From positions 3,184-67,183 of the forward strand of contig JACQVQ010000006.1 of NCBI GenBank assembly GCA_016209685.1: a stretch of 64,000 bases of DNA, given 5' to 3'. Each line of letters starts with the position of its first letter. Within the stretch, counting starts at the first letter, position 1. This document shows positions 1 through 64,000 of this stretch, piece after piece. Under the pieces are notes generated by a model. The model ran no database searches. It worked only from the letters and a program-made list of their open reading frames with translations, and was not told the DNA's origin. Both the position numbers and the translations under genes were made by a program. The DNA comes from Planctomycetota bacterium. GTDB taxonomy: Bacteria; Planctomycetota; Brocadiia; Brocadiales; Bathyanammoxibiaceae.

Positions 1-1
1 G

Positions 2-295
2 GTGTTCAGCGGGGCCTTGCCATTTTACAACCCCGCGTCTCTGGCGGCAGAGGAGCTAGAAAAGGTTCATATGGACATAGAAGGTATGACCTGCGATGGT
101 TGTGCTGAAGAAATCAAGGCTAAACTGAGTGAACTGCCGGAAGTAGAGGAGGGCACTATCAGCTGGAAGAAGGGCACTGCGGATGTCAAAGTTAATAAAG
201 GTTCAGACCACAAGGCCCTTACTAAAGCCGTTGAAGATGCCGGGTTTAAGGTTACCTCTTTGGAATGTGAGTGCAAGGGCAAAGGCTCGAAGTAA
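2..295 (+). CDS. Heavy-metal-associated (HMA, MerP/CopZ-like) domain protein; 5' end outside the window
   Basis: The ORF is open to the window edge. It has a GMTCDGC metal-binding loop, an HMA-like remainder and a CECKGKGSK tail. It is a paralog of 488..835, and the pre-domain segment PFYNPASLAAEELE matches PFCTPASLAAEELE. Confidence 0.8.
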   Translation: MFSGALPFYNPASLAAEELEKVHMDIEGMTCDGCAEEIKAKLSELPEVEEGTISWKKGTADVKVNKGSDHKALTKAVEDAGFKVTSLECECKGKGSK

Positions 296-318
296 CATAA
301 ATACCTGGGCATGGGTAG

Positions 319-474
319 TCAAAGCTGTCTTGTCCCAGGTACCTTGGAGTAAAAGGGGACAATGTAAACTTGAAGAATGGCACCGCCCTGGTCAAGGTCA
401 AAAAAGGTTCAGCCCGCGGGGCTCTTGCGGCGGTTGTGGAAAACGCCGGTTTTACAGTCACATCTATAAAGTAA
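319..474 (+). pseudogene. Truncated HMA-domain remnant (C-terminal half only)
   Basis: Frame 1 reads ...LGVKGDNVNLKNGTALVKVKKGSARGALAAVVENAGFTVTSIK*, which aligns with the C-terminal half of both flanking HMA proteins. There is no GMTCxxC loop and no start codon, and an in-frame TAG sits at 316..318. Confidence 0.5.
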
Positions 475-487
475 AGGAGAAAGAGAG

Positions 488-835
488 ATGAAAACGGTTG
501 GAAAGGTATTGGTTCTTACCCTTGCAGTGTCACTGGTGGGAATGGTGTCTGGCGGGGTCCTGCCATTTTGCACCCCCGCATCCCTGGCGGCAGAGGAGCT
601 GGAACAGGTCCATATGAAGGTGAACGGTATGACCTGCGGTGCTTGTGCGGCCAAAATCAAGTCTAATCTGACCAAGCTACCTGAGGTAAAAGAGGCCGAC
701 GTAAACTCTAATAAGGGGACTGCAGATATTAGAGTTGCAAAAGGCTCAAACCACATGGCCCTTGCGAAAGCCGTGCAAGATGCAGGTTTTACAGTCTCCT
801 CCGTTGAGTGCGAATGTAATAAGGGCAAGAAATAG
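488..835 (+). CDS. Secreted HMA (MerP/CopZ-like) metal-binding protein
   Basis: The RBS aaaggaga lies upstream of the ATG. The N-terminal hydrophobic signal is VLVLTLAVSLVGMV. It has a GMTCGAC loop and a C-terminal CECNKGKK tail. Confidence 0.85.
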   Translation: MKTVGKVLVLTLAVSLVGMVSGGVLPFCTPASLAAEELEQVHMKVNGMTCGACAAKIKSNLTKLPEVKEADVNSNKGTADIRVAKGSNHMALAKAVQDAGFTVSSVECECNKGKK

Positions 836-840
836 CTTAA

Positions 841-938
841 ATATCCGGGCATGGGTAGCACCTCCAAAAGCACATTGCATCGCCTAACTTGTGGCTAGGC
901 ATGCTATCTTGATATACAGTGTTACCCATGCCTGATAT
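841..938. repeat. Long imperfect nested inverted repeat between the HMA gene and the DUF3179 gene
   Basis: ATATCCGGGCATGGGTA (841..857) pairs with TACCCATGCCTGATAT (923..938). An inner dyad is GCATCGCCTA / TAGGCATGC. The left arm AAATAYCYGGGCATGGGTAG also follows the first HMA gene at 299..318. Confidence 0.4.
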
Positions 939-975
939 TCCACGAGGCAGACTTTGTGAATGGGAGATGTAAAAA

Positions 976-2052
976 ATGCCTTTTGCCGCTGTAACAGTGT
1001 TGCTCACTTGCATCCTCGCATTCCCAGTCTGTTCCCAGGCCATCAGTATTGACCCCAAGGAGATATTATCTGTCGTACCTGAGGATGCCGTAAGGTCTAT
1101 AGACCACCCCAGATTTCTCCAACTGCCTGAGGCAGATGAGCAGATGTCGGATAAGGAGCCTGTCATAGGCATAAAGATAGGCAATGAAGCAAAGGCCTAT
1201 CCTGTTTACCTCCTTAGCGCCCACGAGATAGTCAACGACTCAATTGCTGGTACGGGCGTCGTTGTCACGTGGTGACCCCTCTGCTTTACTGGGGTGGTCT
1301 ACTCCAGAAATATAGACAGCGAAACGCTGGAGTTTGGAGTCTCAGGAAAGCTCTTATGGAATGCACTGCTCATGTTTGACCGCCAGACTCACTCCCTATG
1401 GACTCATATCACAGGGGAGGCCATATCCGGGAAGCTGAAGGGCAAGGCCTTAAAAGAGCTCCCTTCCACCCATACCACCTGGCAGGAGTGGAAAAAGGCG
1501 AACCCCACCACCCTTATATTGTCAAAGGACGATGGCAGTGGGAGGAGATACAATAAAGACCCTTACGAAGCCTATTACCAAGACCCATTAAAGATAGGGC
1601 TGACACCCCAAAAGCATCCGGACGTAAGAATACCCCCAAAGGATCAAGTGGTGGGAATCAAACTAGGAGAAGAGGCCAAAGCCTTTCCCTTTAGATACAT
1701 GGGCAATTTCTCAATAATTAATGACCGCCTTGGTGAGGTGAGAATCGTAGTAATCTACTCCAAAGGAAGAAAGACTGCCATAGTTTTTAATAGGACAGTA
1801 GATGGCAGGGACCTTTCCTTTGAGAAAGCGGAGGATGCTGGGGATTCCTATATGAGAGACAAAGAGACGAACACCCTATGGCTCGTCTTGACAGGTGAGG
1901 CGGTAGAGGGCGGACTCAAGGGCAAAAACCTTCAGCAAATACCCATCATGGTGTCGTTCTGGTTTGCCTGGATTGATTATTTTCCAGAGACAAAGGTCTT
2001 TCAAGACGCAGAACAATCCACACAAGATAACCTCCAAAACCTGGCAAGATGA
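976..2052 (+). CDS. DUF3179 family protein, predicted selenoprotein (in-frame UGA at 1273..1275 read as Sec)
   Basis: ORFs 976..1275 and 1294..2052 are in the same frame with no other stop between them. The joined sequence ...IAGTGVVVTW-U-PLCFTGVVYSRNIDSETLEFGVSGKLLWNALLMFDRQTHSLW puts UGA exactly where DUF3179 proteins carry the first Cys of their conserved CPLC motif. An N-terminal signal peptide is present and a hairpin follows the UGA. Confidence 0.8.
1289..1307 (+). promoter_or_regulatory. Candidate bacterial SECIS hairpin for UGA 1273
   Basis: CUGGGGU-GGUCU-ACUCCAG forms a 7-bp stem with a GGUCU loop, starting 13 nt after the UGA. As recalled, the loop resembles the E. coli fdhF SECIS apical loop. 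Confidence 0.55.
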
Positions 2053-2966
2053 AAGGAGCGGTCAGCGTGGAGCTATATATTAAGGTCCTTTTTGGTCTTT
2101 TTATTGTATTAAGTTGTGATGGAGTTGCCCTTGCTAGTGAGACAAGTTATGAAGAAATGCGTAGATTAACCCTCCTCTCCGACTCTTTGATACAGGAGAT
2201 TGAGGCATTGCGGGCAGAACTCAGGTTAGGAGGTGGGCTCCATCTTGAGACGGAGAGGGCTATTCAGAGTTGGGTTGATTGGGCTAGGTCAAACTTCAAT
2301 GCTGGCAACAAGCGGCTCGACCTATATAAGACCATAGATGTGCTGAGAGATAAGAAGCTGGCCCTAGAAAGGCTTCTTTCGGTACGAAATGGAACCATGG
2401 ACCTATCGGGGTTAATAGTAAGTGAGGAGGATATACTCCCTTATGAAGACCTTCATAACTTGCACATTGTCGATGGCATAATCTTGTCGGGGTCCCAACC
2501 TACAGAAAGCGGTTACAGATACCTCAAGAAAAAAGGTGTTACTACCGTGATAAACTGGCGAAGAGAGGATGACAGTGAGAAAAAAATGGTAACGGATTTA
2601 GGTCTCAAATATTATTATATCCCCATAACACCTGCCCATCCTCCTAGTGAAAAGCAGGTAGGAGAGTTTCTTCTAATAATTGAGGAGGTGCGGAGCAAGG
2701 GTGAAAAGTTGTATCATCACTGCTTGCATGGTGTGGGGAGATGTTTTACAGCGAACGCTGCTTATCTTATTATAAGCAGGGGAATGCCGGCAGAAGAGGC
2801 TATAAGGGAGGGCAAAAACCTGGCCAATTGCTGGCCTATAGAGCAAGAAGAAAAGTTGAAAGAGCAGGGGTTCCATTTGGGAGAATCTGGTTTATATTCC
2901 TTTACCCCCCAATTTGACTTCCTGCGTAACTTTGAGTTGTTGTTGTCTCGCAGAGGACTTCAATAA
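2049..2966 (+). CDS. Secreted or membrane-anchored protein with a C-terminal Cys-X5-Arg (PTP/DSP-fold) phosphatase-like domain
   Basis: The start overlaps the upstream stop (ATGA). The N-terminal hydrophobic segment is VLFGLFIVLSCDGVALA. The P-loop HCLHGVGRC fits the CX5R motif, preceded by GVTTVINWRRE...YYYIPI, typical of the tyrosine-phosphatase-like family. Confidence 0.6.
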   Translation: MKGAVSVELYIKVLFGLFIVLSCDGVALASETSYEEMRRLTLLSDSLIQEIEALRAELRLGGGLHLETERAIQSWVDWARSNFNAGNKRLDLYKTIDVLRDKKLALERLLSVRNGTMDLSGLIVSEEDILPYEDLHNLHIVDGIILSGSQPTESGYRYLKKKGVTTVINWRREDDSEKKMVTDLGLKYYYIPITPAHPPSEKQVGEFLLIIEEVRSKGEKLYHHCLHGVGRCFTANAAYLIISRGMPAEEAIREGKNLANCWPIEQEEKLKEQGFHLGESGLYSFTPQFDFLRNFELLLSRRGLQ

Positions 2967-3011
2967 GATCCTGTAGGTCTGAGTCTTATAAAATTTTTTT
3001 ACTGGCGCGCC

Positions 3012-5480
3012 ATGATATCAAGCCCAATAAAAGAGACCTCCATCCTTTACTCGCCTGATTACCATCGCTACAGCGTTGATAATTTAGCAATTCTACTTGA
3101 CCAGGAAGGCCCTAACTGGATAGGCGCCGATGCCCGTGGGGCAGAGATAATTGGCCTTCTTGATGGTAAAACCCCTTTAGGGGAGGTCGTCAGAACTTAT
3201 TCCTCAAGATACACGATGGAGAGCCCAAAGGCTTGGCTCCACGTCTATTCTTTTATAAGAGATGCCCTCAGACATCAGTTTGTATCTACTCAGCCTTTTC
3301 AAAGGGATAGTTACCCAGGCAGAGGTGCCTTCCTCTCTCTGAACGGGCTAAAAGAATTGTGGATTCATACCAACAACTCATGCAACCTTAGGTGCGCCCA
3401 TTGCCTGGTGGAGTCTTCTTCCTCCGGTGAATATGGGCTTTCTACTAGTGAACTGGCAGAGTTAATCCACCAGGCCAAGTCCCTGGGCGTTTCTCAGTTC
3501 TATTTCACAGGAGGAGAGCCTTTCCTAAGACCGGACCTCTTTCAGCTCTGCTCTTTCGCCATTGCCGGGGGGTCCAATGTAACCATTCTCACTAATGGTA
3601 CATTGATAAACAAAGAGACAGTAAAATGGCTAAATGCCCTTCCCCCAGGCTCAGTCAGGTTGCAGATAAGCCTGGACGGTTCTAAACCAGAGGTCAATGA
3701 CCCTATAAGGGGAAGGGGTAGCTTTGAAAGCATCCTTAGAGGCATCGGGGAGGCAGTACACGCAGGTCTTAGTCCCACTGTGGCTACAGTGCTTCTGCCA
3801 GAAAATTTGCATGACCTGCCAGAACTGCCAAGACTGCTCCACAATCTTGGTGTAACCACACATCACCTCCTTTACCCCCACCGAAGAGGGCGGGCCCTTC
3901 AAGCCCTGGGACAGCCCTCCATTGCGGAGCTGACAGAGGCCATATTTAGGGCAAGGGCGATGGCTTCGGAGTTAGGCCTAAGCATAGACAATTTTTCAGT
4001 CCTGGCTGACCGCCTCCATGCACCAAGATTTACCCAATTTGATTTAAGTACTGCCTGCTGGGATAGTCTCTGCGTCTATTCAAATGGAGAGGTTTATCCC
4101 TCCGCTGTATTCGCCGGCCATAAGGCCCTCTGTTGCGGCAATATAAGAGAGCGTTCGCTAGAGGAAATATGGCGCAGCAGTCCTACCTGTCAACTGGTAC
4201 GTTCTGCCACACTTCAGGATAAGTCCCACTGTCGGGCCTGTACTATTAAGTTCCTCTGTGGCGGTGGGGACATAGAATACGCCTACTTCGCCTCCCAGGC
4301 CAATCTCTTGGGTTTAGACCCTTACTGTGAGCTTTATAAAGAGATAATCTTCTGCCTGCTAAAGGAGTGGGTACAGGAGGCCCAAAGGAATTTAAATAGT
4401 GGTTCAAACCTCGATGCCCCCAGGGTCTATCTTGGTATGGGGGAGGGGGGTTTTTGCTGCCCGGAAGAAGCCACTCAGGCTGACGGGCCCTGGGTAAGGA
4501 CCATCCGCACTAATTGTACGGCCGGGCTGGATCGGGGACTCAAGCGCCAGGGACTACAGCAGTTCTATGCCCAGGCAGCAAAGCAACCTCAACAGGAACT
4601 CTGTTGCCCCTCCGCTTATCCCCCTGAGGAGACCCAACATGTCCCGCAGGAAGCCATAGAGAGGTTCTATGGATGTGGTGGCCCCCTGACCCTGGCGGGG
4701 TTGAGTCCGGGCGAGACCGTGCTTGACCTCGGCTCGGGAGCAGGCATGGATTGCTTTCTGGCCGCAAAAAAGGTGGGCCCTAATGGAAGGGTTTTCGGCC
4801 TGGACATGACGGATACCATGCTCCAGATATCTATGGAATACAAAGGCAAGGTCTCAGACAACTTGGGCTATGATGTAGTAAGGTTTATAAAGGGCTTCTT
4901 GGAGGAAATACCCTTTCGCTCAAGCTCGGCGGACCTGGTGATTTCCAACTGTGTAACAAACCTTTCTGCAGATAAAAGGAAGGTGTTTTCGGAGATATGG
5001 CGAGTGCTGAAAGACCAGGGCCGCTTTGTTATCTCAGACATTGTCTCAGAGACGGAGGTCCCCACCCGTTTTCGCTCCGACAAGCTCCTCTGGGGGCAAT
5101 GTCTGGCAGGGGCCCTTACGGAAGAAGAATTCCTCTGCTATCTTGAACAGGCGGGCTTCCGTGGCATTGAGATATTACATAGGCGCTACTGGAAGACGCT
5201 GGAGGGTTGCAGCTTTTTCTCCATTACCCTTCGTGGGTACAAACTTCAAGGGGCTGAACAGTGCTCCTACGATGGGCATGCGGCCATGTACTGTGGTCCC
5301 TTTAAGGCCGTGCTGGATGAAGAGGGCCACCTCTTCCCAAGGGGGGAAGCCGTTGAGGTGTGTACGGATACCGCAGAAAGACTCCAGAGGCCCCCTTATT
5401 CAAGGGCCTTTGTCATTTGCAGAACTGAACAACCTGAGGGCCCCCCCGCCAATTGTCATTCTCAGGAAAAGTGTTGCTAG
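3012..5480 (+). CDS. Fusion protein: PqqD/RRE-like N-domain + radical SAM core + SPASM domain + ArsM/AS3MT-type SAM-dependent As(III) methyltransferase domain
   Basis: A single 822-aa ORF with these motifs:
- PqqD-like: [34 protein letters not shown].
- Radical SAM: CNLRCAHC.
- SPASM: [14 protein letters not shown] plus a later DPYC.
- ArsM hallmarks: [43 protein letters not shown]. These match the human AS3MT motifs YYGCG, LDLGSGSGRDC, VVSNCVINL and LWGECLGGAL. Confidence 0.85.
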
Positions 5481-5667
5481 GTTTGTCATGGGTATAGTGT
5501 AAGAATGGTAAGGTCCTTTTCGCCAAGGCGGCGCCTATGGCGGTGGCCTGCGCAGGGGGCACGTTGTCCGCCTCAGGTTGAAAATCCGCCATCCCTTCGG
5601 TTTCGCTCAGGACAAGCTTTTGGGCGGGCGGATGCCCCGACACCTTAAAAAGAGAGGAGATATCCAG

Positions 5668-6156
5668 ATGCGCAACCTGTTTTCTGCCCTTTGTGTTTCG
5701 GTCCTTCTTTTATCGCTTTTTCTATCAGCTCCAGTGGAAGGACAAGAGGTTAAGACAATCGGTCTTAAGGAGTTTAATGCCCTTCTGGCAGCCAGCAAGG
5801 GAAAGGTAGTGGTTCTGGACTTCTGGGCTACTTTCTGACCCTCCTGCCGGAGGGCGGTGCCCTTCCTAAACCAGATGTACGAGACGTACAAAGGCCAAGG
5901 TTTTGAAATAATTGCCCTTTCCATAGAGGGAAGTAACGTAGAGGGAGTAAGAGCCTTTTCAAAGAAGGCAGGGATAAAGTATCCCGTCTTTATGGCAGAA
6001 GTAGACCTTCTGGAGAAGTACGGTATCCAGTACATCCCTCACCACGTCTTTATAGACAAGAAGGGGACACAGAGGCACGAAGAGACGGGCTTTTCTGAGG
6101 CAGGCGGGACGGCGTTTGAGACGAGGATTAAGGAGTTACTGAAGGAAGGTGGTTGA
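5668..6156 (+). CDS. Secreted TlpA/ResA-like thioredoxin-fold protein, predicted selenoprotein (UGA 5836..5838 as Sec; U-P-S-C redox motif)
   Basis: The RBS agaggaga lies before the ATG at 5668. The signal peptide is MRNLFSALCVSVLLLSLFLSAPVEG. ORFs 5578..5838 and 5857..6156 share a frame. The joined sequence VVVLDFWATF-U-PSCRRAVPFLNQMY matches the FWATWCPPC region of TlpA-like proteins, with UGA at the first Cys. Confidence 0.8.
5849..5865 (+). promoter_or_regulatory. Candidate SECIS hairpin for UGA 5836
   Basis: GGAGGGC-GGU-GCCCUUC forms a 7-bp stem (one G-U pair) with a GGU loop, starting 10 nt after the UGA. It is identical in the paralog at 9626..9642. Confidence 0.6.
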
Positions 6157-6184
6157 TTTTTTGTATTGTATAGGGAAGGGATAG

Positions 6185-6799
6185 ATGACTCTGGCAAAGA
6201 ACCTCTTAATATTTGTCAAGTATCCCACCCCAGGAAAGGTCAAGACCCGCCTGGGTAGGGCGCTTGGCCCTGAGACAGCGGCCAGTCTCTACCGCAGTAT
6301 GGCAGAGGGTATCATAAAAAGATTGGCCCCGCTAACACGTCACTACTTTGATACCACCATCTTTTATCACCCTCCAGAGAAGGCCTTAGGGTTCAATGCC
6401 TGGTTAGGGCCAGACCTTTCCTACGCCCCCCAACAAGGCAAAGATTTGGGAGAGAGGATGTACAATGCCTTCTTGGCTACCTACCCAAGCCGGACGGTGC
6501 TTATAGGGAGTGATTGTCCGGAAATTACTGTAGAGATAATCCTCCAGGCCTTTCAAGCCCTTGAAAGTTATGATGCAGTCATTGGCCCGGCTATAGACGG
6601 CGGGTATTACCTCATAGGTCTTTCCCATCCTAGGGCTGAGCTATTTCAGGGCGTAGATTGGGGCACCGAAAAGGTCTTTCATCAAACCACCCAAAAGGTG
6701 CAAGCACTTCAACTTTCCTGCCACATTCTACCAACCCTGAGAGATGTAGACGCCCCGGAGGACATTCATGTCTTTTTACCATATCTAACAAGTGGGTGA
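6185..6799 (+). CDS. DUF2064 / TIGR04282-like nucleotidyl- or glycosyltransferase-fold protein (the family annotated as arsenosugar-biosynthesis associated)
   Basis: The N-terminus LLIFVKYPTPGKVKTRLGRALGPETAASLY and the later GSDCPEIT...VIGPAIDGGYYLIGL...VDWGTEKV match my memory of the DUF2064 consensus. Confidence 0.7.
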   Translation: MTLAKNLLIFVKYPTPGKVKTRLGRALGPETAASLYRSMAEGIIKRLAPLTRHYFDTTIFYHPPEKALGFNAWLGPDLSYAPQQGKDLGERMYNAFLATYPSRTVLIGSDCPEITVEIILQAFQALESYDAVIGPAIDGGYYLIGLSHPRAELFQGVDWGTEKVFHQTTQKVQALQLSCHILPTLRDVDAPEDIHVFLPYLTSG

Positions 6800-6897
6800 A
6801 ATTTCAGGCTAACAGGTTTCGAAGGAGTGGGCACGGAAACAGGTGCTATGGGTAGAAATACGCAAAATAGCTTAACATATACAACAATAAGAAACTG

Positions 6898-7728
6898 ATG
6901 TTCACATCTATAAGAATATTTCTAGTTATAACAATACTGCTTCTTTCCCTACCTTCAGAGCAGACATTGGCTCAATACAATGGACGATACGCTTCTAGAT
7001 ATCCTGAAGATTTTTTCAACCCTGGTGGCACAGAGGTAAACTTTAACCCCTCAATACACCAAAAAATAGGCATATTAATACAGAATCGCACTAGACTCTC
7101 GCTTTCTGAGATTGCCCACATGATATTCAAAACCGCCCCCCTTGACCGTTATAAGCGGTTTTTCTACCTTCGTATTGAGGAGGAATTCAGGGAGGATATT
7201 GCAAACAACACTATTCTTTCCACTAGGGCCTATGACTATAGCGGTAGAGCAATACCTAGGGGACTGCCTCTCTCAGAAGGACAGGGCTCTTTCAACCTGG
7301 TCTTTCTCCGGTTCAGTTTGAGGGAGGTGATCCGTTGCAGTTGCAAGGGAGTAACCATTCAAACCAACCAGGGCAATTTCGCCTATGTCGGAGAGGATTC
7401 TATACTGCACGAGGTCGGACACGCTTTTGCAGGGCTTGCTGATGAATACTCCGACCCCCGTGCAAGTGATTTTACTGCGGTAAATCTTGAAGACAGGCAT
7501 GCCCATAAGCTGAAATGGAGTGGACTGATAGAAAAGGGGTTCCTCCCCAATAGAAAGATTGAAAGAAGGGAGATAGTGGGTGGTATAGACAGAGGGAGGT
7601 TCTTGATACCCTCAAACAATTGTTACATGAACAACCATCAAAATGATGACCGCTACTGTCCGGTATGCCAGCTTGCTATAATTAGTAGGATTTCTCAATT
7701 GTCCGGTGTAACTCCTCCATGGCAATAA
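6898..7728 (+). CDS. Secreted HExxH protein with a peptidase M64-like motif
   Basis: The signal peptide is IFLVITILLLSLPSEQTLA. The motif HEVGHAFAGLADEY resembles the HExGHsFggLaDEY signature of M64 (IgA-peptidase-like) proteins. It has a C-terminal CPVCQ. At 276 aa it is shorter than typical M64 enzymes. Confidence 0.5.
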   Translation: MFTSIRIFLVITILLLSLPSEQTLAQYNGRYASRYPEDFFNPGGTEVNFNPSIHQKIGILIQNRTRLSLSEIAHMIFKTAPLDRYKRFFYLRIEEEFREDIANNTILSTRAYDYSGRAIPRGLPLSEGQGSFNLVFLRFSLREVIRCSCKGVTIQTNQGNFAYVGEDSILHEVGHAFAGLADEYSDPRASDFTAVNLEDRHAHKLKWSGLIEKGFLPNRKIERREIVGGIDRGRFLIPSNNCYMNNHQNDDRYCPVCQLAIISRISQLSGVTPPWQ

Positions 7729-7740
7729 GTACTTAGTTTA

Positions 7741-8556
7741 ATGGGAGATATGAGAGTGCACATAAACATCCTTCATTCACTGTTTATCTTTTTAGTATTT
7801 TACTTTTGGTCGTTAACGGCGCCCTGTGAGGGGCAGGAAACAGGTCTCAAAGGAGTGAACATGGATGTTGGATATGAGTTATACGGCCAGGTATTGCAGA
7901 AATACGTGAAAGATGGCACGGTGGCTTATCTGGCCCTAAGGGCTTCTCCCGAAGAACTGGATAAATACCTGTCCTGGTTAGCCCATACAGACCCAGATGC
8001 ACTAGGAACCACCGAGGAAAGACTGTCCTTCTGGATTAACGCCTACAATGCCTTTGTCCTTAAGGGAGTTTTAGACACCCTTCCTGAAAGACCTGCGGAC
8101 ATGGCAGGTTATAGTGTCAAGAAGGTTAAGGGCTTTTTTACTCATAGAAAATTTGTAGTGGGTGGAAGGTCTTATTCACTAGACGATATAGAAAACGATG
8201 TCCTCAGGAGTATGTTTAAAGACCCACGAGTGCACTTTTCCATAGTATGTGCCTCCGAGAGTTGCCCGGTACTGCAAAGCAAGGCCTTCCGTGCTGGGGA
8301 TATCCAAAGCCGTCTAGATGAGGCGACAAAGAGGTTCTTTGCTAGCGAAAACAGATTCAAAATAGACCGCGAAAATAAAGTAGTCTACCTCTCGCCGATA
8401 TTCCGATGGTTTAAGAAAGATTTTGAACAGGCCAAAGGGTCTCTTTACGACTTTATTGCAGACTATCTGGAGAACGAGGAAGACAGGGCCTTCATCAAAA
8501 AGGGAGACTTTACAATAGAGTATCTGGAGTACGACTGGAGCCTGAATATCAGATAG
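7741..8556 (+). CDS. DUF547 domain protein (secreted)
   Basis: FWINAYNAFVL ... VVGGRSYSLDDIENDVLR ... DPRVHFSIVCASESCPVL matches the DUF547 consensus as recalled. An N-terminal hydrophobic signal is present. Confidence 0.75.
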   Translation: MGDMRVHINILHSLFIFLVFYFWSLTAPCEGQETGLKGVNMDVGYELYGQVLQKYVKDGTVAYLALRASPEELDKYLSWLAHTDPDALGTTEERLSFWINAYNAFVLKGVLDTLPERPADMAGYSVKKVKGFFTHRKFVVGGRSYSLDDIENDVLRSMFKDPRVHFSIVCASESCPVLQSKAFRAGDIQSRLDEATKRFFASENRFKIDRENKVVYLSPIFRWFKKDFEQAKGSLYDFIADYLENEEDRAFIKKGDFTIEYLEYDWSLNIR

Positions 8557-8681
8557 AGACACCAGAAGAGATGCAGACAATTAAAATTATATTACTATGT
8601 ACTGCCCACTCTACTAGACTGAAGAAGTCCCTGAGGACCTATATGCCCTCTGGCCCGATACGATAAAGGAGCTAGATTTAC

Positions 8682-9383
8682 GTGGCTAAAGATAATGCCG
8701 CTTCTCGGATACCAAAGGTCTCCATAATCATTCCTACATTACAGGAAGAAAATACAATAGAAAAGACACTCCTCAACCTAAGGAAGCAGGGGAATAGCCA
8801 TGAGGTCACTGTTGTGGATGGCGGCAGCACTGACTCTACCGTGGATATAGCCAGCCGTTATGCCAGGGTGATTAAAGGGCCGCCGGGTCGGGCCAGGCAG
8901 ATGAACCTGGGGGCCAGCCACGCCAGGGGAAAGATATTATTATTTCTCCATGCCGATACCATACTGCCTGAGGGGGCTGTAGACAAGGTTTGTAAAGCAA
9001 TCCAGCGGCCGGGGATAGTCGGTGGCTGTTTCAGCCTGGCATTTGACCCCCCTCACTCATTCCTTTGTTTCATTAGCCTCTTTACACACCTGCACTGGTG
9101 GTGGGTTCCATATGGAGACCAGGCATTCTTTGCTACTGCTGAGGCCTTTAACACCCTAGGGGGCTACCGGGACCTGGCAATAATGGAAGATATGGAGTTC
9201 TTCAAGAGACTTAAGAATTTAGGTAAGGTGTGTATTATCCAAGACCCAGTTATAACCTCCTCCAGGAGATTCTTAAAAAAGGGTGTATATAGACAGACTC
9301 TTCTTAACCTACTAATTTATTTAGGTTATTTATGCGGGCTAAAAGCGGATAGGTTCAAAAAGTGGTACGGAACTGTTAGATAA
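8682..9383 (+). CDS. Family-2 glycosyltransferase, TIGR04283-like (the family annotated as arsenosugar-biosynthesis associated)
   Basis: GTG start. Motifs VSIIIPTLQEENTI, VTVVDGGSTDSTV, GRARQMNLGA, LLFLHADTILP, YGDQAFF and IMEDMEF fit the GT2 / TIGR04283 pattern as recalled. Confidence 0.7.
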   Translation: MAKDNAASRIPKVSIIIPTLQEENTIEKTLLNLRKQGNSHEVTVVDGGSTDSTVDIASRYARVIKGPPGRARQMNLGASHARGKILLFLHADTILPEGAVDKVCKAIQRPGIVGGCFSLAFDPPHSFLCFISLFTHLHWWWVPYGDQAFFATAEAFNTLGGYRDLAIMEDMEFFKRLKNLGKVCIIQDPVITSSRRFLKKGVYRQTLLNLLIYLGYLCGLKADRFKKWYGTVR

Positions 9384-9444
9384 AAGCCTATGCTACGGCA
9401 GACTTAAACTTTTTGCTTTTTTAACTCCAGAAAGGAGGCTCAAA

Positions 9445-9927
9445 ATGCGCCACTTGCCTTCTGTCGTTTGGGTTCCGATACTTTTTTTCTTGCTTTCTCT
9501 GTTAGCTCAAGTAGAGGGGCAAGAAGTTAAGACTATAAACCTTAGGGCCTTAAACGACCTGCTGGGGGACAGACAAGGTAAAGTAGTGGTACTGGACTTC
9601 TGGTTCACTCGCTGACCCCACTGCCGGAGGGCGGTGCCCTTCCTTAACCAGATGTACGATACTTACAAAAACCAGGGCCTTGAGCTAATTGGACTTTCTA
9701 TAGATGAAGATGTAGAGGCCGTTAGGAGCTTTTTAAAAAAGGTGGAGATAAAGTACCCCGTCGTCGTTGCAGATCTGGACATTTCAGAGGAGTATGGAAT
9801 ACAGTTTGTACCGCATCATGTTTTTATAGATAGACAAGGCAAAAAGAGGGCTGAGGAGACAGGTTTTTCTGAGGAGGGGAAGGTAGAGTTCGAAACAAAG
9901 GTAAGGGAGTTACTAAAGGAAAGGTAA
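9445..9927 (+). CDS. Second secreted TlpA-like thioredoxin-fold selenoprotein (UGA 9613..9615 as Sec; U-P-H-C)
   Basis: The RBS aaaggagg lies before the ATG at 9445. I translated 9445..9612 by hand and found no stops: MRHLPSVVWVPILFFLLSLLAQVEGQEVKTINLRALNDLLGDRQGKVVVLDFWFTR. This is followed by UGA and then PHCRRAVPFLNQMY... in frame with ORF 9634..9927. It is a paralog of 5668..6156. Confidence 0.8.
9626..9642 (+). promoter_or_regulatory. Candidate SECIS hairpin for UGA 9613
   Basis: The same 17-nt hairpin, GGAGGGCGGUGCCCUUC, as at 5849..5865. It starts 10 nt after the UGA. Confidence 0.6.
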
Positions 9928-9974
9928 TCTTTCTGTAGAGTAAAAATGGGCGGTTATAATTAAACCTTCAGCTC

Positions 9975-10187
9975 TTGTTGCTAATGAGCTTTTCTCGGCC
10001 TTTGAAAGTTTGTGAGACTCACGAAGCTGATAAAGAGACGGGAACACTTTGGTTAGCCTTGGCCAGTGAAGCAATGGAGGGTAAGCTTGCAGCTAATGTC
10101 CTACGGCAAATACCCAGCATGATGGCCTTTTGGTTTGCCTGGGCGGATTATTTTCCAGAGACAAAGGTCTTTCAAGACGGAGGATAG
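9975..10187 (+). pseudogene. C-terminal fragment of a second DUF3179 gene
   Basis: DKETGTLWLALASEAMEGKLAANVLRQIPSMMAFWFAWADYFPETKVFQDGG aligns with the last ~55 residues of 976..2052 (DKETNTLWLVLTGEAVEGGLKGKNLQQIPIMVSFWFAWIDYFPETKVFQD). The upstream ~280 residues of the domain are absent. Confidence 0.6.
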
Positions 10188-10479
10188 AGTCTAAAACGTT
10201 TTCTGCCGAGGCTTAGGCTATTCTTGCCGAGAAGGCCTCCTTATCTTGTGGCTTTTAAACTCTTCCAAGTGCCTTCTACCGCAAAAGCCACTATTGAGTC
10301 CTTTACAGCACGAGGAGGCATCCCTTCGGCACATCTCGTCCACAAATCACGAGTAATGCACCCAGGGCTCACTCCCACTACTGTAACTTTTTATTATTTT
10401 GGAGCTTAAAACGGTTTCTTTACCGCTTGAACATGGAAACATAATGTGCTACTTTAACCTCGGAAAAGGGAGACTTCAA

Positions 10480-11889
10480 ATGTCATGTACCACAAAGTTG
10501 GTGTCGGCTTCACCCGCCATTAAAAAGATTATAATACCTTTGGCAGTATTTGGCATCGCTATCCTTGTATTGGATTTTTCATGGCCTGTTTTGGCTGCCG
10601 AAGATGTCGGGGCGATAAAAGAAAAGGCCAAATTCACTACTATTATGGACAAGTATGGGCTACCGCTTGCCATACTGTTTTCCTTCTGGTGGGGATTGCT
10701 TGCCAATATAGGCTCAGCCTGCATCTATCCCATGGTGCCTATTACTATCGGCTACTTTGCCAGTCAGGCAGAGACCCACGGGAAGGGATATACGGTGCTC
10801 CTCGCCTGGATGTTCGTCCTGGGGATAGCAACCCTTTACGCCCCTCTGGGGGTGCTTTCTGCCCTGGCAGGGAGGGATGTGGGTGCCTTACTGGGGAATC
10901 CCTTCTTCATCGGACCCTTTGTGGCCTTTCTCGTGGCCATGGCCCTCAGTATGTTCGGGCTATTTGAGATAAGGCTACCCGTCTTTCTTATGGACCGCTT
11001 CCATTCAGGGGGAAAGAAGACGGGAATTATTGGCACCTTTCTTATGGGCATGATCCTGGGTTTTGTGGCGGCGCCTTGTGTGGGTCCCTTTGCGGGTTCT
11101 ATCCTGGCCTTCGTGGCCACCACAGGTAATATCTTTGTGGGCCTGGCCAGTCTGTTCTTTTTTTCCCTGGGGCTGGGTATGCCTTATCTAGTGCTAGCTA
11201 TATCAGCCAAGAGCCTTGCCAGCCTGCCCAAGGCCGGGGAGTGGATAAACCGCATCAAACAATTTGCTGGGCTTGTACTCCTGCTGGTGGCCGTTTACTT
11301 CTTGAGCTTCATCATCCCCAAAGACGTTTCCTTCTTGCTGGCAGGAACGCTGGTACTTTTTATGGGTGTGTTTCTTGGCACACTGTCCTGGAGGGAGGCA
11401 TCTACTCCGGCCCTCTTCGGAAGAGGTGTTGGAATCCTGATAGGGGTTTGTGGTATTATGTTGTTCCTGCTCGGGCTACTGGGCCTCACGGGGCTATCGG
11501 GAAAATTGCCCATGACCCAGGCCCCGGGTGTACGAGCGGAGATTAAATGGGTGCCCTCCTTTGAGGAGGGTATGCGACTGGCAGGGGAGCAGGGCAGGCC
11601 AGTGTTTATAGACTTCTTTGCGGATTGGTGCCTCCCCTGCAAGGAGATGGAGGCCAATACCTGGAGGGACGAACGGGTCATAAAGGAATCGGAAAGGTTC
11701 GTTGCCATTAAAATGGACTCCTCCAAAGATGACAGTCCCGGCTCAAGGCTTAAGATAGAAAAATTCAATTCTTTTTATATACCCTACGTAGCCTTCTACG
11801 ACGCTAAAGGGAGCTATCTTGAGGGTAGGTCCATAGAAGGTTACGCAGACGCCGATACAATGCTTAAAGTAATGCAGACAATCCATTAA
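10480..11889 (+). CDS. DsbD-like thiol:disulfide electron conduit (CcdA-type membrane domain + C-terminal thioredoxin domain)
   Basis: The multi-TM core carries the two conserved Cys motifs (ACIYPMVP and APCVGPF). The C-terminal Trx domain has FADWCLPC. I prefer the ATG at 10480 (RBS aagggaga) over the maximal ORF start at 10399. No DsbD-alpha domain is visible. Confidence 0.8.
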   Translation: MSCTTKLVSASPAIKKIIIPLAVFGIAILVLDFSWPVLAAEDVGAIKEKAKFTTIMDKYGLPLAILFSFWWGLLANIGSACIYPMVPITIGYFASQAETHGKGYTVLLAWMFVLGIATLYAPLGVLSALAGRDVGALLGNPFFIGPFVAFLVAMALSMFGLFEIRLPVFLMDRFHSGGKKTGIIGTFLMGMILGFVAAPCVGPFAGSILAFVATTGNIFVGLASLFFFSLGLGMPYLVLAISAKSLASLPKAGEWINRIKQFAGLVLLLVAVYFLSFIIPKDVSFLLAGTLVLFMGVFLGTLSWREASTPALFGRGVGILIGVCGIMLFLLGLLGLTGLSGKLPMTQAPGVRAEIKWVPSFEEGMRLAGEQGRPVFIDFFADWCLPCKEMEANTWRDERVIKESERFVAIKMDSSKDDSPGSRLKIEKFNSFYIPYVAFYDAKGSYLEGRSIEGYADADTMLKVMQTIH

Positions 11890-11890
11890 C

Positions 11891-11982
11891 AAGGTTACAG
11901 GGAACGGGGCACAGGATACAGGGAAAAAGATTTTTACCTGTTCCCTGTTCTCTGTTCCCTGCTTCCTGTTTCCTGTTACCTT
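11891..11982. repeat. Tandem-unit hairpin (ACAGGRA units / complementary TCCTGTT units)
   Basis: AAGGTTACAGG...ACAGGATACAGGGAAAAAGATTTTTACCTGTTCCCTGTTCTCTGTTCCCTG...CCTGTTACCTT. The outer ends are complementary. It lies directly after the DsbD-like stop codon. Confidence 0.75.
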
Positions 11983-11999
11983 AAATTAAGGAGGGGAAG

Positions 12000-12326
12000 A
12001 TGGCCGAAATATTAGGGGTTACCGACGCTAACTTTAAGACAGAGGTTCTAGAGTCTCCCTCACCGGTGCTTGTAGATTTCTGGGCCACCTGGTGCGCCCC
12101 CTGCAAGCAGATGGCCGAGATACTTGATGGCCTGGTGCCGATATATAAGGGCAAGGTAAAGATGGTCAAGCTCAACGTGGATGAGGGGACCAAGGTCGCC
12201 GCCCAGTACGGCATAACGGCCATCCCCACCCTGATATTCTTTAAGGGAGGCAAGGAGGCCGGGCGGATGGTAGGCGTAGTCTCCAGGCAGAAGCTGGAGG
12301 AGAAACTCAAAGGGCTTGCTGGCTAA
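12000..12326 (+). CDS. trxA: Thioredoxin
   Basis: 108 aa. VLVDFWATWCAPCK active site, PTLIFFKGG, typical length, RBS aaggagggg. Confidence 0.9.
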   Translation: MAEILGVTDANFKTEVLESPSPVLVDFWATWCAPCKQMAEILDGLVPIYKGKVKMVKLNVDEGTKVAAQYGITAIPTLIFFKGGKEAGRMVGVVSRQKLEEKLKGLAG

Positions 12327-12955
12327 TGAAAAACTGCATTGCAAATTGTAAATTGCAGATTTTAAATTTCAAATTTTCAATTTGCATTTTACAATTAATT
12401 GTTTTCCTGGGCCTCCCTTCCCAGGCCCAGGCGGTGTGGAAGGAACTGACCCCCAAGCAATTCCTGGAGGCCATGGAATACGGTCAGAAAGAAAAAGACA
12501 AGGCTATGGTGGACTTTGCCAGGGAATGGACGGTGAACCTCGGGGAGCAGGTAGGCTGGGCCACGCTTTACACCCCGTTTCACAGCCTGGCCTACAAGGC
12601 CCGCAAGGCGGCCGTAGAGCACCGCGAATTAACGGAAAAGGAGATTAAGAAGGCCCTGGGGGACGGAGAGACGCTGACCTTCTCGGCCACTATCCTGTGC
12701 GATGCCCTTTACTACACACGCCAAAGACCGTCCACCCTGCATCAGGGAGAAAAGGTTGTGGCCTCCTCTTATGAGTTCCTCCCCGACGTCTGCGAGAACA
12801 GCAACTTTTTCCCGGAGTCCCCGGCCTACATGGCCTCTTGTGTGTATAGGTTCCCCCACAAAGACCTCTCTCTGGAAGCCCCCATAACCCTGGTGATAAT
12901 TACGCCTACTGGAGAGGAACGCCTCTTCCCCTTTGACCTGTCCGGGATACGCTAA
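12326..12955 (+). CDS. Hypothetical secreted protein
   Basis: A long ORF with coding-like composition. The signal-like segment ILQLIVFLGLPSQAQA is partly encoded by the hairpin repeat. The start is uncertain (ATG 12326 or TTG 12353). I recognised no family. Confidence 0.5.
   Translation: MKNCIANCKLQILNFKFSICILQLIVFLGLPSQAQAVWKELTPKQFLEAMEYGQKEKDKAMVDFAREWTVNLGEQVGWATLYTPFHSLAYKARKAAVEHRELTEKEIKKALGDGETLTFSATILCDALYYTRQRPSTLHQGEKVVASSYEFLPDVCENSNFFPESPAYMASCVYRFPHKDLSLEAPITLVIITPTGEERLFPFDLSGIR
12334..12396. repeat. Tandem-unit hairpin (TTGCAAA/TTGTAAA units)
   Basis: GCATTGCAAATTGTAAATTGCAGATTTTAAATTTCAAATTTTCAATTTGCATTTTACAATT. It lies just after the trxA stop and overlaps the 5' end of ORF 12326. 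Confidence 0.7.
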
Positions 12956-12983
12956 ACGAATTGGGGACTGGGACGTGACGTTA

Positions 12984-13466
12984 CTAGCAAGAGGCCCCCT
13001 TCGCCTCCCTCTCCTTCTTTACCGCCTCTATACACTCCTTAACGAATTGATCCGCATTCGTATTGTGCATCAGGCAGGCAAAGGCGACGTCCTCCGTACC
13101 AAAGGCAGGACAGGTAAAACAACCCACCCCAAAATACTTTGCAAAAACAGTCTTGGCCGCAGGGTATCTGTCCGTAACCTCGGAGGTCTTCATCTTCTTA
13201 GTAATCACAATCTCCCCTGTGTCGGCCGTGGCGTGTCCGCATGAGGCGGATTGTGGTGCCTGACAGACGGCCTGTAAGTCCTGGATAAGTTTCCCCACGT
13301 CCGCCCCCTGCTGGGCACAGACGGCCCCAAGGGTAGTGTCATCGTTGGTGCCGGGCTTCTGAAGCCTGGCCATCAGGGCAAAAAACCCGTTCCGCTTAAA
13401 GACCATAACCGCCCCCGGGTGCGCTGAGATTATCTCAGAGACCTTGCTGTCTTTGGTAACGTTCAT
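12984..13466 (-). CDS. DUF1858-type (hybrid-cluster-protein-associated redox disulfide) tandem-domain protein
   Basis: The second half, TSEVTDRYPAAKTVFAKYFGVGCFTCPAFGTEDVAFACLMHNTNADQFV, fits the DUF1858 pattern with its CxxC. The first half, VSEIISAHPGAVMVFKRNGF..., is a degenerate copy without CxxC. Confidence 0.55.
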   Translation of the reverse strand: MNVTKDSKVSEIISAHPGAVMVFKRNGFFALMARLQKPGTNDDTTLGAVCAQQGADVGKLIQDLQAVCQAPQSASCGHATADTGEIVITKKMKTSEVTDRYPAAKTVFAKYFGVGCFTCPAFGTEDVAFACLMHNTNADQFVKECIEAVKKEREAKGASC

Positions 13467-13565
13467 CTATCAACTCCTCTTGTTATCTCTTTTGCTGGGA
13501 GCGGTTCTACCGCTCCCATGGGACCCCTTTACCCGTATCTACCCATCGCCACCCGGTCTTCCTGG

Positions 13566-13580
13566 TCCGCCTCAGGCGGA
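13566..13580. repeat. TCCGCC-N3-GGCGGA palindrome
   Basis: TCCGCCTCAGGCGGA, a perfect 6+3+6 palindrome. Confidence 0.8.
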
Positions 13581-13599
13581 TATCTCGTTGGTGCAGGGC

Positions 13600-13655
13600 C
13601 AGCCCTGGTGGCGGAGCACCAGGGCTATAGCATTGGGGCTCTGCCCCCAATGCTG
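13600..13655. repeat. 56-nt double-hairpin repeat, copy 1
   Basis: CAGCCCTGGTGGCGGAGCACCAGGGCTATAGCATTGGGGCTCTGCCCCCAATGCTG contains two adjacent hairpins. The reverse complement of 43362..43417 is identical except for one base. Confidence 0.8.
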
Positions 13656-13768
13656 AACCGTTCTGGTACAGGGCTAGCCAAATGGCACAGGAATTATACC
13701 CTTTTACCAGGGACTAGTCAAAGTGTGGTTGTTGTCAGCAGGTGGTTAGCAATCGCCAAAATTTTAAT

Positions 13769-13797
13769 GTTGGGGCGAGCCGCCGTCTCGCCCCTAC
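13769..13797. repeat. GTWGGGGC...GCCCCTAC palindrome (variant core)
   Basis: GTTGGGGCGAGCCGCCGTCTCGCCCCTAC. Confidence 0.6.
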
Positions 13798-14091
13798 TGC
13801 CCTGGTCCGCCCCCGCACCAACATGTCCTAAGCAATGGAAACCAAAGGGCTTACGAAGCACAACAAATCCCCTTTTCCCTAACAAGTATCACTTGCTTTT
13901 ATTATGTAAACCAGTATAATAGATTTGTTAAATTTTTCCTCACCGGCCGCACGGCAAGACGTGTTTCGTTGGCTAACAGGTCCTGGGGAAAGGAGGCACT
14001 AAACAAGGTGACGGGGCCATGCCCGACAAAGGTTTCTGTGCCTGCCCTTAAAAAAGATACTCAATCCGCTTTTGTAAAGGTACAAGTGGCC

Positions 14092-14106
14092 TCCGCCTCA
14101 GGCGGA
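14092..14106. repeat. TCCGCC-N3-GGCGGA palindrome
   Basis: TCCGCCTCAGGCGGA, 12 nt upstream of the glnA start. Confidence 0.8.
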
Positions 14107-14117
14107 CTATCTAAGAC

Positions 14118-15530
14118 ATGCAAATAAAAGAAGTTATTGAACTCTGCCGGCAGAAAGACATAAAGGTTATTGACCTGCGCTTTTCGGACCTCCTGGGTAA
14201 ATGGCACCACTTCTCCATCCCCACCAGGGAACTCACCGAAAAGGTCTTTGAGGAGGGCCTGGGTTTTGATGGGTCCAGCATACGGGGCTGGGTGCCTATT
14301 CATATGAGCGACCTCGTAGCAGTCCCTGTCCCTGAGACGGCCATGACGGACCCCTTTCTGGACGCATCCACCCTGATACTGCTCTGCGAGATACTGGAGC
14401 CTATACCCAAAAAAAATTACACGCGGGACCCCAGATATATTGCACGCAAGGCGGAGACCTACCTCAAATCTACGGGCATCGCCGACACGTCCTACTTCGG
14501 CCCCGAGGCGGAGTTCTTCATCTTTGACAGTATCCGCTTTGACCAGCAACCCCATCACGCCTATTACTACATAGAATCCTCCGAGGGTAATTGGAACACA
14601 GGTCAGGATGAACGCCCCAACCTGGGCTACAAGATCGCCTTCAAAGAGGGATACTTCCCCGTACCTCCCAGTGACACCCTCCAGAACGTCCGCTCGGAGA
14701 TGATGCTCATCATGGAGAAGTGCAACATCAAGATAGAGAGACAGCACCACGAGGTGGCCACCGCAGGGCAGGGCGAGATAAACTTCCAGTACGACACCCT
14801 GGTAAGGGCGGCAGACACGCTCCAGTTATACAAATACATAGTGAAAAACACTGCAAGGAAGTACAACAAGACCGTTACCTTCATGCCCAAACCCATTATA
14901 GGAGATAACGGCTCAGGGATGCACACCCACTTCTCCTTATGGAAGGGCGGCAAGCCCCTCTTTGCCGGGAACGGTTATGCGGGCCTGAGCGAGATGGCCC
15001 GTCATGCCATCGGCGGCCTGCTCTACCACGCAAAGGCCCTCACTGCCTTCACCAACCCCACCACTAACTCTTACAAACGCCTGGCCCCCGGCCACGAGGC
15101 CCCCATAAACCTGGCCTATTCCTCCAGGAACCGCAGCGCCGCCATCCGTATACCTATGTACAGCAACAGCCCCAAGGCCGCCAGGATAGAGTTCCGTTGC
15201 CCGGACCCTTGCTGCAACCCCTATATCTCTTTCGCGGCCATCCTCATGGCCGCCCTGGATGGCATACAGAATAAAATAGACCCAGGGGAACCCCTGGACA
15301 AGGATATCTACGACCTGCCACCGGAAGAGCTGGCAAGAATCCCCTCTACCCCGGATTCCCTGGCAAGCGCTTTGGATGAACTAGAGGCAAACCACGAGTT
15401 CCTCCTGAAAGGGGACGTCTTCACCCAGGATGTCGTTGAGACCTGGATTTCCTATAAAAGGATGAATGAAGTAGAACCCGTACGGCTCCACCCTCACCCT
15501 TACGAATTCGCCCTTTATTATGACGCATGA
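14118..15530 (+). CDS. glnA: Glutamine synthetase, type I
   Basis: 470 aa. It has the GS-I beta-grasp N-terminus and the motifs GSGMHTHFSLW, NSYKRL and SNSPKAARIEFRCPD. The adenylylation-site-like sequence DIYDLPPEE is present. Confidence 0.95.
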   Translation: MQIKEVIELCRQKDIKVIDLRFSDLLGKWHHFSIPTRELTEKVFEEGLGFDGSSIRGWVPIHMSDLVAVPVPETAMTDPFLDASTLILLCEILEPIPKKNYTRDPRYIARKAETYLKSTGIADTSYFGPEAEFFIFDSIRFDQQPHHAYYYIESSEGNWNTGQDERPNLGYKIAFKEGYFPVPPSDTLQNVRSEMMLIMEKCNIKIERQHHEVATAGQGEINFQYDTLVRAADTLQLYKYIVKNTARKYNKTVTFMPKPIIGDNGSGMHTHFSLWKGGKPLFAGNGYAGLSEMARHAIGGLLYHAKALTAFTNPTTNSYKRLAPGHEAPINLAYSSRNRSAAIRIPMYSNSPKAARIEFRCPDPCCNPYISFAAILMAALDGIQNKIDPGEPLDKDIYDLPPEELARIPSTPDSLASALDELEANHEFLLKGDVFTQDVVETWISYKRMNEVEPVRLHPHPYEFALYYDA

Positions 15531-15590
15531 GCCGACAAGAATTTTTTTCAGCCGGGGCGCTCCATTGAACGCCCTACGTAAAAAAGAAGT

Positions 15591-18230
15591 ATGACAACCT
15601 TAGAGGTACCAGTCCCCGCCCTTGAACTGGCGGGCGGACTGGACAGAAACCAGGCCCTGCAGAGACTCAAGGACTTCCTCCAGAGGGAAAAGGCCCAGAC
15701 CTTCCAACTCCATCAACAGGGGGCCTCCGGCCGGCTGGTAGCGACCCGCCTGGCCAGGCTCGTAGATACTGCAATAAACTTCACCCATGCCTATGCCCTA
15801 GAAGACACCCCGCCTCCTGCCCCCCTGGCCTGGATCGCCACCGGTGGATATGGCCGTGGGGAACTCAACCCCTTCTCTGACATAAGCCTGATGCTTTTCC
15901 ATCAGGACGCCCCCGCAGACTCCGTGGAAAGACTGGCTGGTAGTGCTACCTCCCTGCTCAAGGAGGCGGGGCTTACCGTGTCCCTTTCATGTCGCACCCC
16001 CCAGGCCTGCCTTAAGGCCATGGAGGGAGACCCCCTCACTGCCTGCGCCCTACTGGAGGGGCGCTGGGTGGCTGGGGAAAAGGACCTCTTCCGGTCCTTT
16101 GAAAAGGAGGTTCTAGAGGCCTTTTTCTCCAGGCACTGGTTTTCCTTCCTGCGGGACAGGATAGAGGAGCAACAGGCCCGTCATGGGGCAAAAGGGACCT
16201 CCCCTTACCTGGTAGAATCCAACCTCGTGTCTACCCCTGGCGGGCTAAGGGATATCCACCTGCTATTCTGGACAAAAAGACTAGCCGAGGTACTACCCAC
16301 GCGGAGGGAACTTATCCCCTCCCTCAAAGAAAAGGAATACCAGGGCCTCCTGGAGGCCCACGACTTACTCCTCCGCCTCCGTACCCAGCTGCACCTCCTC
16401 TCCAACAAGAAATACGACCTCTTTGACCGCTCCCTCCACGAACCTGCGGCCTCGGCCTTTGGCTATAAGCAAGAAGACGGTCTGCCCGCCGCCACCGGAT
16501 TGATGCGGGATTACTTCCGCACCGTAGCCAGGGTCTGCCACCTGACAAGGAGCATACAAAGCCGCTTTGAAGACCTAAAACCCTCCTCACAGCGTGCCAC
16601 CTTCTTCCGCAGGCCCCTGGGAAGCGACTTCGTGGCCATGGGAAAGCGACTTTACTTTGCTAAACCAGCCGAGCCTCTGGATGCCCACTGGAAGCTCCTG
16701 GAGACGTTCCTGGTAGCCCAGAGACATCACCTGGAGCTCTGTCAGCAGGTGCTGGAACACGTCAGAGAGAACCTCCGCCTGGTAGACGACGGCCTTCGCT
16801 CAGACCCTCAGGCCGCGCGGTGCTTCCTCGGTATCCTGGAAGGGACTGGCTCCGTTGCCCCTATCCTCCGTCAGATGCGGGACTGCGGCCTCCTGGGCGC
16901 CTTTTTGCCCGAATTTGAGCCACTCGTTGGTTTTGTCCATTACGAATCTCTCCCCACGTACACCGTAGACGAGCAGACCCTCCTCGCCCTGGCGGTGATA
17001 GACGAGGTCTGGCTGGCCGAGTCAGGTACCGCTGCACAGAAACGGCGGCTCCTTGAGGAGACCGGCCACCATGCACTGCTCCGACTGGCCCTGCTCCTGC
17101 ACGACATTGGCAAACCCCGCGGCCCAGGACACCCCCTGCTGGCCGGGGCCATGATACCTACCATCGCCAAACGTTTGTCATTAGGAGAACAGGACGCCAA
17201 ACTCCTCCAATTTCTCGTAGAGAACCACCTGGAGTTGTCCTGCCTCTTTGAGCGTAGAGACCACGGCGAAAAACAGGCCCTGCAGGCCCTGGCCAAACGG
17301 GTGGAAGACCCCATGCGGCTCTCCCTGCTCTATCTCCTCACACACGCCGATATAAAGGCCAGCGACTCCTGGTCTGAATGGAAGGACTCTCTCTTGTGGG
17401 AACTCTATAAAAAGATAGCTGGCCTCCTCTCCCAACAGAGGCCCGAGGCGGCAAGGCCCGTAAGCTTTAAGGAGGGCCTGTTAGAGCTGGCCAGGGGGCA
17501 AGGGCTTGAACAAGAGGCCCTCCGCCACTGCGAGCTTGTGCCCCCTCGGTACGTCCTGGAAGTCAGTCCCCAGGAGGCCGTCTCTCACCTTGAGATGATA
17601 CGTAGCCTGAAGTCCCCCTCCGGTGGGCCTGTTTACCTGCATTCCTCTGAATCAGACCATCTCACGGATATCTGGGTGTGTACGCGGGACATGCCTGCGC
17701 GGTTTACCCAACTCTCCGGCGTATTTACGGCCAAGGGCCTTGACATTATCAGCGCCCAGGCCTACACGAGAAAAGACGGGGTCATCCTGGACCGGTTTCG
17801 CATCGCCGGGCCGGAAGGGAAATCGCTTAAGGATAAAGGCATAAAAGAGCTACAGCAAGACCTGTCCGCCGTCCTGACAGGTCAACTCTCGCTGGTAGAG
17901 CTGTTACGCTCCAGGCAGAGGCGTATGGCCCCCAGTCATCCCCCTGCACCTGGACCTACACGGATATACATAGATAACAACTCCAGCCCTGACTACACCA
18001 TACTGGACGTCGTCAGCCCGGACAGGGTTGGGCTCCTGTACGCCATAAGTAAATGCCTGGCGGACTGTGGCCTGGACATCCACTTTGCAAAGGTGGCCAC
18101 CAAGCTCCACCAGGCCATAGACGTCTTCTACGTAACCCTTAAAGACACACGGACGAAACTCTTTGATGAAGAGGACCTGAAAAGGGTCAAACAGCGACTC
18201 ATGGAGGCTTGTACGGCACCAGGTGAATAG
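15591..18230 (+). CDS. glnD: [Protein-PII] uridylyltransferase/uridylyl-removing enzyme
   Basis: 879 aa. Nucleotidyltransferase motif ATGGYGRGELNPFSDISLM, HD domain LLLHDIGKP, and two C-terminal ACT-like domains (IWVCTRDMPARF..., VVSPDRVGLLYAI...). It sits next to glnA. Confidence 0.85.
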   Translation: MTTLEVPVPALELAGGLDRNQALQRLKDFLQREKAQTFQLHQQGASGRLVATRLARLVDTAINFTHAYALEDTPPPAPLAWIATGGYGRGELNPFSDISLMLFHQDAPADSVERLAGSATSLLKEAGLTVSLSCRTPQACLKAMEGDPLTACALLEGRWVAGEKDLFRSFEKEVLEAFFSRHWFSFLRDRIEEQQARHGAKGTSPYLVESNLVSTPGGLRDIHLLFWTKRLAEVLPTRRELIPSLKEKEYQGLLEAHDLLLRLRTQLHLLSNKKYDLFDRSLHEPAASAFGYKQEDGLPAATGLMRDYFRTVARVCHLTRSIQSRFEDLKPSSQRATFFRRPLGSDFVAMGKRLYFAKPAEPLDAHWKLLETFLVAQRHHLELCQQVLEHVRENLRLVDDGLRSDPQAARCFLGILEGTGSVAPILRQMRDCGLLGAFLPEFEPLVGFVHYESLPTYTVDEQTLLALAVIDEVWLAESGTAAQKRRLLEETGHHALLRLALLLHDIGKPRGPGHPLLAGAMIPTIAKRLSLGEQDAKLLQFLVENHLELSCLFERRDHGEKQALQALAKRVEDPMRLSLLYLLTHADIKASDSWSEWKDSLLWELYKKIAGLLSQQRPEAARPVSFKEGLLELARGQGLEQEALRHCELVPPRYVLEVSPQEAVSHLEMIRSLKSPSGGPVYLHSSESDHLTDIWVCTRDMPARFTQLSGVFTAKGLDIISAQAYTRKDGVILDRFRIAGPEGKSLKDKGIKELQQDLSAVLTGQLSLVELLRSRQRRMAPSHPPAPGPTRIYIDNNSSPDYTILDVVSPDRVGLLYAISKCLADCGLDIHFAKVATKLHQAIDVFYVTLKDTRTKLFDEEDLKRVKQRLMEACTAPGE

Positions 18231-19368
18231 AATCTACCTAGACAATAGTACCACCACACGGCTAGACCCCCTGGTACTAGAAGAAATGCTGCCCCTCCTC
18301 CAGGCGGGATGGGGTAGCACCGCCCAGATACACTCCTTTGGCAGGGAGGCAAGAAAGGCCCTGGAAGGGGCCCGCGGCCGTATCGTGCAGACCCTGGGCG
18401 TAATGCCGGAGGAGATAATCTTTACCTGTGGCGGGACGGAGGCAAACAATCTCGCCCTTCTCGGCACGGCCCGCAGTCTGGGTTACAAGGGCCACGTCAT
18501 CACCTCTCAGGTAGAACACCCGTCCGTCCTGGAGACCATAAAGGCACTGCAGGCGGAGGGGCACGATGTTACGCTTCTCCCCGTGGGTAGAGAAGGGCTG
18601 GTTGCCCCGGAGGACGTGAAAAAGGCCATTACTAAAAAAACTTTCCTCATTTCCATACTCTTTGCGGAGGGAGAGACGGGGGCCCTCCAGCCCATAGAAG
18701 AGATTGCCCCTCTGGCTAAGGAAAGGGGCATTTTGTTCCACACTGATGCCTGCCTGGCGGTGGGGAAGGTCCGGCTACCACTGGAAGGGCCTGGCATAGA
18801 CCTCCTCAGCGTATCTGCCCACAAGTTTCACGGCCCTATGGGTGTGGGCGCACTGTTCGTCCGGGCCGGAACCCGGCTCAAGCCCATCTTGTTTGGTGGA
18901 GCGGAGGAGCGGGGGCTCCGCCCGGGCCCTGGTTCCCCCGCCCTGGTCGTGGGTATGGCGAGGGCGATGGAACTAGCCGAAGAACAACTCAACACGGGCA
19001 TCCCAAAACTGCGACTCCTTGAAGGGCAGCTCCTGAACGGTATCAAGGGGGTTCTTGGGGGCGTCCTGCTTAACGGCCCATCCCATGCCCGTCTTCCGGG
19101 CCACTTGTCCCTCTGTTTCCCTGGGCTGGAGGCAGAACCCCTGTTGCTTAGTCTGGACTTAGAAGGGCTGGCCGTTGGTGCCGGAAATCCTTGTGCCTCG
19201 GGGGCCATGGAGGCCGCTACTACCCTCCTGGCTATGGGGCTATCCAGGGAATCGGCCCTGTCTTCCCTGCGCTTTTCTTTATCAAGGTTTAATACCTCCG
19301 CTGAGGTGGTTCGTACCGTGAAGGTGCTCTCCACGGTCACTGCCCGCATGCGGACGGTATGTGTTTGA
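18223..19368 (+). CDS. Cysteine desulfurase (NifS/IscS-like class V aminotransferase)
   Basis: IYLDNSTTT N-terminus, PLP-lysine motif SAHKFHGPMGVGALF, and an active-site Cys in GNPCASGA. The GTG start overlaps the glnD stop, and the stop lies 11 nt before the dnaA ATG. Confidence 0.85.
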   Translation: MNRIYLDNSTTTRLDPLVLEEMLPLLQAGWGSTAQIHSFGREARKALEGARGRIVQTLGVMPEEIIFTCGGTEANNLALLGTARSLGYKGHVITSQVEHPSVLETIKALQAEGHDVTLLPVGREGLVAPEDVKKAITKKTFLISILFAEGETGALQPIEEIAPLAKERGILFHTDACLAVGKVRLPLEGPGIDLLSVSAHKFHGPMGVGALFVRAGTRLKPILFGGAEERGLRPGPGSPALVVGMARAMELAEEQLNTGIPKLRLLEGQLLNGIKGVLGGVLLNGPSHARLPGHLSLCFPGLEAEPLLLSLDLEGLAVGAGNPCASGAMEAATTLLAMGLSRESALSSLRFSLSRFNTSAEVVRTVKVLSTVTARMRTVCV

Positions 19369-19378
19369 GGGTTTAGAC

Positions 19379-20710
19379 ATGGTTCAGGATATTGGTACAA
19401 TCTGGCCTAAAGTTCTTGACGAACTGAAGAATCGGGTAACGGAACAACAATTCAAGACCTGGTTCAGCCACTTAGAACCGGAGGGCCTGCAGGGGGCTAA
19501 AGTAGAACTCCGTGTCCCCGGGCCTATTTACAAGGACTGGCTGGCCCATCGTTATAAACCCCTCCTAGAGGAGGTCTTCTCGTCCGTCTCCCAAGAGCCT
19601 GTACGCATAGCCTTTACACTCAGCAGCGACCCTCCTGCCTCCTCGCTGGGCATCTCCGGAGGAGCGGAGAAGGCGACCCCCGTTCCCCTGCAGGTCTACC
19701 TTAACAAGAGATACACCTTTGAGAATTTCGTTGCGGACCATAGTAACCGTCTGGCACATGCTGCCGCCCTTTCCGTCGTCTCCTCTCCGGGGTACACTTA
19801 TAACCCCCTGTTCATATGCGGCGGCCCCGGTACGGGCAAGAGTCATCTGCTCCAGGCGATATACTTTGCCCTCCTTTCAAAGGGTGCGAAGGTCCTGTAT
19901 ATCCCATGCGATGGTTTCGTCTCCCATTTCGTCTTCGCACTCCGCAACCAACAGGTAGAACGGTTCAGAAAGGCCTACCGGGAGTTAGACGCTCTACTGT
20001 TGGATAACGTAGAGCAACTTGCTAACTCTCCTGCTTCGCGAGAAGAGCTTTTTCATACCTTTAATGCCCTGTTCAACAATCAGAGACAGCTCGTCTTTGC
20101 TGCCGGTTGTTCCCCGGACTCCCTTCCTGGAGTTGAGGCCCGCCTTGTCTCCAGGTTCTCGTGGGGTCTTCTGGCAAGGCTGGAACCTGCGGACACAGAG
20201 ACCCGGGCGGCTATCGTTGGGCGGATGGCCCTTTTCCTCGACCTGCCCCTTTCTAAAGAGGCGGCCTTGTTCCTTGCTGAGAATACCTCCAGCAACATTA
20301 AGGAACTGGAGCGCATCCTGGGGTTCCTTTCTTCTTTGTATCCCTCTGGACACCCCCCTCTCTCCCTACCAGAGGTCAAGGAGCCATTGCTGGGGCTCCT
20401 CCCCACAAAGGGCCATACTGTACATATAGAAGAGATCTTGAGGACGGTTGCTACCTTCTTTAGGATCCCCCGGGTACAACTGCAATCAAAGAGCCGCACT
20501 CGCACCGTCTCTCTTCCTCGTCAGGTTGCGATGTATCTTGCCCGCCGTTTTACCTCCCTGTCCTTGCAAGAGGTCGGGGGATACCTTGGGGGGAGGGACC
20601 ACAGTACAGTAGTCCATGCAGAAAAGAGGATTTTGGCGTTAAAGGCAAGTCGTCCGGACGTAGATAGTCTCATCAGTCAGATAGAGACATTATTACAGGG
20701 GAGGTGTTAG
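19379..20710 (+). CDS. dnaA: Chromosomal replication initiator protein DnaA
   Basis: Motifs IWPKVLDELK...FKTWF, YTFENFV, Walker A GGPGTGKSHL, box VII, and the C-terminal DNA-binding region LPRQVAMYLAR...GGRDHSTVVHA. I chose the ATG at 19379; the maximal ORF starts at GTG 19361. Confidence 0.95.
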   Translation: MVQDIGTIWPKVLDELKNRVTEQQFKTWFSHLEPEGLQGAKVELRVPGPIYKDWLAHRYKPLLEEVFSSVSQEPVRIAFTLSSDPPASSLGISGGAEKATPVPLQVYLNKRYTFENFVADHSNRLAHAAALSVVSSPGYTYNPLFICGGPGTGKSHLLQAIYFALLSKGAKVLYIPCDGFVSHFVFALRNQQVERFRKAYRELDALLLDNVEQLANSPASREELFHTFNALFNNQRQLVFAAGCSPDSLPGVEARLVSRFSWGLLARLEPADTETRAAIVGRMALFLDLPLSKEAALFLAENTSSNIKELERILGFLSSLYPSGHPPLSLPEVKEPLLGLLPTKGHTVHIEEILRTVATFFRIPRVQLQSKSRTRTVSLPRQVAMYLARRFTSLSLQEVGGYLGGRDHSTVVHAEKRILALKASRPDVDSLISQIETLLQGRC

Positions 20711-20981
20711 TACTTTGTTCTTTCTCTGTTGCTTTTCTGTTCTTTCTCTGTCTCCTTTTTTTCTCCCTCTTCTCTCTTTTGTCTCTTTAGGATGTCTTGT
20801 AGCTAGCGGAGGAGCACCTTCTGCCGTTTTTCTAACACACTCTTTCCATTATTAACTCAATAGTTGCACGTGACTTGGGACAAAAACGAAACAAGATTTC
20901 AACATCCCTGGGCTGCCTTAGGGTTAAGAATTAGGTAAAAAGAAACCAAAACTAAATATAAGAAGAGAGAGGATAACAACC
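20711..20981. other. dnaA-dnaN intergenic region; candidate oriC or part of it
   Basis: This is the only sizeable non-coding DNA adjacent to dnaA, since the upstream gene abuts dnaA. It contains a pyrimidine tract and an A+T-rich 3' part (aagaattaggtaaaaagaaaccaaaactaaatataagaag). I could not confirm consensus DnaA boxes by eye. Confidence 0.3.
20713..20788. repeat. Strand-asymmetric polypyrimidine tract with an internal 13-nt direct repeat
   Basis: By hand count, the 76 nt on the + strand contain 70 C/T, 6 G and 0 A. GTTCTTTCTCTGT occurs at 20717..20729 and 20739..20751. Confidence 0.85.
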
Positions 20982-22088
20982 ATGAAACTTTCTTGCCGAA
21001 GATCCGTACTTACGGAAGGACTACAGCTTTTAAGCCATGTGACTTCTGGAACAACAACGAAACCTATTTTACAGGCGGTGAAAATAGAAGCTACCGAAAA
21101 CAAGGCTATCTTGGAGGCAACGGACCTGGAGATTGGGGTCCGGTATCTCTTGGAGCCAGTGGAGGTACAAGAGAAAGGTGTTGTCGTGCTTCAAGAGGGG
21201 AGACTTGCAGAATTACTTCGAGAGTGGCCGGAGGAACAGGTTTGTATGGAGCTGAAGGGGGCAATGTGTCATATCTCAGGGAGAGGGGGGGCGTTCAAGA
21301 TGGTAGGATATGACCCGAAGGAGTTCCCCACAATCCCCGATGTGATAGAAAAAGGGGCAATGGAGATAGAGGCTGGAGAATTAGTAGAGATGATTAGAAA
21401 GGTAGCTTTTGCCTGTGCTAGTGAGAGGGTAAGGCACACGATGACGGGAGTACTGTTTCAGGTAGAAGCAGGCGTCCTAAGGATGGTAGCAACGGACGGA
21501 AGAAGGCTGGCAAGTGCAAGGGAGAAAAAGGCAGTGAGTGGAAGAGTCCCCATGGAGGGAATAGTTCCAAGAAAGGGGATAGAGCAGTTAGCAAGAATTG
21601 CAGAGAGACAGGAAGGAAAGATACGGCTAAAGATGGAGGAGACGCACCTTCTTGCCGCGAGCGATAAAGCCACCCTTTGTGTACAGCTCATAGAAGGACA
21701 GTATCCAAACTATAAGGAGGCCATCCCGGCAAATAACGATAAAAGGGTTGAGGTAGATGCCGAGGTACTTGCGGGGGCCATAAGAAGAGCCTCCATTCTG
21801 ACGACAGAAGAGAGACGCCTCGTGCGGCTAGGGCTACAAAAGGGAGGAATCTCTGTAGAGGTAGAGACCCCGGAGGTAGGAGAGGCAAAGGTAAACATAG
21901 ATGCTGACTATGCAGGAGAGAACTTAGAGATAGGGTTTAATCCAGACTTCCTCCTGGATGCCCTTAAGGCTATTGGGAAGGGAACCGTACACCTGGAGTT
22001 TAAGGAGGCCACCTCATCGGCGGCAATAAAGAGCGGGCAGGACTTTATCTACGTAGTCATGCCAATAAGGCTTACGGAGACAAGCTAG
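20982..22088 (+). CDS. dnaN: DNA polymerase III beta sliding clamp
   Basis: 368 aa with typical N-terminus and length, PILQAVKIEA, the three-domain clamp pattern, and a position directly after dnaA. Confidence 0.93.
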   Translation: MKLSCRRSVLTEGLQLLSHVTSGTTTKPILQAVKIEATENKAILEATDLEIGVRYLLEPVEVQEKGVVVLQEGRLAELLREWPEEQVCMELKGAMCHISGRGGAFKMVGYDPKEFPTIPDVIEKGAMEIEAGELVEMIRKVAFACASERVRHTMTGVLFQVEAGVLRMVATDGRRLASAREKKAVSGRVPMEGIVPRKGIEQLARIAERQEGKIRLKMEETHLLAASDKATLCVQLIEGQYPNYKEAIPANNDKRVEVDAEVLAGAIRRASILTTEERRLVRLGLQKGGISVEVETPEVGEAKVNIDADYAGENLEIGFNPDFLLDALKAIGKGTVHLEFKEATSSAAIKSGQDFIYVVMPIRLTETS

Positions 22089-27420
<5,332 letters not shown>

Positions 27421-27434
27421 GGGAGGGCCTGACA

Positions 27435-28919
27435 ATGGGCCTTTTCTCCTCAGAGTATGAGCGGCTAGTAAGATTGGTTTTAACGCCCGCTGTCTTTGAA
27501 CAGGAAGGGGTCAGCCGGCAGATTACGGAGGAGGTGGTGCGCTGTCTGTGGTACGGCAGGCACTTCCTTCAAGGGAGGCTTCATACTGAGGATGGTTCCC
27601 GTCTGGAGGTCCTCTCCCCAGGCCGGTGGAACAAGGGGGGCGGGCCAGACCACGCAAATGCGGAGATACTGCTGGAGGGCAGGGGGCACCTGAAGGGGGA
27701 CGTAGAGGTCCACCTACTATCCTCCGATTGGCGACGGCACGGGCACGACAAGCAAGAGGGTTACACCAGGGTATGCCTACATGTAGTCTTCTGGAATGAT
27801 GAGGGCGGGGGCTTTGTCAAAGACCTCCACGGTAGGGATATACCCCAGCTAGCACTCTCCAGACACATTAACCTCCCGGTGGAAGAACTGCCGGGGCCAT
27901 GCCAGGAATTACTCCAGCAACGGGCCAGGTACGAACACTGGCTCGGCCATCTACTTGAGCAGGCGGGGGACCAGCGGATAATTGCCAGGGCACAAAGGAT
28001 GGAGGGGCGTCTTGAGGGGCAGTCTTTTGAAGAGATACTGTACCGTAGCCTTATGGAGGCCATGGGGTACAAGAGCAATGTGGTAGGCTTCTCCCTCCTT
28101 GCAAGCCGTGTCAGCCTGGGAGACCTCCGCCGTTTGGTGCCGGTGGATGCTAATGAAAGGGAGACCGCCTCCTGGATACAGGCCCTCCTCCTCGGGGCGT
28201 CAGGGATACTACAAAAGTGGTCTAATAAGGATTTCCAGGATAAGGAGAGCAAAAGGTATTTTGCCTCTGTTTGTGGGCTGTGGAAGGGGCTTCAAGGGAA
28301 GTGGTCAGGAGAGATGCTCTCCCCCGAGGTATGGCGATGGGAAGGTACCCGTCCATTTAATTCCCCTCCCAGGAGGCTGGCTGCCATGAGCGCCCTATTG
28401 GCAAGGGGCCTTGAAAAGGGCCTGTTCAGGGAATTTTTATCCCCACTTGAGGAGGCAAAAGGCGGAGATAAAGGGGACGTGCGAGGGGTAATAAAGAAAC
28501 TGGAGACCATCTTCCTTAGCCTGGAAGACCCCTTTTGGTCTTATCATCTGGTCCTCGGCGGGAATAGGCGTAAGACCCCGGCCAGACTGGTGGGGCGTGA
28601 GCGGATGGCCATCCTGTTGATAAATGTCATTATTCCACTCCTGCTCCTCTACGCCAGGAGGCATGAGGATAAGGAGACGGAAGGGGTACTCCACGAGATA
28701 TATAGCCAATACCCCAGGCTACAGCCCGACAGCATCGTAAGGTTTATGACCGAGCGGATAGTCCCCGAAAAGTCCGCAAAGATTGTTAACTCTGCCCGCC
28801 GACAACAGGGCCTCCACCAGCTATACAGAGACTTCTGCCAGAGGGGGGACGTGAGGTGTGATAGGTGCGGGTTTTATTTGGCACTTGGGGATAGGGGGCG
28901 GCGGCCGTTTTCGTTGTAG
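27435..28919 (+). CDS. DUF2851 family protein
   Basis: LEVLSPGRWNKGGGPDHANAEILLEG...GDVEVHLLSSDWRRHGHDKQEGYTRVCLHVVFW matches the DUF2851 N-terminal signature as recalled. The C-terminal motif CDRCGF is present. Confidence 0.7.
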   Translation: MGLFSSEYERLVRLVLTPAVFEQEGVSRQITEEVVRCLWYGRHFLQGRLHTEDGSRLEVLSPGRWNKGGGPDHANAEILLEGRGHLKGDVEVHLLSSDWRRHGHDKQEGYTRVCLHVVFWNDEGGGFVKDLHGRDIPQLALSRHINLPVEELPGPCQELLQQRARYEHWLGHLLEQAGDQRIIARAQRMEGRLEGQSFEEILYRSLMEAMGYKSNVVGFSLLASRVSLGDLRRLVPVDANERETASWIQALLLGASGILQKWSNKDFQDKESKRYFASVCGLWKGLQGKWSGEMLSPEVWRWEGTRPFNSPPRRLAAMSALLARGLEKGLFREFLSPLEEAKGGDKGDVRGVIKKLETIFLSLEDPFWSYHLVLGGNRRKTPARLVGRERMAILLINVIIPLLLLYARRHEDKETEGVLHEIYSQYPRLQPDSIVRFMTERIVPEKSAKIVNSARRQQGLHQLYRDFCQRGDVRCDRCGFYLALGDRGRRPFSL

Positions 28920-28944
28920 GGGCAGGTTTAAAACCTGCCCCTAC
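28916..28944. repeat. GTAGGGGC...GCCCCTAC palindrome (AGGTTTAAAACCT core); probable bidirectional terminator
   Basis: GTAGGGGCAGGTTTAAAACCTGCCCCTAC. It contains the TAG stop of DUF2851 (28917..28919) and the complement of the rseP stop (28941..28943). Confidence 0.85.
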
Positions 28945-30770
28945 TGATACATCGCCAGCAACCGCATGACATCGTTCCTCGTAGCGAAGAGGAGGAGGGC
29001 GAGGAGGAGGGCCATGCCTATGTATTGAGCGAAGGCCATGGTACGCTCGCTGAGGGGGGAGCCCTTTATCTTCTCTATGCCCAGGAAGAGGAGATGTCCG
29101 CCGTCCAGCATGGGGATAGGTAGGGCGTTCAGGATAGCCAACTGGAGGCTGAGGATGCCAATAAAGTAGAGCAGCTTCCCCATACCCAGCTTGGCCGATT
29201 CATAGGTGGCCTGGGCAATCATGATGATGCCCCCCACCGTCTCACTGGAGACCTGCCGGGTGAGGAGGGCCTTCATGGAGAGGTATATCCTTTGGGTCAT
29301 GACGATGGCCTTGTGGGTGCCCGCCTGACAGGCCCCAATGAAACCATATTGTTTCTCTACGGATTTCTCTTTTAGTCTTATCCCGAGCCTCCCCATGGCC
29401 CCCTCTGTGTCCTTCCTGGGGCGGAACCTGGCGGTGAAGGTCTCCCCGCCTTTGTCACCGGCGGTCCCACTGCCCCTGCGCCACTGGACTTCCATTTCTT
29501 TCCCTTCGCAGGTGGCGATAATCCTCAGGAGGTCTTCCCACCTCTTCAGGCCTTCTCCGCGGAGGGAGAGTAGTTCGTCCCCGGGCCTTATGCCAAGCTC
29601 CTGGGCTGGGAAGCCCTCTACTACGTGGTCAACCCTTAGCCCCATGGCAGGGACGACCCCCTCAAGGAGGTTCCTGGCATCCCCAGGCACGTCCAGAGAG
29701 AGGACTTCCTTCCCCCGTTTCAGGGTCAGGTTGGGGGTCTTTCCTCCTGGGGTGGGCAGTTCGCTTGTGGCAGATTTCAGGGCAGTCCAGCCAGAGACCT
29801 CTTTTCCGTTGACCTTAAGTAGCACGTCTCCTTTTTTAAGCCCTACCTTTGCCGCCAGGCTTTCTTGCTGGAGGGACTGTATTTTTGTTGAGGCGCAGGA
29901 GACCCCGAGCATCCACCGGGGCGTGCTGAGGGGGGTTACCTTGACCTCTTGTTTTTCCCCCTGTCTGAGCACGGTTAAAGTCAACTCTTTGCCAGGGTTG
30001 TTCGCCTCTATTTCCCTGATTTTTTCCCCTGCCTCTACGCCCTCCCCATTGATGGCGATAATCTCGTCGCCGGCCTTCAGACCCGCCTCCTTAGAGGGAG
30101 AGCCATCGGGGTACTGGAGTATGTGGCCTATCTCTCTGCTGAGGGCCGGGCTTATGCCTATGCGTTGCATCCCCTGGGCCTCATCATATCTAGGTGAGAC
30201 CGTAAAGCCCAGGAGCTGGTTATCCCGTTCCACAAGGAGGGAGATTTTCGCTGCAGGACTGCCCAGGGCTATGGAGGTGAAGATGTCCTCAAAGTCTGGG
30301 TTACGCTTCCCGTTAAGCCGGACGATTTTATCTCCGGGTTTTAGGCCCGTCTCCCAGGCCGGCCAGCCAGTAGAGACCTCCCCTATCTCTGAGGTGATGA
30401 AGGGGACGCCTATCTGGAAGGCAATGACGAACGCAATGAAGGCCAGCAGGGCGTTAAGCCCCACCCCGGCTAACAGTACCAGCGCCCTCTGATGGGCAGG
30501 TTTCGCCATAAAATCCCCGGGTGCCAGAGGGGCCTCCTTTTCCGGGTGTTCGCCGGCCAGTTTTACGTAGCCTCCGAGCGGGATGGCGGAGAGCCTGTAG
30601 TCGGTCTCCCCCCATACCCTACTCCAGAGGGCTGGCCCGAAGCCCATGGAGAAGACGTGTACCTTTACCCCAATCCACTTGGCGGCCAGGAAGTGGCCCA
30701 GCTCGTGGACGAAGATGAGGGTGCCTATGCCCAGGATTACCAGCAGTATATTTGTAGACGTCTCAGTCAT
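28941..30770 (-). CDS. rseP: RIP metalloprotease RseP (site-2 protease, M50) with four PDZ-like modules
   Basis: HELGHFLAAK near the N-terminus and NALPIPMLDGGHLLF near the C-terminus. Four G-[LI]-[KR]-x-GD motifs are present: GLKPGDKIV, GLKAGDEII, GLKKGDVLL, GIRPGDELL. Confidence 0.85.
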   Translation of the reverse strand: MTETSTNILLVILGIGTLIFVHELGHFLAAKWIGVKVHVFSMGFGPALWSRVWGETDYRLSAIPLGGYVKLAGEHPEKEAPLAPGDFMAKPAHQRALVLLAGVGLNALLAFIAFVIAFQIGVPFITSEIGEVSTGWPAWETGLKPGDKIVRLNGKRNPDFEDIFTSIALGSPAAKISLLVERDNQLLGFTVSPRYDEAQGMQRIGISPALSREIGHILQYPDGSPSKEAGLKAGDEIIAINGEGVEAGEKIREIEANNPGKELTLTVLRQGEKQEVKVTPLSTPRWMLGVSCASTKIQSLQQESLAAKVGLKKGDVLLKVNGKEVSGWTALKSATSELPTPGGKTPNLTLKRGKEVLSLDVPGDARNLLEGVVPAMGLRVDHVVEGFPAQELGIRPGDELLSLRGEGLKRWEDLLRIIATCEGKEMEVQWRRGSGTAGDKGGETFTARFRPRKDTEGAMGRLGIRLKEKSVEKQYGFIGACQAGTHKAIVMTQRIYLSMKALLTRQVSSETVGGIIMIAQATYESAKLGMGKLLYFIGILSLQLAILNALPIPMLDGGHLLFLGIEKIKGSPLSERTMAFAQYIGMALLLALLLFATRNDVMRLLAMYQ

Positions 30771-30777
30771 AGTCGTT

Positions 30778-30842
30778 AAAATTCAGGGTACAGGATTCAG
30801 GATACAAAATATTCTGCGTCCTGACTACTGAATTTTGTATCC
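30778..30842. repeat. Tandem-unit hairpin (TTCAGGR units), intercistronic between dxr and rseP
   Basis: AAAATTCAGGGTACAGGATTCAGGATACAAAATATTCTGCGTCCTGACTACTGAATTTTGTATCC. GGATACAAAAT and ATTTTGTATCC are perfectly complementary. Confidence 0.75.
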
Positions 30843-30849
30843 TTTCTTC

Positions 30850-32001
30850 TCATTTTGGGAGGTTTTTCCTCGCCTCTTCCCTGGCCCACTGGTCGGCCGC
30901 AAGGATTTCCCCCAGGGAAGGGTGTTCGCACTTTTTGTGACGGTCCATGGTGCCCTCTGTTATGGGTACGATATCCGTGAGTTTGATCCGCCTGTCCAGG
31001 AAGGCCTCCACCGCCACCTCATTGGCGGCGTTGAGTACGGCCGGGATAGTCCCTCCCTCAGAGACTGCCCTGTAACCCAATCGCAGGGCGGGGAACCTTT
31101 CCATGTCGGGTTTAAAGAAGGTAAGCCCGCCGAGTTTGGGCAGGGAGAGCGGTTCTACGGGGGCGGGCCTCCTCTGGGGGTAAGTGAGGGCATACTGGAT
31201 GGGGAGTTTCATGTCCGGCAGGCCCATCTGGGCTATTACTGAACCGTCCTGGAATTCTACCATGGAGTGGATTATGGATTGGGGGTGGATTACTACGTCT
31301 ATTTGTTGGGCCTCCAGCCCGAAGAGCCATTTGGCCTCTATTATCTCCAGGGCCTTGTTTATCAAGGTGGCAGAGTCAATGGTTATCTTTTTCCCCATCT
31401 GCCACGTTGGGTGCTTGAGGGCCTGTTCAGGGGTGACGTCCCGGAGTGCCTCTCTTGGATACTCACGGAAGGGTCCGCCTGAGGCAGTGAGGATTACCTT
31501 TCTTAATTCGCTCCGCTGGCCCGCCAGGAGGGATTGAAAGATGGCGGAGTGTTCACTGTCCACGGGGAGCAGTTTTACGCCCATCTTACTGGCCAGACTG
31601 GTCACAATCTCGCCGGCCACTACCAGGGCCTCCTTGTTGGCCAGGGCAAGGGACTTCTTTTCTTTTATGGCGGCCAGGGTGGCGGGGAGGGCGGCCGCCC
31701 CGACTATGGCGGATAGTACGAAGTCTACATCTTCTCCAGAGGCCAACTCCTCCAGGGAGTCTTCCCCGGCAAGTATTTCTACAGAGTTCGTTGAGACCTT
31801 TCTCTTCAGGAGGCGGTAGGATTCCTTATCCACGATGGCCACCCTGCTGGGGCGGAAGTCCGCCACCTGTTGGGCAAGCAGTTCCCAGTTCTGGTGGGTG
31901 GAAAGGGCGGTGACCCGGTAATCCCCGCCCAGGGAGCGGACCACCTCCAGGGCGTTCCTCCCGATAGAGCCTGTAGAGCCAAGGATGGCTATCCTTTTCA
32001 T
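30850..32001 (-). CDS. dxr: 1-deoxy-D-xylulose-5-phosphate reductoisomerase
   Basis: MKRIAILGSTGSIGRNALEV start, LANKEALV, DSEHSAIFQ, NAANEVAV. I chose the start at 32001; the 17 codons further upstream in the maximal ORF (to 32052) translate the hairpin repeat. Confidence 0.92.
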   Translation of the reverse strand: MKRIAILGSTGSIGRNALEVVRSLGGDYRVTALSTHQNWELLAQQVADFRPSRVAIVDKESYRLLKRKVSTNSVEILAGEDSLEELASGEDVDFVLSAIVGAAALPATLAAIKEKKSLALANKEALVVAGEIVTSLASKMGVKLLPVDSEHSAIFQSLLAGQRSELRKVILTASGGPFREYPREALRDVTPEQALKHPTWQMGKKITIDSATLINKALEIIEAKWLFGLEAQQIDVVIHPQSIIHSMVEFQDGSVIAQMGLPDMKLPIQYALTYPQRRPAPVEPLSLPKLGGLTFFKPDMERFPALRLGYRAVSEGGTIPAVLNAANEVAVEAFLDRRIKLTDIVPITEGTMDRHKKCEHPSLGEILAADQWAREEARKNLPK

Positions 32002-32077
32002 AATTTCGGATTTCGGATTTCGGATTGTGGATTGCGAAGTTCCAAATTCCAAATTCCAAATCCGAGATTCAAAAATT
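32002..32077. repeat. Tandem-unit hairpin (TTTCGGA units / TTCCAAA units), intercistronic between ispG and dxr
   Basis: AATTTCGGATTTCGGATTTCGGATTGTGGATTGCGAAGTTCCAAATTCCAAATTCCAAATCCGAGATTCAAAAATT. Confidence 0.75.
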
Positions 32078-32083
32078 TTCCTT

Positions 32084-33160
32084 TCATGACATACTCTCTA
32101 TCTCGTGGAGGAGCTGGCTCACCATCTCCGACTCTGGAATCTTTTTGACCCTCTCGCCCTTCTTGAATAGGAGTCCGAAGCCGTGGCCCCCGGCTATCCC
32201 GATGTCACATTCCTGGGCCTCCCCGGGGCCGTTGACGGCACAGCCCATAATGGCTATCTGGAGGGCCTTTTTCTCAGGGGGCAACTTGGCCTTCACCTCT
32301 TCCACTATCTTCACGAGGTCAATCTCGCATCGCCCACAGGTGGGGCAGGAGATAAGTTCCCAGCCCTCGTGTTCCCGGAGACCCAGGGCCTGGAGGATGT
32401 CCAGTCCTGCCTTTATCTCCTCATGGGGCCGGCCGGTTATGCTGACCCTGAGGGTATCGCCGATACCCTCCGACAGGAGGCCGCCTATGCCTATGGCAGA
32501 TTTTATTATGGAGCTGGAGGCTGGCCCCGCCGCCGTAACTCCCAGATGAAGGGGGTAATCGCATTGCCTGGCAACCTCTCTGTAGGCCGCCATGGTGGTA
32601 GGAACGTCGGAGGCCTTCAGGGAGAGGACGATGTCCCTGAAGCCCAGGGACTCAAAGTGCTCGCAGTAGCGGAGGATGGTCTCTACCATAAGTTTGGCCA
32701 GCGGCTCCTCTTCCTGGCCTGGGGACTTGACGGAGCCGGAATTAACCCCTATCCGTATCGGTATGCCCTTATTTTTGGCGGCCCGGACCACTTCTTCTAC
32801 CTTAGCCTTGTCCTTCATGTTGCCCGGGTTGATGCGTATCTTGTCTACCCCCTGGGCTATGGCCTCCAAGGCGAGTTGAGGGCTGAAGTGGATGTCTGCC
32901 ACCACGGGGATGCGCGTCCGCCGCTTTATCTCTCCCAGACAGCGGGCGGCCTTAGGCGTGGGTACTGCCACGCGGATAATCTCACAGCCCATCTCCTCTA
33001 GCTCTTTTATCTGGGCTGAGGTATCCTCTATATCCTCCGTGTGGGTCTTGGTCATGGACTGTATGGAGACAGGGGCATCGCCACCTATCTGCACACAGTT
33101 TTTATCGGGAGTGGCCCCGCCACCCACGCTGACTGGCCGGGTACGTCGTCTTTCTATCAT
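32084..33160 (-). CDS. ispG: 4-hydroxy-3-methylbut-2-en-1-yl diphosphate synthase
   Basis: 358 aa. IGGDAPVSIQSMTKT, RVAVP, RINPGN, SCPTCGRC, IAIMGCAVNGPGEA. Confidence 0.92.
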   Translation of the reverse strand: MIERRRTRPVSVGGGATPDKNCVQIGGDAPVSIQSMTKTHTEDIEDTSAQIKELEEMGCEIIRVAVPTPKAARCLGEIKRRTRIPVVADIHFSPQLALEAIAQGVDKIRINPGNMKDKAKVEEVVRAAKNKGIPIRIGVNSGSVKSPGQEEEPLAKLMVETILRYCEHFESLGFRDIVLSLKASDVPTTMAAYREVARQCDYPLHLGVTAAGPASSSIIKSAIGIGGLLSEGIGDTLRVSITGRPHEEIKAGLDILQALGLREHEGWELISCPTCGRCEIDLVKIVEEVKAKLPPEKKALQIAIMGCAVNGPGEAQECDIGIAGGHGFGLLFKKGERVKKIPESEMVSQLLHEIESMS

Positions 33161-33381
33161 TTTTGAAAGGAAGTGTGAAATTAAAAGCCTATTATAGCCT
33201 CTCAGGTTATCAGGTCAAATCAAAAAGTCAGAATCAGGGGAATCGGCAACCTTTTCTCCAATCCCTGGCCATTGACTTTGGCGGTTGCAAATTTTGGCAA
33301 TTCCCTTAACATATTGGGTAGGGATTGTCCTGAAAATATTTGGCAGGCAACCATCCAAATTAGAAGGGACGTGCAGATAAA

Positions 33382-34833
33382 ATGAGACTGACTCGCTTTC
33401 CCTGTCTACTGTTTACTATCTACTGTCTACTAGTTTTGGGTCTGGAGACCCAAAACGACCCGGGTGCCATTGCCCAGGAGTGGGCGCCCAGCTGGCAATT
33501 GCCCCAGCGGGACCGGCCGGCCAATATCATTGAGGCCCCGATTACGGGTCGTGGGGAGATGCCAGAGGGCCGGTTCTTCCCCCCGATTATATGTGGGGCA
33601 TGTCACACGGATATCTTTCAGCAATGGAAAGGCTCCACACATGCCTATGCATGGTATGACCCGCTCTTTAGGGCCCTTTACCAAAAGGGTCTCCAGGAGG
33701 CCCAGGGAGAACAGCAAAGGGTCGTCATGGACACCTGCGTCCGCTGTCACTCCCCTGTGGGTTTCACCACCGGGGAATGGAAGGCCACGCCTTCCACGCC
33801 AGGCAGTGAGGCCAGTAAGGAGAATATCTTCTGTGATTTCTGCCACTCAGTAAAGGCTACTACGGGCATAGGCAATGCCCCTTTTATTGTAGACCCCGGG
33901 GATGCCGTAAAGATGGACTTCGGCACCAAACGGGGTCCCTTTAAGGACTGCCCCACGACCGCCCACAAGACGGAGTATTCTGAACTCCACACCCGTTCGG
34001 AATTCTGCGGCTCCTGCCATGACGTATCTCATGCCGGGAGCAGGTTGGCAGTAGAACAGACCTATACGGAGTGGCGTCTGGGACCCTACAATACTGGTAA
34101 TCCTGCCACCACGACACATTGTCAGGACTGCCACATGAGACAGAGACCAGGCGTGCCCTCCACAGGTTCAACGGAGAGGCCAGATAATCCGGGCTTTGCC
34201 GCAAAGAAGGAAGTAGGGGGCATAGAGAGGCCCCACATCTGGACCCATTATTTCGTGGGCGGTACCAGCCTTATCCTAGGTCCCATCCTCCAGGAGCCCG
34301 AGAGGCAAAAGATGGCCGAGGACAGGCTAAAAAATGCCGCCAGGGTGGAGCTGATAACGCCCACCGCTATAAAACCCGGGGAGTTGCTCAGGTTCAGGGT
34401 AATGGTAGAAAACGTGGGTGCGGGACACTACATCCCCACGGGGCTTACGGAGGTGCGTCAGATGTGGCTGGACGTGGCCGTGGCGGACGCCGATGGTAAG
34501 GAGGTCTATCGCTCTGGTACGGTGGATGAGAGGGGACACCTGGAGGAGGATGCCGTCGTATATCACACCATCTTTGGTAACGAGAAGGGACAGCCCACGT
34601 ATAAGATATGGGAGGCCACCCACATCATCTCTGATTATCGGGTCCCCCCAAAGGGGCAGAGGGTGGAGAAGTATGCCTTCCTGCTCCCCCCAGACATCAA
34701 ACTACCACTGAAGATAAAGGCCGTGCTCCGCTACAGGAGTGCCCCGCAGTGGCTGGCGGGGGAACTCCTGGGGGATGGAGCCCCCACTATACCCATTGTG
34801 GATATGGCAGAGGCGACAGCCGCAGTGCAGTAG
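33382..34833 (+). CDS. Secreted pentaheme c-type cytochrome
   Basis: It has a signal peptide and five CxxCH motifs: CGACH, CVRCH, CDFCH, CGSCH and CQDCH. The ~200-aa C-terminal domain has no heme motifs. Confidence 0.8.
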   Translation: MRLTRFPCLLFTIYCLLVLGLETQNDPGAIAQEWAPSWQLPQRDRPANIIEAPITGRGEMPEGRFFPPIICGACHTDIFQQWKGSTHAYAWYDPLFRALYQKGLQEAQGEQQRVVMDTCVRCHSPVGFTTGEWKATPSTPGSEASKENIFCDFCHSVKATTGIGNAPFIVDPGDAVKMDFGTKRGPFKDCPTTAHKTEYSELHTRSEFCGSCHDVSHAGSRLAVEQTYTEWRLGPYNTGNPATTTHCQDCHMRQRPGVPSTGSTERPDNPGFAAKKEVGGIERPHIWTHYFVGGTSLILGPILQEPERQKMAEDRLKNAARVELITPTAIKPGELLRFRVMVENVGAGHYIPTGLTEVRQMWLDVAVADADGKEVYRSGTVDERGHLEEDAVVYHTIFGNEKGQPTYKIWEATHIISDYRVPPKGQRVEKYAFLLPPDIKLPLKIKAVLRYRSAPQWLAGELLGDGAPTIPIVDMAEATAAVQ

Positions 34834-34857
34834 TGGCGACCGGCCAGTCGCCCCTAC
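34830..34857. repeat. GTAGKGGC...GCCCCTAC palindrome (GACCGGCCRGTC core)
   Basis: GTAGTGGCGACCGGCCAGTCGCCCCTAC. It contains the cytochrome TAG stop (34831..34833). Confidence 0.8.
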
Positions 34858-34928
34858 TGGCGGGGGGTCATTGATTTGCGGGGGACTTCTTGTTATCCTG
34901 TTCGGTCTTTGGGAGAGTTAAATAAAAG

Positions 34929-35120
34929 GTGGCTGGTGCAGGTGGATTTTTTCAAAGGCTTGTCAGCAGGCCGGGGGTCTCCGTAAGTGTGAGCTTTATC
35001 CTGGCCATATTTATCGGGGCGGGGTTCCTGAGTCTGCCCCAGACCACCGTGGACCGGAGAGAACTGCCCTTTATTGACGCCCTTTTTATCGCAACTTCAG
35101 CCACCTGTGTGACGGGTTAA
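34929..35120 (+). pseudogene. N-terminal stump (63 codons) of a high-G+C KtrB/TrkH-type K+ transporter gene
   Basis: ...VSFILAIFIGAGFLSLPQTTVDRRELPFIDALFIATSATCVTG* reproduces the first TM helix and first selectivity-filter motif of TrkH/KtrB proteins (compare PFIDALFVATSGISTTG in 35140..36492). It stops immediately where the low-G+C segment begins. Confidence 0.7.
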
Positions 35121-35139
35121 CGGTCTGCGACCTAATAAA

Positions 35140-36492
35140 CTATCCTACCAATATTTCTCCTTCTGGATACCTAAGGAGTTCCGGCTTAGGTCTTCCAAAT
35201 AGTGAAAAACCTATAGCTAGCGGTCCTATACGGCCAATGAACATAGCAATAGTCAAAAATATTTTTCCAACAATACTCAGGTTGGGAGTGATTCCCATGG
35301 ATAACCCTGTATTACTGAGGGCAGATGTACTCTCAAATAAAATCTCTAGAAAAGACGCATTTTCTATAGCCGCTAACACCGCTACATCTATTATCAACAC
35401 TAAAACAAATGAAAGAAATATAACGAAAGATCTGTGTACTGTTTCATCAGGAATTGCTCTTTTGAAAATATGAACATAGCTCTTCCCCCGAAATAATGAA
35501 ACAAGGGACACGAACATTATCCCCAGAGTGGTAGTTTTAATTCCTCCCGCTGTCCCACCCGGGGAGGCACCTATAAACATTAAAACTACGAGTGTAAAAA
35601 GGCTGGTATGGCTCATCTTTGCAATATCTATAGTATTAAACCCATCGGTTGTGGAGGCAGAAATTGTTTGAAAAGAGGAGAGCAACAATCTATCTCCGAG
35701 AATAACTGAGGGAGGCCACTCCTCTGAGACGAATATGACCGCTGTTCCGATAGATAGAACAATTATTGTGACCAGCATTGCCAATTTGCTGTGGGCTGAT
35801 AATTGCCTGGGCCTCTCACGTTTAATAGTTTTTACAGTTAATATAAAAATATCGTATAATACGTAAAATCCAATTCCTCCAATTATGGAGAGGATGTCAA
35901 TAACCAGGTTAACAGTAATGTTATCCTGGTAAGGCATAAGACTATCGGGGAAAGGTGAAAATCCAGCAGTGGAGAAGGCCGATACTGAGTGGAAAATCCC
36001 CAGGTAGATTGCATGAGATACAGAAAAATCACGTAACCAGTAGGAACTCAGAATAGCTGCGCCAATAAATTCGAAAGAGAAAGTGAATATCAGCACTAGC
36101 GTAAAAAATTTAGCGAACCCCTCTGCCAGACTTGCCCCTTGTAGTGATTCTCTTCCAGCCAGCCCCATTCTTAAGGATAGCTTCATACCAAAAACATATA
36201 CTAAAAAAACATAAAATGTCATATAGCCTATTCCACCGATTTGAAAGTCAATTAGCAGGACTATTTGTCCAAAAAGGGAATAAAAACTACCTATGTCTAC
36301 AACCGTTAACCCGGTGGTACTTATTCCGGAAGTCGCTACGAATAAAGCGTCTATAAAAGGTTGACGTACCCCTTTAGACGAAGCTATTGGTAAAGTTAGA
36401 AGGGCAGCTATAATTAGCGTAGTAAAAGCGTAGCCTATTACCAAAAGTCGAATAGGCGTAAAAAATCTCAAAAACGTTCGTAACTTTGCCAT
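35140..36492 (-). CDS. TrkH/KtrB family K+ uptake membrane subunit (low-G+C copy)
   Basis: A 450-aa polytopic protein with repeated filter-like motifs (ATSGISTTG, SAFSTAGF, ASTTDGF, SALSNTGL). It is clearly A+T-rich compared with its flanks. Confidence 0.85.
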   Translation of the reverse strand: MAKLRTFLRFFTPIRLLVIGYAFTTLIIAALLTLPIASSKGVRQPFIDALFVATSGISTTGLTVVDIGSFYSLFGQIVLLIDFQIGGIGYMTFYVFLVYVFGMKLSLRMGLAGRESLQGASLAEGFAKFFTLVLIFTFSFEFIGAAILSSYWLRDFSVSHAIYLGIFHSVSAFSTAGFSPFPDSLMPYQDNITVNLVIDILSIIGGIGFYVLYDIFILTVKTIKRERPRQLSAHSKLAMLVTIIVLSIGTAVIFVSEEWPPSVILGDRLLLSSFQTISASTTDGFNTIDIAKMSHTSLFTLVVLMFIGASPGGTAGGIKTTTLGIMFVSLVSLFRGKSYVHIFKRAIPDETVHRSFVIFLSFVLVLIIDVAVLAAIENASFLEILFESTSALSNTGLSMGITPNLSIVGKIFLTIAMFIGRIGPLAIGFSLFGRPKPELLRYPEGEILVG

Positions 36493-36854
36493 TGTTTAAA
36501 TCTTCTAAAGTATTTGGTGTAGTTTGAAAATTCTTGTGAAATTAAAACCGCTTGAATATACCTCAAAAGTTAATAAAATCAATGAGTTTAAGGACTCCGG
36601 AAAGGAAGTCTTACGCAACCAGGGAAAGGATACTATTTTTTGAGTTTATTAGGCTAAGGGATTTTAAGGGCGTAGAAGGAGGCTTCTGGCCATACCAGGA
36701 ATAGTTCCCTAAGGAACACGTAGCAGTGGGATGAACTAGGGGCCAGGCCCCGCACCACGCAGGGTGCAGGGCTTGCCATATACCCGTAGCTGTGAACCCC
36801 ACGTGGTTCACAGGGCTAGGGAGTAGGGGTTAGAAAAGAAGGAGGTCTGGATAC

Positions 36855-37541
36855 ATGGCAAGGGTGGTGGCTGTACTGGGACTGGGCAGGTTCGGACAGG
36901 CCCTGGTGAAGACACTGATTGAGGAAGGGGCAGAGGTCATTGCAATAGACGTGGATAAGGAGCAGGTGGAGAAGATAAAGGATATTGCCACCCATGCCAT
37001 TCAACTGGACAGGGAGGATGAGGAGGCCCTCAGGGCCTGTGGGGTGGCGGATGCGGACGTGGCGGTGGTGGCCGTGGGCGCCCTCGAGCCGAGTGTAATG
37101 AACACGGCTATCCTGAGTAAGATGGGGGTAAAGGAGATTATTGCCAGGGCTACCAGCGACCTCCATGCCCATATACTCAGTACGGTGGGTGCGACCAGGG
37201 TGGTCTTTCCCGAAAAAGACATAGGCATAAGGGTGGCCAAGGGTATCATGGTCCCCGGGCTAAGGGAATATGTGGAGGTAGGGGAGGACTACTGCCTCGC
37301 TGAGGTGAAGGCCGGGGAGCGACTCATCGGGAAGTCCCTCAGGGAACTAGACCTTAAGTCCAGGTTCAGTATCAATGTGGTAATAATAAAAAAGACGGAG
37401 GTGATTCAGGTGAACGACCATCCCGTGGAACGGGAGCGGATGGTCCTCCCTACTGCCGATTACGTCCTGAGGGAGGGCGATTGCCTGGTTATTGTAGGGG
37501 AGACGGAGAAGGTAGAGGATTTTGAGAGACACACGAAGTAA
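36855..37541 (+). CDS. KtrA/TrkA-type K+ uptake regulatory subunit (RCK domains)
   Basis: 228 aa. Rossmann motif VAVLGLGRFGQALVKTL...VIAIDVD (TrkA-N) and a C-terminal TrkA-C-like region (SLRELDLKSRFSINVVIIKK...GDCLVIVGE). Confidence 0.85.
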   Translation: MARVVAVLGLGRFGQALVKTLIEEGAEVIAIDVDKEQVEKIKDIATHAIQLDREDEEALRACGVADADVAVVAVGALEPSVMNTAILSKMGVKEIIARATSDLHAHILSTVGATRVVFPEKDIGIRVAKGIMVPGLREYVEVGEDYCLAEVKAGERLIGKSLRELDLKSRFSINVVIIKKTEVIQVNDHPVERERMVLPTADYVLREGDCLVIVGETEKVEDFERHTK

Positions 37542-37551
37542 TTAGCAAACA

Positions 37552-37660
37552 GGGGGCAGGCACCGATTGCGGAATGCATTCTTAGTGCGGAATGTAGAAT
37601 GCGGAATGCGGAATTAAATTCTTCAAATTCCACACTCCGAATTCACCATTTGCCCCGTAG
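37552..37660. repeat. Tandem-unit hairpin (GCGGAAT units)
   Basis: ...GATTGCGGAATGCATTCTTAGTGCGGAATGTAGAATGCGGAATGCGGAATTAAATTCTTCAAATTCCACACTCCGAATTCACC... It uses the same unit type as 49841..49914. Confidence 0.75.
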
Positions 37661-37764
37661 ATTTCAGTTGCATTTTGGGGGCTTTTTGCTAAAATCTTGC
37701 TCTTAATAAGAAGTATCTAAGATGCTTCTGTGATTGTGGTTTACGGAAAGGATGCGCAGGCAAA

Positions 37765-39096
37765 ATGGTTACCGAGGTAGGTATTGATATCCTGGAACAG
37801 GAAAGCGTACCCAGAGAGGCCGTGAGGCAGCTAAGGAAGAAGGTGTGCTCTTCCAACGAAGAAAGGGAGGCCATGGAGAACGAGGCCGCAAGCCTTGCCC
37901 TGGCCATCAAAAGGGGGAAAGACCCGACAAAGGTGAAAGAGGACTGTCTCAAGTTAGGTATAGTCCTCTGGACTATGGGTCGGGCAAAGGAGGCCATAGA
38001 GGCCCTGGAAGAGGTGAAGACCCGCAAGGTCGCTTGTTACTACCTCGGGAAGTGTTATGAAGAACGGGGGGACTACGAAAAGGCCCTGGAGTTGCTTGAG
38101 AAGGCCAGGAAGGAAGAGGCAGAAGAGATTGATTTAGAGTTAGAGGTCGTGGGCGTGCAGAGGAAGGCAGGCCAGACCAAGGAGGCGCTGAAAAAGATAG
38201 AACAGCTGGCGAAGGCCCACGGTAACGAGGCAGAAGTCCATTATCAGTGGGGGTATTGCACGGAAGACATGGGGGAATATCCGGAGGCCATGGCCCACTA
38301 CGAGAAAGCCCTGGAGATAGACCCTGAACATGCAGGGGCCCTTTTCCGCCTGGGTTACAATTATGACCTGGAAGGGGAGGACGAAAAGGCCGTAGGGTAC
38401 TATGAGAAATGCAAGGAACTCTCTCCCACTTATACGAACGTCCTTATAAATTTAGGAACCCTTTACGAAGACAGGGGAGAGTACGAGAAGGCGGTCTCTT
38501 GCTTTGAGGAGGTACTGAGGGCCGACCCCAATCACCCCAGGGCGGGCCTGTATCTTAAAGATGCCAAGTCCTCCCTCTACATGTACTACGACGAGGAAAA
38601 GTTGAGGGCCCAGAGTAAAGAGAGCGAGGTGTTAGGTATACCCATATCAGATTTTGAGCTCTCCGTACGGAGCAAGAATTGCCTGGAAAGGATGGGCATA
38701 AAGACGTTGAGAGACCTTACCACGGTAACGGAAAGCCAGCTCCTTTCCTTTAAGAATTTTGGAGAGACCTCTCTGACTGAGATAAAGGAAGTGCTGACCC
38801 AAAAAGGCCTCAGGATAGGCCAGGCCCTGGAAGAACAGAAGAGGTTGCATCCCACCCCCAGGTCTGAACAGGAGGCGGAACTCCTGAATAGCCCTGTTTC
38901 CATCCTGGAACTATCCGCCCGCACCGCAAAGGCCCTGGAAAAAATAGGTATCCATACCGTAGAAGAGCTTATCTCTAAGACGGAAGAAGAACTGCTAGGC
39001 CATAAGGGTATCAGCGGGTCGCACGCAGAGGAGATTACCGAGAAACTCACCAGGTGGGAACTATCCTTAAGACAGGCAAAAAAGGAATCAGAATAA
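37765..39096 (+). CDS. TPR-repeat protein with two C-terminal RNA polymerase alpha-subunit CTD-like (HhH) domains
   Basis: TPR-like repeats are present (YYLGKCYEERGDYEKALELLEKA, HYEKALEIDPEH, FEEVLRADPNH). FELSVRSKNCLERMGIKTLRDLTTVTESQLLSFKNFGETSLTEIKEVLTQKGL closely parallels E. coli RpoA-CTD ([23 protein letters not shown]...LGKKSLTEIKDVLASRGL). A weaker second copy is ILELSARTAKALEKIGIHTVEELI. Confidence 0.7.
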   Translation: MVTEVGIDILEQESVPREAVRQLRKKVCSSNEEREAMENEAASLALAIKRGKDPTKVKEDCLKLGIVLWTMGRAKEAIEALEEVKTRKVACYYLGKCYEERGDYEKALELLEKARKEEAEEIDLELEVVGVQRKAGQTKEALKKIEQLAKAHGNEAEVHYQWGYCTEDMGEYPEAMAHYEKALEIDPEHAGALFRLGYNYDLEGEDEKAVGYYEKCKELSPTYTNVLINLGTLYEDRGEYEKAVSCFEEVLRADPNHPRAGLYLKDAKSSLYMYYDEEKLRAQSKESEVLGIPISDFELSVRSKNCLERMGIKTLRDLTTVTESQLLSFKNFGETSLTEIKEVLTQKGLRIGQALEEQKRLHPTPRSEQEAELLNSPVSILELSARTAKALEKIGIHTVEELISKTEEELLGHKGISGSHAEEITEKLTRWELSLRQAKKESE

Positions 39097-39108
39097 TAAG
39101 AATAAGAT

Positions 39109-39136
39109 GTAGGGGCGACCGGCCGGTCGCCCCTAC
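39109..39136. repeat. GTAGGGGC...GCCCCTAC palindrome (GACCGGCCGGTC core)
   Basis: GTAGGGGCGACCGGCCGGTCGCCCCTAC, a perfect 28-nt palindrome. Confidence 0.85.
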
Positions 39137-39191
39137 ATAAAACTAAAGAAGGTGAGGGGAACTTTGGGAAAGGGTTTAAGCCGAGCATCCT

Positions 39192-39680
39192 ATGATAGCA
39201 CTAGGGATAGACCCTGGGCTGGCGGCAACAGGCTTCGCAGTGGTGGAGGCCTTGCCCCGGGGTAGTCAGGCCCATGACTGGGGCTGTATTAAGACAAGCC
39301 CCAGGCTTTCTAATCCCCTTCGCCTGGGCCTAATATACCGCCACGTCTGCCAGCTTATCACCAGATGGTCCCCGGGCCTGGTAGTCATTGAGGAGGCCTT
39401 TGTTGACCCCAAATACCCCAGGGCCGCCCTCCAGCTGGGGGAAGTCAGGGGCACCATAAGCGTAGCCGCCAACAATATGGAGGTGGAGGTCTTTGAATTA
39501 AAGCCCTCCGAGGTGAAGCAGGCCCTGACAGGCAGGGGCCTGGCCGCAAAGGAACAGGTACAGGTGGCCGTAAGCAGGATTCTCCGCCTGACTACCCAAC
39601 CTACCTCCCACCACGCCACGGACGCCCTTGCCCTTGCCCTTACAGGACTCTCCAGAAAGGGCCTCCTTTCCTGTATATGA
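39192..39680 (+). CDS. ruvC: Holliday junction resolvase RuvC
   Basis: MIALGIDPGLAATGFAVVE, VVIEEAF, and a C-terminal ATDALALAL motif. Confidence 0.9.
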   Translation: MIALGIDPGLAATGFAVVEALPRGSQAHDWGCIKTSPRLSNPLRLGLIYRHVCQLITRWSPGLVVIEEAFVDPKYPRAALQLGEVRGTISVAANNMEVEVFELKPSEVKQALTGRGLAAKEQVQVAVSRILRLTTQPTSHHATDALALALTGLSRKGLLSCI

Positions 39681-39690
39681 GGATATACCC

Positions 39691-40326
39691 TTGATCCGCT
39701 ACCTCAAAGGGACACTGCTTGAAAAAGGGGAGGACAGGATAGTGGTACTGGTGGCAGGGCCACACCCGACAAACGGCGGGCTGGGTTACGAAGTAAGACT
39801 GCCTTCCATAGTCAGGGCCTGCTACAACGCCAAAGAACTGGGCCAGGAAGTAGAGCTTTATATCTCCTACCAGCAATCAGAGAGACAGCCCAAGCCCCTC
39901 CTGGTCGGTTTTAACACGGAGGCCGAGCGGGAATTCTTTGAGAAGTTGATAACGGTGGATGGCATCGGCCCTTCCAAGGGGATAGAGGCCCTGACGGTAC
40001 CAGTGGCCAGGATAGCCAGGGCCATAGAGGATAAAGACACGGGCGCCCTGGAAAAGCTCAAGGGTATAGGCAGGCGTTCGGCCGAAAAAATTGTGGCAGA
40101 ACTCCACGGCAAGGTGGCCAAGTACGCCCTTATGTCCCTGGGGGAGATGCCTCCTCTTGAACCCGAAGATTTACGAAAACAGGTGGAGGCGGTGCTCGTA
40201 AAACAACTTGGACACAAACCCGCCGAGGCCGGCCAGTTAGTCAGGGAGGCCTTCCAGCGGAACCCAAAACTTTCTACCCCCGAGGAACTCTTTGAGGAGG
40301 TATACCGTGGCCAGAGAAGGGACTAA
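39691..40326 (+). CDS. ruvA: Holliday junction branch migration protein RuvA
   Basis: I prefer the TTG start at 39691 (GAGGA lies 7 nt upstream), which gives [21 protein letters not shown], the canonical RuvA N-terminus. HhH region [15 protein letters not shown]...[13 protein letters not shown]. The maximal ORF starts at 39628. Confidence 0.88.
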
Positions 40327-41530
40327 GAAACAGGCCCCGAATCCACCCCTTCGCTCCGCTCAAGGGCAGGCCCTGAACCAGAACGGTTCAGGGCAGGCTC
40401 AGGCGGGGCAGGGAGAGGCCAAATCCCCCCTACCCCCCTTTAATAAAGGGGGGGCAAGGGAGGATTTAAACCGGCCTTCTCCGCCTCAGGCGGAGAAGGG
40501 GAAGGGACAAGGCCTCTTAAAGGGCAAGGAAGAGGTGGAAGAGGCCCTGAACCTGCGCCCCAGGAGGCTTGCTGAATATATTGGCCAGGGCCAGGTGGTG
40601 GAGTCCCTGGGTATTGCCATTGAGGCCGCAAAGAAACGGGGGGACGCCGTTGACCACGTCCTCCTTTACGGCCCCCCGGGTCTTGGGAAGACCACCCTTG
40701 CCCATATAATAGCCAAAGAGATGGACGTGGGGATAGTCACGACCTCAGGCCCCGCCCTGGAAAAGGGGGGAGACCTTATCGGCATCCTCACCCACCTCAA
40801 AAAGGGTGACGTGTTTTTCATAGACGAAATCCACAGGTTGCCCAGGACCGTGGAAGAGTACCTGTACTCCGCCGTGGAGGACTTTGCCATCAGCATAGTC
40901 TTTGACAAGGGGAGCCACGCCAGGAGCTACCGCAGTAGACTTGAAAAATTTACCCTCGTAGGGGCCACCACCCGTGCAGGGCTCATCTCCTCGCCCCTGC
41001 GGGAGAGGTTTGGCATACAGAGGGCCCTAGACTTTTACACGATGGAAGAACTATGCCAGGTGGTCAGGCGCTCGGCCGCCCTCCTCCAGGTGCCTGCAGA
41101 TGCAGAAGGGGTGGTGGAGATTGCCAGACGGAGCAGGGGTACCCCGAGGATAGCCAACCGCATCCTGAGGAGGGTAAGGGACTATGCACAGGTAAGACAC
41201 GCTGGGGTGATAACCAGACCCGTGACCCAGGAGGCCCTGGAACTGGAAGGGATTGACGGGGAGGGCCTTACCACGCTGGACAAGAAATTCCTGGAGACCG
41301 TGATAATCCATTACAAGGGGGGCCCGGTCGGGCTGGAGGCCATTGCGGCCGTCCTGCAGGAAGAGACGGATACCCTGGTGGACATGGTAGAACCCTTTTT
41401 GCTCAAGGCAGGCTTCATTCTCCGTACCCCCAAGGGCCGTAAGGCCACAGACAAGGCCCACAGCTATCTCGGCCTCCCTAATGCCTCTGCGGAGGAGAGG
41501 CAACTCTCTTTTTTACCAGGACAAAGATGA
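40292..41530 (+). CDS. ruvB: Holliday junction DNA helicase RuvB (maximal ORF; the conserved part begins near 40535)
   Basis: [12 protein letters not shown], Walker [46 protein letters not shown]. The first ~80 codons are low-complexity and built from palindromic repeats. An in-frame GTG at 40535 is an alternative start. Confidence 0.9.
40477..40497. repeat. Extended TCCGCC-N3-GGCGGA palindrome
   Basis: TTCTCCGCCTCAGGCGGAGAA, a perfect 21-nt palindrome inside the ruvB 5' extension. Confidence 0.8.
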
Positions 41531-42123
41531 AGCTCCTTTTACACATCTGCTGTGCCCCCTGCGTCTGTGCCCCGATGGAGGAACTAAGGGCCAACGGGCT
41601 AGAGATAGAGGGCTACTTTTACAACCCCAATATCCATCCGCTACTGGAATTCCGCAGGAGACTCAAGGCCGTGAAGGTCTACGAATCCACCGGGGGGTCC
41701 TCCCTCCCCATACACTATTGCGAAGACTACGGCCTGGAAGAATTCCTCAGTACCGTAGACCGTGAGGGTGGCAGGGCCACTCCCGGCAAGAGGTGTGAGG
41801 ACTGCTATCGCATGAGACTGCTTTCCACCGCAAGATATGCAAAGGGGCATGGCTTTGATGCCTTTAGCACCGCCCTCCTCTTCAGTGCCCACCAGAAACA
41901 CGAACTCGTCAAGGGGGCCGGAGAGGAGGCCGCACGCCTGACGGGAGTCCCCTTTCACTATATGGACTACCGCCACCTCTACGAGAAGAGCCACGCTATG
42001 GCCAAAAAACGCTGTCTCTACCTCCAGTCCTACTGTGGCTGTATCTTCAGCGAGTACGAACGCTACGCCCCCACGACAAAGTATATTTATAAAGGAGACG
42101 GCGAGGAGGCAGAACGAATTTGA
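41527..42123 (+). CDS. queH: Epoxyqueuosine reductase QueH (DUF208)
   Basis: [20 protein letters not shown]...[10 protein letters not shown] is the DUF208/QueH N-terminal signature. A later motif is [10 protein letters not shown]. Confidence 0.85.
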
Positions 42124-43358
42124 AATCTTTGCGGGAGATATTATACTTACTGGGAATTCAGAAGTCAGGATTCAGAATTCAGGAGCAAGGCAGTAGGCTT
42201 TTTTGTTCAAAATTCTATATTCTGAATCCTGTATTCTGTATTCTTATTTTATTCTGTCTCTCCTCCTGTGGCAGGCCGGTCTACCGCTCCGAGACCAGAT
42301 TGCAGGAGCCGCCGGATATGGAGGTAACCCTCTTAAAGGAGGCCAGTACGGCCCGTCTAGCAGTGCATTCTCCTTATAGAATCTTAGACCTTAAGAACGG
42401 TACGAGTCTGCGGGAAGGGGCGTCCCTCCCCAGTACCCCCGTTACCCTGAACCAGGGACAGTTGGCCCTGGGAGGCATAAAACTGGGGACGAACGGGGTG
42501 AGGGTAGTGGCCCAGGTGGACGGTGCCCTGGAACTGGAAGGCACGCATTATCGTGGAGAAATCCACCTGTTAAAAGGCCCCAAAGAGGGTCTAATAGCGA
42601 TAGATAAGCTGGATGTGGAGAGTTACATCCTGGGCGTAGTGGGGAGCGAGATGCCCAACCATTGGGAGCCGGAGGCCCTGAAGGCCCAGGCCATCACCGC
42701 CAGGACGTTCGCCCTCTACCTCAAGGGGAACGGGGTAACCCTTGGCCCCCTCCACCTGGCCTATAAGGGTACCGCAAGGGAGACCCCGGCCCTCAGACGG
42801 ATAGTGTCGCAGACCAGGGGGGTTGTCATGCTCTACAAAAAGGACCTCTTCCCGGCCTATTTCCACAGCACCTGTGGGGGGCATACGGAAGATGCCAGCC
42901 TGGTCTTCGGTAAGGACGGCATACCACCTTTAAAGGGAGTGAAATGTGATTATTGTAAGGACTCCAAATATTATCAGTGGAATCGGGAGATTTCCAAACA
43001 GGAACTGGAAAAAGGCCTCAGAAAGGCGTATCCTTCTCTGAAAGAGATATGGGAGGTGAGGCCCCAGGGGAGGGGGCCTGGCAGACATGCCTCCCAGGTG
43101 GAAATCAAATACGCAAGCGGGAGTTACAAGATGAACGCCAATGAGTTCCGCCTGCTGTTGGGGCCCAACCACCTGTTGAGTACTGCCTTTGAGGCCGCAG
43201 ACAAGGGCAAGATGATAAAATTCTCTGGCAATGGCTGGGGCCACGGCGTGGGCCTGTGCCAGTACGGGGCAGGGACTATGGCCAAGAATGGCTCTACCTG
43301 GCAGGAGGTACTTAAAAAATATTATCCAGGTGTGGAATTTGTAAAAATTTATGAGTAG
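42120..43358 (+). CDS. SpoIID/LytB domain protein (probable lipoprotein)
   Basis: EALKAQAITARTFAL and YFHSTCGGHTED are SpoIID-domain motifs, along with GWGHGVGLCQYGA. The lipobox-like LFCLSSCG is encoded by the right arm of the hairpin repeat. The start is uncertain. Confidence 0.8.
   Translation: MKSLREILYLLGIQKSGFRIQEQGSRLFCSKFYILNPVFCILILFCLSSCGRPVYRSETRLQEPPDMEVTLLKEASTARLAVHSPYRILDLKNGTSLREGASLPSTPVTLNQGQLALGGIKLGTNGVRVVAQVDGALELEGTHYRGEIHLLKGPKEGLIAIDKLDVESYILGVVGSEMPNHWEPEALKAQAITARTFALYLKGNGVTLGPLHLAYKGTARETPALRRIVSQTRGVVMLYKKDLFPAYFHSTCGGHTEDASLVFGKDGIPPLKGVKCDYCKDSKYYQWNREISKQELEKGLRKAYPSLKEIWEVRPQGRGPGRHASQVEIKYASGSYKMNANEFRLLLGPNHLLSTAFEAADKGKMIKFSGNGWGHGVGLCQYGAGTMAKNGSTWQEVLKKYYPGVEFVKIYE
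42152..42245. repeat. Tandem-unit hairpin (TTCAGRA units)
   Basis: GGGAATTCAGAAGTCAGGATTCAGAATTCAGGAGCAAGG...TTGTTCAAAATTCTATATTCTGAATCCTGTATTCTGTATTC. It uses the same unit type as 30778..30842. Confidence 0.75.
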
Positions 43359-43361
43359 GGG

Positions 43362-43417
43362 CAGCATTGGGGGCAGAGCCCCAATGCTATAGCCCTGGTG
43401 CTCTGCCACCAGGGCTG
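43362..43417. repeat. 56-nt double-hairpin repeat, copy 2 (inverted relative to 13600..13655)
   Basis: CAGCATTGGGGGCAGAGCCCCAATGCTATAGCCCTGGTGCTCTGCCACCAGGGCTG. Confidence 0.8.
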
Positions 43418-43443
43418 CGTGTCTGCCCTTTAGTTGGGCGAAC

Positions 43444-43460
43444 ATCCGCCTTAGGCGGAT
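43444..43460. repeat. TCCGCC-N3-GGCGGA palindrome (TTA centre)
   Basis: ATCCGCCTTAGGCGGAT. Confidence 0.75.
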
Positions 43461-43494
43461 TCGCCCCTACGGGCGTATAAGGAAGGGACAAGGC

Positions 43495-44643
43495 TTGAGA
43501 TTCAAGATTCTAGGTGCCGATAGGGAGACGAGGGCCCGTTGCGGGGAGATGGAGACCCCTCACGGGAAGGTCAAGACGCCCCTCTTCATGCCGGTGGCTA
43601 CCCAGGCCACGGTGAAGACCTTGACGCCAAAACAGCTCCGTGAGATAGGGACAGAAGCTATCATATGCAACGCCTACCATCTGGCCCTCAGACCAGGGGA
43701 GGAGGTGGTAAAGGGGATGGGTGGTCTCCACCACTTCATGGGATGGTCCAGGACTATAGTGACCGATAGTGGCGGCTTTCAGATATTCTCCCGCAACGGC
43801 CTGAGCCGGGTCTCGGACGAGGGCGTAGAGTTTTGTTCCCCTTTCACGGGAGAGAGGGTCTTCCTCAGTCCTGAGAGGGTAATGGAGATACAATCTTCCC
43901 TGGGTAGTGATATTGCCATGCCCCTTGACCACTGTGTAACCCATCCCTGTCCCCGGGAGGAGGCCCGCCAGGCCATGTTAAGGACCCATAGGTGGACCAG
44001 GCGGTGCGTAGAGGCAGGTCTCAAACCTGCCCCTGCACAGGCCCTCTTTGGGATTGTCCAGGGGGGTGTGTACAAAGACCTCCGCCTGGAGAGCGCCTGG
44101 GGCCTGGTGGAACTGGGGCTGGAAGGATATGCCGTAGGTGGACTCAGCGTGGGGGAGGGCAGGGAACTCATGTTAGAGGTGCTGGAATACACTGCCGAGG
44201 CCCTTCCGTGGGAGAGGCCAAGATACCTCATGGGGGTAGGCACCCCGGAAGACATCCTGGACGCCGTGGCACTTGGGGTAGATATGTTTGATTGTGTCCT
44301 GCCCACACGGAATGGCAGGAACGGTACCGTCTTTACTAGAAAAGGCAGACTAAAGATCCTCAACAGCCGTCACAAGGAAGACCCGAGACCCCTGGAGGAA
44401 GGGTGTCAGTGTTACACCTGCAGTAACTTCTCAAGGGCCTATCTCAGGCACCTGTTTCTTTCAGGAGAGATACTGGCCATGACGCTCCTTTCCCTGCATA
44501 ATCTCCATTTCTTTCAGCACTTGATGAGGGACGTCCAGGAGGCTATCCTTACTGGGAACTTTGGTCAGTTCAGAAAAACCTTCCCCACCTCTCAGGAGGA
44601 GGAAAGGGAGGGGAGAAAGGAGATGGCCTTATGGACTTCCTGA
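43495..44643 (+). CDS. tgt: Queuine tRNA-ribosyltransferase
   Basis: TTG start. ARCGEMETPHGKVKTPLFMPVAT, TDSGGFQ, LFGIVQGG, YLMGVGTPEDI, and the zinc motif CQCYTC...H. Confidence 0.94.
   Translation: MRFKILGADRETRARCGEMETPHGKVKTPLFMPVATQATVKTLTPKQLREIGTEAIICNAYHLALRPGEEVVKGMGGLHHFMGWSRTIVTDSGGFQIFSRNGLSRVSDEGVEFCSPFTGERVFLSPERVMEIQSSLGSDIAMPLDHCVTHPCPREEARQAMLRTHRWTRRCVEAGLKPAPAQALFGIVQGGVYKDLRLESAWGLVELGLEGYAVGGLSVGEGRELMLEVLEYTAEALPWERPRYLMGVGTPEDILDAVALGVDMFDCVLPTRNGRNGTVFTRKGRLKILNSRHKEDPRPLEEGCQCYTCSNFSRAYLRHLFLSGEILAMTLLSLHNLHFFQHLMRDVQEAILTGNFGQFRKTFPTSQEEEREGRKEMALWTS
44008..44038. repeat. GTAGRGGC...GCCCCTGCAC palindrome copy inside the tgt coding sequence
   Basis: GTAGAGGCAGGTCTCAAACCTGCCCCTGCAC, translated in frame as VEAGLKPAPA. 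Confidence 0.7.
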
Positions 44644-44720
44644 TGCGTCCGCCTGAGGTGGATACACCGCACTGGCTGGTGGATTTGCCGATAGATTCAC
44701 TCAGTTCACTGCAAGTCTTT

Positions 44721-45071
44721 TTGGCAAACTTGCCATGTATAGGACAGGCGGCACAGCCCCCGCCCGTATTCTGGACGACCCTGCTGCCCATCTTCATGAT
44801 GGGTTTTGTCCTCTATTTCTTCATCCTCAGGCCCCAGAGGCAGAAGGAGCGGCACAGGTTAGACCTGCTGGCCGGTCTAAAGAAAAACGACCGGGTAATC
44901 ACCGGGGGTGGACTCCACGGCGTGGTGGTCTCGGTAAAGGAGAAGGAGGTCATCCTCCAGATAGACGAGACTAAAGACGTCAAGGTAAAGGTGGAGAAGG
45001 ATGCTATAATCTCCGTGGAACATAGGGAAAAACATACGGAATCTAAAGAGAAGCATAAGGAGGAGGGCTAA
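44721..45071 (+). CDS. yajC: Preprotein translocase subunit YajC
   Basis: LLPIFMMGFVLYFFILRPQRQKE...LKKNDRVITGGGLHGVVVSV is the YajC signature. The maximal ORF begins at 44631, but its first 30 codons cover a palindromic repeat, so I chose the TTG at 44721. The start is uncertain. Confidence 0.8.
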   Translation: MANLPCIGQAAQPPPVFWTTLLPIFMMGFVLYFFILRPQRQKERHRLDLLAGLKKNDRVITGGGLHGVVVSVKEKEVILQIDETKDVKVKVEKDAIISVEHREKHTESKEKHKEEG

Positions 45072-45117
45072 CAGCCCTGACCTCCTGAGAGATAAAGAAA
45101 GAAGCTGAGGAAGAAAC

Positions 45118-48100
45118 ATGCCCAAGGAAATACTGCGCTGGAAGATGCCCCTGATTGTCATAATGGTAGCCCTGGCCTTGCTGTCCCTTTATCCCCCAAC
45201 GGATAGGGTCATCAAGAAGGAGAAGGTAAAAGAGGTAGATGGCCAGGTAGTAGAACGCTCCACCCTGGAGGAGGCGTGGCTTTCTTCCTTATTAAGAGAC
45301 AGGACGGCGAAGGAGTCCATCCTCAAGGAGGAGACCACCCCCGAGGGGAAGAGGGTGAGGGAAAAATTAGTGGAGTACGTGGCCAGGGGGAGGGTGAAAC
45401 TGGGGCTAGACCTCCGAGGGGGTTCAGAACTCCTCTACAGGGTGAGGGTTGAGCCTGGACAGGAACGCCCCAGGCTGACCCAGGAGGTGATAGACATCCT
45501 CAAGAAGAGGATAGACCCCAAGGGTATCATGGAGTACCGCATCCAGGAGCAAGGGCTCCACAGGATTCTCATTCAGGTGCCCGGCGCTACCAAGGCAGAG
45601 ACGGATGCCCTGAAGGACAGGATAGTCCGTCTCGGGAAGCTGGAGTTCAGGATGGCCGCCCCGAAGGGCAGCCCCGAATACCAGGAGGCGGATAAGGGGA
45701 AGGCCGTCCCGGGATACTATAAGCACTGGCACGGAAAGAAGCGAGGGGAGATAGGGAAAGAGACCGAGGAGTGGTACCTGGTAAGGAACAAGATAGAAAT
45801 TAGTGGAGAGAGCCTGTCCAGGGTCTATCCCGACAGGAAGGACATCCAGCCCGTCGTGGGGTTTGAGTTTAATACGGAGGGGAAGGCCAAGTTCTCCACC
45901 CTCACGGAGAGGAACATCGGCAGACCGCTGGCCATTATCCTGGATGGGGTGCTCTATTCTGCCCCCACCATCAGGGAACGCATCCCGGGCAAGGGGATTA
46001 TAGAAGGCAACTTTACCCAGGACGAGGTTAACAACCTGATAGCAGTGATGAGGGCAGGGAGTCTCCCCGCTGACCTGGAGATGGAGATGGAGATGAGCGT
46101 GGGCCCCAGCCTGGGGAGAGACTCTATCAGGAATGGGCTCGTGGCTGGCCTTGTGGGCAGTGCCCTGGTAGTGGGCTTTATGGCGGTCTACTACCTGGGT
46201 TCTGGGATGGTAGCCAACCTGGCCCTTGTCCTGAACATCCTCTTTGTACTGGGGGCCCTCGCAATAATGGGGGCTACCTTGACGCTCCCCGGGATTGCAG
46301 GTCTTGTACTCATGGTAGGGATGGCGGTAGATGCCAACGTCCTTATCTTTGAACGTATCAGGGAGGAAAAGGCTAAAGGCAAACCCATCCCCCTGGCCAT
46401 GAAGACGGGTTACGAGAGGGCCTTTACCACCATTATTGACTCTAACCTGACCACCCTCATTACGGCCCTCATCCTTTATGCAGTAGGTACCGGTCCCATA
46501 AAGGGCTTTGGTATTATCCTGTCAATAGGTATCCTTGTTAACCTCTTCACGGCGGTCTTCGTTACCAGGGTCATCTTTGAACTCTTTCAACCAAAGGAGT
46601 TCAAGATGCTCAGGCTATTTGAAAAACCATCCATACACTTCATGGACTATTTCAAGAAATGCTGTACTGCCTCAGTACTGCTTATAACTGTGGGGCTGGC
46701 AGCATTCCAGTGGAGGGGTATTGATAAATACGATATAGACTTCACGGGCGGTACCCTTATCCACCTGCAACTTGCCCGACCCACGCCGGTAGGGGAGGTA
46801 AGGGGCACCCTTGCCCAGTTAGGGTATAAGGGCGCAGAGGTGCAGGGCGTCTGGACGGCGGGGGCACTGGTAGCAGAGCCAACGGAGTTTGGCATCCGTA
46901 TAAAGGGCCTCTCCGATGACAAGACAAGGGAGAAACTCCAGGCGGATTTCCAGAAGGTACTGGGCGAGAGGCTGGAAGGCGTACAATTTGGCAAGCTTCC
47001 CACTGCCTTATCCTTAAAACTCAAAAAGCCCATGGAAGAGACCGAGTTCAGGAAGGTGCTGGCCGGGGCGGGTTATGCTGACGAGGACATCGTTACCCTG
47101 ATACCGCTGGGTGTCTCAAGCAGGGAGTACGAGCTTACTTTACCCGCCTTGAAGAATGAGAACACAAGGGTGGGTGAGCTGGAAAAACTTGTGCAGGGTG
47201 TCCCCGGCCTGGCCTTCCAGGGCGTTACCCTCCAGTGGGGTGAACTGAAGGAGGTAGAGACACAAACTGCGCCTAAGGGGGCGATGGTTGGGGCCCAAGG
47301 CACCCTGGGGCTGGAACTTAATAATCCAATAGACCCAAAGCTCCTGGAGACAGAACTCTGGAAAAGGGGCTATCGCCAGGTCTTTGTGAGCCTCCGGGAG
47401 GAAAGGGCCAGGAAGCTTACGGGCACCAGGCTAGAACTCACGGGGCCCAGGGATACGTTGGCATCCATGAAGGGAGAGATGCCCAGAGAGTTGAGGCTCC
47501 CCTCGTTTATTTTCCTTACCGAGACCTCCCTGAGAGTGGGGCTAGAAAACCCCCTGGAGGAGGGGGCATGGAGGGCCACCGTCCAGCCTGGACGCCTGGG
47601 TATAACGAGGATAATGCCCCTGGGTGCGGCCGCAGAGAATTTCGGTATGGAGCTAAACCCGCTCAGGGCGGAGAAGTTACAGGAAAAGATTAAAGAGGAC
47701 GTAATATCGGCCTTCCGGGACAATTTATATAGAGAGACAATTGGGGTGACTTTTGAGAAGGTTTCTGACGCAGACGGAGAAACCCTGGCGAGCATGAACC
47801 TGGGCAAGCCCTTGTCCAAGGGCAGGATAGAAGGTGCCCTGAGCGGAGCAGGCTATAACCAGGCCCTGGCGGAGCCTCTGGAGGCGGGCCAGGACTACCG
47901 GGCAGTAAAGCTCCGGGTGAAATCTGCAGAATTTGACGCCATGAGGCCCAAACTGGTACAGGCCTTCCAGATGCCAGACCCCCTGAAGAGGGTAGTGAGC
48001 ATTGGCTCAACGGTGGCCGAGGAGATGAAGAACAGGGCGTATCTTGCCCTGATTTTTGCAAACCTGACCATAATTATCTACATATGGTTCCGTTTTGGAG

Positions 48101-48639
48101 AGGCGAAGTTTGGGGTAGCGGCCGTCATTGCCCTGGTACACGACGTATTATTCACCCTCGGGGCCGTGGCCGTGGCTGGATATTTCTCAGACGTCTTTGG
48201 AGAACTTAAATTGAACCTCCCCATGATCGCCGCATTCCTGGCCCTTGTTGGGTACTCCCTTAACGATACTATAGTAGTCTTTGATAGAATCAGGGAGAAT
48301 ATGGGAGGGAAGAAGGCGGTGGACGCCGGGCTGGTGAATGAGAGCGTCAATCAGACCCTGAGCCGTACTGTGCTAACTAGTTTGACAGTGTTTTTTGTAG
48401 TAGCCAGTCTCTACTTTTTGGGAGGAAGCGAACTCCAGGGCTTCGCCTTCGTCATGCTGGTGGGGATAGCAGTGGGGACTTACTCCTCTATCTTTATTGC
48501 TAGTCCCGTACTGGTATACTGGCCCGCGGTGAGGAGGGGCTTTGGGTTGATATTCCTGGCCCTGACGGCTCCCCTCTGGCTCCCGTGGAAGGTCTGGAAG
48601 AGGTTTATGGGCGGGACGGCCCATCCTCGCCGGGCATAG
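45118..48639 (+). CDS. secDF: Fused protein translocase subunit SecDF (1173 aa)
   Basis: SecD motifs are [13 protein letters not shown] and the TM bundle [26 protein letters not shown]. The SecF part starts near IHFMDYFKK...[10 protein letters not shown] and ends with [19 protein letters not shown]. About 390 non-hydrophobic residues separate the SecF first TM/P1 start from its C-terminal TM bundle. Confidence 0.9.
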   Translation: [1173 protein letters not shown]

Positions 48640-48729
48640 AACAAGGAAACGGGGAACAGGGAACAGGTTACAGGTAAGAGAGGAAAATCTTTTCTTCCTG
48701 TCTCCTGTTGCCTGTTACCTGTCTACTGG
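48640..48729. repeat. Tandem-unit hairpin (ACAGGRA units)
   Basis: GAACAAGGAAACGGGGAACAGGGAACAGGTTACAGGTAAGAGAGG...CTTTTCTTCCTGTCTCCTGTTGCCTGTTACCTGTCTACTGG. It uses the same unit type as 11891..11982 and lies directly after the secDF stop. Confidence 0.75.
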
Positions 48730-48832
48730 ATAAAAGGGGTGGCACCTCATGCCATAGGTCGTGCCTGAGGCAGATTCGCCTCTGGCGAACAGATGCGCCT
48801 ATGGTGAGCTTTTATGTGGTTAGGAGGAGTAC

Positions 48833-49621
48833 ATGAATAGGAAGAGTTTTATAAGAAGGGTTGAGGTGCAGATAGGGATAATCCTGGGAGTGGTGATGTT
48901 CTCCATCCTTGGGGTGTTTCTGGGCATAAGGAAGGGGGAGCAGAAGCCTCAAGAGGCCGCGGTGGTGACCAAAGTGGCGGACGAGACCTCTGAGATGCTG
49001 AACCAGAAGGCCCTGGAGCAGGCCCAGGCAGAGGCCCTACCCAAAGAGGGTACAGTCGGGGCGCCTTTAGCCCAGGGGGCATCAGCACCGACTATGGGGA
49101 TTCCCCCAGGGGCCGCAGAGGCACCAGTGGCGCCCACTGCTGAAATGCCTGCCGTAGGCGAACAGGGGCAGGTGGTAACTAAGACATCTCCTCTACCGGC
49201 GGTCTCTCTGCCTACTACCCATACGGTAAAGGCCAACGACACCCTCGTGGCCCTGGCCAGGAGGTATTATGGAGATGATTCAAAGTGGACCCTCATTTCT
49301 GAGGCCAATCGGCTTTCTAACCAGCGCAGCCTCGCGGTGGGCCAGAAGCTGACTATTCCTATCCCCAAAGAGGTTTCTGCCTCCATCGCAGGCGGACAGG
49401 CGACAAAGGCGGATAAGCCGGCAGTAAAAGTCTCTGCCGCAAAGGCCTACAGGCCCTCCTCGGGCAGGGCTCACCGGGCTCAGCAGGGAGACACCCTTTA
49501 TAAGCTGGCCAGGACGTACTACGGCGATGAGTCTCAATGGAAGAAGATATACAACGCCAACCAGGACGTTTTCGGTCAGAGAGAGACGTTGGAACCAGGA
49601 GACGTGTTGATTATTCCCTAG
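48833..49621 (+). CDS. Membrane-anchored protein with two LysM domains
   Basis: The N-terminal TM segment is IGIILGVVMFSILGVFLGI. LysM 1 is HTVKANDTLVALARRYYGDDSKWTLISEANRL...GQKLTIP. LysM 2 is HRAQQGDTLYKLARTYYGDESQWKKIYNANQD...GDVLIIP. Confidence 0.8.
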   Translation: MNRKSFIRRVEVQIGIILGVVMFSILGVFLGIRKGEQKPQEAAVVTKVADETSEMLNQKALEQAQAEALPKEGTVGAPLAQGASAPTMGIPPGAAEAPVAPTAEMPAVGEQGQVVTKTSPLPAVSLPTTHTVKANDTLVALARRYYGDDSKWTLISEANRLSNQRSLAVGQKLTIPIPKEVSASIAGGQATKADKPAVKVSAAKAYRPSSGRAHRAQQGDTLYKLARTYYGDESQWKKIYNANQDVFGQRETLEPGDVLIIP

Positions 49622-49804
49622 AAAGGGAGGGGAGACAGCTTTCAACCTTTGGCCTGTCGGTCTTCAGACTTCGGGTTTCTAACGGCTGATTGCTGGTAGC
49701 TGACAAGGAGGGGAGATATGGGAATTTGCCTATCTCGTACCATACCAGTACGGGACTTGTTTACCGGGCTTTTTTCGGGCAGAGGGGCCGTAGCTAGTAG
49801 GGAG

Positions 49805-49819
49805 TCCGCCCCAGGCGGA
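49805..49819. repeat. TCCGCC-N3-GGCGGA palindrome (CCA centre)
   Basis: TCCGCCCCAGGCGGA. Confidence 0.75.
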
Positions 49820-49840
49820 TGCCACCACAGATTGCAGAGT

Positions 49841-49914
49841 GTTCCGAATGCGGAATGCGGAGTGCGGAGTGCGGAATTTAACTCCGCATTCCGAAATCCG
49901 AAATCCGAATTCAC
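49841..49914. repeat. Tandem-unit hairpin (GCGGAAT/GCGGAGT units)
   Basis: GTTCCGAATGCGGAATGCGGAGTGCGGAGTGCGGAATTTAACTCCGCATTCCGAAATCCGAAATCCGAATTCAC. Confidence 0.8.
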
Positions 49915-49927
49915 CCTTGTCCGCCTG

Positions 49928-51076
49928 ATGCGGATTACTGCTTACTGCCCGCCCAAAATATGGCGGATTTTCAACCTGCTGGCCCTTTTTCTCTGTGGCC
50001 TGTATAGTGCGGAGGGGGTACAGGGGGCGCAATCCGTAGAGAACCCATACCCCCTCTTCAAGCACGATGCCCAGCATACGGGCAGGAGCACCTTTCTAGG
50101 GGCCCAGAAGGCCAACGTTAAATGGAGTTACCCCACAGAAGACCACATTATATCTTCCCCAACCGTGGGGGGGGATGGTACCGTGTACGTGGGTGGTATG
50201 GACGGGAATCTCTACGCCATAAGGCCGGACGGCCATACCAAATGGTTCTACCCTGCGCAGAGCGCCATCTTTTCCTCCCCTGCCGTTGCCCAGGACGGCA
50301 CCGTTTACTTTGGCTGCCGTGATAAGGTCCTCTTTGCCGTTGGGCCGGACATGAAGGAGAAATGGAAATTCAGGATGGGCGGAGAAATCCTGTCCTCCCC
50401 AACCGTGGGCCAGGATGGCACCGTTTACGTTGGGAACTGGGATGGCAAGCTCTATGCCATTAACCAGGAGGGGGCGCTTAAATGGACGTACCAGACGGGG
50501 GACAGTATCGTAGCCTCCTCCCCTGCAGTAGCCCACGATGGCACTATCTATGTAGGTTCCAGGGACAGGCAACTCCATGCAATTGACCCGGCCTCAGGAA
50601 AAAAGAGGTGGAGCTTCCAGGCAGGGGACAAGGTGGATACCGCCCCTTGTGTTGGGCCTGATGGGACGGTCTACTTCGGCGCCAACGATGGCATCCTGTA
50701 CGCCCTCTCTCCCCAGGGAGAGCCGAAGTGGAAGTTTGAAACGGGTTCCTGGATATACTCTTCCCCTTCCCTGGGAGCTGATGGGACGGTCTACTTTGGT
50801 GCCAAGGATGGCAAGGTCTATGCGGTAAGCCCCCAGGGGCAGAAGAAATGGGCCTTCCAGACAGGGGACAGCGTCAGTTCCTCCCCGACCCTGGGTTCGG
50901 ACGGTACCGTTTATGTCGGTTCCTGGGACGGAAAGTTTTACGCCATCGGCCCGGACGGCCAGCTGAAATGGAGCTACGATGCAGGGGCCTCCATAGCCAG
51001 CTCCCCGGCCATAGACGCCGAAGGCACGGTATACGTGGGCTGTGACAGCGGCAAGCTCTACGCCTTCGCAAGGTAG
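49928..51076 (+). CDS. Secreted PQQ-like (BamB-type) beta-propeller repeat protein
   Basis: The ATG at 49928 lies after the hairpin. The signal is IFNLLALFLCGLYSAEG. About eight repeats of the pattern SSP(A/T)VGxDGTVYVGxxDGKLYAIxxxGxxKW are present. Confidence 0.8.
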   Translation: MRITAYCPPKIWRIFNLLALFLCGLYSAEGVQGAQSVENPYPLFKHDAQHTGRSTFLGAQKANVKWSYPTEDHIISSPTVGGDGTVYVGGMDGNLYAIRPDGHTKWFYPAQSAIFSSPAVAQDGTVYFGCRDKVLFAVGPDMKEKWKFRMGGEILSSPTVGQDGTVYVGNWDGKLYAINQEGALKWTYQTGDSIVASSPAVAHDGTIYVGSRDRQLHAIDPASGKKRWSFQAGDKVDTAPCVGPDGTVYFGANDGILYALSPQGEPKWKFETGSWIYSSPSLGADGTVYFGAKDGKVYAVSPQGQKKWAFQTGDSVSSSPTLGSDGTVYVGSWDGKFYAIGPDGQLKWSYDAGASIASSPAIDAEGTVYVGCDSGKLYAFAR

Positions 51077-51135
51077 ACCTTCCCCTGGTTAGGGCTTGAC
51101 GGACTCTGCATCCTGTGGTAAATGTTTAGATTAGC

Positions 51136-52335
51136 ATGATTGGTATCTCCAAATTATACTGCGGGACCGTTGAGCCCTCTGACGCCCTCCGCTACGGCAG
51201 GGAGTCAAAGAGGCTACCCTCCCACCTGCTGCAATTTTCCAGTGACAAGAAGCCCGTGATAGTCTGGAGTACGGGCCAGCGCTGTAACCTGAAGTGCATC
51301 CACTGCTACTCCCAGTCCAGAGACATTGAGTATCCCAATGAATTAACTACCCAGGAAGGTAAGACCCTCCTGGACGACCTGGCCCAGTACGGCGTCCCGG
51401 TAGTGCTCTTCTCCGGGGGAGAACCTACCATGAGGCCAGACCTCCTGGAATTGGCCCACCACGCCAAGTCCAAAGGGCTAAGGGCCGTAATCAGCACCAA
51501 CGGTACCCTCATTACCAGGGAAAAGGCCAGGGAATTAAAGTCTGTGGGGCTGTCTTACGTGGGGGTCAGCCTGGACGGGATGAGGGAGACCAATGACCGC
51601 TTCCGTGCCGTGGAAGGGGCCTTTGATATGGCCATCCAGGGTATCCGTAACTGCATGGCTGAGGGTATCAAGGTGGGACTCCGTTTTACTATTAACAGGG
51701 GCAACGCCCTGGATATACCAGACATATTTGAACTCATAAAACAGGAGGGCATCCCCAGGGTATGCTTCTATCACCTGGTCTATGCAGGTAGGGGTTCAAA
51801 ACTCATTAAGGAAGACCTCAACCACGAGGAGACGAGGCAGGTCGTGGACCTGATTATGGACAAGGCCAAAGAACTCCATGACCAGGGGCGCAAGATTGAG
51901 GTGCTTACCGTGGACAATCACGCCGATGGCCCTTACATCTATCTGCGTCTCCTGCGGGAGGACCCCAGGAGGGCAGAAGAGGTCTACCAACTCCTCCAGT
52001 GGAATGAGGGCAACAGTTCGGGGAAGGGTATTGGCTGTGTAAGCTGGGATGGCACTGTGCATCCCGACCAGTTCTGGCGCCACATAGTCCTGGGTAACGT
52101 AAGGGAACGCCCCTTCAGCGAGATATGGGAAGATACATCTAACCCCTTCATGGCTAAGCTGAAGGACAAGAACAAGTACGTAAAGGGTCGCTGTTCCATG
52201 TGTAAGTGGCTCAATGTCTGTGGAGGGAATTTCCGCGCCCGCGCCGAGGCCTACTACGGGGACGTCTGGTCCCCCGACCCCGCCTGCTACCTTACCGATG
52301 AGGAGATTGGGCTGGTTAGTCCAGTAGGTGTTTAG
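51136..52335 (+). CDS. Radical SAM/SPASM protein, AhbD/NirJ-like (heme or heme d1 biosynthesis family)
   Basis: The N-terminus is ISKLYCGTVEPSDALRYGRESKRLPSHLLQFSSDKKPVIVWSTGQRCNLKCIHCY, with the CxxxCxxC motif. The C-terminal SPASM motif is CSMCKWLNVCGGNF. The subfamily assignment is from memory only. Confidence 0.7.
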   Translation: MIGISKLYCGTVEPSDALRYGRESKRLPSHLLQFSSDKKPVIVWSTGQRCNLKCIHCYSQSRDIEYPNELTTQEGKTLLDDLAQYGVPVVLFSGGEPTMRPDLLELAHHAKSKGLRAVISTNGTLITREKARELKSVGLSYVGVSLDGMRETNDRFRAVEGAFDMAIQGIRNCMAEGIKVGLRFTINRGNALDIPDIFELIKQEGIPRVCFYHLVYAGRGSKLIKEDLNHEETRQVVDLIMDKAKELHDQGRKIEVLTVDNHADGPYIYLRLLREDPRRAEEVYQLLQWNEGNSSGKGIGCVSWDGTVHPDQFWRHIVLGNVRERPFSEIWEDTSNPFMAKLKDKNKYVKGRCSMCKWLNVCGGNFRARAEAYYGDVWSPDPACYLTDEEIGLVSPVGV

Positions 52336-52434
52336 ATAAAGGTCTTCATCCAGGAGGCATTAAGTGCCCCAAGAGGAATAGGAAGTTTTTTGTTGTTCTG
52401 TTTTATTTTTATTGTTCCTTGGTTGTATCGCTAT

Positions 52435-52911
52435 TTATATTTCTCCTACCTTTTGTAGTGCCTTTTGATAAAGTTCCCTCCTTAAGCGAAAGTCATGTCG
52501 CAAAAACTCGTCCAAGACTTCTTTCAAGTTTTCTATCTCCCCAATCTCCTTTGCATGTATAAGTACACCCAATGTGCCGATAATCCTAACGCCCTCTTTG
52601 ATTGCTGCCTTTCTGGCGGCAAGGTCGTCTATAAGCAGAGGTAAACGTCTTTCCCTGGCAAGAAGGATGGCCTCCTTTTCTCCATCGCCCAGGGTATGAG
52701 GTAATTTATTAATATCTTCAGGGCTCTCCAAGCTGAGAATTTCTATCCAGGGGAGTTTTCCTGTTTCGCTCATACCGGGTTTTCTAAACCCTTGGATTAA
52801 TTCTGCGTGAACTGCTGGTGGGATAGCAATTTTTTGAAATATTTTATGGAGGAGAGCTAGTTTATTTACCCTGACAAAACTAATGAGTGGCCCTGCATTG
52901 GAGACAATCAT
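52435..52911 (-). CDS. DUF3368 (PIN-like) putative toxin
   Basis: MIVSNAGPLISFVRVNKLALLHKIFQKIAIPPAVHAEL fits the DUF3368 N-terminus as recalled. It overlaps the upstream small gene by 4 nt and lies in a lower-G+C patch. Confidence 0.6.
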   Translation of the reverse strand: MIVSNAGPLISFVRVNKLALLHKIFQKIAIPPAVHAELIQGFRKPGMSETGKLPWIEILSLESPEDINKLPHTLGDGEKEAILLARERRLPLLIDDLAARKAAIKEGVRIIGTLGVLIHAKEIGEIENLKEVLDEFLRHDFRLRRELYQKALQKVGEI

Positions 52912-53192
52912 TTATAATGCCCTTTCTTCCTGAAGCTCTTAAGGGTGGAGAGTTCCTGTTCAAGTTCTTCGGAAGAAAGGTCAAAAGTAGGGACATTATA
53001 TTTAGCCATGAGATCAAAAAGGGAGTTTCGGTTTATACCCAAAAACTCCGAGGCCTTACCCTGGGATATTTTATGCTTACGCAATAGTTCTAAAACTGCT
53101 GACTGTTTTACTTTTCGTACAGCTTCCTTGTCTGTTTTGCCAAGGTGTCTAAGTATCTCTTCAGGGAATTCTATCTCTAGCTTTTTGTTCAT
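52908..53192 (-). CDS. UPF0175-family putative antitoxin
   Basis: 94 aa. AVLELLRKHKISQGKASEFLGINRNSLFDLMAKYNVP fits the UPF0175 HTH-like pattern. It is the usual partner of DUF3368. Confidence 0.6.
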   Translation of the reverse strand: MNKKLEIEFPEEILRHLGKTDKEAVRKVKQSAVLELLRKHKISQGKASEFLGINRNSLFDLMAKYNVPTFDLSSEELEQELSTLKSFRKKGHYK

Positions 53193-53275
53193 TGCTTTGG
53201 GGCATTATACAATGCTTTAGCTAATTAATCTACCGATGTATCTTCTATTGTGTGGGCCAAGAGTGTAGTGGTAGT

Positions 53276-54094
53276 TTAAAGGGCAATAATACTTATACCC
53301 TCTTTATCGGCCAGTCTAATCATCTCCCCCTTGTCCAGGACAAGGGTCTTCCCCGCCTCAATAGCCAGGCAGGATACCCCTGCGTCTTTAAGGGTCTTAA
53401 CCGTCTCAGGGCCTACGGTGGGGATGTCAAAGCGGAGGTCCAGGTTCTCCCTGGCGACCTTTATGGCCACCACCCCCTCACGGCCAAGCTTGCCCCCCCG
53501 TCTCAGTGCCTCATCAGTCCCTTCAATAGCCTCTACGGCCAGCACCACCTTCTCTTTGACCACTACGCTCTGACCTATCTGGCGGTGGGCTATCTCCTTG
53601 GCAATGGGCCAGCCGAACTCTATATCCTCCGTCTCCCTCTGGGAGGGACTCCTCCAGGTGAGGCATCCCTTTAGGGCAAGCAGTTGGGGCACGAAGGTTA
53701 CTGAGCTGAGCAGTTCTATGCCGTCCCTCGCCAACTCGTCTGCCACTGCCGCAAGGAGGGTATGGTCGTTCCTATCCCTCACCTTCCTGTAGAAGAGGGT
53801 TATGCCCCTCCAGTCGGGCCTGAACTTCAGGAAACGGAAACGGGAGTACATACTGGACTTGGTCAGCCCCCCGGCCATAACGGCCTTGGTGATGCCTTCT
53901 TGCTTGAGAATCCTAATCAGCTTACCGAGCTGGGCGAGTTTTATCCAGTGGAGGCTCTCAACGTAGTGTTTTATCTCAGGGTTGGTCTCCCCCTCTACCC
54001 CCACGGCCACCACCTGGACGTTGTTCTCCCTGGCCCCCTGGGCAAAGAGGAGAGGGAAGCGTCCGTTACCCGCTATGAGGCCTATCTTTTCCAC
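53276..54094 (-). CDS. lpxI: UDP-2,3-diacylglucosamine pyrophosphatase LpxI (DUF1009)
   Basis: MEKIGLIAGNGRFPLLFAQGAREN..VVAV, AVEAIEGTDEALRRGG, IPTVGPETV. Confidence 0.8.
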   Translation of the reverse strand: MEKIGLIAGNGRFPLLFAQGARENNVQVVAVGVEGETNPEIKHYVESLHWIKLAQLGKLIRILKQEGITKAVMAGGLTKSSMYSRFRFLKFRPDWRGITLFYRKVRDRNDHTLLAAVADELARDGIELLSSVTFVPQLLALKGCLTWRSPSQRETEDIEFGWPIAKEIAHRQIGQSVVVKEKVVLAVEAIEGTDEALRRGGKLGREGVVAIKVARENLDLRFDIPTVGPETVKTLKDAGVSCLAIEAGKTLVLDKGEMIRLADKEGISIIAL

Positions 54095-54330
54095 CTTAAT
54101 ATCCCTCTTAGAGACCAGCTTTTGTTAAGAAGATAAAATGTCTTATTTCCTTATTATCTTCTTTTCCCAATCGGAGTGTTTTTTGGGTAAAGGATAAACC
54201 TTGTCAGCCGGTCTCGTGGGGTACGGTCTTGGTTCTGGAGGTGGAGCTTGTTCCTTTGGTTTTCTTTCTTGCTCAGTCATGGAAAACTCTTTTCCAAATG
54301 TTTCAGTTTAATAATATTTTAGAAATTTCT

Positions 54331-54816
54331 TTATAAATGCTTTGGGCCTGCAAGATATAGATAAATTATACTAGATATTATTAGAAATACACCTGCTATA
54401 ATTAACAAGGCCGACCACCATACAAGCATTGCCCTATAACCTACAATCCTACTATTTTTCCCTAGTACTTCTTTATAAGTTGCGATTAAACGACTTTTTA
54501 CTTCTAACGAATCCTGTTTCAATTCTCCTACAAGCACATTAAAGTCTATCCTTTCAAAAGATTCTGTCCGAATAACAAAGAGGGATATCGTTATAGAAGA
54601 AAATAGACATAATGCACTAATCACTAAGATAGGTAGCGCCAAGCAGGGTAACAAATCTCCAAAGTCGTGTATAAGAAAAGAAACAGCCGCAAGCAGGATG
54701 CCCGATATGGTTACTGAGGTGTTTGCTTTATTTAGAACTGAATCATACCTGTTTTCCTCTGCCTCTAATTCTCTTTGCATTACATCCGGGATAGTATTTA
54801 CTGTTTCAGGATTCAC
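54331..54816 (-). CDS. Orphan low-G+C membrane protein (3-4 predicted TM helices)
   Basis: The GTG start overlaps the lpxD stop (GTGA). Hydrophobic segments are TISGILLAAVSFLI, LALPILVISALCLFSSITISLFVI and AMLVWWSALLIIAGVFLIISSIIYL. I recognised no family. Confidence 0.5.
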   Translation of the reverse strand: MNPETVNTIPDVMQRELEAEENRYDSVLNKANTSVTISGILLAAVSFLIHDFGDLLPCLALPILVISALCLFSSITISLFVIRTESFERIDFNVLVGELKQDSLEVKSRLIATYKEVLGKNSRIVGYRAMLVWWSALLIIAGVFLIISSIIYLYLAGPKHL

Positions 54817-55955
54817 TCTAGGTCCAACCTTTTCTCTAGCTCCGCTACCTTCTTCTTTAGAGACCTCAGGAGTTCCATCATCGCTGGCAGTCTGTGCATG
54901 GCCACCTGGGTGCGGCGCATCTTCTTAATGGGTTCGGCAGGGTAGCCCAGATAGGTCCCTCCGCTTGGGAGGTCGTTGGTCACCCCAGACCTTGCCCCCA
55001 CCTTCACGTCGTCCCCAACGGTGACGTGCCCCACCACCCCTACCCCTCCTGCCAGTATGACACGACTACCTATCTTGGCGCTTCCGGCGATACCCACCTG
55101 GCCGATGAGCAGGGTGTTCTCTCCAATCTCCACGTTGTGGGCTATCTGCACCTGGCTCCCTATCTTGGTACCCCTGCCAATCCTTGTAGCTCCAAGGGCC
55201 CCGCGCTGTATCGTAGTATTCGCCCCTATCTCCACCTCGTCTTCCAGTATAGTGTTTCCGACCTGGTGGATAGAGAAGTAGCCCTCCTCTTCCGGGGCAA
55301 AGCCGAAGCCACTGCTGCCTATAACCGTGTTGGAATGTATCCGTACCCGCTTCCCTATCACAGTACCGGGGTAGATGACCACGTTGGGGTATAGTATGGT
55401 ATCCTCCCCTATCTGACAGTCCTCCCCGACGTAAACGTTGGGCATGATGACTGCCCTGTCCCCAAGCCGTGTACGGTCGCCCACGAAGACCCTTGGATAT
55501 ATGCTCACCTCCTGTCCCAGCCTGGCGGTGGGGCAGATGGTGGCGGTAGGGTGGATACCTTTGGGATGGACTTCTTCCGGCTTAAAGAGGTCTACCGCCC
55601 TGGCGAAGGCCAGGTAGGGGTTTTCGGTAACCAGGAGGGCGGGCTTCGGCCCTTGGCCCCCGCTCTGCTGACCGCTGAGAGCGGGAGACACAATCACTGC
55701 TGAGGCCCTGGTGGTGGCTAGTTTCTTTGAGTATTTTTCGTTGGCAATAAAGGTAATGTCTCCCGCCTGGGCCTCGTCAATGGTCATAACCCCACGGATA
55801 GATATGCCTTTATTTCCGACCACCTTTCCCCCGAGCCTGCGGGCAAGTTCACCGAGGGTCAGGCTTTTTTGGTCCTGCCTCGTCGTAGGGGCACGTTGCA
55901 ACGTGCCCCTACCAGGCGGACTGAGCTTCTTAGACGGTTTGGTATTCCTTGACAT
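54813..55955 (-). CDS. lpxD: UDP-3-O-acylglucosamine N-acyltransferase
   Basis: LTLGELARRLGGKVVGN, followed by a long left-handed beta-helix hexapeptide-repeat region and a C-terminal helix. The ~30-codon N-terminal extension contains a palindromic repeat. Confidence 0.9.
   Translation of the reverse strand: MSRNTKPSKKLSPPGRGTLQRAPTTRQDQKSLTLGELARRLGGKVVGNKGISIRGVMTIDEAQAGDITFIANEKYSKKLATTRASAVIVSPALSGQQSGGQGPKPALLVTENPYLAFARAVDLFKPEEVHPKGIHPTATICPTARLGQEVSIYPRVFVGDRTRLGDRAVIMPNVYVGEDCQIGEDTILYPNVVIYPGTVIGKRVRIHSNTVIGSSGFGFAPEEEGYFSIHQVGNTILEDEVEIGANTTIQRGALGATRIGRGTKIGSQVQIAHNVEIGENTLLIGQVGIAGSAKIGSRVILAGGVGVVGHVTVGDDVKVGARSGVTNDLPSGGTYLGYPAEPIKKMRRTQVAMHRLPAMMELLRSLKKKVAELEKRLDLE
55885..55912. 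repeat. GTAGGGGC...GCCCCTAC palindrome (ACGTTGCAACGT core) inside the lpxD 5' extension
   Basis: GTAGGGGCACGTTGCAACGTGCCCCTAC, a perfect 28-nt palindrome. Confidence 0.85.
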
Positions 55956-56279
55956 AAGAGCTAGGAAGGGATAGACTTTTCACCGTATCATAAATAGGGG
56001 CAATCCACCTCAGCGGATCGCCCGTATAGGTTAGATGATAGATTTACCCCCTGGCCTTGTCAATAGGGTATTATAGATAGATTGCTTTGCTGTCCCTTCT
56101 CCGCCTCAGGTGGACTCAGGGCTACGGCTTACGATGACACGCTCTACTATGTGACAACCCATGTCCTTCCATATCCTCTTAATAAGCCCCGGGGTTCATG
56201 ATTTCACCGCCTTTGACCTATGGGCGAAACCTCTAGCTCAGGCGGATACCTCTACGGTGACTGTGGAGAGTTAAAGTCT

Positions 56280-57617
56280 ATGCGTGTCCTTGCAGGCTTT
56301 TTGGCCTTTTCTCTTTTCATAATAGTAGGGGCAGGTTTGAAACCTGCCCTGCACCAGAACGGTGCAGGGCCTGCCCCTGCAACGGCCGCCGATGCCGGGC
56401 CAAAGCCTGTCTTGAATACGGTTAACAGGGAGTTTTGGACCTGGTATGTGCAGAAGATGCCCCCGGAGGATATAAAGGTGAGGGCCACTTGCCGGGGGAT
56501 TGGGCAGAACCTTTACGTGTTTGTAAACGATGTGGACTGGCTGAGACCCGTAACCCAGGCCGATGTGGACAGGATTATAGAGACCTTTGACCGTTCTACC
56601 CCCACCAACCCCCAAAAGGGGATATATCAGATTGCCACGGAGGCCTTCGGTCAGCCTCCCGATAAGGACGGCGACCCAAAGATATATATCCTTATCTCCG
56701 AGCTGGGGGAATTCAGGGGTCACCACTTTGACGGTTTCTTCCGTTACCTGGACCAGACCAATGAAAAGGGTAGTAACCAACTGGACATGCTTTGTGTAGA
56801 TGCCCATGACCCAGCCAGTGAATACCACCTGGGCGTCCTGGCCCATGAATTCCAGCACCTCATCCACTGGCGTTACGACCCGGAAGAAGAAGGGTGGGTA
56901 AACGAGGCCCTCTCGGAGTTGTGCATGATACTCTGTGGTTACTATACGGACAAACGCCACGTGGAGACCTTCCTTAAGCATACGGACAGGCCGCTGGTTG
57001 CCCCCGGTCATGGAGCCACCAGTTACGGGGCCTGCCTCCTCTGGGCCACCTACATCTACGACAGGCTGGGTCTGGAATTTATTGGCAGGTGGGTAAGGGA
57101 ACCAGGACAGGGAATAAAGGGTTTTGAAGACGCCCTTAAACACACGGCCGTAGGGGCAGGTTTTAAACCTGCCCCTACCTTTAATTCCCTATTTGCCGAC
57201 TGGATGGTGGCCCTTTACATTAATGACCCGGGGGTACAAAATGGATTATATGCCTATAAGTCCCTGTCTCTGCCCTTTGGTCCTTTTTGTGAGGACGTTA
57301 CCTCTTATCCGTCAGAAAGGGAGGGCGAGGTAAGCGGCTATGGGATTGACTATATCAGGTTTTCTTTACCCGCCTCAGGCGGACTTAGCATAACGGCGAA
57401 AGGTGATTCTCCAGGATTTTTGATAGAGGTAATAGAGCCCAATAAGGAGAACCCTTCTCTTACCAGGGTCAGTGAACATCAGGGCAAGGAGGCCAATATC
57501 CTGGTAGATAACCACGGCAGCCTCCACGGGGAAAAGGAGGTAGTCGTGGCCGTTACCGTCCTGGAGGCCACAGAAAAACCAGTAAGATATTATTTAAAGG
57601 CCACCCTGGAACAGTAG
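56280..57617 (+). CDS. Secreted or anchored HExxH zinc-metallopeptidase-like protein (family uncertain, possibly M30-like)
   Basis: The ATG at 56280 gives the signal/anchor MRVLAGFLAFSLFIIVG. The motif is GVLAHEFQHLIHW with a downstream NEALSE. Two palindrome copies are translated in frame. Confidence 0.6.
   Translation: MRVLAGFLAFSLFIIVGAGLKPALHQNGAGPAPATAADAGPKPVLNTVNREFWTWYVQKMPPEDIKVRATCRGIGQNLYVFVNDVDWLRPVTQADVDRIIETFDRSTPTNPQKGIYQIATEAFGQPPDKDGDPKIYILISELGEFRGHHFDGFFRYLDQTNEKGSNQLDMLCVDAHDPASEYHLGVLAHEFQHLIHWRYDPEEEGWVNEALSELCMILCGYYTDKRHVETFLKHTDRPLVAPGHGATSYGACLLWATYIYDRLGLEFIGRWVREPGQGIKGFEDALKHTAVGAGFKPAPTFNSLFADWMVALYINDPGVQNGLYAYKSLSLPFGPFCEDVTSYPSEREGEVSGYGIDYIRFSLPASGGLSITAKGDSPGFLIEVIEPNKENPSLTRVSEHQGKEANILVDNHGSLHGEKEVVVAVTVLEATEKPVRYYLKATLEQ
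56325..56354. repeat. GTAGGGGC... palindrome copy inside a CDS
   Basis: GTAGGGGCAGGTTTGAAACCTGCCCTGCAC, translated as VGAGLKPALH. Confidence 0.75.
57150..57178. repeat. GTAGGGGC...GCCCCTAC palindrome copy inside a CDS
   Basis: GTAGGGGCAGGTTTTAAACCTGCCCCTAC, translated as VGAGFKPAPT. Confidence 0.85.
57370..57382. repeat. CCGCC-N3-GGCGG palindrome inside a CDS
   Basis: CCGCCTCAGGCGG, translated within LPASGGLS. Confidence 0.7.
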
Positions 57618-57642
57618 GGGCAGGTTTTAAACCTGCCCCTAC
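57614..57642. repeat. GTAGGGGC...GCCCCTAC palindrome
   Basis: GTAGGGGCAGGTTTTAAACCTGCCCCTAC. It contains the TAG stop of the peptidase-like gene (57615..57617). Confidence 0.85.
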
Positions 57643-57710
57643 AACTGCCAATGTGGCAGGGTAAGGGCCCTCCTTAGGTGAGCTTAACGGCTTTTTCATC
57701 AAGGGCTGAG

Positions 57711-57738
57711 GCAGGGTAGGTTTTAAACCTGCCCCTAC
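57711..57738. repeat. Degenerate GTAGGGGC-type palindrome
   Basis: GCAGGGTAGGTTTTAAACCTGCCCCTAC. Confidence 0.7.
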
Positions 57739-57838
57739 AATGACCTTATATGACTGGACAAGCAGGGGTCAACTGGTATATATTTTGCGATAGCTTGTGT
57801 TTTATAATAGGGTCTGTATTTTATAATCAAGGACGGCT

Positions 57839-58339
57839 ATGATGGCTACTTATCATACAAATCCACCCAGGGTGGACAAGACCACCCCGGAAGAAGTCCC
57901 GTACGCACTACTTATTACTGACGAGGACGAGGGCTACAGGAGGTGTCTCCAGGAGACCTTTGAGCCCAAAGGCTATAATACTTATCTGGCAGGCAGCGGG
58001 AGAGAGGCCATTGAGATAGCCAGGGAGGTTATCCTGCACGCCCTTATAATGGATACCAACCTGCCAGACATCAGCGGCCTTGATACCTTTTGCTACATAA
58101 AGCGTGAGGTGAGACTGATACTGCCGTGCATCTTCCTTTCAGGGGAGACCACAAAAGAGCTTATGCTAAAGGCCCTTTCTGCAAATGCCTATACGGTAAT
58201 ATCCAAACCAGTGAACCTGGAGGTAATCCTATTTGCAGTGGAACGCTTGATAAAAAAATACTATCCTGGCAAAGGTGGCCCAGACCAGGGGTTAGGGGTC
58301 AGGGGTCAGGGGCCAGCAATCTTTTTCCCTAATCCCTGA
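57839..58339 (+). CDS. Stand-alone response-regulator receiver (CheY-like) protein
   Basis: LLITDEDEG acidic pocket, phospho-acceptor context HALIMDTNLPDISG, CIFLSGE, and the conserved Lys in VISKP. The C-terminal ~25 residues run through a repeat. Confidence 0.7.
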   Translation: MMATYHTNPPRVDKTTPEEVPYALLITDEDEGYRRCLQETFEPKGYNTYLAGSGREAIEIAREVILHALIMDTNLPDISGLDTFCYIKREVRLILPCIFLSGETTKELMLKALSANAYTVISKPVNLEVILFAVERLIKKYYPGKGGPDQGLGVRGQGPAIFFPNP

Positions 58340-58348
58340 TTTGCTGCC
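58288..58348. repeat. Tandem-unit repeat (GGGGTYA units) with complementary downstream segments
   Basis: GGGGTTAGGGGTCAGGGGTCAGGGGCCAGCAATCTTTTTCCCTAATCCCTGATTTGCTGCC. Confidence 0.6.
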
Positions 58349-58465
58349 TGAGGCGGATACCGACGCACGGCAGGTGGGTCTTAGAGGGTTTTCAAGAGTG
58401 GCTAACCCAGTACCCTGCGGTACGGGGCCAGGGTCACTCCAGAGACAAGAAAAGGAGAAGGATAC

Positions 58466-58759
58466 ATGAAGGCAAAGGTAAAACCACTAGGAGAAAAGGT
58501 GTTAATAAAGAGACTGGAGCCAGAGGAGAAGACCGCCGGGGGGATTGTCCTCCCCGAGACCGCCAAGGAGAAACCTAAACAGGGGAAGGTAATAGAGGTC
58601 GGGGAAGGGAAACTCCTGGATAGTGGGGAGCGGGTGAAGAGTTCCCTGAAAAAGGGGGATAAGGTAATATTTACTTCCTACGCCGGGACAGAGATAAAGG
58701 TAGAGGGGGAGGAATACCTCCTTATGTCCCAGGATGACGTCCTGGCTGTCCTGGAATAA
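58466..58759 (+). CDS. groES: Co-chaperonin GroES
   Basis: 97 aa. [43 protein letters not shown]. Confidence 0.95.
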
Positions 58760-58791
58760 TCTACTATAAACGGAGAGGAAGGCACAGAGAG

Positions 58792-60429
58792 ATGGCGGCA
58801 AAGAAGATACTTTACAGACAGGAGGCCTCTGAGGTTATCCGCAGAGGCATTAGTAAGGCTGCCCAGGCAGTAAAGGTTACACTTGGGCCCAAAGGCAGAA
58901 ACGTAATTATAGCCAAGAGTTTTGGTTCTCCTACCGTAACCAAAGATGGGGTGACCGTTGCCAAAGAGGTTGAACTGGAAGACCCGTATGAGGACCTGGG
59001 GGCCAGGATGGTCAAGGAGGTAGCCTCTAAGACCAGCGACGTAGCCGGGGACGGCACCACCACCGCCACTGTCATTGCAGAGGCCATCTTCCTGGAGGGG
59101 CTGAAGAACGTTGCCGCAGGTGCTAATGCCGCGGCCATCCGCAGGGGTATAGAAAAGGCCACTGAAAAGGTAGTGGCAGAACTTAACAGGATGAGCACCC
59201 CTGTGGCTGGCAAAAAGGAGATTATGCAGGTAGCTACCATCGCCTCCAATGGAGATACGGAGATAGGCCAGCACATCGCAAATGCCATGGAGAGGGTGGG
59301 TAAGGAGGGGGTCATTACTGTAGAGGAAGGACGGTCCATGGAGACTATGGTGGATTGGGTGGAAGGGATGCAATTTGATAAAGGGTATCTCTCCCCCTAC
59401 TTCATTACCTCCCCCGAGACCATGGAGACGGTGCTGGAAAGGCCGCTAATACTTATTCATGAAAAGAAACTCTCCCAGGCCAAGGAGCTTATTCCTTTAC
59501 TGGAAAAGGTGGTAAGGGCAGGACGCCCCTTACTGGTCATTGCCGAGGATGTGGAAGGAGAGGCCCTGGCCACCTTTGTGGTGAACAAACTCCGGGGAAT
59601 CCTGCCATGCTGCGCCGTCAAGGCCCCAGGTTTTGGGGACAGAAGGAAGGCCATGCTGGGGGACATCGCCGTGGTAACTAAGGCTAACGCCATCTTTGAA
59701 GACCTGGGCATCCAGCTAGCCAAGTTAGACCTCCCGGACCTGGGGAGTGCGAAGAAGGTGGTTATAGATAAGGAAACTACTACCATCGTAGAAGGGGCAG
59801 GAGAAAGGAAGGCCGTCCAGGGCCGCATAGAACAGATTAAGAATGAGCTGCAAATCACCACCTCCGACTACGACAAGGAGAAGCTCCAGGAGCGACTGGC
59901 TAAACTGGCAGGCGGCGTGGCCAGGATAAACGTAGGGGCGGCCACAGAGGCGGAGATGAAGGAGAAAAAGGCCAGGCTGGAGGACGCTATCCATGCCACC
60001 AGGGCCGCCGTGGAAGAGGGCATACTGCCCGGAGGTGGGGTTGCCCTACTCAGGGCCTCAAAGGTACTGGGTACCCTTGAACTGGTGGGGGATGAACGCA
60101 CCGGACGTGAGATATTGAGGGCCGCCCTGGAGGTACCTATCAAACAACTGGCCGAGAACGGGGGCCACGATGGCGAGGTAGTGCTCCAGAAGGTCAAGTC
60201 TCTATCAGAGGGACGTGGGAACCAGGGGTTTGACGTGGCGGAGGGACGATATACCGATATGATAGAGGCAGGCATCATTGACCCTACCAAGGTGGTAAGG
60301 AGTGCCTTACAAAACGGGGCCAGCATTGCCGCCCTCCTCCTCACTACGGATGCCCTGGTGGGGGAGATACCTGAAAAGAAGTCCGCCTCAGGCGGACCAG
60401 GCCCAGCCCACCACATGCACCCCCATTAA
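58792..60429 (+). CDS. groEL: Chaperonin GroEL
   Basis: [39 protein letters not shown]. It has an atypical C-terminal tail, [17 protein letters not shown]. Confidence 0.97.
60381..60397. repeat. TCCGCC-N3-GGCGGA palindrome inside the groEL 3' end
   Basis: GTCCGCCTCAGGCGGAC, a perfect 17-nt palindrome translated as SASGGP. Confidence 0.8.
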
Positions 60430-60448
60430 CGAGGGAGTTACGGCGGCA

Positions 60449-60475
60449 GTAGGGGCGGGGTAACCCCGCCCCTAC
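60449..60475. repeat. GTAGGGGC...GCCCCTAC palindrome (GGGGTAACCCC core); terminator-like after groEL
   Basis: GTAGGGGCGGGGTAACCCCGCCCCTAC, 20 nt after the groEL stop, followed by TACTTTTAT. Confidence 0.8.
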
Positions 60476-60543
60476 TACTTTTATGTCTGTCCTTCACGGG
60501 AAGTGGACAGGTCTTTATGCCCGTCCCTGCTATGAGAGACTGA

Positions 60544-61536
60544 ATGAACCCACAGACCCTACTCCTTGTGCTGGCCGTTCTTTTTACAAATATCCTCTCC
60601 AGGTTCTACGGCTTCTGGGTTATTGCGAGACTGAATACTTCCTGGAATAAGGGCCTGTTCTTCTGGCCTGCTATCTTAATACAACTGCTCGTCCCAATAT
60701 CTCTGCCGAAAGAACACCCCTGGCTCAAGTGGCTCCTGTTGTGCAACACCTGCCTCCATGCCTTCAAGCTCATTGATTATTACTACAGGTACGAGTCCCT
60801 CCCCGGAAAAGACAGAAATTTTAAGAGATTTTTTCACTCCTTTGAGTGTCTCTATACTGTAGATATAAGGAAAAGCTTTGTCACAAGCACCCTGACCCCC
60901 CCTGCAGGAAATGGAGGGAGGGGGGATTTTTACCTGGGATTGTTATACCTGGCCCTGGGGACGACATTCCTGCTCCTGAACCGCCACTCTGGATGGTGGA
61001 GGCTCTCCCCCCAGCTTGATTATCTTACGCTTGGCGCAGAATATTATTTCCTGTGTGTGGGACTGGTTGACCTGGGTGTAGGTATCCACAGGATGATGGG
61101 CTACGAGGTGGAAGGTTTCTTCCACGAACATGCCAGGGCCTGCTCTCCCGGGGAGTTCTGGGCCAGGTGGAATGTGCCGGTCCATGAGTGGCTAAGGGAC
61201 AACGTCTATAAGAGGTTTGGAGGCCGCAGGCACCCCTATCGTGGCCTATTCGCCGCCTTCCTTTTCAGCGGCCTGTTCCATGAGTACATCATAAGCCTGG
61301 CCTCTAATACCCTGAACGGCTTCATGGTGGCCTACTTTATGACGCAGTTTGTCTGCGTGGTCTTCTCTATCTCCCTGCATCGTTTCTTGAATCAATACCT
61401 CCCAGACTATTCAAGGATAAGGCTGACCAGGCCCTTCCTGGGTGTAAAATGGTTCCTGACCCTCTCTTGTGTCCTCCTCCCCGTTTCCCTCTTCATCCAC
61501 AACTTTAAGAAGGTCTTTCCTTTGCATACTTTTTAA
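60544..61536 (+). CDS. MBOAT-like (wax-synthase/AlgI-related) polytopic membrane acyltransferase
   Basis: A multi-TM protein. SPGEFWARWNVPVHEWLRDNVY...FLFSGLFHEY resembles the MBOAT C-terminal catalytic His region. Confidence 0.55.
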   Translation: MNPQTLLLVLAVLFTNILSRFYGFWVIARLNTSWNKGLFFWPAILIQLLVPISLPKEHPWLKWLLLCNTCLHAFKLIDYYYRYESLPGKDRNFKRFFHSFECLYTVDIRKSFVTSTLTPPAGNGGRGDFYLGLLYLALGTTFLLLNRHSGWWRLSPQLDYLTLGAEYYFLCVGLVDLGVGIHRMMGYEVEGFFHEHARACSPGEFWARWNVPVHEWLRDNVYKRFGGRRHPYRGLFAAFLFSGLFHEYIISLASNTLNGFMVAYFMTQFVCVVFSISLHRFLNQYLPDYSRIRLTRPFLGVKWFLTLSCVLLPVSLFIHNFKKVFPLHTF

Positions 61537-61662
61537 TCCTTTTCAAGGAGTTAAGATTTTTATTTTAGGTTCCAATATTTACAAAAAGAGCCCTTTTTAG
61601 TACCATTTTCTCTCTATATAACAGGGCATTAATTGATTTAGATTTAAGGAGGCAATAGAGAG

Positions 61663-62064
61663 ATGAGAATGGTTAACAGAGGGACTACTTTTCTGGCACT
61701 ATTTCTAGCACTGTTTCTTTCCCTGGAATCTACTACGTTGGCAGAGTGGGGTACGGCGGATAGTGAGGGCACGATATATGTAGCCCACTGGACCCATACC
61801 CCTGAAAACTGCCCTGGGAGGAGTAAAGAGGGGGCGAAGATGCTTAGCGACTTCTGGGCGAGCCGTGACGAGGCCGCCGGAAAGGGGATTAAAATCCTTG
61901 GCGCATATGTTACGGTAACGGAGCACGACTATTACATTATTGTCCAGGCCAAGGACTATGCCTCAGTGGTGGAATTCTTTTTGCCCCTCGTGCCTACCCA
62001 GACAGGCTCCTTCAGGCCCGTCCTCCCTATAGAGGAGTGGCTAAGGATAAATCAGCCGAAGTAG
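61663..62064 (+). CDS. Hypothetical small secreted protein
   Basis: RBS aaggagg and signal peptide FLALFLALFLSLESTTLA. I recognised no family. Confidence 0.45.
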   Translation: MRMVNRGTTFLALFLALFLSLESTTLAEWGTADSEGTIYVAHWTHTPENCPGRSKEGAKMLSDFWASRDEAAGKGIKILGAYVTVTEHDYYIIVQAKDYASVVEFFLPLVPTQTGSFRPVLPIEEWLRINQPK

Positions 62065-62195
62065 TGGCTGGTTTACTCTCAGTCTTTGCGGGTAAGGGAC
62101 TTGCCCCCTATACCCCCCCCCAGAAATGTATTTTTCTTCAGGGCCTAATCTGGTAGAATTGGGCGGTTGAGACTCTATAACCCATCCCTTTAACT

Positions 62196-62720
62196 ATGCC
62201 AAAGGATAAAGAATCCCTGGGGAAGGAACTCGTGGCCACTGCATACCTCACGGGAGATTTTGACCTCAGCTCGGGAAAGAAGAGCAAGTACTTCTTTGAT
62301 AAGTACCTCTTTGAGGCTGAACCAAGGCTCCTAGGGTGGGTAGCGGATTACCTCTCTAAGATGGTACCCCCAGGTACCCAGAGATTAGCAGGAATGGAGG
62401 TAGGGGCAGTCCCCCTGATAACCGCCCTATCCCTGAAGACTCATACACCCTTCGTCATTGTCCGGAAGGCCAAGAAGCCTTATGGGACGGCCCGCCAGAT
62501 TGAGGGCAGGCTCAACCAGAACGATGCGGTTGTCTTGGTTGAGGACATAGTAACCACTGGCCATCAGGCCCTGAAGGCAGTTAAGATACTACAGGAGGCA
62601 GGGGCAAGGGTGGTAAAGGTAATTTGCGTAATTGACAGGGAAGAAGGGGGCAGGAAGAATATTGAGGCTGAGGGACTCAGTTTTGAGGCCCTGTTTACAA
62701 GGACGAGCTTGGGCATATAG
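62196..62720 (+). CDS. pyrE: Orotate phosphoribosyltransferase
   Basis: 174 aa. FDLSSGKKSKYFFD, PRPP-binding motif VVLVEDIVTTGHQ, and CVIDREEGG. Confidence 0.9.
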   Translation: MPKDKESLGKELVATAYLTGDFDLSSGKKSKYFFDKYLFEAEPRLLGWVADYLSKMVPPGTQRLAGMEVGAVPLITALSLKTHTPFVIVRKAKKPYGTARQIEGRLNQNDAVVLVEDIVTTGHQALKAVKILQEAGARVVKVICVIDREEGGRKNIEAEGLSFEALFTRTSLGI

Positions 62721-62762
62721 TCATTGCCAACTTGCTACTGCTTACTGATACTGGAGTAGAGC

Positions 62763-64000
62763 TTGCAGGAAAAACCTATTCCATCCCAAGACCCCCTAGT
62801 GGGTCGCTACGCCAGCCCTGAGATGGTTCATGCCTTCTCAGAGAGGCGGAAGCACGTCCTCTGGAGGCGGCTGTGGATTGCCCTTGCAGAGGCAGAGTGT
62901 GAGCTTGGCCTCCCAATGGTCTCAAGAGACCAGATAGAGGAGATGCGGCGGCACGTAGAGGATATAGACTATGAGAAGATAGGAGAGATAGAGGCAAGGA
63001 TAAGACACGAGGTCATGGCCCACCTCCACGCCTACGGCCTCCAGTGTCCAAAGGCCAAGCCCATCATCCATCTGGGGGCCACGAGTGCCTATATCCTGGA
63101 CAATGCAGACCTGGTAATAATCCGTGATGGGCTGGAGGTCCTCAGACGGAGACTGGTAGGGGTGATAAACGAACTGGCCCGGCAGGCCTTCAAACACCGC
63201 TCCCTGGTAACCGTGGCCTTTACCCATTACCAGCCTGCCAACCTCACCACGGTAGGCAAGCGTATCGGTCTCTGGTTGCAGGATTTCATACTGGACCTCG
63301 GGGAACTGGAGTTCAGGCTTCAAAATTTGAGGTTCCACGGGGCCAGGGGGGCAGTGGGCACCCAGGCCAGTTTCATGGCCCTCTTTGATGAAGAGGAGAA
63401 GATAAAGGCCCTGGAGGGCCTGGTGGCGGAAAAGATGGGGTTCAAGGAGTCCTATCCGCTGGCGGGGCAGACCTATCCCAGAAAGGTAGACGCCCAGGTG
63501 CTGGCCTGCCTCTCAGGGATTGCCCAGTCTGCCCACAAGATGACCAACGACCTCAGGTTACTCCAGAACCTCAGGGAGATGGAAGAGCCATTTGAGACGG
63601 AACAGGTAGGCTCCTCCGCTATGCCCCAGAAGCGGAACCCTATGCTTTCAGAGAGGGTGACGGGCCTCTCCAGATACGTCATCTGCTCCAGCCTCAACCC
63701 CGCCTTCACGGCGGCCAGCCAGTGGTTTGAGAGGACCCTTGACGATTCCTCTAACCGCCGATTGAGCCTCCCGGGGGCCTTCCTGGCCACAGAGGCCCTC
63801 CTCAACCTGGTCCACAATATTGCCACCGGCATGACCGTTTACCCCAAGATGATTGACCGCCACGTCAGGGAGGAACTCCCCTTTCTGGCCATGGAACGTG
63901 TCCTGATGGAGGCCACTAAAATTGGGGGCGACCGCCAGTTACTCCACGAACGCCTGAGGGTGCATGCAATGGAGGCTACCAGGGTCATAAGGGAGGAAGG
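62763..64000 (+). CDS. purB: Adenylosuccinate lyase, 3' end outside the window
   Basis: This gene is not in the supplied ORF track because it is open-ended. My hand translation from TTG 62763 (GGAG lies 6 nt upstream; in-frame TAG at 62757) gives MQEKPIPSQDPLVGRYASPEM...HLGATSAYILDNADL...FTHYQPANLTTVGKR...GAVGTQASF...VGSSAMPQKRNP (the fumarate-lyase signature)... Confidence 0.9.
   Translation, partial: MQEKPIPSQDPLVGRYASPEMVHAFSERRKHVLWRRLWIALAEAECELGLPMVSRDQIEEMRRHVEDIDYEKIGEIEARIRHEVMAHLHAYGLQCPKAKPIIHLGATSAYILDNADLVIIRDGLEVLRRRLVGVINELARQAFKHRSLVTVAFTHYQPANLTTVGKRIGLWLQDFILDLGELEFRLQNLRFHGARGAVGTQASFMALFDEEEKIKALEGLVAEKMGFKESYPLAGQTYPRKVDAQVLACLSGIAQSAHKMTNDLRLLQNLREMEEPFETEQVGSSAMPQKRNPMLSERVTGLSRYVICSSLNPAFTAASQWFERTLDDSSNRRLSLPGAFLATEALLNLVHNIATGMTVYPKMIDRHVREELPFLAMERVLMEATKIGGDRQLLHERLRVHAMEATRVIREE

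Follow-up and report, generated by a model that had tools for sequence, protein, structure and literature searches.

The closest described system is the ArsM/ArsS pathway of arsenosugar biosynthesis, in which ArsS adenosylates DMAs(III) (PMC13598754) and SsArsS works jointly with SsArsM (PMC8552651). Two protein families that accompany the locus described here, Sec-DUF3179 and Sec-TlpA-like proteins, have already been listed as predicted selenoproteins (PMC9312934, PMC13188914). We analyzed a 64-kb stretch of DNA (the window) from a groundwater planctomycete, at one end of which a radical SAM-SPASM domain and an ArsM domain are fused in a single enzyme. A literature search found no paper describing this fusion, and to that extent the initial description of the arrangement as novel holds.

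All 14 genes listed for the locus in a first-pass annotation were recovered at positions 1-12955, on the + strand and in the proposed order, by ORF calls and by matches to Pfam and NCBIfam (Table 1). Export of the encoded proteins was judged solely from sequence, by the presence of a hydrophobic leader at the N-terminus. HMA1 starts 56 nt before the window, so that its first 19 codons lie upstream; the full 116-aa form with a leader is seen at locus L007. HMA2 is 59% identical to HMA1, and the decayed copy between them keeps the C-terminal two thirds of the gene without the CxxC motif or a start codon. The DUF3179 remnant corresponds to the last ~50 codons of a second DUF3179 gene and has 87% nucleotide identity to positions 1929-2011. 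Two of the initial labels stood in part: the HExxH gene is present but its M64 assignment is weak, with a score below the cut-off, and the DsbD-like gene is present, with a DsbD/CcdA transmembrane domain and a C-terminal thioredoxin domain (WCLPC; start codon uncertain), but lacks the N-terminal DsbD-alpha domain. The gene for the 209-aa protein is the last of the block and is followed by a convergent gene; its product had no Pfam or NCBIfam match and no homologue across 90 fusion loci.

Table 1. Features of the locus, with positions in the window
Feature	Position	Strand	Assignment and evidence
HMA1	1..295	+	MerP/CopZ-like heavy-metal-binding, predicted exported; PF00403, 46.5 bits; GMTCDGC, C-terminal ECEC
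Decayed third HMA copy	316..468	+	Repeat family D3; frame-2 translation resembles HMA C-terminus
HMA2	488..835	+	Heavy-metal-binding, predicted exported; PF00403, 50.3 bits; GMTCGAC, C-terminal ECEC
Sec-DUF3179	976..2052	+	Predicted exported; PF11376, 315.7 bits, one stretch spanning in-frame stop
SECIS-like hairpin, DUF3179	1289..1307	+	16 nt after TGA, loop GGUCU; consensus in 3 orthologues
Cys-X5-Arg phosphatase-fold protein	2049..2966	+	Atypical dual-specificity, predicted exported; PF22785 (56 bits), PF22741, PF00782; HCLHGVGR; DUSP23-like among PDB matches
Radical_SAM + SPASM + ArsM fusion, 822 aa	3012..5480	+	Pfam, NCBIfam, PDB sequence matches, AF2 and Foldseek
Sec-TlpA #1	5668..6156	+	Predicted exported, thioredoxin-fold oxidoreductase; Redoxin/AhpC-TSA matches across stop; ResA-like, 86.7 bits
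SECIS-like hairpin, TlpA #1	5849..5865	+	13 nt after TGA, 7 bp, loop GGU; consensus over 4 sequences
TIGR04282 (DUF2064, CofC-like) transferase	6185..6799	+	206.3 bits, cut-off 134
HExxH protein	6898..7728	+	Predicted exported; PF09471, 22.5 bits, cut-off 26; PDB 3p1v, E = 4e-4
DUF547 protein	7741..8556	+	N-terminal leader; PF04784, 92.3 bits
TIGR04283 family-2 glycosyltransferase	8682..9383	+	242.2 bits, cut-off 182
Sec-TlpA #2	9445..9927	+	Paralogue of Sec-TlpA #1, 62% aa identity
SECIS-like hairpin, TlpA #2	9626..9642	+	After TGA, loop GGU
DUF3179 C-terminal remnant	9975..10187	+	PF11376 positions 245-292, 35.5 bits
DsbD-like electron conduit	10399..11889	+	PF02683, 149 bits; PF13899, 54 bits; NF001419, 252 bits, cut-off 330
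TrxA, cytoplasmic thioredoxin	12000..12326	+	WCAPC; TIGR01068, 113.7 bits, cut-off 96.8
209-aa protein, family unassigned	12326..12955	+	Predicted exported; start overlaps trxA stop

The fusion comprises, within approximate limits, an RRE/PqqD-like region (aa 1-90), a radical SAM core (aa 113-300) with the motif C124xxxC128xxC131, a SPASM domain (aa 340-445), an ArsM domain (aa 505-805), and a flexible Cys-rich C-terminal tail ending in CC. Crystallised ArsM (4fr0/4kw7) can be aligned to its C-terminal half with E = 6e-44, and the YGCG, SNCV and GxCLxGA cysteines fall within the aligned part. A Foldseek search with the AF2 model retrieved ArsM and AS3MT (32-33% identity, best E = 3e-24). Among 27 homologues of 47-78% identity, the ArsM-domain cysteines C531/C532, C555, C647 and C697 are invariant, as are the CxxxCxxC cysteines and SPASM C354, while SPASM C407, C410 and C416 are kept in at least 90%. 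The ArsM domain nevertheless scores below the NCBI ArsM cut-off (234 versus 263) and far below that of the arsenosugar-ArsM model (138, cut-off 400). Altogether, the fusion is a large, widespread and uncharacterised family: its full-length homologues number more than 120 and come from Brocadiales, Dadabacteria, Thermodesulfobacteriota, Nitrospirota, Nitrospinota, Zixibacteria, Omnitrophica and Latescibacteria, and at least 508 metagenomic stretches from at least eight phyla match it.

The radical SAM part structurally resembles RRE-bearing peptide maturases, among them SkfB, SuiB and TigE, according to Foldseek, and because of this resemblance it is possible that this domain acts on a peptide or protein substrate. 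It is distinct from ArsS: TIGR04167 does not appear among the best 25 families of the fusion, all scoring at least 64.6 bits, and identity to ArsS is 25% across 153 residues, confined to the core. We consider it most likely that the fused SPASM-type enzyme displaced ArsM and ArsS together in an arsenosugar-type pathway. In agreement with the first-pass annotation, which had noted a different radical SAM-ArsM fusion in the place of canonical ArsS, no ArsS gene was found at the locus or elsewhere in the window, and ArsS adjoins none of 90 fusion genes.

Both transferase genes belong, as had been suggested, to TIGR04282 and TIGR04283, with scores above the NCBI curated cut-offs; these families go by the names 'rSAM/selenodomain-associated transferase 1' and 'arsenosugar biosynthesis glycosyltransferase'. 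We counted neighbours in 84 fusion loci with a median flank of about 4 kb, and almost all of those counted lie on the strand of the fusion. TIGR04282/TIGR04283 genes occur in 45 of the 84 loci, followed by the PiT phosphate transporter (27), DUF547 (22; likewise 22 of 90), the MerA-like FAD oxidoreductase NF004991 (21), a GT-C glycosyltransferase (19), DUF3179 (12), TlpA (10), PstB (10), CcdA/DsbD (8), ArsR (5) and LMW-PTP ArsC (4). TIGR04282 accompanies the fusion in 35/90 loci and TIGR04283 in 23/90, and about half of the fusion loci have none of TIGR04282, TIGR04283 and DUF547 within the available DNA.

The claim of co-conservation held for the core genes, which accompany the fusion across phyla, but not for the whole 13-kb block as one system. 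The two closest relatives (L011 and L099) keep Sec-DUF3179, the phosphatase gene directly upstream of the fusion, the fusion itself, TIGR04282, TIGR04283 and DUF547, but their loci lack DsbD, TrxA, HMA and the 209-aa protein. The HMA, HExxH (found in only 2/90 fusion loci), DsbD and TrxA genes are specific to this genome. TlpA and CcdA/DsbD are found in only about 10% of fusion loci. At least four clades, whose fusions are no more than 56% identical to one another, have TlpA and/or CcdA beside the fusion gene, and one protein (P0283) is a natural TlpA-DUF3179 fusion. It is plausible that the periplasmic Sec-TlpA/Sec-DUF3179/DsbD/TrxA module is a partly co-conserved add-on.

The three in-frame stops are all TGA and stand where DUF3179 and the two TlpA-like proteins otherwise have an invariant Cys. 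In Sec-DUF3179, U at codon 100 (TGA 1273-1275, motif W-U-P-L-C) aligns with a Cys invariant in 39 homologues. For Sec-TlpA #1 (TGA 5836-5838, F-U-P-S-C), 13 neighbour homologues were compared, of which 11 have Cys at the corresponding position and two have TGA, and Sec-TlpA #2 carries R-U-P-H-C (TGA 9613-9615). The DUF3179 TGA is shared with both closest relatives and with L056, and across the selenoprotein genes TGA recurs in these three loci and in L028. SECIS-like hairpins with G/U-rich loops are conserved downstream of the TGAs. They are small, with weak single-sequence z-scores (-0.6 to -1.9); in the DUF3179 hairpin, which single-sequence folding also finds, three pairs are changed on both sides among the three orthologues. 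The window contains no sel genes or tRNA-Sec. Conserved position, recurrence and hairpins all indicate that the TGAs behave as Sec codons, as proposed earlier for three exported U-P-x-C proteins. A shift of the selenium dependence from ArsS to these proteins, as the first-pass annotation also suggested, is a conjectural account.

We favour, with a probability of roughly 0.6, the overall explanation that the locus has at its core a variant ArsM/ArsS arsenosugar-type organoarsenical pathway, joined in this lineage to an exported, periplasmic thiol/selenol module. The analysis establishes which genes are present, the families they belong to, the signals for Sec recoding and the linkage of genes across phyla; every chemical step that follows is one we infer. 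A single cytoplasmic enzyme would stand in for both known first enzymes: its ArsM domain would bind As(III) on the conserved cysteines and methylate it with SAM up to dimethylarsenite, and its radical SAM/SPASM domain would form the next As-C bond, most likely to a 5'-deoxyadenosyl group from a second SAM. The fusion may pass the toxic, oxidation-prone trivalent intermediate straight between sites, and one might speculate that the Cys-rich tail, and perhaps the RRE-like N-domain, serve as carrier and docking elements. On the basis of their families alone, TIGR04282 (nucleotidyl/glycosyl-transferase fold), TIGR04283 (GT2) and DUF547 would be responsible for later steps that lead to an arsenical linked to a sugar or lipid. 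TrxA would re-reduce the ArsM cysteines, a role that the MerA-like FAD oxidoreductase may fill in other lineages.

TrxA would also supply electrons, by way of the DsbD-like membrane protein and its periplasmic thioredoxin domain, to the two Sec-TlpA proteins. These would hold Sec-DUF3179 in the reduced state and, more speculatively, reduce the exported Cys-X5-Arg phosphatase-fold protein, itself a putative periplasmic arsenate reductase. The role of the MerP-like HMA proteins would be to bind ions of soft metal(loid)s.

This electron route is modelled by analogy on the DsbD/CcdA to TlpA/ResA/CcmG pathways, and the 5'-deoxyadenosyl addition proposed for the fusion is the ArsS reaction. A canonical ArsS locus (L097) has the order ArsM-like methyltransferase, PiT, ArsS (TIGR04167, 416 bits), NF004991 oxidoreductase, GT-C, GT2 and TIGR04282, with Redoxin and thioredoxin nearby; the fusion loci and this canonical locus have their accessory gene set in common.

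All genes that the first-pass annotation had listed for the arsenosugar-type locus were recovered at 1-12955 of the window, on the plus strand and in the order described there, and are collected in the table together with other features of the window. Neighbouring genes in this block overlap or lie up to about 210 nt apart; promoter and terminator scans, which were uninformative, showed no terminator-like site between them on the plus strand. The block ends at 12955, opposite a convergent gene for a small redox protein with a DUF1858/hybrid-cluster-protein-associated redox disulfide domain.

Both transferase-like genes score above the curated NCBIfam cut-offs over the full length of their models, which bears out their earlier placement in TIGR04282 and TIGR04283. 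The DUF3179 protein reaches 315.7 bits on PF11376 (gathering score 27; model positions 2-292 of 292). An HExxH gene is present as had been noted, but its 'M64-like' label is a weak one: the protein scores 22.5 bits on PF09471 (Peptidase M64) against a gathering score of 26, through the HExxH segment only, and its match to the M64-like PDB entry 3p1v is weak (E = 4e-4 over residues 168-263). Of the three domains of DsbD, the DsbD-like protein has beta (PF02683, 149 bits) and gamma (PF13899) and lacks alpha; on NF001419 it scores 251.8 bits against a cut-off of 330, with the match starting at model position 162.

Coordinates of the genes, remnants and other features described in the window
Feature	Position	Strand	Remarks
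HMA1	1-295	+	PF00403; start 56 nt upstream of window
Decayed third HMA copy	316-468	+	C-terminal two thirds kept; lacks CxxC and start codon
HMA2	488-835	+	PF00403
DUF3179	976-2052	+	PF11376, 316 bits in a single stretch across TGA 1273-1275; W-U-P-L-C
Atypical dual-specificity phosphatase fold	2049-2966	+	HCLHGVGR; exported Cys-X5-Arg protein
Fusion, 822 aa	3012-5480	+	Radical_SAM, SPASM and ArsM-type methyltransferase domains
Sec-TlpA #1		+	TlpA/ResA-like; in-frame TGA 5836-5838, F-U-P-S-C
TIGR04282 (DUF2064)	6185-6799	+	206.3 bits, cut-off 134; model positions 1-189 of 189
HExxH protein	6898-7728	+	weakly M64-like
DUF547	7741-8556	+	PF04784, 92.3 bits, gathering score 27
TIGR04283 (GT2)	8682-9383	+	242.2 bits, cut-off 182; model positions 1-221 of 221
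Sec-TlpA #2		+	TlpA/ResA-like; in-frame TGA 9613-9615, R-U-P-H-C
DUF3179 remnant	9975-10187	+	last ~50 codons of a second copy
DsbD-like	10399-11889	+	DsbD-type transmembrane domain and C-terminal thioredoxin domain
Thioredoxin TrxA	12000-12326	+	profile match
Exported protein, 209 aa	12326-12955	+	no family assigned; closes block
DUF1858 protein	12984-13466	-	convergent to block
dnaA, dnaN, gyrB, gyrA	19361-27420		downstream of locus
Multihaem c-type cytochrome	33382-34833	+	
Unfused radical SAM/SPASM gene	51136-52335	+	among lipid A genes

We compared the surroundings of the fusion in 90 loci (median flank about 4 kb) by means of tblastn and de novo clustering, and counted neighbour families in the 84 loci that contain the clustered fusion ORF. 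The neighbours are nearly all on the same strand. The most frequent are TIGR04282/TIGR04283 (45 of 84 loci), PiT-type phosphate transporters (27), DUF547 (22), the MerA-like FAD oxidoreductase NF004991 (21) and a GT-C (MptA_B-like) glycosyltransferase (19), followed by DedA-like proteins (13), DUF3179 (12, or 12-13 by another count), TlpA-like proteins (10), PstB (10), CcdA/DsbD (8), ArsR (5) and low-molecular-weight PTP-type ArsC (4). HMA genes were found in 1-4 fusion loci and HExxH genes in 2. Since TIGR04282 is rare, with about 3000 matches among 5.8 billion clusters, its 35 co-occurrences with the fusion are beyond chance.

None of the 90 fusion genes is adjoined by ArsS. A canonical ArsS locus (L097), found in another metagenome through a TIGR04282 homologue, contains an ArsM-like methyltransferase, PiT, ArsS (416 bits on TIGR04167), the NF004991 oxidoreductase, GT-C, GT2 and TIGR04282, with Redoxin and thioredoxin genes near the cassette; PiT and the oxidoreductase flank ArsS there. 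The accessory genes around ArsS are thus the same as those around the fusion. This common set, together with the absence of ArsS from the fusion neighbourhoods, gives the fusion loci the pattern of a non-orthologous displacement, in which ArsM and ArsS would have given way to one fused enzyme. The earlier claim that canonical ArsS is missing from the locus, with a SPASM-type radical SAM domain fused to ArsM instead, agrees with these data, and there is no ArsS elsewhere in the 64-kb window. PiT and the NF004991 oxidoreductase are neighbours in L013, L014, L017, L055 and other fusion loci, and both are absent from the window. The oxidoreductase was never seen with TlpA in the same fusion locus (0 observed, about 2.4 expected in 84 loci, not significant). 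A candidate for the removal of adenine from an adenosyl-arsenical is a gene of the purine/uridine nucleoside phosphorylase family on the Zixibacteria contig L014 (8054-8665), where it stands two genes upstream of the fusion.

The two closest relatives of the locus, whose fusions are 76-79% identical to that of the window, show which parts of the block stay together. One (L099) has Sec-DUF3179, phosphatase, fusion, TIGR04282, TIGR04283 and DUF547; the other (L011) has Sec-DUF3179, Sec-TlpA, phosphatase, fusion, TIGR04282, HExxH, DUF547, amylase and TIGR04283. Sec-DUF3179 stands directly upstream of phosphatase and fusion in three relatives. The two close relatives thus keep the core, Sec-DUF3179 and the phosphatase, but not DsbD, TrxA and HMA, none of which adjoins the cassette in either. 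Farther afield, TlpA and/or CcdA adjoin the fusion in at least four clades with mutual fusion identity of at most 56%; a Dadabacteria-like clade repeats the succession fusion, TIGR04282, TlpA, CcdA, and Scalindua is among other clades in which TlpA is close to the fusion. From the gene content of the relatives and this recurrence, the block is three-layered: a core (fusion, TIGR04282, TIGR04283, DUF547), a semi-conserved periplasmic layer (DUF3179, TlpA, CcdA/DsbD) and a lineage-specific layer (phosphatase, conserved within the lineage, two HMA proteins, HExxH, TrxA and the 209-aa protein).

The outer layers also lend themselves to another reading, that independent modules merely lie side by side in the 13-kb block: an organoarsenical cassette at 976-9383, a general TlpA/DsbD-like/TrxA reducing pathway of the periplasm, which would help to mature c-type cytochromes or to keep the redox balance of the envelope in a planctomycete rich in cytochromes, and HMA binders of the Hg/Cu type controlled by an ECF sigma factor. 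The selenoproteins would then be ordinary Sec variants of housekeeping oxidoreductases. DsbD/CcdA with TlpA/ResA is a standard route of cytochrome c biogenesis, the two closest relatives do without DsbD, TrxA and HMA, and TlpA and CcdA occur in only about 10% of the fusion loci, HMA and HExxH in still fewer. Sec-TlpA-like and Sec-DUF3179 proteins, moreover, are known from many genomes (PMC9312934, PMC13188914). We nevertheless consider this reading rather unlikely. The first TlpA gene is inserted between the fusion and TIGR04282 and the second follows TIGR04283; the genes of the block are co-directional and closely spaced, and the uninformative scans placed no terminator-like site between them; the fusion-TlpA-CcdA association and the Sec-DUF3179-phosphatase-fusion order recur in other genomes; and Redoxin and thioredoxin genes accompany the ArsS cassette of L097 as well.

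The decayed HMA copy, the DUF3179 remnant and the two Sec-TlpA paralogues, which are 62% identical at the amino acid level, indicate recent duplication and decay within the locus. The paralogues share 76% nucleotide identity over 265 nt (5663-5927 and 9440-9704) and are nearly identical in the ~45 nt around the TGA and its hairpin. The DUF3179 remnant, placed directly after Sec-TlpA #2, is 87% identical in nucleotides and 70% in amino acids to the 3' end of the intact gene (1929-2011), which points to an earlier duplication of a DUF3179/TlpA unit. Two short-read assemblies (ends of L009 and L010) break at window position 5844, just past the first TlpA TGA. The window is 99.8-100% identical to contigs of the NCBI MAGs GCA_052360985.1 and GCA_052361005.1 and of two Logan assemblies, and the sole named source in the closest-homologue set is Candidatus Hypogeohydataceae (Planctomycetota, class Brocadiia), a family described from subsurface aquifers (bioRxiv 10.1101/2023.04.27.538623).

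Upstream of the window start (L007 1-3050), HMA1 is preceded by a cytochrome P460 gene and by genes for an ECF sigma factor and its zf-HC2-type anti-sigma factor, a pair that may regulate the cassette. In a distant genome (L015, 7809-9955), DUF547 and the fusion come immediately after such a pair, and similar pairs occur in a few further fusion loci. The G+C content is 0.45-0.53 in the locus (1-12000) and 0.55-0.59 in the next housekeeping region (14000-32000); this is not clear evidence of horizontal transfer, because other stretches of the window are equally low. About 6.5 kb separate the cassette from dnaA, which is followed by dnaN, gyrB and gyrA, so that the cassette presumably lies near the replication origin. 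The larger ORFs in the remainder of the window are all housekeeping genes (glnA, glnD, nifS-like, dnaA, dnaN, gyrBA, rseP, dxr, ispG, trkHA, ruvCAB, queH, tgt, secDF, lpxDI and groEL). The unfused radical SAM/SPASM gene among lipid A genes is unrelated to the arsenic cassette; the same pairing is found in L099 (12324-13559, minus strand). The multihaem c-type cytochrome has a weak likeness to the ExtKL (seleno)protein family (63 bits, cut-off 250), and no in-frame TGA was seen in it.

The fusion itself combines features of two enzyme families. It matches PF04055 with 90 bits and PF13186 with 36.4 bits (gathering score 21.5), as radical SAM/SPASM proteins do, and its C-terminal half has the Rossmann SAM motif and As(III)-binding cysteines that define ArsM/AS3MT (Cys72, Cys174, Cys224 and an N-terminal Cys in CmArsM). 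This half aligns with crystallised ArsM (4kw7/4fr0) at E = 6e-44 through the YGCG, SNCV and GxCLxGA motifs, and scores below the ArsM cut-offs (NF008823, 234.2 vs 263; arsenosugar ArsM NF038099, 137.7 vs 400). In an alignment of 27 homologues with 47-78% identity, the CxxxCxxC cysteines (C124, C128, C131), the ArsM cysteines (C531/C532, C555, C647, C697) and the terminal C821-C822 are invariant; among the SPASM cysteines C354 is invariant and C407, C410 and C416 are kept in at least 90%, while the last Cys of the CX2CX5CX3C motif, as read from the sequence, is replaced by an invariant Asp (D420). The AlphaFold model (pLDDT 80) consists of an N-domain, a radical SAM/SPASM body and an ArsM body with a disordered Cys-rich tail (residues 807-822) that carries the terminal cysteine pair. 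Foldseek matched the C-half to ArsM and AS3MT (E down to 3e-24, 6cx6).

The N-half was rejected as an ArsS. Membership in that family takes at least 300 bits on TIGR04167 and a C-terminal DUF3641 Cys-rich domain; for the fusion, TIGR04167 is outside the best 25 NCBIfam families, all of which reach at least 64.6 bits, and a SPASM domain is found where ArsS has DUF3641. The genuine ArsS of L097 aligns only through 153 aa of the core, at 25% identity. The fusion stays below the cut-off of every NCBIfam model. Its full-length homologues (43-52% identity) number more than 120, bear generic annotation only and come from Brocadiales/Scalindua, Dadabacteria, Thermodesulfobacteriota, Nitrospirota, Nitrospinota, Zixibacteria, Omnitrophica and Latescibacteria, and at least 508 metagenomic stretches encode relatives. 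No description of the fusion, or of its link to TIGR04282/TIGR04283, was found in a literature search of incomplete coverage, which is absence of evidence only.

The N-half invites the alternative that the fusion is a RiPP-type peptide or protein maturase, for which arsenic would be no substrate or one attached to a peptide only: the RRE-like domain would bind the peptide and the SPASM domain cross-link it or modify it in another way, with the methyltransferase domain and the GT2 and HExxH proteins tailoring the product in a mycofactocin-like manner. Among NCBIfam models, the N-half is matched best by MftC, the maturase of mycofactocin (144.5 bits), and by maturases of sactipeptides and further peptides, the N-domain of the model has the beta3-alpha3 RRE/PqqD fold (pLDDT around 90), and Foldseek returned the RRE-bearing maturases SkfB, SuiB and TigE (400-526 columns) besides anSME and PqqE. 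A weak PqqD Pfam match, the NCBI name 'PqqD family peptide modification chaperone' for one homologue and the description of TIGR04283 as an 'MftF-like' GT2 fit as well. However, a search of 90 loci for a conserved small ORF yielded none common to more than two loci, and the N-domain is highly conserved (invariant D30, P34, N35, W36, G43 and Y63), unlike RREs that track variable leaders. As a query among 1.84 billion proteins it retrieved 104 representatives, nearly all aligned through their own N-terminal ~100 residues and ranging from short fragments to full-length proteins of ~820-850 aa; from this position and length range we take them as members of the fusion family, so that the domain matches only its own family. 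With every arsenic-binding cysteine of ArsM invariant, and with PiT, PstB, ArsR, ArsC and the accessory set of a real ArsS locus as neighbours, we judge a peptide maturase unlikely.

The arsenic pathway that we favour builds on the observed gene content, family membership, recoding signals and gene linkage. The ArsM domain would methylate As(III), and the SPASM radical SAM domain would make the next As-C bond, most likely by ArsS-like 5'-deoxyadenosylation, the fused architecture channelling the labile trivalent intermediate from site to site. Later steps would fall to TIGR04282, TIGR04283 and DUF547. TrxA would re-reduce the ArsM cysteines and also feed DsbD, from which electrons would pass through Sec-TlpA to periplasmic clients. 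More speculatively, the Cys-rich tail and the RRE-like domain may have carrier and docking roles, arsenate reductase activity may reside in the exported Cys-X5-Arg protein, and DUF3179 and the HMA proteins may bind As(III).

A more far-reaching version can be proposed only tentatively, and we consider it rather unlikely. Here the fusion would form a radical As-C bond in a reaction unlike that of ArsS, with another alkyl donor or with protein-bound arsenic on its own Cys-rich tail, and would represent a widespread anaerobic route to an undescribed organoarsenical in anammox relatives, Dadabacteria, Nitrospirota and others. The lineage of the window would add a periplasmic extension, in which the selenocysteine oxidoreductases Sec-TlpA and Sec-DUF3179, fed by TrxA/DsbD, drive an arsenate reductase of the phosphatase fold or else carry out the processing of the exported product.

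Handling of selenium or another soft metalloid by the cassette, through Se methylation and a C-Se bond that leads to a selenosugar-like product, with the exported selenoproteins and HMA proteins in Se or metal trafficking, appears very improbable. In its favour, three selenoproteins are encoded in the locus, and the original definition of the cassette, as 'rSAM/selenodomain-associated', rested on a link with a (seleno)protein. Yet the cysteines are arranged as in crystallised As(III) methyltransferases, the recurrent neighbours are the phosphate/arsenate transporters PiT and PstB along with ArsR and ArsC, and the displaced enzyme, ArsS, has a proven arsenic substrate (PMC13598754).

The exported U-P-x-C selenoproteins predicted by the first-pass annotation are supported by sequence comparison. 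All three in-frame stops are TGA and fall on the first position of the motif, with intact and conserved reading frames on either side. The TGA of DUF3179 occupies a Cys that is invariant in 39 full-length homologues, and among homologues that neighbour a fusion this position is Cys in 11 of 13 DUF3179 and 11 of 13 TlpA proteins. A TGA stands at the same position in four loci, L011 (both genes), L056, L028 and L099, in three DUF3179 orthologues (55-57% protein identity) and two TlpA-like homologues (32-40%). In neither NCBI assembly were the three genes called intact, each being split or overlooked; with such mis-splitting of Sec forms, C-terminal DUF3179 pieces are expected, and about 20 of the best 120 DUF3179 matches are pieces of 214-255 aa. 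Hairpins with GGU, GUG or GUU loops lie at +13 to +35 after each TGA and are kept in orthologues with a few compensatory changes (3-4 sequences; single-sequence z-scores are weak, -0.6 to -1.9). An Rfam gathering scan of the whole window returned no RNA family, and none in Rfam matches the hairpins. There are no further in-frame TGA selenoprotein candidates in the window, and neither sel nor ars genes among its larger ORFs, nor a tRNA-Sec by ARAGORN over its whole length. That the TGAs are inactivating mutations or sequencing errors in DUF3179 and TlpA pseudogenes, as the miscalled genes, the truly decayed HMA and DUF3179 copies and the absence of Sec machinery from the window might suggest, is hardly credible and was rejected, given that every stop is a TGA at an invariant Cys of a redox motif, followed by a hairpin, in a frame conserved on both sides, recurring in relatives and carried by a sequence that two Logan assemblies reproduce exactly and two NCBI MAGs at 99.8% identity.

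The structure of DUF3179 was approached through a model (md5bf0a2d1358, pLDDT 88) of a Cys homologue, P0241, which is 57% identical to the window protein. The model is all-beta and two-lobed, and its only PDB matches, at the domain level, are Rieske-type domains, so that the modelled protein does not have a thioredoxin fold; the invariant H83...C100-P-L-C103 might, as a speculation from the model, form a Rieske-like metal or metalloid site. PDB sequence searches with DUF547 and DUF3179 returned no match. A natural TlpA-DUF3179 fusion protein (P0283) ties the two families together.

Under the favoured pathway, the fusion is a second, non-homologous radical SAM solution, joined to ArsM and common in anaerobic and subsurface lineages (anammox-related Brocadiia, Dadabacteria, Nitrospirota, Thermodesulfobacteriota) together with the same uncharacterised accessory genes. 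As one compact polypeptide it lends itself to the reconstitution of As-C bond formation, and for the later steps that are still missing, the shared neighbours TIGR04282, TIGR04283, DUF547, GT-C, PiT and the MerA-like oxidoreductase make up a short list of candidates. The organoarsenical output of anoxic aquifers and sediments may have been underestimated. The locus also provides the first genomic context, and hence a testable function, for the orphan selenoprotein families Sec-DUF3179 and Sec-TlpA-like.

Among known systems, the closest is the ArsM/ArsS cassette (TIGR04167, NF038099, TIGR04282, TIGR04283). Arsenosugar biosynthesis has been characterised through its ArsM and ArsS steps (PMC8552651, PMC13598754): ArsS works together with ArsM in the cyanobacterium Synechocystis (PMC8552651) and adenosylates DMAs(III) to 5'-deoxy-5'-dimethylarsinoyl-adenosine (PMC13598754), and no account of the steps after ArsS was found in the literature searched. 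The window shares with this cassette an As(III) methyltransferase together with a radical SAM enzyme and TIGR04282 and TIGR04283 members above cut-offs, and fusion loci share the neighbours DUF547, PiT, NF004991, GT-C and Redoxin. In contrast, the radical SAM part of the fusion is of the SPASM branch, with an RRE-like N-domain and without the Cys/Sec-rich DUF3641 domain, and is covalently joined to ArsM, and selenocysteine occurs in exported partner proteins rather than in the radical SAM enzyme.

In the ArsL/ArsM pathway of arsinothricin, too, an ArsM methyltransferase works with a radical SAM enzyme that makes a C-As bond, and the arsinothricin ArsM model is the second-best NCBIfam match of the fusion's ArsM domain (217 bits, far below the cut-off of 500). 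ArsL, however, is a non-canonical radical SAM enzyme that transfers a 3-amino-3-carboxypropyl group (bioRxiv 10.1101/2024.02.01.577332); it is not of the SPASM type, is unfused and lacks TIGR04282/TIGR04283 partners. The RRE-bearing SPASM/twitch maturases (MftC, SkfB, SuiB, CteB, PqqE) have the same order of RRE-like, radical SAM and SPASM domains and give the best sequence and fold matches of the N-half, whereas the fusion carries ArsM, sits in arsenic/phosphate neighbourhoods in which no precursor peptide gene was found, and scores far below every family cut-off (for MftC, 265). On the periplasmic side, TrxA, the DsbD-type transmembrane and thioredoxin domains and the exported TlpA-like proteins resemble the DsbD/CcdA to TlpA/ResA/CcmG pathway fed by cytoplasmic thioredoxin, but both TlpA proteins have Sec for the first Cys of CxxC, the DsbD-alpha domain is missing, and the setting is an organoarsenical cassette instead of a ccm/res operon. 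Finally, the selenoproteins agree in family and Sec position with the 'DUF3179 domain-containing protein (UxxC/T)' and 'thiol-disulfide isomerase-like protein (UxxC, cd02966)' in published lists of predicted prokaryotic selenoproteins (PMC9312934, PMC13188914); those lists give neither function nor genomic partner, whereas here both families are linked to a radical SAM-ArsM fusion.

Follow-up and report, generated by a model that had tools for sequence, protein, structure and literature searches.

The locus at positions 976..2052 of the window, by which the whole 64,000-nucleotide stretch of DNA analysed here is meant, raises the question of whether its in-frame TGA codon ends a short gene or is decoded as selenocysteine (Sec) in the middle of a longer one. 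Two open reading frames of the same frame, 976..1275 and 1294..2052, are separated solely by TGA at 1273..1275, and past this codon the frame of 976 runs on without a further stop until TGA at 2050..2052. By exact matches the window belongs to a 73.7-kb contig of a Planctomycetota MAG (proteins MBI45544xx), and several of the proteins compared are identical to those of Candidatus Tripitaka californicus (Brocadiia, Hypogeohydatales). GenBank records the 99-aa N-terminal fragment alone (MBI4554453.1, 'DUF3179 domain-containing protein') and carries no selenoprotein annotation. The comparative evidence set out below indicates that 976..2052 is very probably a single gene, which encodes an exported selenoprotein of the DUF3179 family and has its own SECIS element. 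UGA at 1273..1275 would then be translated as Sec, and the product would carry Sec100-Pro-Leu-Cys103 instead of the invariant Cys-Pro-Leu-Cys of the family. The features of the gene are the following.

962..966, + strand: possible Shine-Dalgarno sequence GGGAG, 9 nt 5' of ATG 976, as read from the sequence
976..2052, + strand: predicted gene for a DUF3179 selenoprotein, 358 sense codons, of which one is UGA taken as Sec, TGA stop at 2050..2052
976..1041, + strand: probable N-terminal signal peptide (MPFAAVTVLLTCILAFPVCSQA), judged by eye from the hydrophobic N-terminus
1273..1275, + strand: putative UGA selenocysteine codon (residue 100), in the alignment column of the first, invariant Cys of CPLC
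1273..1284, + strand: U-P-L-C motif (Sec100, Cys103), taken to be the active or binding site; 81/81 tabulated homologs share P, L and C
1289..1307, + strand: putative SECIS hairpin, 7-bp stem (1289..1295 with 1301..1307) and apical loop GGUCU (1296..1300), supported by covariation

A DUF3179 domain that spans an in-frame TGA codon

The 358-residue read-through product reads ...AGTGVVVTW-U-PLCFTGVVYSRNIDSETLEFGVSGKLLWNALLMFDRQTHSLW... across the TGA codon. When Cys is written at this position, the Pfam profile PF11376 (DUF3179) matches the protein end to end, with an E-value of 4e-94 and 315.7 bits against a gathering cut-off of 27 bits. Since the match, which spans protein residues 37-339, covers positions 2-292 of the 292-position profile, the domain crosses the TGA uninterrupted. 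Thus, both the single internal TGA between two same-frame reading frames and the identity of the joined protein with the DUF3179 core block, which the first-pass annotation had read from the letters, are confirmed. The alignment with Cys-form homologs spans the full length of the window protein, which matches all family-invariant columns of an alignment of 17 sequences (alignment A1), namely HEIVND, CPLC, FGVSGKL, MxD, W and FWFAW. No NCBIfam model matches the window DUF3179 protein. Among the homologs, the N-terminus is a signal peptide or a transmembrane helix.

Full-length homolog alignments of 17 (A1) and 30 (A3) sequences show that C100 and C103 are invariant and that TGA takes the place of the first Cys, in agreement with the earlier placement of the UGA at the first Cys of C-P-L-C. 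A genomic scan with one genome per species yielded 80 DUF3179 loci. TGA stands at the Sec column in 30 of them, which correspond to 32 genes because two loci have two copies each, and TGC or TGT stands there in 48. The TGA forms are found in metagenome-assembled genomes (MAGs) of Dehalococcoidia and other Chloroflexota, Anaerolineales, Poribacteria, Nitrospinota and Acidobacteria. Both the Sec and the Cys forms that the first-pass annotation had proposed to look for in relatives therefore exist, and the comparative set consists of 33 TGA forms (the window gene and 32 others) and 48 Cys forms.

Many of the database proteins retrieved with the query are 214-255 residues long and align with its C-terminal 60-67% only, starting with (M/V)VY... 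right after CPLCFTG, which is the signature of gene callers restarting past an in-frame TGA. The DNA of one such truncated entry, located on a 3.9-Mb genome contig, is split likewise (...VSVTW-TGA-PLCYSAIVY...). An identical 99-aa N-terminal product with the same terminal TGA is present on three independently assembled contigs (L084-L086), and therefore a sequencing error is ruled out; identical nucleotides 3' of the TGA were read in L084 only.

Covariation of the hairpin downstream of the UGA codon

The first-pass annotation described a 7-bp hairpin with a GGUCU loop 13 nt past the UGA, and such a hairpin is indeed found at 1289..1307: CUGGGGU (1289..1295) and ACUCCAG (1301..1307) enclose GGUCU (1296..1300), and the gap between UGA and the stem (1276..1288) is 13 nt. 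The stem alone has an energy of -9.0 kcal/mol. Extension of the lower stem by pairing TTT (1285..1287) with AAA (1308..1310) was rejected, as the energy is not improved (-8.6 vs -9.0 kcal/mol). A 30-nt piece folds with -9.5 kcal/mol and a z-score of -2.29, with 9 of 200 shuffles as good, and a 55-nt piece gives a z-score of -0.65, the hairpin on the single sequence being modestly above chance. Folding of single-sequence pieces of 43-66 nt favours another pairing, of CCCC after the UGA with GGGG, with unimpressive z-scores. A search of the whole window against Rfam at gathering thresholds gave no match, and a search of 1200..1400 at E<=10 gave no match to the hairpin, its two weak hits being attributable to chance.

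All 33 TGA forms have a 7-bp stem at TGA+16..+22 and TGA+28..+34 with a 5-nt loop (alignment A2). Standard pairs occupy 94.8% of the stem cells, and five of the seven pairs undergo double-sided changes (GC/UA, GC/AU, GC/CG, CG/UA/AU and AU/GC). None of 500 shuffles matches the observed pairing or covariation score, and pairing falls to 25-46% in a slid control in which the 3' arm is moved by 1-3 nt. In the same columns of the 48 Cys forms pairing is 41.7%, and none of these forms has at least 6 of the 7 base pairs. Sec and Cys forms do not differ in the mean minimum free energy (MFE) of the 54 nt past the codon (Mann-Whitney p = 0.32); it is position-specific pairing alone, not MFE, that separates them. 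Codon +6 pairs with codon +10 as GGC/GCC (Gly/Ala), GCU/AGC (Ala/Ser) or GGA/UCC (Gly/Ser), and this covariation is non-synonymous, so the RNA structure is kept via coordinated amino-acid changes. The closest relatives, L082-L084, retain the hairpin, with a single stem pair changed, from G-U to A-U, in L083. Since the stem pairs and covaries in the TGA forms and is lost in the Cys forms, the hairpin at 1289..1307 is very probably a bona fide bacterial SECIS element, as the first-pass annotation had supposed.

The apical loop is CGUGU, GGUCU, AGUUU, AGUGU, GGUUU or UGUAU in 32 of the 33 TGA forms, giving the consensus xGUxU, and G-U occupies loop positions 2-3 in the same proportion (32/33). 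The loop of the fdhF SECIS is also of the GGUC type, and a UGA-to-loop spacing of about 20 nt lies within the range of bacterial SECIS elements. Like the E. coli fdhF SECIS, the hairpin is a stem-loop inside the coding region with its apical loop starting about 20 nt past the UGA, and the window loop GGUCU shares the conserved apical G-U of this type. Unlike in the fdhF element, the 7-bp upper stem alone is supported here; a conserved bulged U or a long lower stem was not found, and Rfam has no match. A conserved apical guanosine is a highlighted feature of predicted bacterial SECIS elements (PMC1976440). By analogy with established E. coli biology, the hairpin would serve as the SECIS element 13 nt past the UGA and would recruit SelB-GTP-Sec-tRNA(Sec) to the ribosome with the UGA in the A site.

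Decoding of the UGA codon and alternative readings

The window holds three in-frame TGA codons in about 18,400 sense codons (1273, 5836 and 9613), and each takes the place of the first Cys of a CxxC motif. Other in-frame TGA pairs of the six-frame screen were discarded as gene junctions or noise, such as 24847 (gyrB/gyrA overlap) and 19319 (aminotransferase/dnaA). The two further genes are as follows.

5668..6156, + strand: TlpA/ResA-like thiol:disulfide oxidoreductase gene, in-frame TGA at 5836..5838, F-U-P-S-C
9445..9927, + strand: second TlpA-like gene, in-frame TGA at 9613..9615, R-U-P-H-C

These genes are paralogous and of the exported type, and both have a candidate hairpin, GGAGGGC-GGU-GCCCUUC, at TGA+13..+29, with an energy of -10.6 kcal/mol in the gene at 5668..6156. 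Exported TlpA/ResA-like thiol:disulfide oxidoreductases are a recognised selenoprotein type (Table 1, PMC13188914). The TlpA-like gene with TGA at 5836..5838, as a predicted selenoprotein gene, independently supports Sec decoding by this organism. With dnaA, dnaN, gyrB and gyrA, the window represents a stretch of the chromosome close to the origin, and none of selA, selB and selD and no tRNA gene, tRNA-Sec included, was found within its 64 kb; the presence of the Sec machinery in this genome is presumed from the predicted selenoprotein genes.

An in-frame TGA can arise by a nonsense mutation or by a sequencing or assembly error, which would make the locus a pseudogene, and the GenBank record, with only the 99-aa fragment of a gene that gene callers split, is what such an accident would leave. 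This explanation is hardly credible, because TGA is present at the same codon in 32 further genes of several phyla, the 99-aa product ending at TGA recurs on three independent assemblies, both halves are fully conserved at the domain level, and the covarying hairpin accompanies TGA forms only. That TGA is generally read as sense, as in code 4 or a code 25-like arrangement without Sec, has nothing in its favour beyond the in-frame TGA itself, and its probability is negligible: 14 of the 50 window genes terminate at TGA, gyrA, gyrB, secDF and groEL are intact under table 11, and the few in-frame TGA codons all fall on a Cys of CxxC. The use of TGA as a stop, the CxxC placement, the TlpA-like Sec candidates and the independent contigs therefore exclude error, pseudogene and general recoding.

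Two separate small genes, one for the 99-aa N-terminal product and another for a 252-aa product starting from GTG 1294, would account for the fact that gene callers yield exactly these fragments and that many database entries begin with (M)VY.... The cut, however, would separate W from PLC, where the single domain is best conserved; the Cys-form homologs are single chains, and the CPLC loop of a Cys homolog lies, in its AF2 model, within one predicted compact beta domain, and so this arrangement is very improbable. There is a slim chance that the hairpin stimulates near-cognate suppression, by which a standard amino acid, Cys or Trp, would be inserted at the UGA without Sec machinery. Such machinery was not found in the window, and downstream hairpins may stimulate read-through in general. 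Against this, the position is always the catalytic-type Cys of CxxC, the classical Sec/Cys signature; the loop G-U conservation and the UGA-to-loop spacing fit SelB-dependent SECIS elements; and two more UxxC candidates of recognised selenoprotein families lie within 9 kb. Decoding as Sec accordingly remains the preferred reading of the UGA at 1273..1275.

The first-pass annotation assumed that DUF3179 was absent from lists of selenoprotein families, and this assumption does not hold. 'DUF3179 domain-containing protein, pfam11376, UxxC/T' is tabulated among predicted prokaryotic selenoproteins with MBW1804167.1 as representative (PMC9312934, 2022), and the family is tabulated again with one Sec and MDJ0986319.1 as representative (PMC13188914, 2026). 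Both papers credit Zhang & Gladyshev 2007 (PMC1976440), a study of Olavius algarvensis symbionts in which novel families, named in the style of OS_HP1, were described as having Sec/Cys pairs and SECIS-like stem-loops. Sec forms of DUF3179 with UxxC are thus already published, and the window gene is a further unannotated member from another lineage. Its U-P-L-C at residues 100-103 fits the tabulated UxxC/T motif within a PF11376 protein, and it shares with the published family the Pfam assignment, Sec at the first residue of U-x-x-C, the existence of Cys-form homologs and a SECIS-like stem-loop right after the UGA. It differs in that it comes from a Brocadiia-related Planctomycetota MAG, where it is truncated at 99 aa and not labelled a selenoprotein.

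Fold, gene neighbourhood and possible function

P0001, which at 57% identity is the nearest Cys homolog of full length, was modelled with AlphaFold. The model is confident (pLDDT 86, pTM 0.80) and predicts two tandem beta-rich domains with the CPLC loop in the first. A Foldseek search with it finds the Rieske ferredoxin/NirD fold, which some 95 residues of the model resemble (probability 0.96-1.0, TM to target about 0.5, E 0.03-0.2); this is the only PDB resemblance of the model and is local with weak E-values. The spacing H83-x16-U100-x-x-C103 of DUF3179 recalls the CxH...CxxH loops of Rieske proteins, which serves as a lead only. The Cys-x-His / Cys-x-x-His ligand set of Rieske ferredoxin/NirD is absent in DUF3179, and no Fe-S cluster is implied. 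Assignment as a Rieske [2Fe-2S] protein was rejected, as the sequence has H...U/CxxC without CxH or CxxH and the fold likeness is local and weak. A thioredoxin fold was rejected as well, given no match to thioredoxin-family Pfam or NCBIfam models, a beta-rich model and no thioredoxin-fold matches in the PDB.

The genes flanking the DUF3179 gene include the following.

2..295, + strand: HMA (CopZ/MerP-like) protein gene, PF00403, cut by the window start, upstream in an operon-like array
488..835, + strand: second exported HMA protein gene, PF00403, immediately 5' of DUF3179
10399..11889, + strand: gene for a DsbD-like protein with DsbD_TM and thioredoxin domains

Orthologs of the HMA gene at 488..835 adjoin the Sec-DUF3179 gene in L082 and L083, and an array of ECF sigma factor, zf-HC2 anti-sigma factor, one or two exported HMA proteins and DUF3179(Sec) is common to L082, L083 and L084. 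On the 3' side of DUF3179 the window has genes for a DSP-phosphatase-like protein, a radical-SAM/SPASM-ArsM fusion, TlpA(U), TIGR04282, DUF547, TIGR04283, TlpA(U) and DsbD. In L083, a DsbD gene lies directly 3' of Sec-DUF3179, its product being 81% identical to the window DsbD, and in L082 a Czc-like RND pump gene lies 5' and a glutaredoxin gene 3' of DUF3179. The DUF3179 homolog P0043 is fused to a thioredoxin-like domain. Unbiased clustering of the neighbours at 81 loci revealed no universal partner and none conserved across most loci, the recurrent neighbours being CcdA/DsbD_TM (9), ECF sigma factors (7) and redoxin/TlpA (4-5). A tblastn search with window neighbours found the PTPase, TIGR04282/04283 and a 276-aa protein beside no other DUF3179 locus. 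The operon context of the window, with ECF sigma/anti-sigma and two HMA genes followed by the TlpA(U), DsbD and rSAM-ArsM cluster, is not described in the cited DUF3179 selenoprotein papers.

The unusual radical-SAM/SPASM-ArsM fusion is linked to DUF3179 not only in this Planctomycetota lineage, together with the TIGR04282/TIGR04283 'arsenosugar' transferases, but also in an Acidobacterium, where the Sec form L052 is followed by such a fusion with 44% identity. This linkage may hint at a periplasm-to-cytoplasm organo-metalloid pathway.

Two groups of known selenoproteins invite comparison. The TlpA/ResA UxxC selenoproteins, two of which sit in the same cluster, are extracytoplasmic and use Sec for the N-terminal Cys of CxxC, as in DUF3179, but DUF3179 is not predicted to have a thioredoxin fold and lacks a sequence match to thioredoxin families. 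In the Sec-containing heavy-metal-binding proteins (UxxC HMA domains of cation-transporting ATPases, NF041115 with UxxU, and the MerT/CopZ selenoprotein), Sec lies in a CxxC-type soft-metal motif within a metal-handling gene context. DUF3179 resembles them in this respect, with adjacent HMA genes here and the Czc-like RND pump in L082, but is of another fold and family, and its metal binding is hypothesised.

The suggestion of the first-pass annotation that the U-x-x-C pair marks a redox or metal(loid)-binding protein is plausible and agrees with the neighbouring genes; PMC9312934 and PMC13188914 draw the same generic conclusion for UxxC selenoproteins. With moderate to low confidence, DUF3179 may be an envelope protein with a redox-active or soft-metal(loid)-binding Sec/Cys-x-x-Cys motif kept reduced by a DsbD-TlpA relay. 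Judging from the gene context, Sec100 and Cys103 would most likely, at the cell envelope, either form a redox-active selenenylsulfide or bind a soft metal(loid), and the neighbouring TlpA-like proteins, which probably also contain Sec, and the DsbD protein would keep this pair reduced. The TlpA-like protein encoded at 5668..6156 is a possible reductant for DUF3179, and the DsbD-like protein encoded at 10399..11889 is likely to be the electron source for exported thiol/selenol proteins. The partners of DUF3179 would be the two HMA metallochaperone-like proteins encoded upstream, with the ECF sigma/zinc-finger anti-sigma pair in control. A more specific proposal, doubtful at present, is that DUF3179 is an extracytoplasmic, Rieske-fold-derived soft-metal(loid) handler whose site of His83, Sec or Cys100 and Cys103 takes or reduces a metal(loid), for example Cu, Hg, As or Se, handed over by the exported HMA proteins encoded next to it, is recycled by TlpA/DsbD, and is induced by a dedicated ECF sigma/ZAS anti-sigma pair.

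The locus exposes a mis-annotation in public records, which hold a 99-aa fragment and an unlinked C-terminal open reading frame. Dozens of DUF3179 genes are split likewise in MAGs of Chloroflexota, Poribacteria, Nitrospinota and Acidobacteria, and their correction improves selenoproteome counts. The 33 SECIS sequences, in which codon covaries with codon, form a clean family-specific set from which a covariance model could be built. For this uncharacterised family, the range of hypotheses is narrowed by the Sec/Cys pair, by the thiol-redox and HMA genes that recur nearby and by the predicted Rieske-like fold, and the reading of DUF3179 as a metal(loid) handler, if true, would give a large domain of unknown function its first function.

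Genes flanking the DUF3179 gene and the position of the window

The DUF3179 gene is preceded by two heavy-metal-associated (HMA) protein genes and followed by a phosphatase-like gene:

2..295, first HMA (CopZ/MerP-like) protein, cut by the window start
488..835, second HMA (CopZ/MerP-like) protein, with a signal-peptide-like N-terminus
2049..2966, phosphatase-like protein of 305 aa, its N-terminus containing a hydrophobic segment and its phosphatase domain being of the dual-specificity/PTP-like type
19361..27420, dnaA, dnaN, gyrB and gyrA in a row

Besides the MTCxxC site, both HMA proteins have an unusual C-terminal tail that is rich in Cys (...LECECKGKGSK and ...VECECNKGKK). The start of the phosphatase-like gene overlaps the DUF3179 stop codon (ATGA, 2049..2052), suggesting that the two genes are translationally coupled. 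No homologs of this 305-aa protein were found beside other DUF3179 loci. The consecutive dnaA, dnaN, gyrB and gyrA genes place the window beside the chromosomal replication origin region.

In the clade of the closest relatives, an ECF sigma factor and a zf-HC2 (ZAS-type) anti-sigma factor are encoded directly upstream of the HMA-HMA-DUF3179(Sec) array (L084, 1371..2710; L082, 5715..7054; L083, 7346..8685). L084 carries a DUF3179 fragment identical to that of the window, with the sigma/anti-sigma genes upstream of the first HMA gene, and so the corresponding pair should fall just beyond the 5' end of the window. A cytochrome P460 gene is close by in L082 and L084.

Sec and Cys forms of DUF3179

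In an alignment of 81 homologs (loci L001–L081), Trp precedes Sec (W-U) in 31 of the 33 Sec forms, and Y-(A/S/D)-R nearly always follows the hairpin, whereas F/Y-C and F-(D/E)-R are found in the Cys forms. This difference is due in part to the hairpin constraint, and the W-U preference may be phylogenetic. Two Dehalococcoidia genomes have paired neighbouring Sec-containing paralogs (L002, at 6214 and 7542; L022, at 6115 and 6871), each paralog with a separate hairpin. In ammonia-oxidising archaea, the gene after the Cys form codes for a conserved 159-aa membrane protein that contains an ...LGCCGWW... motif and matches no Pfam family. It lies at 6909..7385 in L062 and occurs at six further Nitrosopumilus/Nitrososphaerales loci.

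Candidate TlpA-like selenoproteins and the rSAM-ArsM fusion

Further downstream, the window encodes the following:

3012..5480, 822-aa fusion protein in which a PqqD-like N-terminus is joined to a radical SAM/SPASM domain and an ArsM-like methyltransferase; its last residues are ...EKCC
5632/5668..6156, exported TlpA/ResA-like thiol:disulfide oxidoreductase, in-frame TGA 5836..5838 (F-U-P-S-C)
6185..6799, 7741..8556 and 8682..9383, grouped with the fusion, the 'arsenosugar biosynthesis glycosyltransferases' TIGR04282 and TIGR04283 together with a DUF547 protein
9445..9927, second exported TlpA/ResA-like thiol:disulfide oxidoreductase, in-frame TGA 9613..9615 (R-U-P-H-C)

The TlpA-like genes are paralogs, the TGA replacing the first Cys codon of CxxC in both. 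They share a candidate SECIS, GGAGGGC-GGU-GCCCUUC, at TGA+13..+29 (-10.6 kcal/mol). They belong to an already known selenoprotein type and are probably not annotated as such in this window.

TIGR04282, TIGR04283 and DUF547 proteins are the usual partners of the radical SAM enzyme ArsS (TIGR04167). The window has the same partner genes, but the SPASM-type rSAM-ArsM fusion takes the place of ArsS. A fusion 44% identical to that of the window adjoins a Sec-DUF3179 gene in an Acidobacteria MAG (L052, 4670..7534). The rSAM-ArsM/TIGR04282/TIGR04283/DUF547 group may represent a variant organo-arsenic or organo-metalloid pathway.

Follow-up and report, generated by a model that had tools for sequence, protein, structure and literature searches.

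A Widespread Single-Chain Protein Combining RRE-Like, Radical SAM, SPASM-Type and ArsM Modules Occurs in Arsenosugar-Type Gene Clusters

Introduction

What does an enzyme do that carries, on one chain, an RRE-like domain, a radical SAM module and a complete arsenite methyltransferase? The question arises from a gene in a 64,000-nucleotide stretch of DNA from a Planctomycetota bacterium, here called the window. The original prediction, made from the sequence alone, described the product as a PqqD/RRE-like domain joined to a radical SAM-SPASM core and an ArsM/AS3MT-type methyltransferase, and proposed that methylation is coupled to radical chemistry, with a peptide or protein substrate as the alternative.

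Two radical SAM routes to C-As bonds, ArsS and ArsL, are described in the literature consulted. ArsS catalyzes redox-neutral radical adenosylation of DMAs(III) (PMC13598754). ArsL is a radical SAM enzyme that works with ArsM, and As(III) is bound by a Cys-rich tail (bioRxiv 10.1101/2024.02.01.577332). The pairing of ArsM with a radical SAM enzyme is known; what is new, as far as tested, is the presence of both on one chain and the SPASM-type scaffold.

Integrity of the Gene and the Fusion Family

The ORF scan of the window confirmed an uninterrupted reading frame of 822 codons, from ATG to TAG, and all motifs quoted in the original prediction were located in its translation (Table 1). Homologue searches in NCBI, JGI, ENA and Logan assemblies retrieved more than 120 full-length proteins of 818–877 aa, with 45–92% identity and 97–100% query coverage. 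The same domain order was found in 80 genome loci, which represent about 15 phyla. The fusion is present in Brocadiia, Nitrospirota, Nitrospinota, Acidobacteriota, Gemmatimonadota, Elusimicrobia, Omnitrophota and other lineages, in at least 80 species-level genomes; these lineages are mostly uncultured and often anaerobic or subsurface.

Table 1. Domains of the fusion protein and neighboring genes, in window positions.
Feature	Position	Strand	Evidence
DUF3179 gene, in-frame TGA at 1273–1275 (TW-U-PLC)	976..2052	+	Domain match, in-frame TGA
Fusion gene (RRE-like, radical SAM, SPASM, ArsM)	3012..5480	+	ORF, Pfam/NCBIfam domains, predicted model, homologues
PqqD/RRE-like winged-helix domain, ~residues 15–90	3054..3281	+	Pfam PqqD, family matches, predicted topology
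Radical SAM core, ~residues 113–340	3348..4031	+	Pfam Radical_SAM, invariant motifs
SPASM-type domain, ~residues 341–460	4032..4391	+	Pfam SPASM, anSME/CteB alignment, Foldseek
Linker with C483 and C502	4392..4532	+	Column conservation, low pLDDT
Complete ArsM/AS3MT module, ~residues 508–822	4533..5477	+	NCBIfam, PDB alignments, Foldseek
TIGR04282 (DUF2064) "arsenosugar biosynthesis glycosyltransferase"	6185..6799	+	206.3 bits vs. cutoff 134
HExxH (M64-like) protein	6898..7728	+	Weak Pfam Peptidase_M64 match
DUF547 protein	7741..8556	+	Pfam DUF547, 2.9e-26
TIGR04283 GT2 "arsenosugar biosynthesis glycosyltransferase"	8682..9383	+	242.2 bits vs. cutoff 182

A sequencing or assembly error joining two neighboring genes is a vanishingly improbable origin for this frame. 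The full-length homologues are independent of one another and come from all four collections, the fusion recurs across the 80 loci, and a query consisting of the junction only recovered the same junction, at approximately residues 430–580, in proteins of 820–850 aa. The interdomain linker itself contains invariant residues. An intact full-length ORF of the fusion cluster was found in 78 of 84 fetched fusion loci, which together with the coverage of the homologues dispels the earlier worry about a missed stop or frameshift. Two further candidates for irregular genes were rejected: the matches of 3.1–3.4 kb in L022, L063, L074, L075 and L078, suggestive of insertions or inteins, turned out to be unrelated extra HSPs attached to the main match, and a partial radical SAM ORF in L123 (39% identity to part of the N-terminal half) belonged to a short Rv1681-like protein and does not represent a split fusion.

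No NCBIfam model reached its cutoff on the fusion protein among the best 25 of 114 families matched at E ≤ 0.1, public names of the homologues are generic (e.g., "methyltransferase domain-containing protein"), and a full-text literature search found no description of an RRE-radical SAM-SPASM-ArsM single-chain architecture, in agreement with the expectation that it was undescribed. The single-chain enzyme is genuine and widespread, and carries no name as yet. Residue conservation was scored over an alignment of 49 family members, and an AlphaFold model (pLDDT 85.8, pTM 0.82) was used for structural comparison.

ArsM/AS3MT Module

The C-terminal module was predicted to be a complete ArsM of ~230 residues. 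The module is complete, but its length is about 315 residues; it comprises the N-helix, C531-C532, C555, the SAM motif DLGSGAG, C647, C697, the C-terminal domain and a terminal C821-C822 pair. Pfam Methyltransf_31 matched residues 565–715 (1.8e-31), and every best NCBIfam match on the C-terminal half was an arsenite methyltransferase model, as the ArsM/AS3MT assignment implied. The scores were 234.2 bits for PRK11873 (cutoff 263), 216.8 bits for the arsinothricin ArsM model methyl_ArsM (cutoff 500; alignment up to residue 822) and 137.7 bits for the arsenosugar-specific AsSugarArsM model (cutoff 400). All three scores are below the curated cutoffs; the module is of ArsM type but divergent, and outside the reach of the curated models.

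Cysteine positions were judged against Cys44/72/174/224 of CmArsM. C555, C647 and C697 align with CmArsM Cys72, Cys174 and Cys224, and C531 corresponds to the first of the conserved Cys residues in CrArsM; C531-C532, C555, C647 and C697 are all invariant in the 49 family members, which bears out the proposed arsenic-binding tetrad. The best PDB matches were CmArsM (4FR0, E 6.7e-44), CrArsM (5EVJ, 6.5e-40) and human AS3MT (8XT7, 7e-39), with which the module shares fold, SAM motif, the four cysteines and the C-terminal domain. The top 13 Foldseek matches were ArsM/AS3MT throughout (E 1.9e-22 to 1.9e-19). The terminal CC of the fusion resembles the Cys-rich C-terminal tail of human AS3MT. The fusion differs from stand-alone ArsM/AS3MT in its identity of only about 32–34%, its score below the PRK11873 cutoff and the ~500 residues of radical SAM machinery in front.

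Radical SAM Core, SPASM-Type Domain and Linker

Pfam Radical_SAM matched residues 121–274 (2.6e-25, 90 bits vs. cutoff 29.5). The cluster motif C124-x3-C128-x2-C131, correctly recognized in the original prediction, is invariant in the 49 sequences, as are G167, G168 and E169 of the GGE motif (F165-T-G-G-E169), and the AlphaFold model contains the alternating beta/alpha core. The closest matches of the radical SAM half were MftC, AhbD, StsB, NirJ2, BlsE, CteB and anSME; among NCBIfam models the N-terminal half matched SPASM maturases, all under cutoff (MftC 145 bits, AhbD 133 bits).

Pfam SPASM matched residues 349–411 (6.6e-9, 36.4 bits vs. gathering score 21.5), and Foldseek aligned this half with anSME (TMt 0.77) and PqqE (TMt 0.73). 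The proposed SPASM domain is therefore present above its Pfam cutoff, but the proposed motif holds only in part: the expected fourth cysteine is an invariant aspartate, D420, and the "Gx4C" cysteine is S364. Measured against the seven-cysteine SPASM pattern in an alignment with anSME and CteB, the AuxII set is present (C407, C410, C416 and C439). The AuxI site departs from the canonical pattern, with F343, S364 and D420 at three of the four ligand positions; cysteines specific to the family are conserved nearby instead (C354 in 49/49, C375 in 42/49 and C349 in 35/49 sequences). Because the AuxI ligands are replaced and these cysteines lie there, a re-purposed substrate site is suggested.

In the linker, C483 and C502 are invariant (49/49). 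A Cys-rich linker had been noted around C482 and C483; the latter is conserved, but the former is not. Predicted confidence falls below pLDDT 50 at residues 482–492 and 507–510, and the loops bearing C483 and C502 are probably flexible according to the model. Both residues are candidates for arsenic binding or relay.

N-Terminal RRE-Like Domain

The PqqD/RRE-like domain, originally placed at residues ~25–95, matched Pfam PqqD at residues 27–90 with an E-value of 3.7e-4 (21.2 bits, slightly below the gathering score of 23.4). The same model (PF05402) was matched by 25 of 49 family members (best E 2.3e-7), a beta3-alpha3 winged-helix topology is predicted at residues 17–87 with pLDDT >90, and the motif D30..P34-N35-W36 is invariant in the family. 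The N-terminal half aligned in Foldseek with the whole SuiB and TigE chains over 465–478 columns; both of these enzymes have an RRE at the N-terminus. By these profile and model data, the RRE-like fold of the fusion N-terminus is real.

The order RRE, radical SAM, SPASM is that of the RRE-containing SPASM maturases (SuiB, CteB, TigE, SkfB, MftC/PqqE), and the structural match extends over the whole module (TigE TMt 0.74; anSME as above), with the AuxII ligands kept. The fusion differs from these enzymes in the attached ArsM, the largely replaced AuxI ligands, NCBIfam scores far under the family cutoffs and the lack of a conserved precursor-peptide gene nearby.

Gene Context and Relation to ArsS Clusters

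In the window, the genes for TIGR04282, TIGR04283 and DUF547 lie on the same strand as the fusion, at most 4 kb downstream. Around the fusion in other phyla, the recurring accessory set comprises TIGR04282, TIGR04283, DUF547, GT-C, DedA, MerA-like flavoprotein and PiT/PHO4 genes. Across the 84 fusion loci, drawn from many phyla, PiT/PHO4 was found in 24, TIGR04283 in 21, DUF547 in 20, TIGR04282 in 19 and GT-C in 17; of the 39 loci flanked by 5 kb or more on each side, 26 carried at least one of these five. A Tes-like radical SAM gene lies near the fusion in Vicinamibacterales. One relative, P0213, is a triple fusion of radical SAM, ArsM and TIGR04283 glycosyltransferase on one chain (a Rosetta stone), and relatives fused to an MbdU-like metal-binding domain also occur.

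A metagenome scan was seeded with a four-sequence TIGR04283 alignment, as a nine-sequence alignment was too divergent, and ArsS was identified with a profile built here from five true ArsS sequences. Among the TIGR04283-seeded loci, nine contained canonical ArsS (340–618 bits), five of which scored 362–460 bits on TIGR04167 (cutoff 300), and the fusion was never seen in them. Conversely, ArsS was absent from the 84 fusion loci, where the best ArsS-profile match (65 bits) fell on the core of the fusion itself. The sole other radical SAM gene in the window was AhbC, so ArsS is not encoded elsewhere in it. The ArsS-type cluster L128 has the order DedA, MerA-like flavoprotein, AsSugarArsM, DedA, ArsS, TIGR04283, GT-C, DUF547, TIGR04282; DUF547 also occurs in the ArsS-type cluster L147. 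The fusion and ArsS are thus mutually exclusive in the sampled gene neighborhoods, and the fusion occupies the ArsM + ArsS position in arsenosugar-type gene clusters. A nucleosidase gene (PNP_UDP_1) beside the Zixibacteria homologue was considered as an adenine-removing partner and rejected, being confined to that lineage and found in no ArsS locus.

Comparison with Known Arsenic Systems

Like the fusion, the Synechocystis-type ArsM + ArsS system (ArsS = TIGR04167) pairs an As(III) methyltransferase with a radical SAM enzyme, its clusters contain the same accessory genes apart from PiT/PHO4, and ArsS also has extra conserved cysteines outside the cluster motifs. The two systems differ in that the fusion is one polypeptide instead of two and its ArsM part falls outside the AsSugarArsM subtype. 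Its radical SAM part is of RRE + SPASM type with auxiliary-cluster ligands, whereas ArsS has its own fold with a DUF3641 tail. Neither TIGR04167 (among the best 25 of 114 NCBIfam families at E ≤ 0.1) nor DUF3641 matched the fusion, which scored 48.7 bits on the ArsS profile, far from the range of true ArsS. As the radical SAM half is unlike ArsS models beyond the shared core, the same chemistry cannot be assumed.

The arsinothricin system (ArsL + ArsM) is also comparable, as a radical SAM + ArsM tandem that builds a C-As bond and methylates arsenic, and its ArsM model matched the fusion module with 217 bits. ArsL has an RCCLKC C-terminal motif, absent from the fusion sequence, and a B12-binding-like N-domain; its model NF040542 was not among the same best 25 families. 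The gene contexts differ as well, being arsQML for ArsL and arsenosugar-type for the fusion.

Proposed Function and Alternatives

The function of the fusion is read from its genomic context, i.e., the arsenosugar-type accessory genes. With somewhat better than even confidence, we propose a bifunctional organoarsenical synthase that performs the work of ArsM and ArsS on one chain in an arsenosugar-type pathway. The C-terminal module would bind As(III) on its four cysteines and methylate it with SAM to dimethyl- (or monomethyl-) As(III), which would be passed to the radical SAM site, possibly via C483/C502 and/or the terminal C821-C822. There, the [4Fe-4S]/SAM site would generate a 5'-deoxyadenosyl radical for addition to arsenic, with the retained AuxII cluster taking up an electron from the As-centered radical, to give 5'-deoxy-5'-dimethylarsinoyl-adenosine or a close analogue. 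TIGR04282, TIGR04283 and DUF547 proteins, and elsewhere GT-C, DedA and PiT/PHO4 proteins, may process, attach or export the product. The coupling of ArsM and radical SAM chemistry put forward in the original prediction gains support by analogy with ArsM/ArsS, through the shared accessory set, the absence of ArsS from the fusion loci and the triple fusion; the activity, the product, the cysteine relay and any role of the RRE-like domain are read from sequence and stay conditional.

Several observations count against this organoarsenical synthase. The scaffold is of SPASM type, and SPASM enzymes usually abstract hydrogen and do not add the adenosyl radical to their substrate. The ArsM module lies below the PRK11873 cutoff and far below that of AsSugarArsM, the strong conservation of the RRE-like domain is unexplained by an ArsM + ArsS model, and in about one third of the well-flanked fusion loci no accessory gene is seen up to 10 kb away. 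Association is also the basis on which TIGR04282 and TIGR04283 were given their functions.

Different radical chemistry within the same pathway, with the ArsM role unchanged, is an unlikely but serious alternative. The module could abstract hydrogen from a carbon of a sugar, lipid or nucleotide and couple that carbon to arsenic at a remodeled AuxI site, much as sactisynthases form C-S bonds; it could transfer a 3-amino-3-carboxypropyl group as ArsL does, or tailor the arsenical later. Membership in the SPASM/twitch group, a group of hydrogen-abstracting enzymes, agrees with this alternative, as do the substituted AuxI ligands with C354/C375/C349 in their place and the membrane- or lipid-type neighbors (GT-C, DedA and the Tes-like radical SAM protein of Vicinamibacterales). 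However, a different product would not predict the accessory set of ArsS clusters, yet the set is the same; moreover, the fusion has neither the RCCLKC tail nor the B12-like domain of ArsL, and no candidate acceptor was found. More tentatively, and we consider this improbable as a whole, the SPASM half may be more than a substitute for ArsS, namely a metalloid-inserting radical SAM enzyme in which the remodeled AuxI region (C349/C354/C375, with D420, in place of the canonical ligands) holds a methylated arsenical by the SAM site, the RRE-like domain serves as the docking site for a carrier (either a peptide or protein, or the Cys-tipped tail of the enzyme itself) and a substrate carbon radical or the adenosyl radical couples to arsenic. 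C-As bonds would then have a second route of independent evolutionary origin, possibly leading to a lipid- or glycan-linked organoarsenical not yet described and spread over anammox relatives, Nitrospirota, Vicinamibacterales and many candidate phyla.

Two other readings change the substrate, and we give little credence to either. In a RiPP-type maturase, the RRE would recruit a peptide, the SPASM module would modify or cross-link it and the methyltransferase would methylate it, the ArsM likeness reflecting a thiol-rich site. The RRE-like fold, its strongly conserved residues and the nearest structural matches of the N-terminal half, peptide maturases (SkfB, SuiB, TigE, CteB), point that way. 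Against it, clustering of 322 small ORFs within 2 kb of the fusion in 78 loci yielded only sister-genome pairs and no conserved small ORF, and the intergenic gaps around the fusion in the window are 45 bp upstream and about 150–190 bp downstream. None of the four arsenic-binding cysteines varies, nor does the C-terminal domain specific to ArsM, and the neighbors are arsenosugar-cluster genes, not RiPP-cluster proteases or transporters. Without a conserved precursor-peptide gene in the vicinity, a role in RiPP maturation is improbable, and the peptide or protein substrate of the original prediction finds no support. Selenium, antimony or tellurium as the substrate, with the cluster making a seleno- or stibo-sugar or lipid, seems no more credible. 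Probable selenoproteins and thiol-redox proteins are abundant near the fusion in the window, several ArsM-like NCBIfam families are selenoproteins, and some relatives are joined to the MbdU-like domain; however, the Cys tetrad is the hallmark of As(III) methyltransferases for which As-bound structures have been solved, selenoprotein neighbors are uninformative on substrate, and DMAs(III) is the substrate of ArsS (PMC13598754), the enzyme that the fusion replaces.

If the organoarsenical synthase is the correct reading, the family would be a third radical SAM solution to C-As bonds, beside ArsS and ArsL, with another radical SAM scaffold, joined on one chain to the methyltransferase that would supply it. 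Since the fusion stands in the ArsM + ArsS place, many uncultured bacteria may make C-As bonds by a second, unrelated way. Arsenosugar or arsenolipid capacity would then reach well past cyanobacteria and algae, with relevance to the cycling of arsenic in groundwater and sediments. Gene surveys would improve, because pipelines label the fusion only as a methyltransferase domain-containing protein. A single chain acting on one arsenic atom by both nucleophilic and radical SAM chemistry would be attractive for studies of substrate hand-over, and would offer a chance to study the role of a SPASM domain with no peptide involved.

Other Features of the Window

Promoter and terminator scans over positions 1..12500 scored no better than shuffled sequences, and consequently say nothing on operon limits. 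The upstream phosphatase gene (2049..2966) was rejected as a partner, as it is not conserved with the fusion. The HExxH protein, encoded between the TIGR04282 and DUF547 genes, has homologues (70–73% identity) adjoining the fusion in L006 and L020 only.

Many probable selenoproteins and thiol-redox proteins are encoded in the window neighborhood. SECIS-like folding downstream of three in-frame TGA codons was significant for one only. DUF3179 is among the known selenoprotein families (PMC13188914), and the DUF3179 gene product is, judging by its in-frame TGA, probably a selenoprotein. This gene is a recurring neighbor in Brocadiales and Scalindua loci, occurring in 10 fusion loci.

Domain Architecture and Predicted Structure

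The fusion is encoded by a single open reading frame, in which Pfam recovered the module order originally predicted, from PqqD through radical SAM and SPASM to methyltransferase. In NCBIfam searches, the top models on the C-terminal part were arsenite methyltransferases throughout, including PRK11873 (234 bits) and the arsinothricin ArsM model (217 bits, alignment reaching the last residue), while the N-terminal part matched SPASM enzymes such as MftC, AhbD, StsB and NirJ2.

Features of the window and modules of the fusion protein
Feature	Position	Strand	Remarks
HMA (MxCxxC) protein	2..295	+	ECEC-rich C-terminal tail
HMA (MxCxxC) protein	488..835	+	ECEC-rich C-terminal tail; N-terminus hydrophobic, signal-peptide-like
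DUF3179	976..2052	+	In-frame TGA 1273-1275 (TW-U-PLC)
DSP/PTP-type phosphatase	2049..2966	+	Between DUF3179 and fusion
Fusion	3012..5480	+	822 codons, ATG start, TAG stop
PqqD module	residues 27-90		Pfam E 3.7e-4, 21.2 bits, slightly below gathering score 23.4
Radical_SAM module	residues 121-274		Pfam 2.6e-25
SPASM module	residues 349-411		Pfam 6.6e-9, exceeds gathering score
Class I methyltransferase module	residues 565-715		Pfam 1.8e-31
TlpA/ResA-like protein	~5632/5668..6156	+	After fusion; in-frame TGA 5836-5838 (WATF-U-PSC)
TIGR04282	6185..6799	+	206 bits, cutoff 134
HExxH protein	6898..7728	+	HEVGH zinc-protease-type motif, weak M64 match
DUF547	7741..8556	+	
TIGR04283	8682..9383	+	242 bits, cutoff 182
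Second TlpA-like gene	~9445..9927	+	In-frame TGA 9613-9615 (WFTR-U-PHC)
DsbD/TsoB-like protein	10399..11889		
Thioredoxin-like ORF	12000..12326		WCAPC motif
dnaA, dnaN, gyrB, gyrA	19322..22085 and 22202..27417		Consecutive
AhbC (12,18-didecarboxysiroheme deacetylase)	51130..52332	+	736 bits, cutoff 650

The AlphaFold model built from the family alignment was confident (mean pLDDT 85.8, pTM 0.82), with low-confidence parts limited to residues 1-3, the loops of C483 and C502, and the CC tail. In Foldseek searches against the PDB, ArsM/AS3MT structures occupied ranks 1-13 for the C-terminal half, and the N-terminal half matched SkfB, SuiB, TigE (478 aligned columns, TMt 0.74), anSME (TMt 0.77) and PqqE.

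Family Size and Distribution

In a search of 5.8 billion clustered proteins, relatives spanning the full length numbered more than 120 (818-877 aa, 45-92% identity, 97-100% query coverage) and were drawn from NCBI, JGI, ENA and Logan assemblies. Their most specific public names are 'methyltransferase domain-containing protein' and 'radical SAM protein with 4Fe4S-binding SPASM domain'. The nearest named relative belongs to Candidatus Hypogeohydataceae (class Brocadiia; 78% identity, partial). The genome survey suggested by the original prediction, run with one genome per species, recovered the same architecture intact in at least 80 loci, in every case from metagenome-assembled genomes. The lineages are Brocadiales/Scalindua, Thermodesulfobacteriota, Dadabacteria, Nitrospirota, Nitrospinota, Acidobacteriota (many Vicinamibacterales), Gemmatimonadota, Elusimicrobia, Omnitrophota, Latescibacterota, Wallbacteria and others. 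A query with the junction only (residues 430-560) returned the same junction at ~430-580 in proteins of 820-850 aa, with 26 representatives at E ≤ 1e-10, one per 50%-identity cluster. An assembly artefact is excluded by the full-length relatives, the number of loci and the recovery of the junction.

Among more distant relatives, P0213 (948 aa, truncated by the contig end) shares 33% identity with the window protein across 811 residues and continues past the terminal CC into a TIGR04283 glycosyltransferase, 42% identical to the window copy. This radical SAM-ArsM-TIGR04283 chain is a Rosetta-stone link. Three AuxII cysteines are missing in P0213, and the GGGD motif is kept. P0216, P0198, P0140 and P0163 (980-1079 aa) are radical SAM-ArsM-DUF5714 proteins with the MbdU-like metal-binding domain at the C-terminus; in P0149 (792 aa), only the ArsM-type module and DUF5714 were detected.

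Conserved Residues

Cysteine columns were counted in an alignment of 49 family members. The radical SAM cluster cysteines C124/C128/C131 were invariant, as were C354, C483 and C502 and, in the ArsM module, C531-C532, C555, C647, C697, C751, C784 and the terminal C821-C822. The last 322 residues match the solved CmArsM (E 6.7e-44), CrArsM and human AS3MT; the ArsM module is complete, as predicted, but longer than the expected ~230 residues, spanning ~508-822. The four proposed As-binding cysteines align with CmArsM/CrArsM positions: C555, C647 and C697 with CmArsM Cys72, Cys174 and Cys224, and C531 with the first conserved cysteine of CrArsM.

Alignment of the SPASM region to anSME and CteB showed that C407, C410, C416 and C439 correspond to anSME 317, 320, 326 and 348, which we take to be the AuxII ligands (the numbering is consistent with that of the aligned chain), so that all four are retained. 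At AuxI, three of four ligands are substituted (F343, S364 and invariant D420), so this is a SPASM-like domain whose first auxiliary site is non-canonical. Family-specific cysteines lie near this site: C354, C375 (42/49) and C349 (35/49).

The N-terminal domain has a predicted beta3-alpha3 fold (residues 17-87, pLDDT >90), which is the RRE topology, and PqqD is detectable in 25 of the 49 members (best E 2.3e-7). Both results agree with the predicted PqqD/RRE assignment, although the window protein itself scores below the Pfam gathering threshold. Because D30, P34, N35, W36 and G43 are invariant, the RRE-like domain is too conserved for a vestige, and the model proposed below does not account for it.

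Gene Neighbourhood and Comparison with ArsS Loci

All genes from 976 to 9927 of the window lie on the plus strand. NCBIfam labels both TIGR04282 and TIGR04283 'arsenosugar biosynthesis glycosyltransferase'. The 64-kb window contains no ArsS (TIGR04167), and AhbC is its sole radical SAM/SPASM gene besides the fusion; AhbC marks the alternative, siroheme-dependent haem pathway.

ORFs were called and clustered in 84 fusion loci, and profiles were made for recurrent neighbours: PiT/PHO4-type transporter (24 loci, mostly immediate neighbour on the same strand), TIGR04283 (21), DUF547 (20), TlpA-like (20), TIGR04282 (19), Tes-like radical SAM (18, chiefly Vicinamibacterales), MptA/B-like GT-C (17), MerA-like flavoprotein (12), DUF3179 (10) and DedA (9). 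Of the loci flanked by 5 kb or more on both sides, 39 in all, 26 carried at least one of PiT, DUF547, GT-C, TIGR04282 and TIGR04283.

A metagenome scan was seeded on TIGR04283 rather than on the fusion, and nearby radical SAM genes were inspected. True ArsS was present in nine of these loci, with 340-618 bits on a profile from five ArsS sequences that themselves scored 362-460 bits on TIGR04167 (cutoff 300). Stand-alone ArsM was also present in several, immediately upstream of ArsS in L147 and as an arsenosugar-specific form in L128 (559 bits, cutoff 400). No fusion was found in the TIGR04283-seeded loci. Conversely, the ArsS profile found no ArsS in the 84 fusion loci, where its only matches were the radical SAM core of the fusion itself (27-65 bits) and MoaA or Tes-like genes. 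The gene order of L128 is DedA, MerA-like flavoprotein, ArsM, DedA, ArsS, TIGR04283, GT-C, DUF547, TIGR04282. Since this accessory set is shared with fusion loci, and ArsS and the fusion were never together in the loci sampled, the fusion fills the place that ArsM plus ArsS take in what is otherwise a common gene cluster. Its SPASM-type module is unrelated to ArsS beyond the radical SAM core.

The PiT/PHO4 permease (phosphate or sulfate) is the commonest immediate neighbour (e.g., L002, L003/L004, L013-L015), with a median gap of 78 bp to the fusion (23 members, stricter cluster). It occurred in 1 of 80 TIGR04283-seeded loci and not in the window. Arsenate uptake or a phosphate-starvation link are possible roles.

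In Vicinamibacterales (L026, L031, L043, L046, L052, L070 and others), a radical SAM gene related to Tes, the archaeal tetraether lipid synthase, lies ~1-4 kb downstream of the fusion and is consistently linked with it, DUF547, GT-C and TIGR04283. The 695-aa protein (e.g., L070 13731..15815) scores 307 bits against a cutoff of 450. This linkage hints at a membrane-lipid connection, arsenolipid or branched tetraether.

Proposed Mechanism and Alternatives

ArsS joins the 5'-deoxyadenosyl radical to DMAs(III). The product is 5'-deoxy-5'-dimethylarsinoyl-adenosine, and the reaction is redox-neutral, with an electron from the As-centred radical going back to a cluster (PMC13598754). In the fusion, the ArsM module would methylate As(III), and the product would be handed to the radical SAM site via flexible, invariant C483 and C502, perhaps also C821-C822. 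A C-As bond would form there, in the simplest form by ArsS-like adenosylation. The electron could pass to the AuxII cluster, which is retained, and the arsenical could bind at the altered AuxI site.

The strongest competing reading leaves the arsenic pathway in place and has the SPASM module carry out different chemistry, either hydrogen abstraction with C-As coupling to another acceptor or ArsL-like transfer; ArsL and ArsM form a second radical SAM/ArsM tandem, with As(III) bound by a Cys-rich tail (bioRxiv 10.1101/2024.02.01.577332). A RiPP maturase is unlikely: no precursor-peptide gene was conserved within 2 kb of the fusion in 78 loci, and the window's intergenic gaps beside the fusion are too small for one. 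Action on a non-arsenic metalloid is likewise improbable.

No NCBIfam model attained its curated cutoff on the fusion, none in release 20 claims it, and no description was found in full-text literature on ArsM, ArsS, arsenosugar, SPASM and radical SAM fusions, in keeping with the original statement that no described enzyme was known to have this architecture. The components and pathway are already known; the fusion itself is new, as is the use of a SPASM-type module in place of ArsS. The family, defined by comparative genomics, is of clear interest for arsenic biochemistry and radical SAM enzymology.

Other Features of the Window

The in-frame TGAs in DUF3179 and the two TlpA/ResA-like paralogues fall at the first Cys of their relatives' CxxC, and all three are probably selenoproteins; both families are already among listed selenoprotein families (PMC13188914). 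A hairpin 3' of the TGA was significant for DUF3179 only (z = −2.98), not for the TlpA paralogues, both of which contain UGCCGGAGGGCGGUGCCCUUCCU, beginning 9 nt past UGA. No tRNA-Sec was found in the 64-kb window. Homologues of the HExxH protein (70-73% identical) adjoin the fusion in Brocadiales/Scalinduaceae loci L006 and L020. Around the arsenic genes, the HMA pair, the DsbD/TsoB-like protein and the thioredoxin-like ORF make up a neighbourhood for thiol and metal handling. The remaining window is chromosomal core (dnaA, dnaN, gyrB, gyrA, glnA, glnD, dxr, secDF, groEL), and the uninterrupted run of the first four genes indicates that the replication origin region probably lies inside the window, ~14 kb from the fusion.

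Follow-up and report, generated by a model that had tools for sequence, protein, structure and literature searches.

A probable selenocysteine-containing TlpA/ResA-like protein encoded across an in-frame UGA in a Brocadiales-related planctomycete

We analyzed a 64-kb stretch of planctomycete DNA (hereafter the window), which represents the dnaA-dnaN-gyrB-gyrA region, and found that positions 5668-6156 (+) most probably encode one single exported oxidoreductase of the TlpA/ResA superfamily with a length of 162 residues, in which selenocysteine (Sec), inserted by means of a SECIS element, would take the place of the attacking cysteine. Judged from the sequence, we put the probability of this reading at roughly 0.88. 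The in-frame UGA at the cysteine position is conserved, a SECIS-type hairpin is conserved and covaries, and the fold is intact across the UGA. What goes beyond these observations, namely the dependence on SelB, the export, the action as a reductase and the nature of the electron donor and of the substrate, is inferred.

The gene begins with an ATG at 5668 (+), preceded by a GAGAGGAG ribosome-binding site read from the sequence, and ends with a TGA at 6154-6156 (+), which is its genuine stop. Its 162 codons, counting that of the putative Sec57, are interrupted solely by the TGA at 5836-5838; other stops or frameshifts were not found in the open reading frame. The translation starts with MRNLFSALCVSVLLLSLFLSAPVEG-QEVK..., reaches the TGA with ...VVVLDFWATF, continues with PSCRRAVPFLNQMYETYK and ends in ...ELLKEGG, the immediate surroundings of the TGA being ...VVVLDFWATF-TGA-PSCRRAVPFLN.... 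Residues encoded by 5668-5742 (+), that is MRNLFSALCVSVLLLSLFLSAPVEG in front of QEV, form a predicted Sec-type signal peptide. In all orthologues, the N-terminal leader combines a basic n-region with a hydrophobic core of about 17 residues, and a conserved EGQE follows.

The in-frame UGA (5836-5838, +) corresponds to U57, the predicted attacking residue of a U-P-S-C redox motif. The resolving cysteine C60 of U-x-x-C (TGC, 5845-5847, +) and P124 (6037-6039, +), which lies within YIPHH, are both invariant columns in alignments A1 and A3; P124 is presumably the cis-proline of the thioredoxin fold. Residues 40-144, with U replaced by C, matched the Pfam families AhpC-TSA (PF00578, 61.2 bits, cut-off 26), Redoxin (PF08534, 60.5 bits, cut-off 26.6) and Thioredoxin_8 (PF13905, 56.1 bits, cut-off 27) with E values of about 1e-16, and these matches span the TGA. 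The top PDB sequence matches obtained with phmmer were the ResA structures 4nmu, 3c71 and 1st9. The match to 4nmu (E = 2e-16) likewise runs across the TGA and places U57 opposite the first cysteine of WGTWCKPC. Altogether, U57-P-S-C60 aligns with WC(K/P)PC of ResA and of Cys-containing homologues, and Cys fills the U57 column in 90% or more of alignment A3. The preliminary description of this DNA had located the TGA at the first cysteine of the WCxxC motif (DFWATF-U-PSC), had taken both halves for one TlpA/ResA-like fold and had proposed the comparison with Cys-containing homologues. Its coordinates are right, U57 indeed falls on the first cysteine in the alignments, and the domain matches across the TGA agree with one fold.

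Downstream of the UGA, a candidate SECIS hairpin, GGAGGGC-GGU-GCCCUUC, occupies 5849-5865 (+), with a stem of 7 bp and, at 5856-5858, the apical loop GGU. This 17-nt element, present as it had been described earlier, begins 10 nt past the UGA. SECIS prediction, which had also been proposed, was implemented from the bSECIS constraints as published (PMC13188914), that is, a loop of 3-9 nt, a stem of 4-16 bp, a G within the first two loop positions, a UGA-to-loop distance of 16-37 nt and a free energy of at most -7.5 kcal/mol. With its 3-nt loop, 7 bp, a UGA-to-loop spacing of 17 nt and -9.5 kcal/mol when folded alone, the hairpin lies within all of these limits. The arrangement exceeds what chance would produce: compliant hairpins follow only 40 of the 1591 TGA triplets of the window (2.5%). 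When the scan was confined to TGAs flanked on each side by 40 or more open codons (n = 69), four passed, namely the three SECIS candidates considered here and the TGA at 50352. The latter does not share the reading frame of the beta-propeller gene (49718-51076) and was therefore rejected as a chance match. Nothing in this DNA matched Rfam, at either gathering or permissive thresholds; to our knowledge, Rfam holds no general bacterial SECIS model. Free-energy folds of 60-nt windows favor competing hairpins and gave weak z-scores (-1.2 and -0.55), so that folding the single sequence is unconvincing alone, and it is the comparative data that carry the case.

For this comparison, we fetched the DNA behind database fragments as well as genome and metagenome loci, which yielded 10 distinct TGA-bearing orthologues and paralogues with 34-92% amino-acid identity from independent assemblies (Brocadiales-related MAGs, JGI, ENA and Logan runs). 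A metagenome scan with the C-terminal half gave just four further loci, all near-identical. The TGA is retained in 10 of 10 sequences, and in each the N- and C-terminal halves are contiguous and in one frame, with the TGA alone between them. All base-pair cells of the stem are paired across the 45-nt alignment A2 (70/70). Four one-sided changes are compatible with the stem (two from G-U to A-U, one from G-U to G-C and one from G-C to G-U), and two pairs carry double compensatory changes (GC to AU and CG to AU). As both double changes stem from one divergent paralogue, L008_ATC, with the hairpin GGAAGGA-GGU-UCCUUUC, the covariation sample is small. In the orthologue L087, the loop U of GGU is changed to C (GGC). 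The observed stem conservation values were matched by 3-4 of 500 shuffles. Synonymous identity, counted among codons encoding the same amino acid, amounted to 86% in the hairpin codons +4 to +9 compared to 54% elsewhere in the gene. Judged by these alignments, the hairpin is conserved beyond coding constraint alone in this sample of 10 sequences. The preliminary description had allowed for a hairpin that is lost in UGA-bearing orthologues and for halves that are independent genes. Instead, the hairpin is kept with compatible and compensatory changes, and the halves are joined in frame in every relative compared.

The 60-nt folds had proposed two rival hairpins, CCCUCC/GGAGGG and CACUGCC/GGCGGUG, which we rejected, with only 68.3% and 92.9% of their orthologue cells paired, respectively. 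The first of these concerns copy 1 only, i.e. the gene at 5668-6156: here, CCCUCC straight after the UGA can pair with GGAGGG, which is the 5' arm of the SECIS candidate (5839-5854), and this hairpin is the minimum-free-energy choice. Since conservation is lacking (68% of its cells paired), the pairing is probably incidental.

The scan for TGAs flanked on both sides by 40 or more open codons also recovered two further genes. One is a Sec-TlpA paralogue at 9445-9927 (+), with a UGA at 9613-9615 (DFWFTR-U-PHC), a hairpin at 9626-9642 that is the same as in copy 1 and a protein that is 63% identical. We additionally observed that 23 nt over the hairpin are identical base-for-base in copies 1 and 2, while the gene has otherwise diverged. 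The other is a candidate DUF3179 selenoprotein gene at 976-2052 (+), with a UGA at 1273-1275 (VTW-U-PLC), a Pfam DUF3179 match across the TGA (4e-94) and a hairpin at 1289-1307 (+), CUGGGGU(G)-GUC-(U)ACUCCAG, with -8.4 kcal/mol and a G-U/G loop. The TGA of the DUF3179 gene and the sequence downstream of it are unchanged in the near-identical locus L001. In all three SECIS candidates, the apical loop starts with G-G/U and lies 17-21 nt past the UGA. This is a SelB-type signature and more informative than the UGA-CCC context to which attention had been drawn before. It is true that CCC follows all three UGAs in the window, where it gives U-P-x-C motifs, but it is not a context shared among orthologues. 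The codon after the UGA is CCA in L087 and L091 and GCC in one Sec paralogue (U-A-T-C). We therefore rejected UGA-CCC as a recoding context and regard the Pro codon as a remnant of an ancestral C-P-x-C motif rather than a recoding signal.

In relatives, two or three TlpA paralogues form tandem arrays with Sec, Ser, Ala or Cys at the one position. Ser copies are found in L099 (8001-8483, with TCA, one step from TGA, at 8166-8168) and L089 (5320-5751, with TCT at 5434-5436), an Ala copy in L100 (330-830, GCC) and a Cys copy in L008 (~6477-6965, TGT), with another Cys copy in L102. A more divergent Sec paralogue with 34% identity and the motif FFSPF-U-ATC, from which both double changes derive, occurs in L008 (5633) and L102 (179). 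The Ser and Cys copies that we folded are without the hairpin, with free energies of 0, -2.3 and -3.1 kcal/mol compared to -9.5 and -8.9 kcal/mol where it is present. Their downstream residues are similar (CR-N/K-AVPFL), but they are encoded by different codons.

An alternative to Sec insertion is a SelB-independent readthrough, in which a near-cognate tRNA would place Trp or Cys at the UGA, stimulated by the hairpin, and a W/C-P-S-C protein without selenium would result. Such a process would be helped by the weak termination context UGA-C, as C follows the UGA in 9 of 10 sequences. It would also accord with the absence of Sec machinery from the window and the fetched loci, where selA, selB, selD and tRNA-Sec were not detected using ARAGORN and Pfam (40 window ORFs). 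However, the hairpin has the features of a SelB-type element, namely the G-G/U loop, the spacing and the stability, and the UGA lies exactly at the redox cysteine, for which homologues have Cys codons. Moreover, the same arrangement recurs in three genes of the window, and the clade keeps TGA even though a Cys codon is one step away and cheaper. On balance, we consider readthrough of this kind quite improbable compared to Sec insertion.

The nearest database proteins are C-terminal fragments of 90-99 residues with 68-92% identity, which are short because gene calling broke off at the TGA. Cys homologues of full length, with the motif WATWCPPC, reach an identity of 47% at most. In every public record found, the gene and its relatives are called as pieces of ~55 and ~95 residues (P0001-P0005, P0044-P0047). 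That public annotation consists of fragments only, such as P0001, a 99-residue "TlpA family protein disulfide reductase", would be in line with a pseudogene, i.e. a TlpA gene killed by a nonsense mutation, or with an assembly error. Yet independent assemblies show the identical TGA in 10 distinct sequences, both halves are conserved with many synonymous differences elsewhere, the upstream half does not evolve neutrally, and neither a further stop nor a frameshift accompanies the TGA. The fragments could also be read as two genes, one for an exported peptide of 56 residues and one for a protein of 99 residues that starts at GTG 5857, the hairpin then being a terminator or attenuator, and ORF finders do list 5857-6156 as a GTG-initiated ORF. 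This split, however, would fall inside the thioredoxin active site and leave each half an incomplete fold. The proposed start is a Val codon of the conserved RRAVPF, which is GCG in L087, it is without a ribosome-binding site, and the halves are separated in no relative. The conservation of the TGA, the position of the split and the identity of the GTG as a Val codon therefore make the pseudogene and sequencing-error readings very unlikely, and the two-gene reading is hardly more credible. A reassignment of UGA in the code of this organism, for instance to Trp or Gly, might be suspected from several in-frame TGAs within one window, but we rejected it, its probability being close to negligible, because 13 of 39 Pfam-supported window genes, 5668-6156 included, end in TGA, and in-frame TGAs occur only at redox-Cys positions followed by a hairpin.

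Under the preferred reading, Sec insertion at U57, the mRNA hairpin at 5849-5865 would recruit SelB together with Sec-tRNA(Sec), and with SelB bound, the UGA at 5836-5838 would be decoded as Sec instead of stop. The terminal UGA at 6154-6156, which has no such hairpin, would lead to normal termination. The predicted signal peptide would direct the protein to export by the Sec pathway. Outside the cytoplasm, the U57 selenolate may attack substrate disulfides or metal(loid)-thiol adducts, and C60 would resolve the intermediate, giving a selenenylsulfide. Re-reduction would most likely be carried out by a DsbD-like membrane protein encoded at 10480-11889 (+; Pfam DsbD_TM 1e-43, Thioredoxin_7 2e-14), which has two transmembrane cysteines in DsbD_TM and a C-terminal thioredoxin-like domain with WCLPC; that it is the likely reductant of Sec-TlpA is suggested by proximity only. 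The electrons for the DsbD-like protein would in turn be supplied by a cytoplasmic-type thioredoxin encoded at 12000-12326 (+), which we recognized from its translation (WCAPC) and for which the same gene in L001 has a Pfam Thioredoxin match; it is the likely donor.

Further genes cluster around both Sec-TlpA copies. They encode HMA proteins, the Sec-DUF3179 protein, a dual-specificity phosphatase, a radical-SAM-SPASM/ArsM fusion, TIGR04282 and TIGR04283 "arsenosugar" glycosyltransferases and a DUF547 protein. The HMA genes at 2-295 and 488-835 (+), upstream of the DUF3179 selenoprotein gene, are a tandem of exported-looking MerP/CopZ-like proteins (GMTCxxC) with weak matches to a UxxU metal-binding (seleno)protein model, in which the residues are Cys here. 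The fusion at 3012-5480 (+) comprises 822 residues, combines a radical-SAM/SPASM part with an ArsM-like arsenite methyltransferase part and ends in ...EKCC; ArsS is absent from its 25 best NCBIfam matches. It is flanked by the genes at 6185-6799, 7741-8556 and 8682-9383, which encode the TIGR04282/TIGR04283 "arsenosugar biosynthesis" glycosyltransferases and the DUF547 protein, and together these genes may form an unusual cluster of the organoarsenical type. Between the two glycosyltransferase genes, 6898-7728 (+) encodes a predicted exported protein of 276 residues with a zinc-metalloprotease-like motif, HEVGHAF, and a below-threshold match to Peptidase_M64 only. Directly after TlpA paralogue 2, a 70-codon reading frame at 9975-10187 (+) corresponds to a DUF3179 C-terminal remnant (…FWFAWADYFPETKVFQDGG), which resembles a scar left when the DUF3179...TlpA segment was duplicated in part. 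Finally, 12326-12955 (+) encodes a protein of a 160-209-residue family that has no Pfam match. Its homologues in L008, L089, L090, L091 and L094 lie 2-3 kb from the TlpA arrays and adjoin a gene of the HGD-D type (2-hydroxyglutaryl-CoA dehydratase-like), so that a conserved linkage of this family to the TlpA arrays is suggested.

One might combine the Sec-TlpA pair, the Sec-DUF3179 protein, the HMA metallochaperones, the DsbD-like/thioredoxin relay, the radical-SAM-SPASM/ArsM fusion and the TIGR04282/TIGR04283 proteins into a dedicated selenium-dependent extracytoplasmic organo-arsenic/organo-selenium module. If this were true, the module would serve the synthesis or detoxification of organo-arsenic (or organo-selenium) compounds, and Sec would deal with As(III)/Se-thiol adducts rather than with ordinary protein disulfides. 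In relatives, the TlpA array is placed after dnaK-clpB. Because their neighborhood differs, the tie to the DsbD-like and arsenic-type genes seen here is weak, and we regard the module as an unlikely, speculative proposal.

The practical value of these results is one of annotation, as they would provide two TlpA-like selenoproteins and one DUF3179 selenoprotein for a Brocadiales-related planctomycete. Three selenoproteins would imply Sec decoding in this clade. In addition, the Sec/Ser/Ala/Cys arrays represent a small natural experiment, in which the SECIS hairpin comes and goes with the UGA. What is known about recoding and about thioredoxin-fold selenoproteins is left unchanged by the gene at 5668-6156.

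Selenoproteins of this kind have been described before. UxxC thiol-disulfide isomerase-like (TlpA-like, cd02966 / Thioredoxin_8) selenoproteins were reported by Zhang, Fomenko and Gladyshev in 2005 (PMC1088965), and the TlpA-like UxxC family is listed in PMC13188914 and PMC9312934. Both a "UGC-containing TlpA family" and "DUF3179, PF11376, UxxC/T" are listed selenoprotein families, and Sec usage is documented for some Planctomycetes. The protein encoded at 5668-6156 shares with the UxxC TlpA-like family the fold, the single putative Sec at the first position of UxxC, the widespread Cys homologues and the SECIS candidate immediately downstream in the coding sequence. In contrast to that family, the clade described here is confined to Brocadiales-related Planctomycetota, has the motif U-P-[S/H]-C, with the redox residue preceded by F, R or Y where W is usual, and lies beside Ser, Ala and Cys paralogues in tandem arrays. 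Published examples of the family are MGB1650493.1 and MAK15852.1, to which the protein may be orthologous.

With ResA of Bacillus subtilis, TlpA of Bradyrhizobium and CcmG/DsbE, the protein has in common the fold, the (predicted) exported location, the W-x-x-C-x-x-C architecture and the conserved proline, whereas its N-terminal Cys would be replaced by Sec. Among the genes examined beside 5668-6156, we did not find ccsA or ccsB of cytochrome-c maturation. The scores against the corresponding NCBIfam models lie below the cut-offs for ResA (PRK03147, 86.7 bits against 170), TlpA (NF047696, 48.7 against 230), DsbE (TIGR00385, 35.7 against 123) and StoA (52.6 against 210). The ResA-like WAxxUGC protein (NF041054) is also TlpA/ResA-like with Sec in the active-site region, but it has UGC instead of UPxC and 354 instead of 162 residues. 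With 47 bits against a cut-off of 300 and a U-P-S-C motif, we rejected 5668-6156 as a member. Being below the ResA, TlpA, DsbE and WAxxUGC cut-offs, the protein is thus best described as a superfamily member rather than as an equivalog of any of these.

The hairpin at 5849-5865 resembles the canonical SECIS of the E. coli fdhF type in being a stem-loop within the coding sequence past the UGA, with a loop starting G-G-U. It differs from it in its compact, perfect 7-bp stem, its 3-nt loop and the absence of a bulged U. Overall, since the UxxC TlpA-like and DUF3179 families are both listed, the gene adds to a known kind, and 5668-6156 is a mis-annotated addition to selenoprotein families that have already been published.
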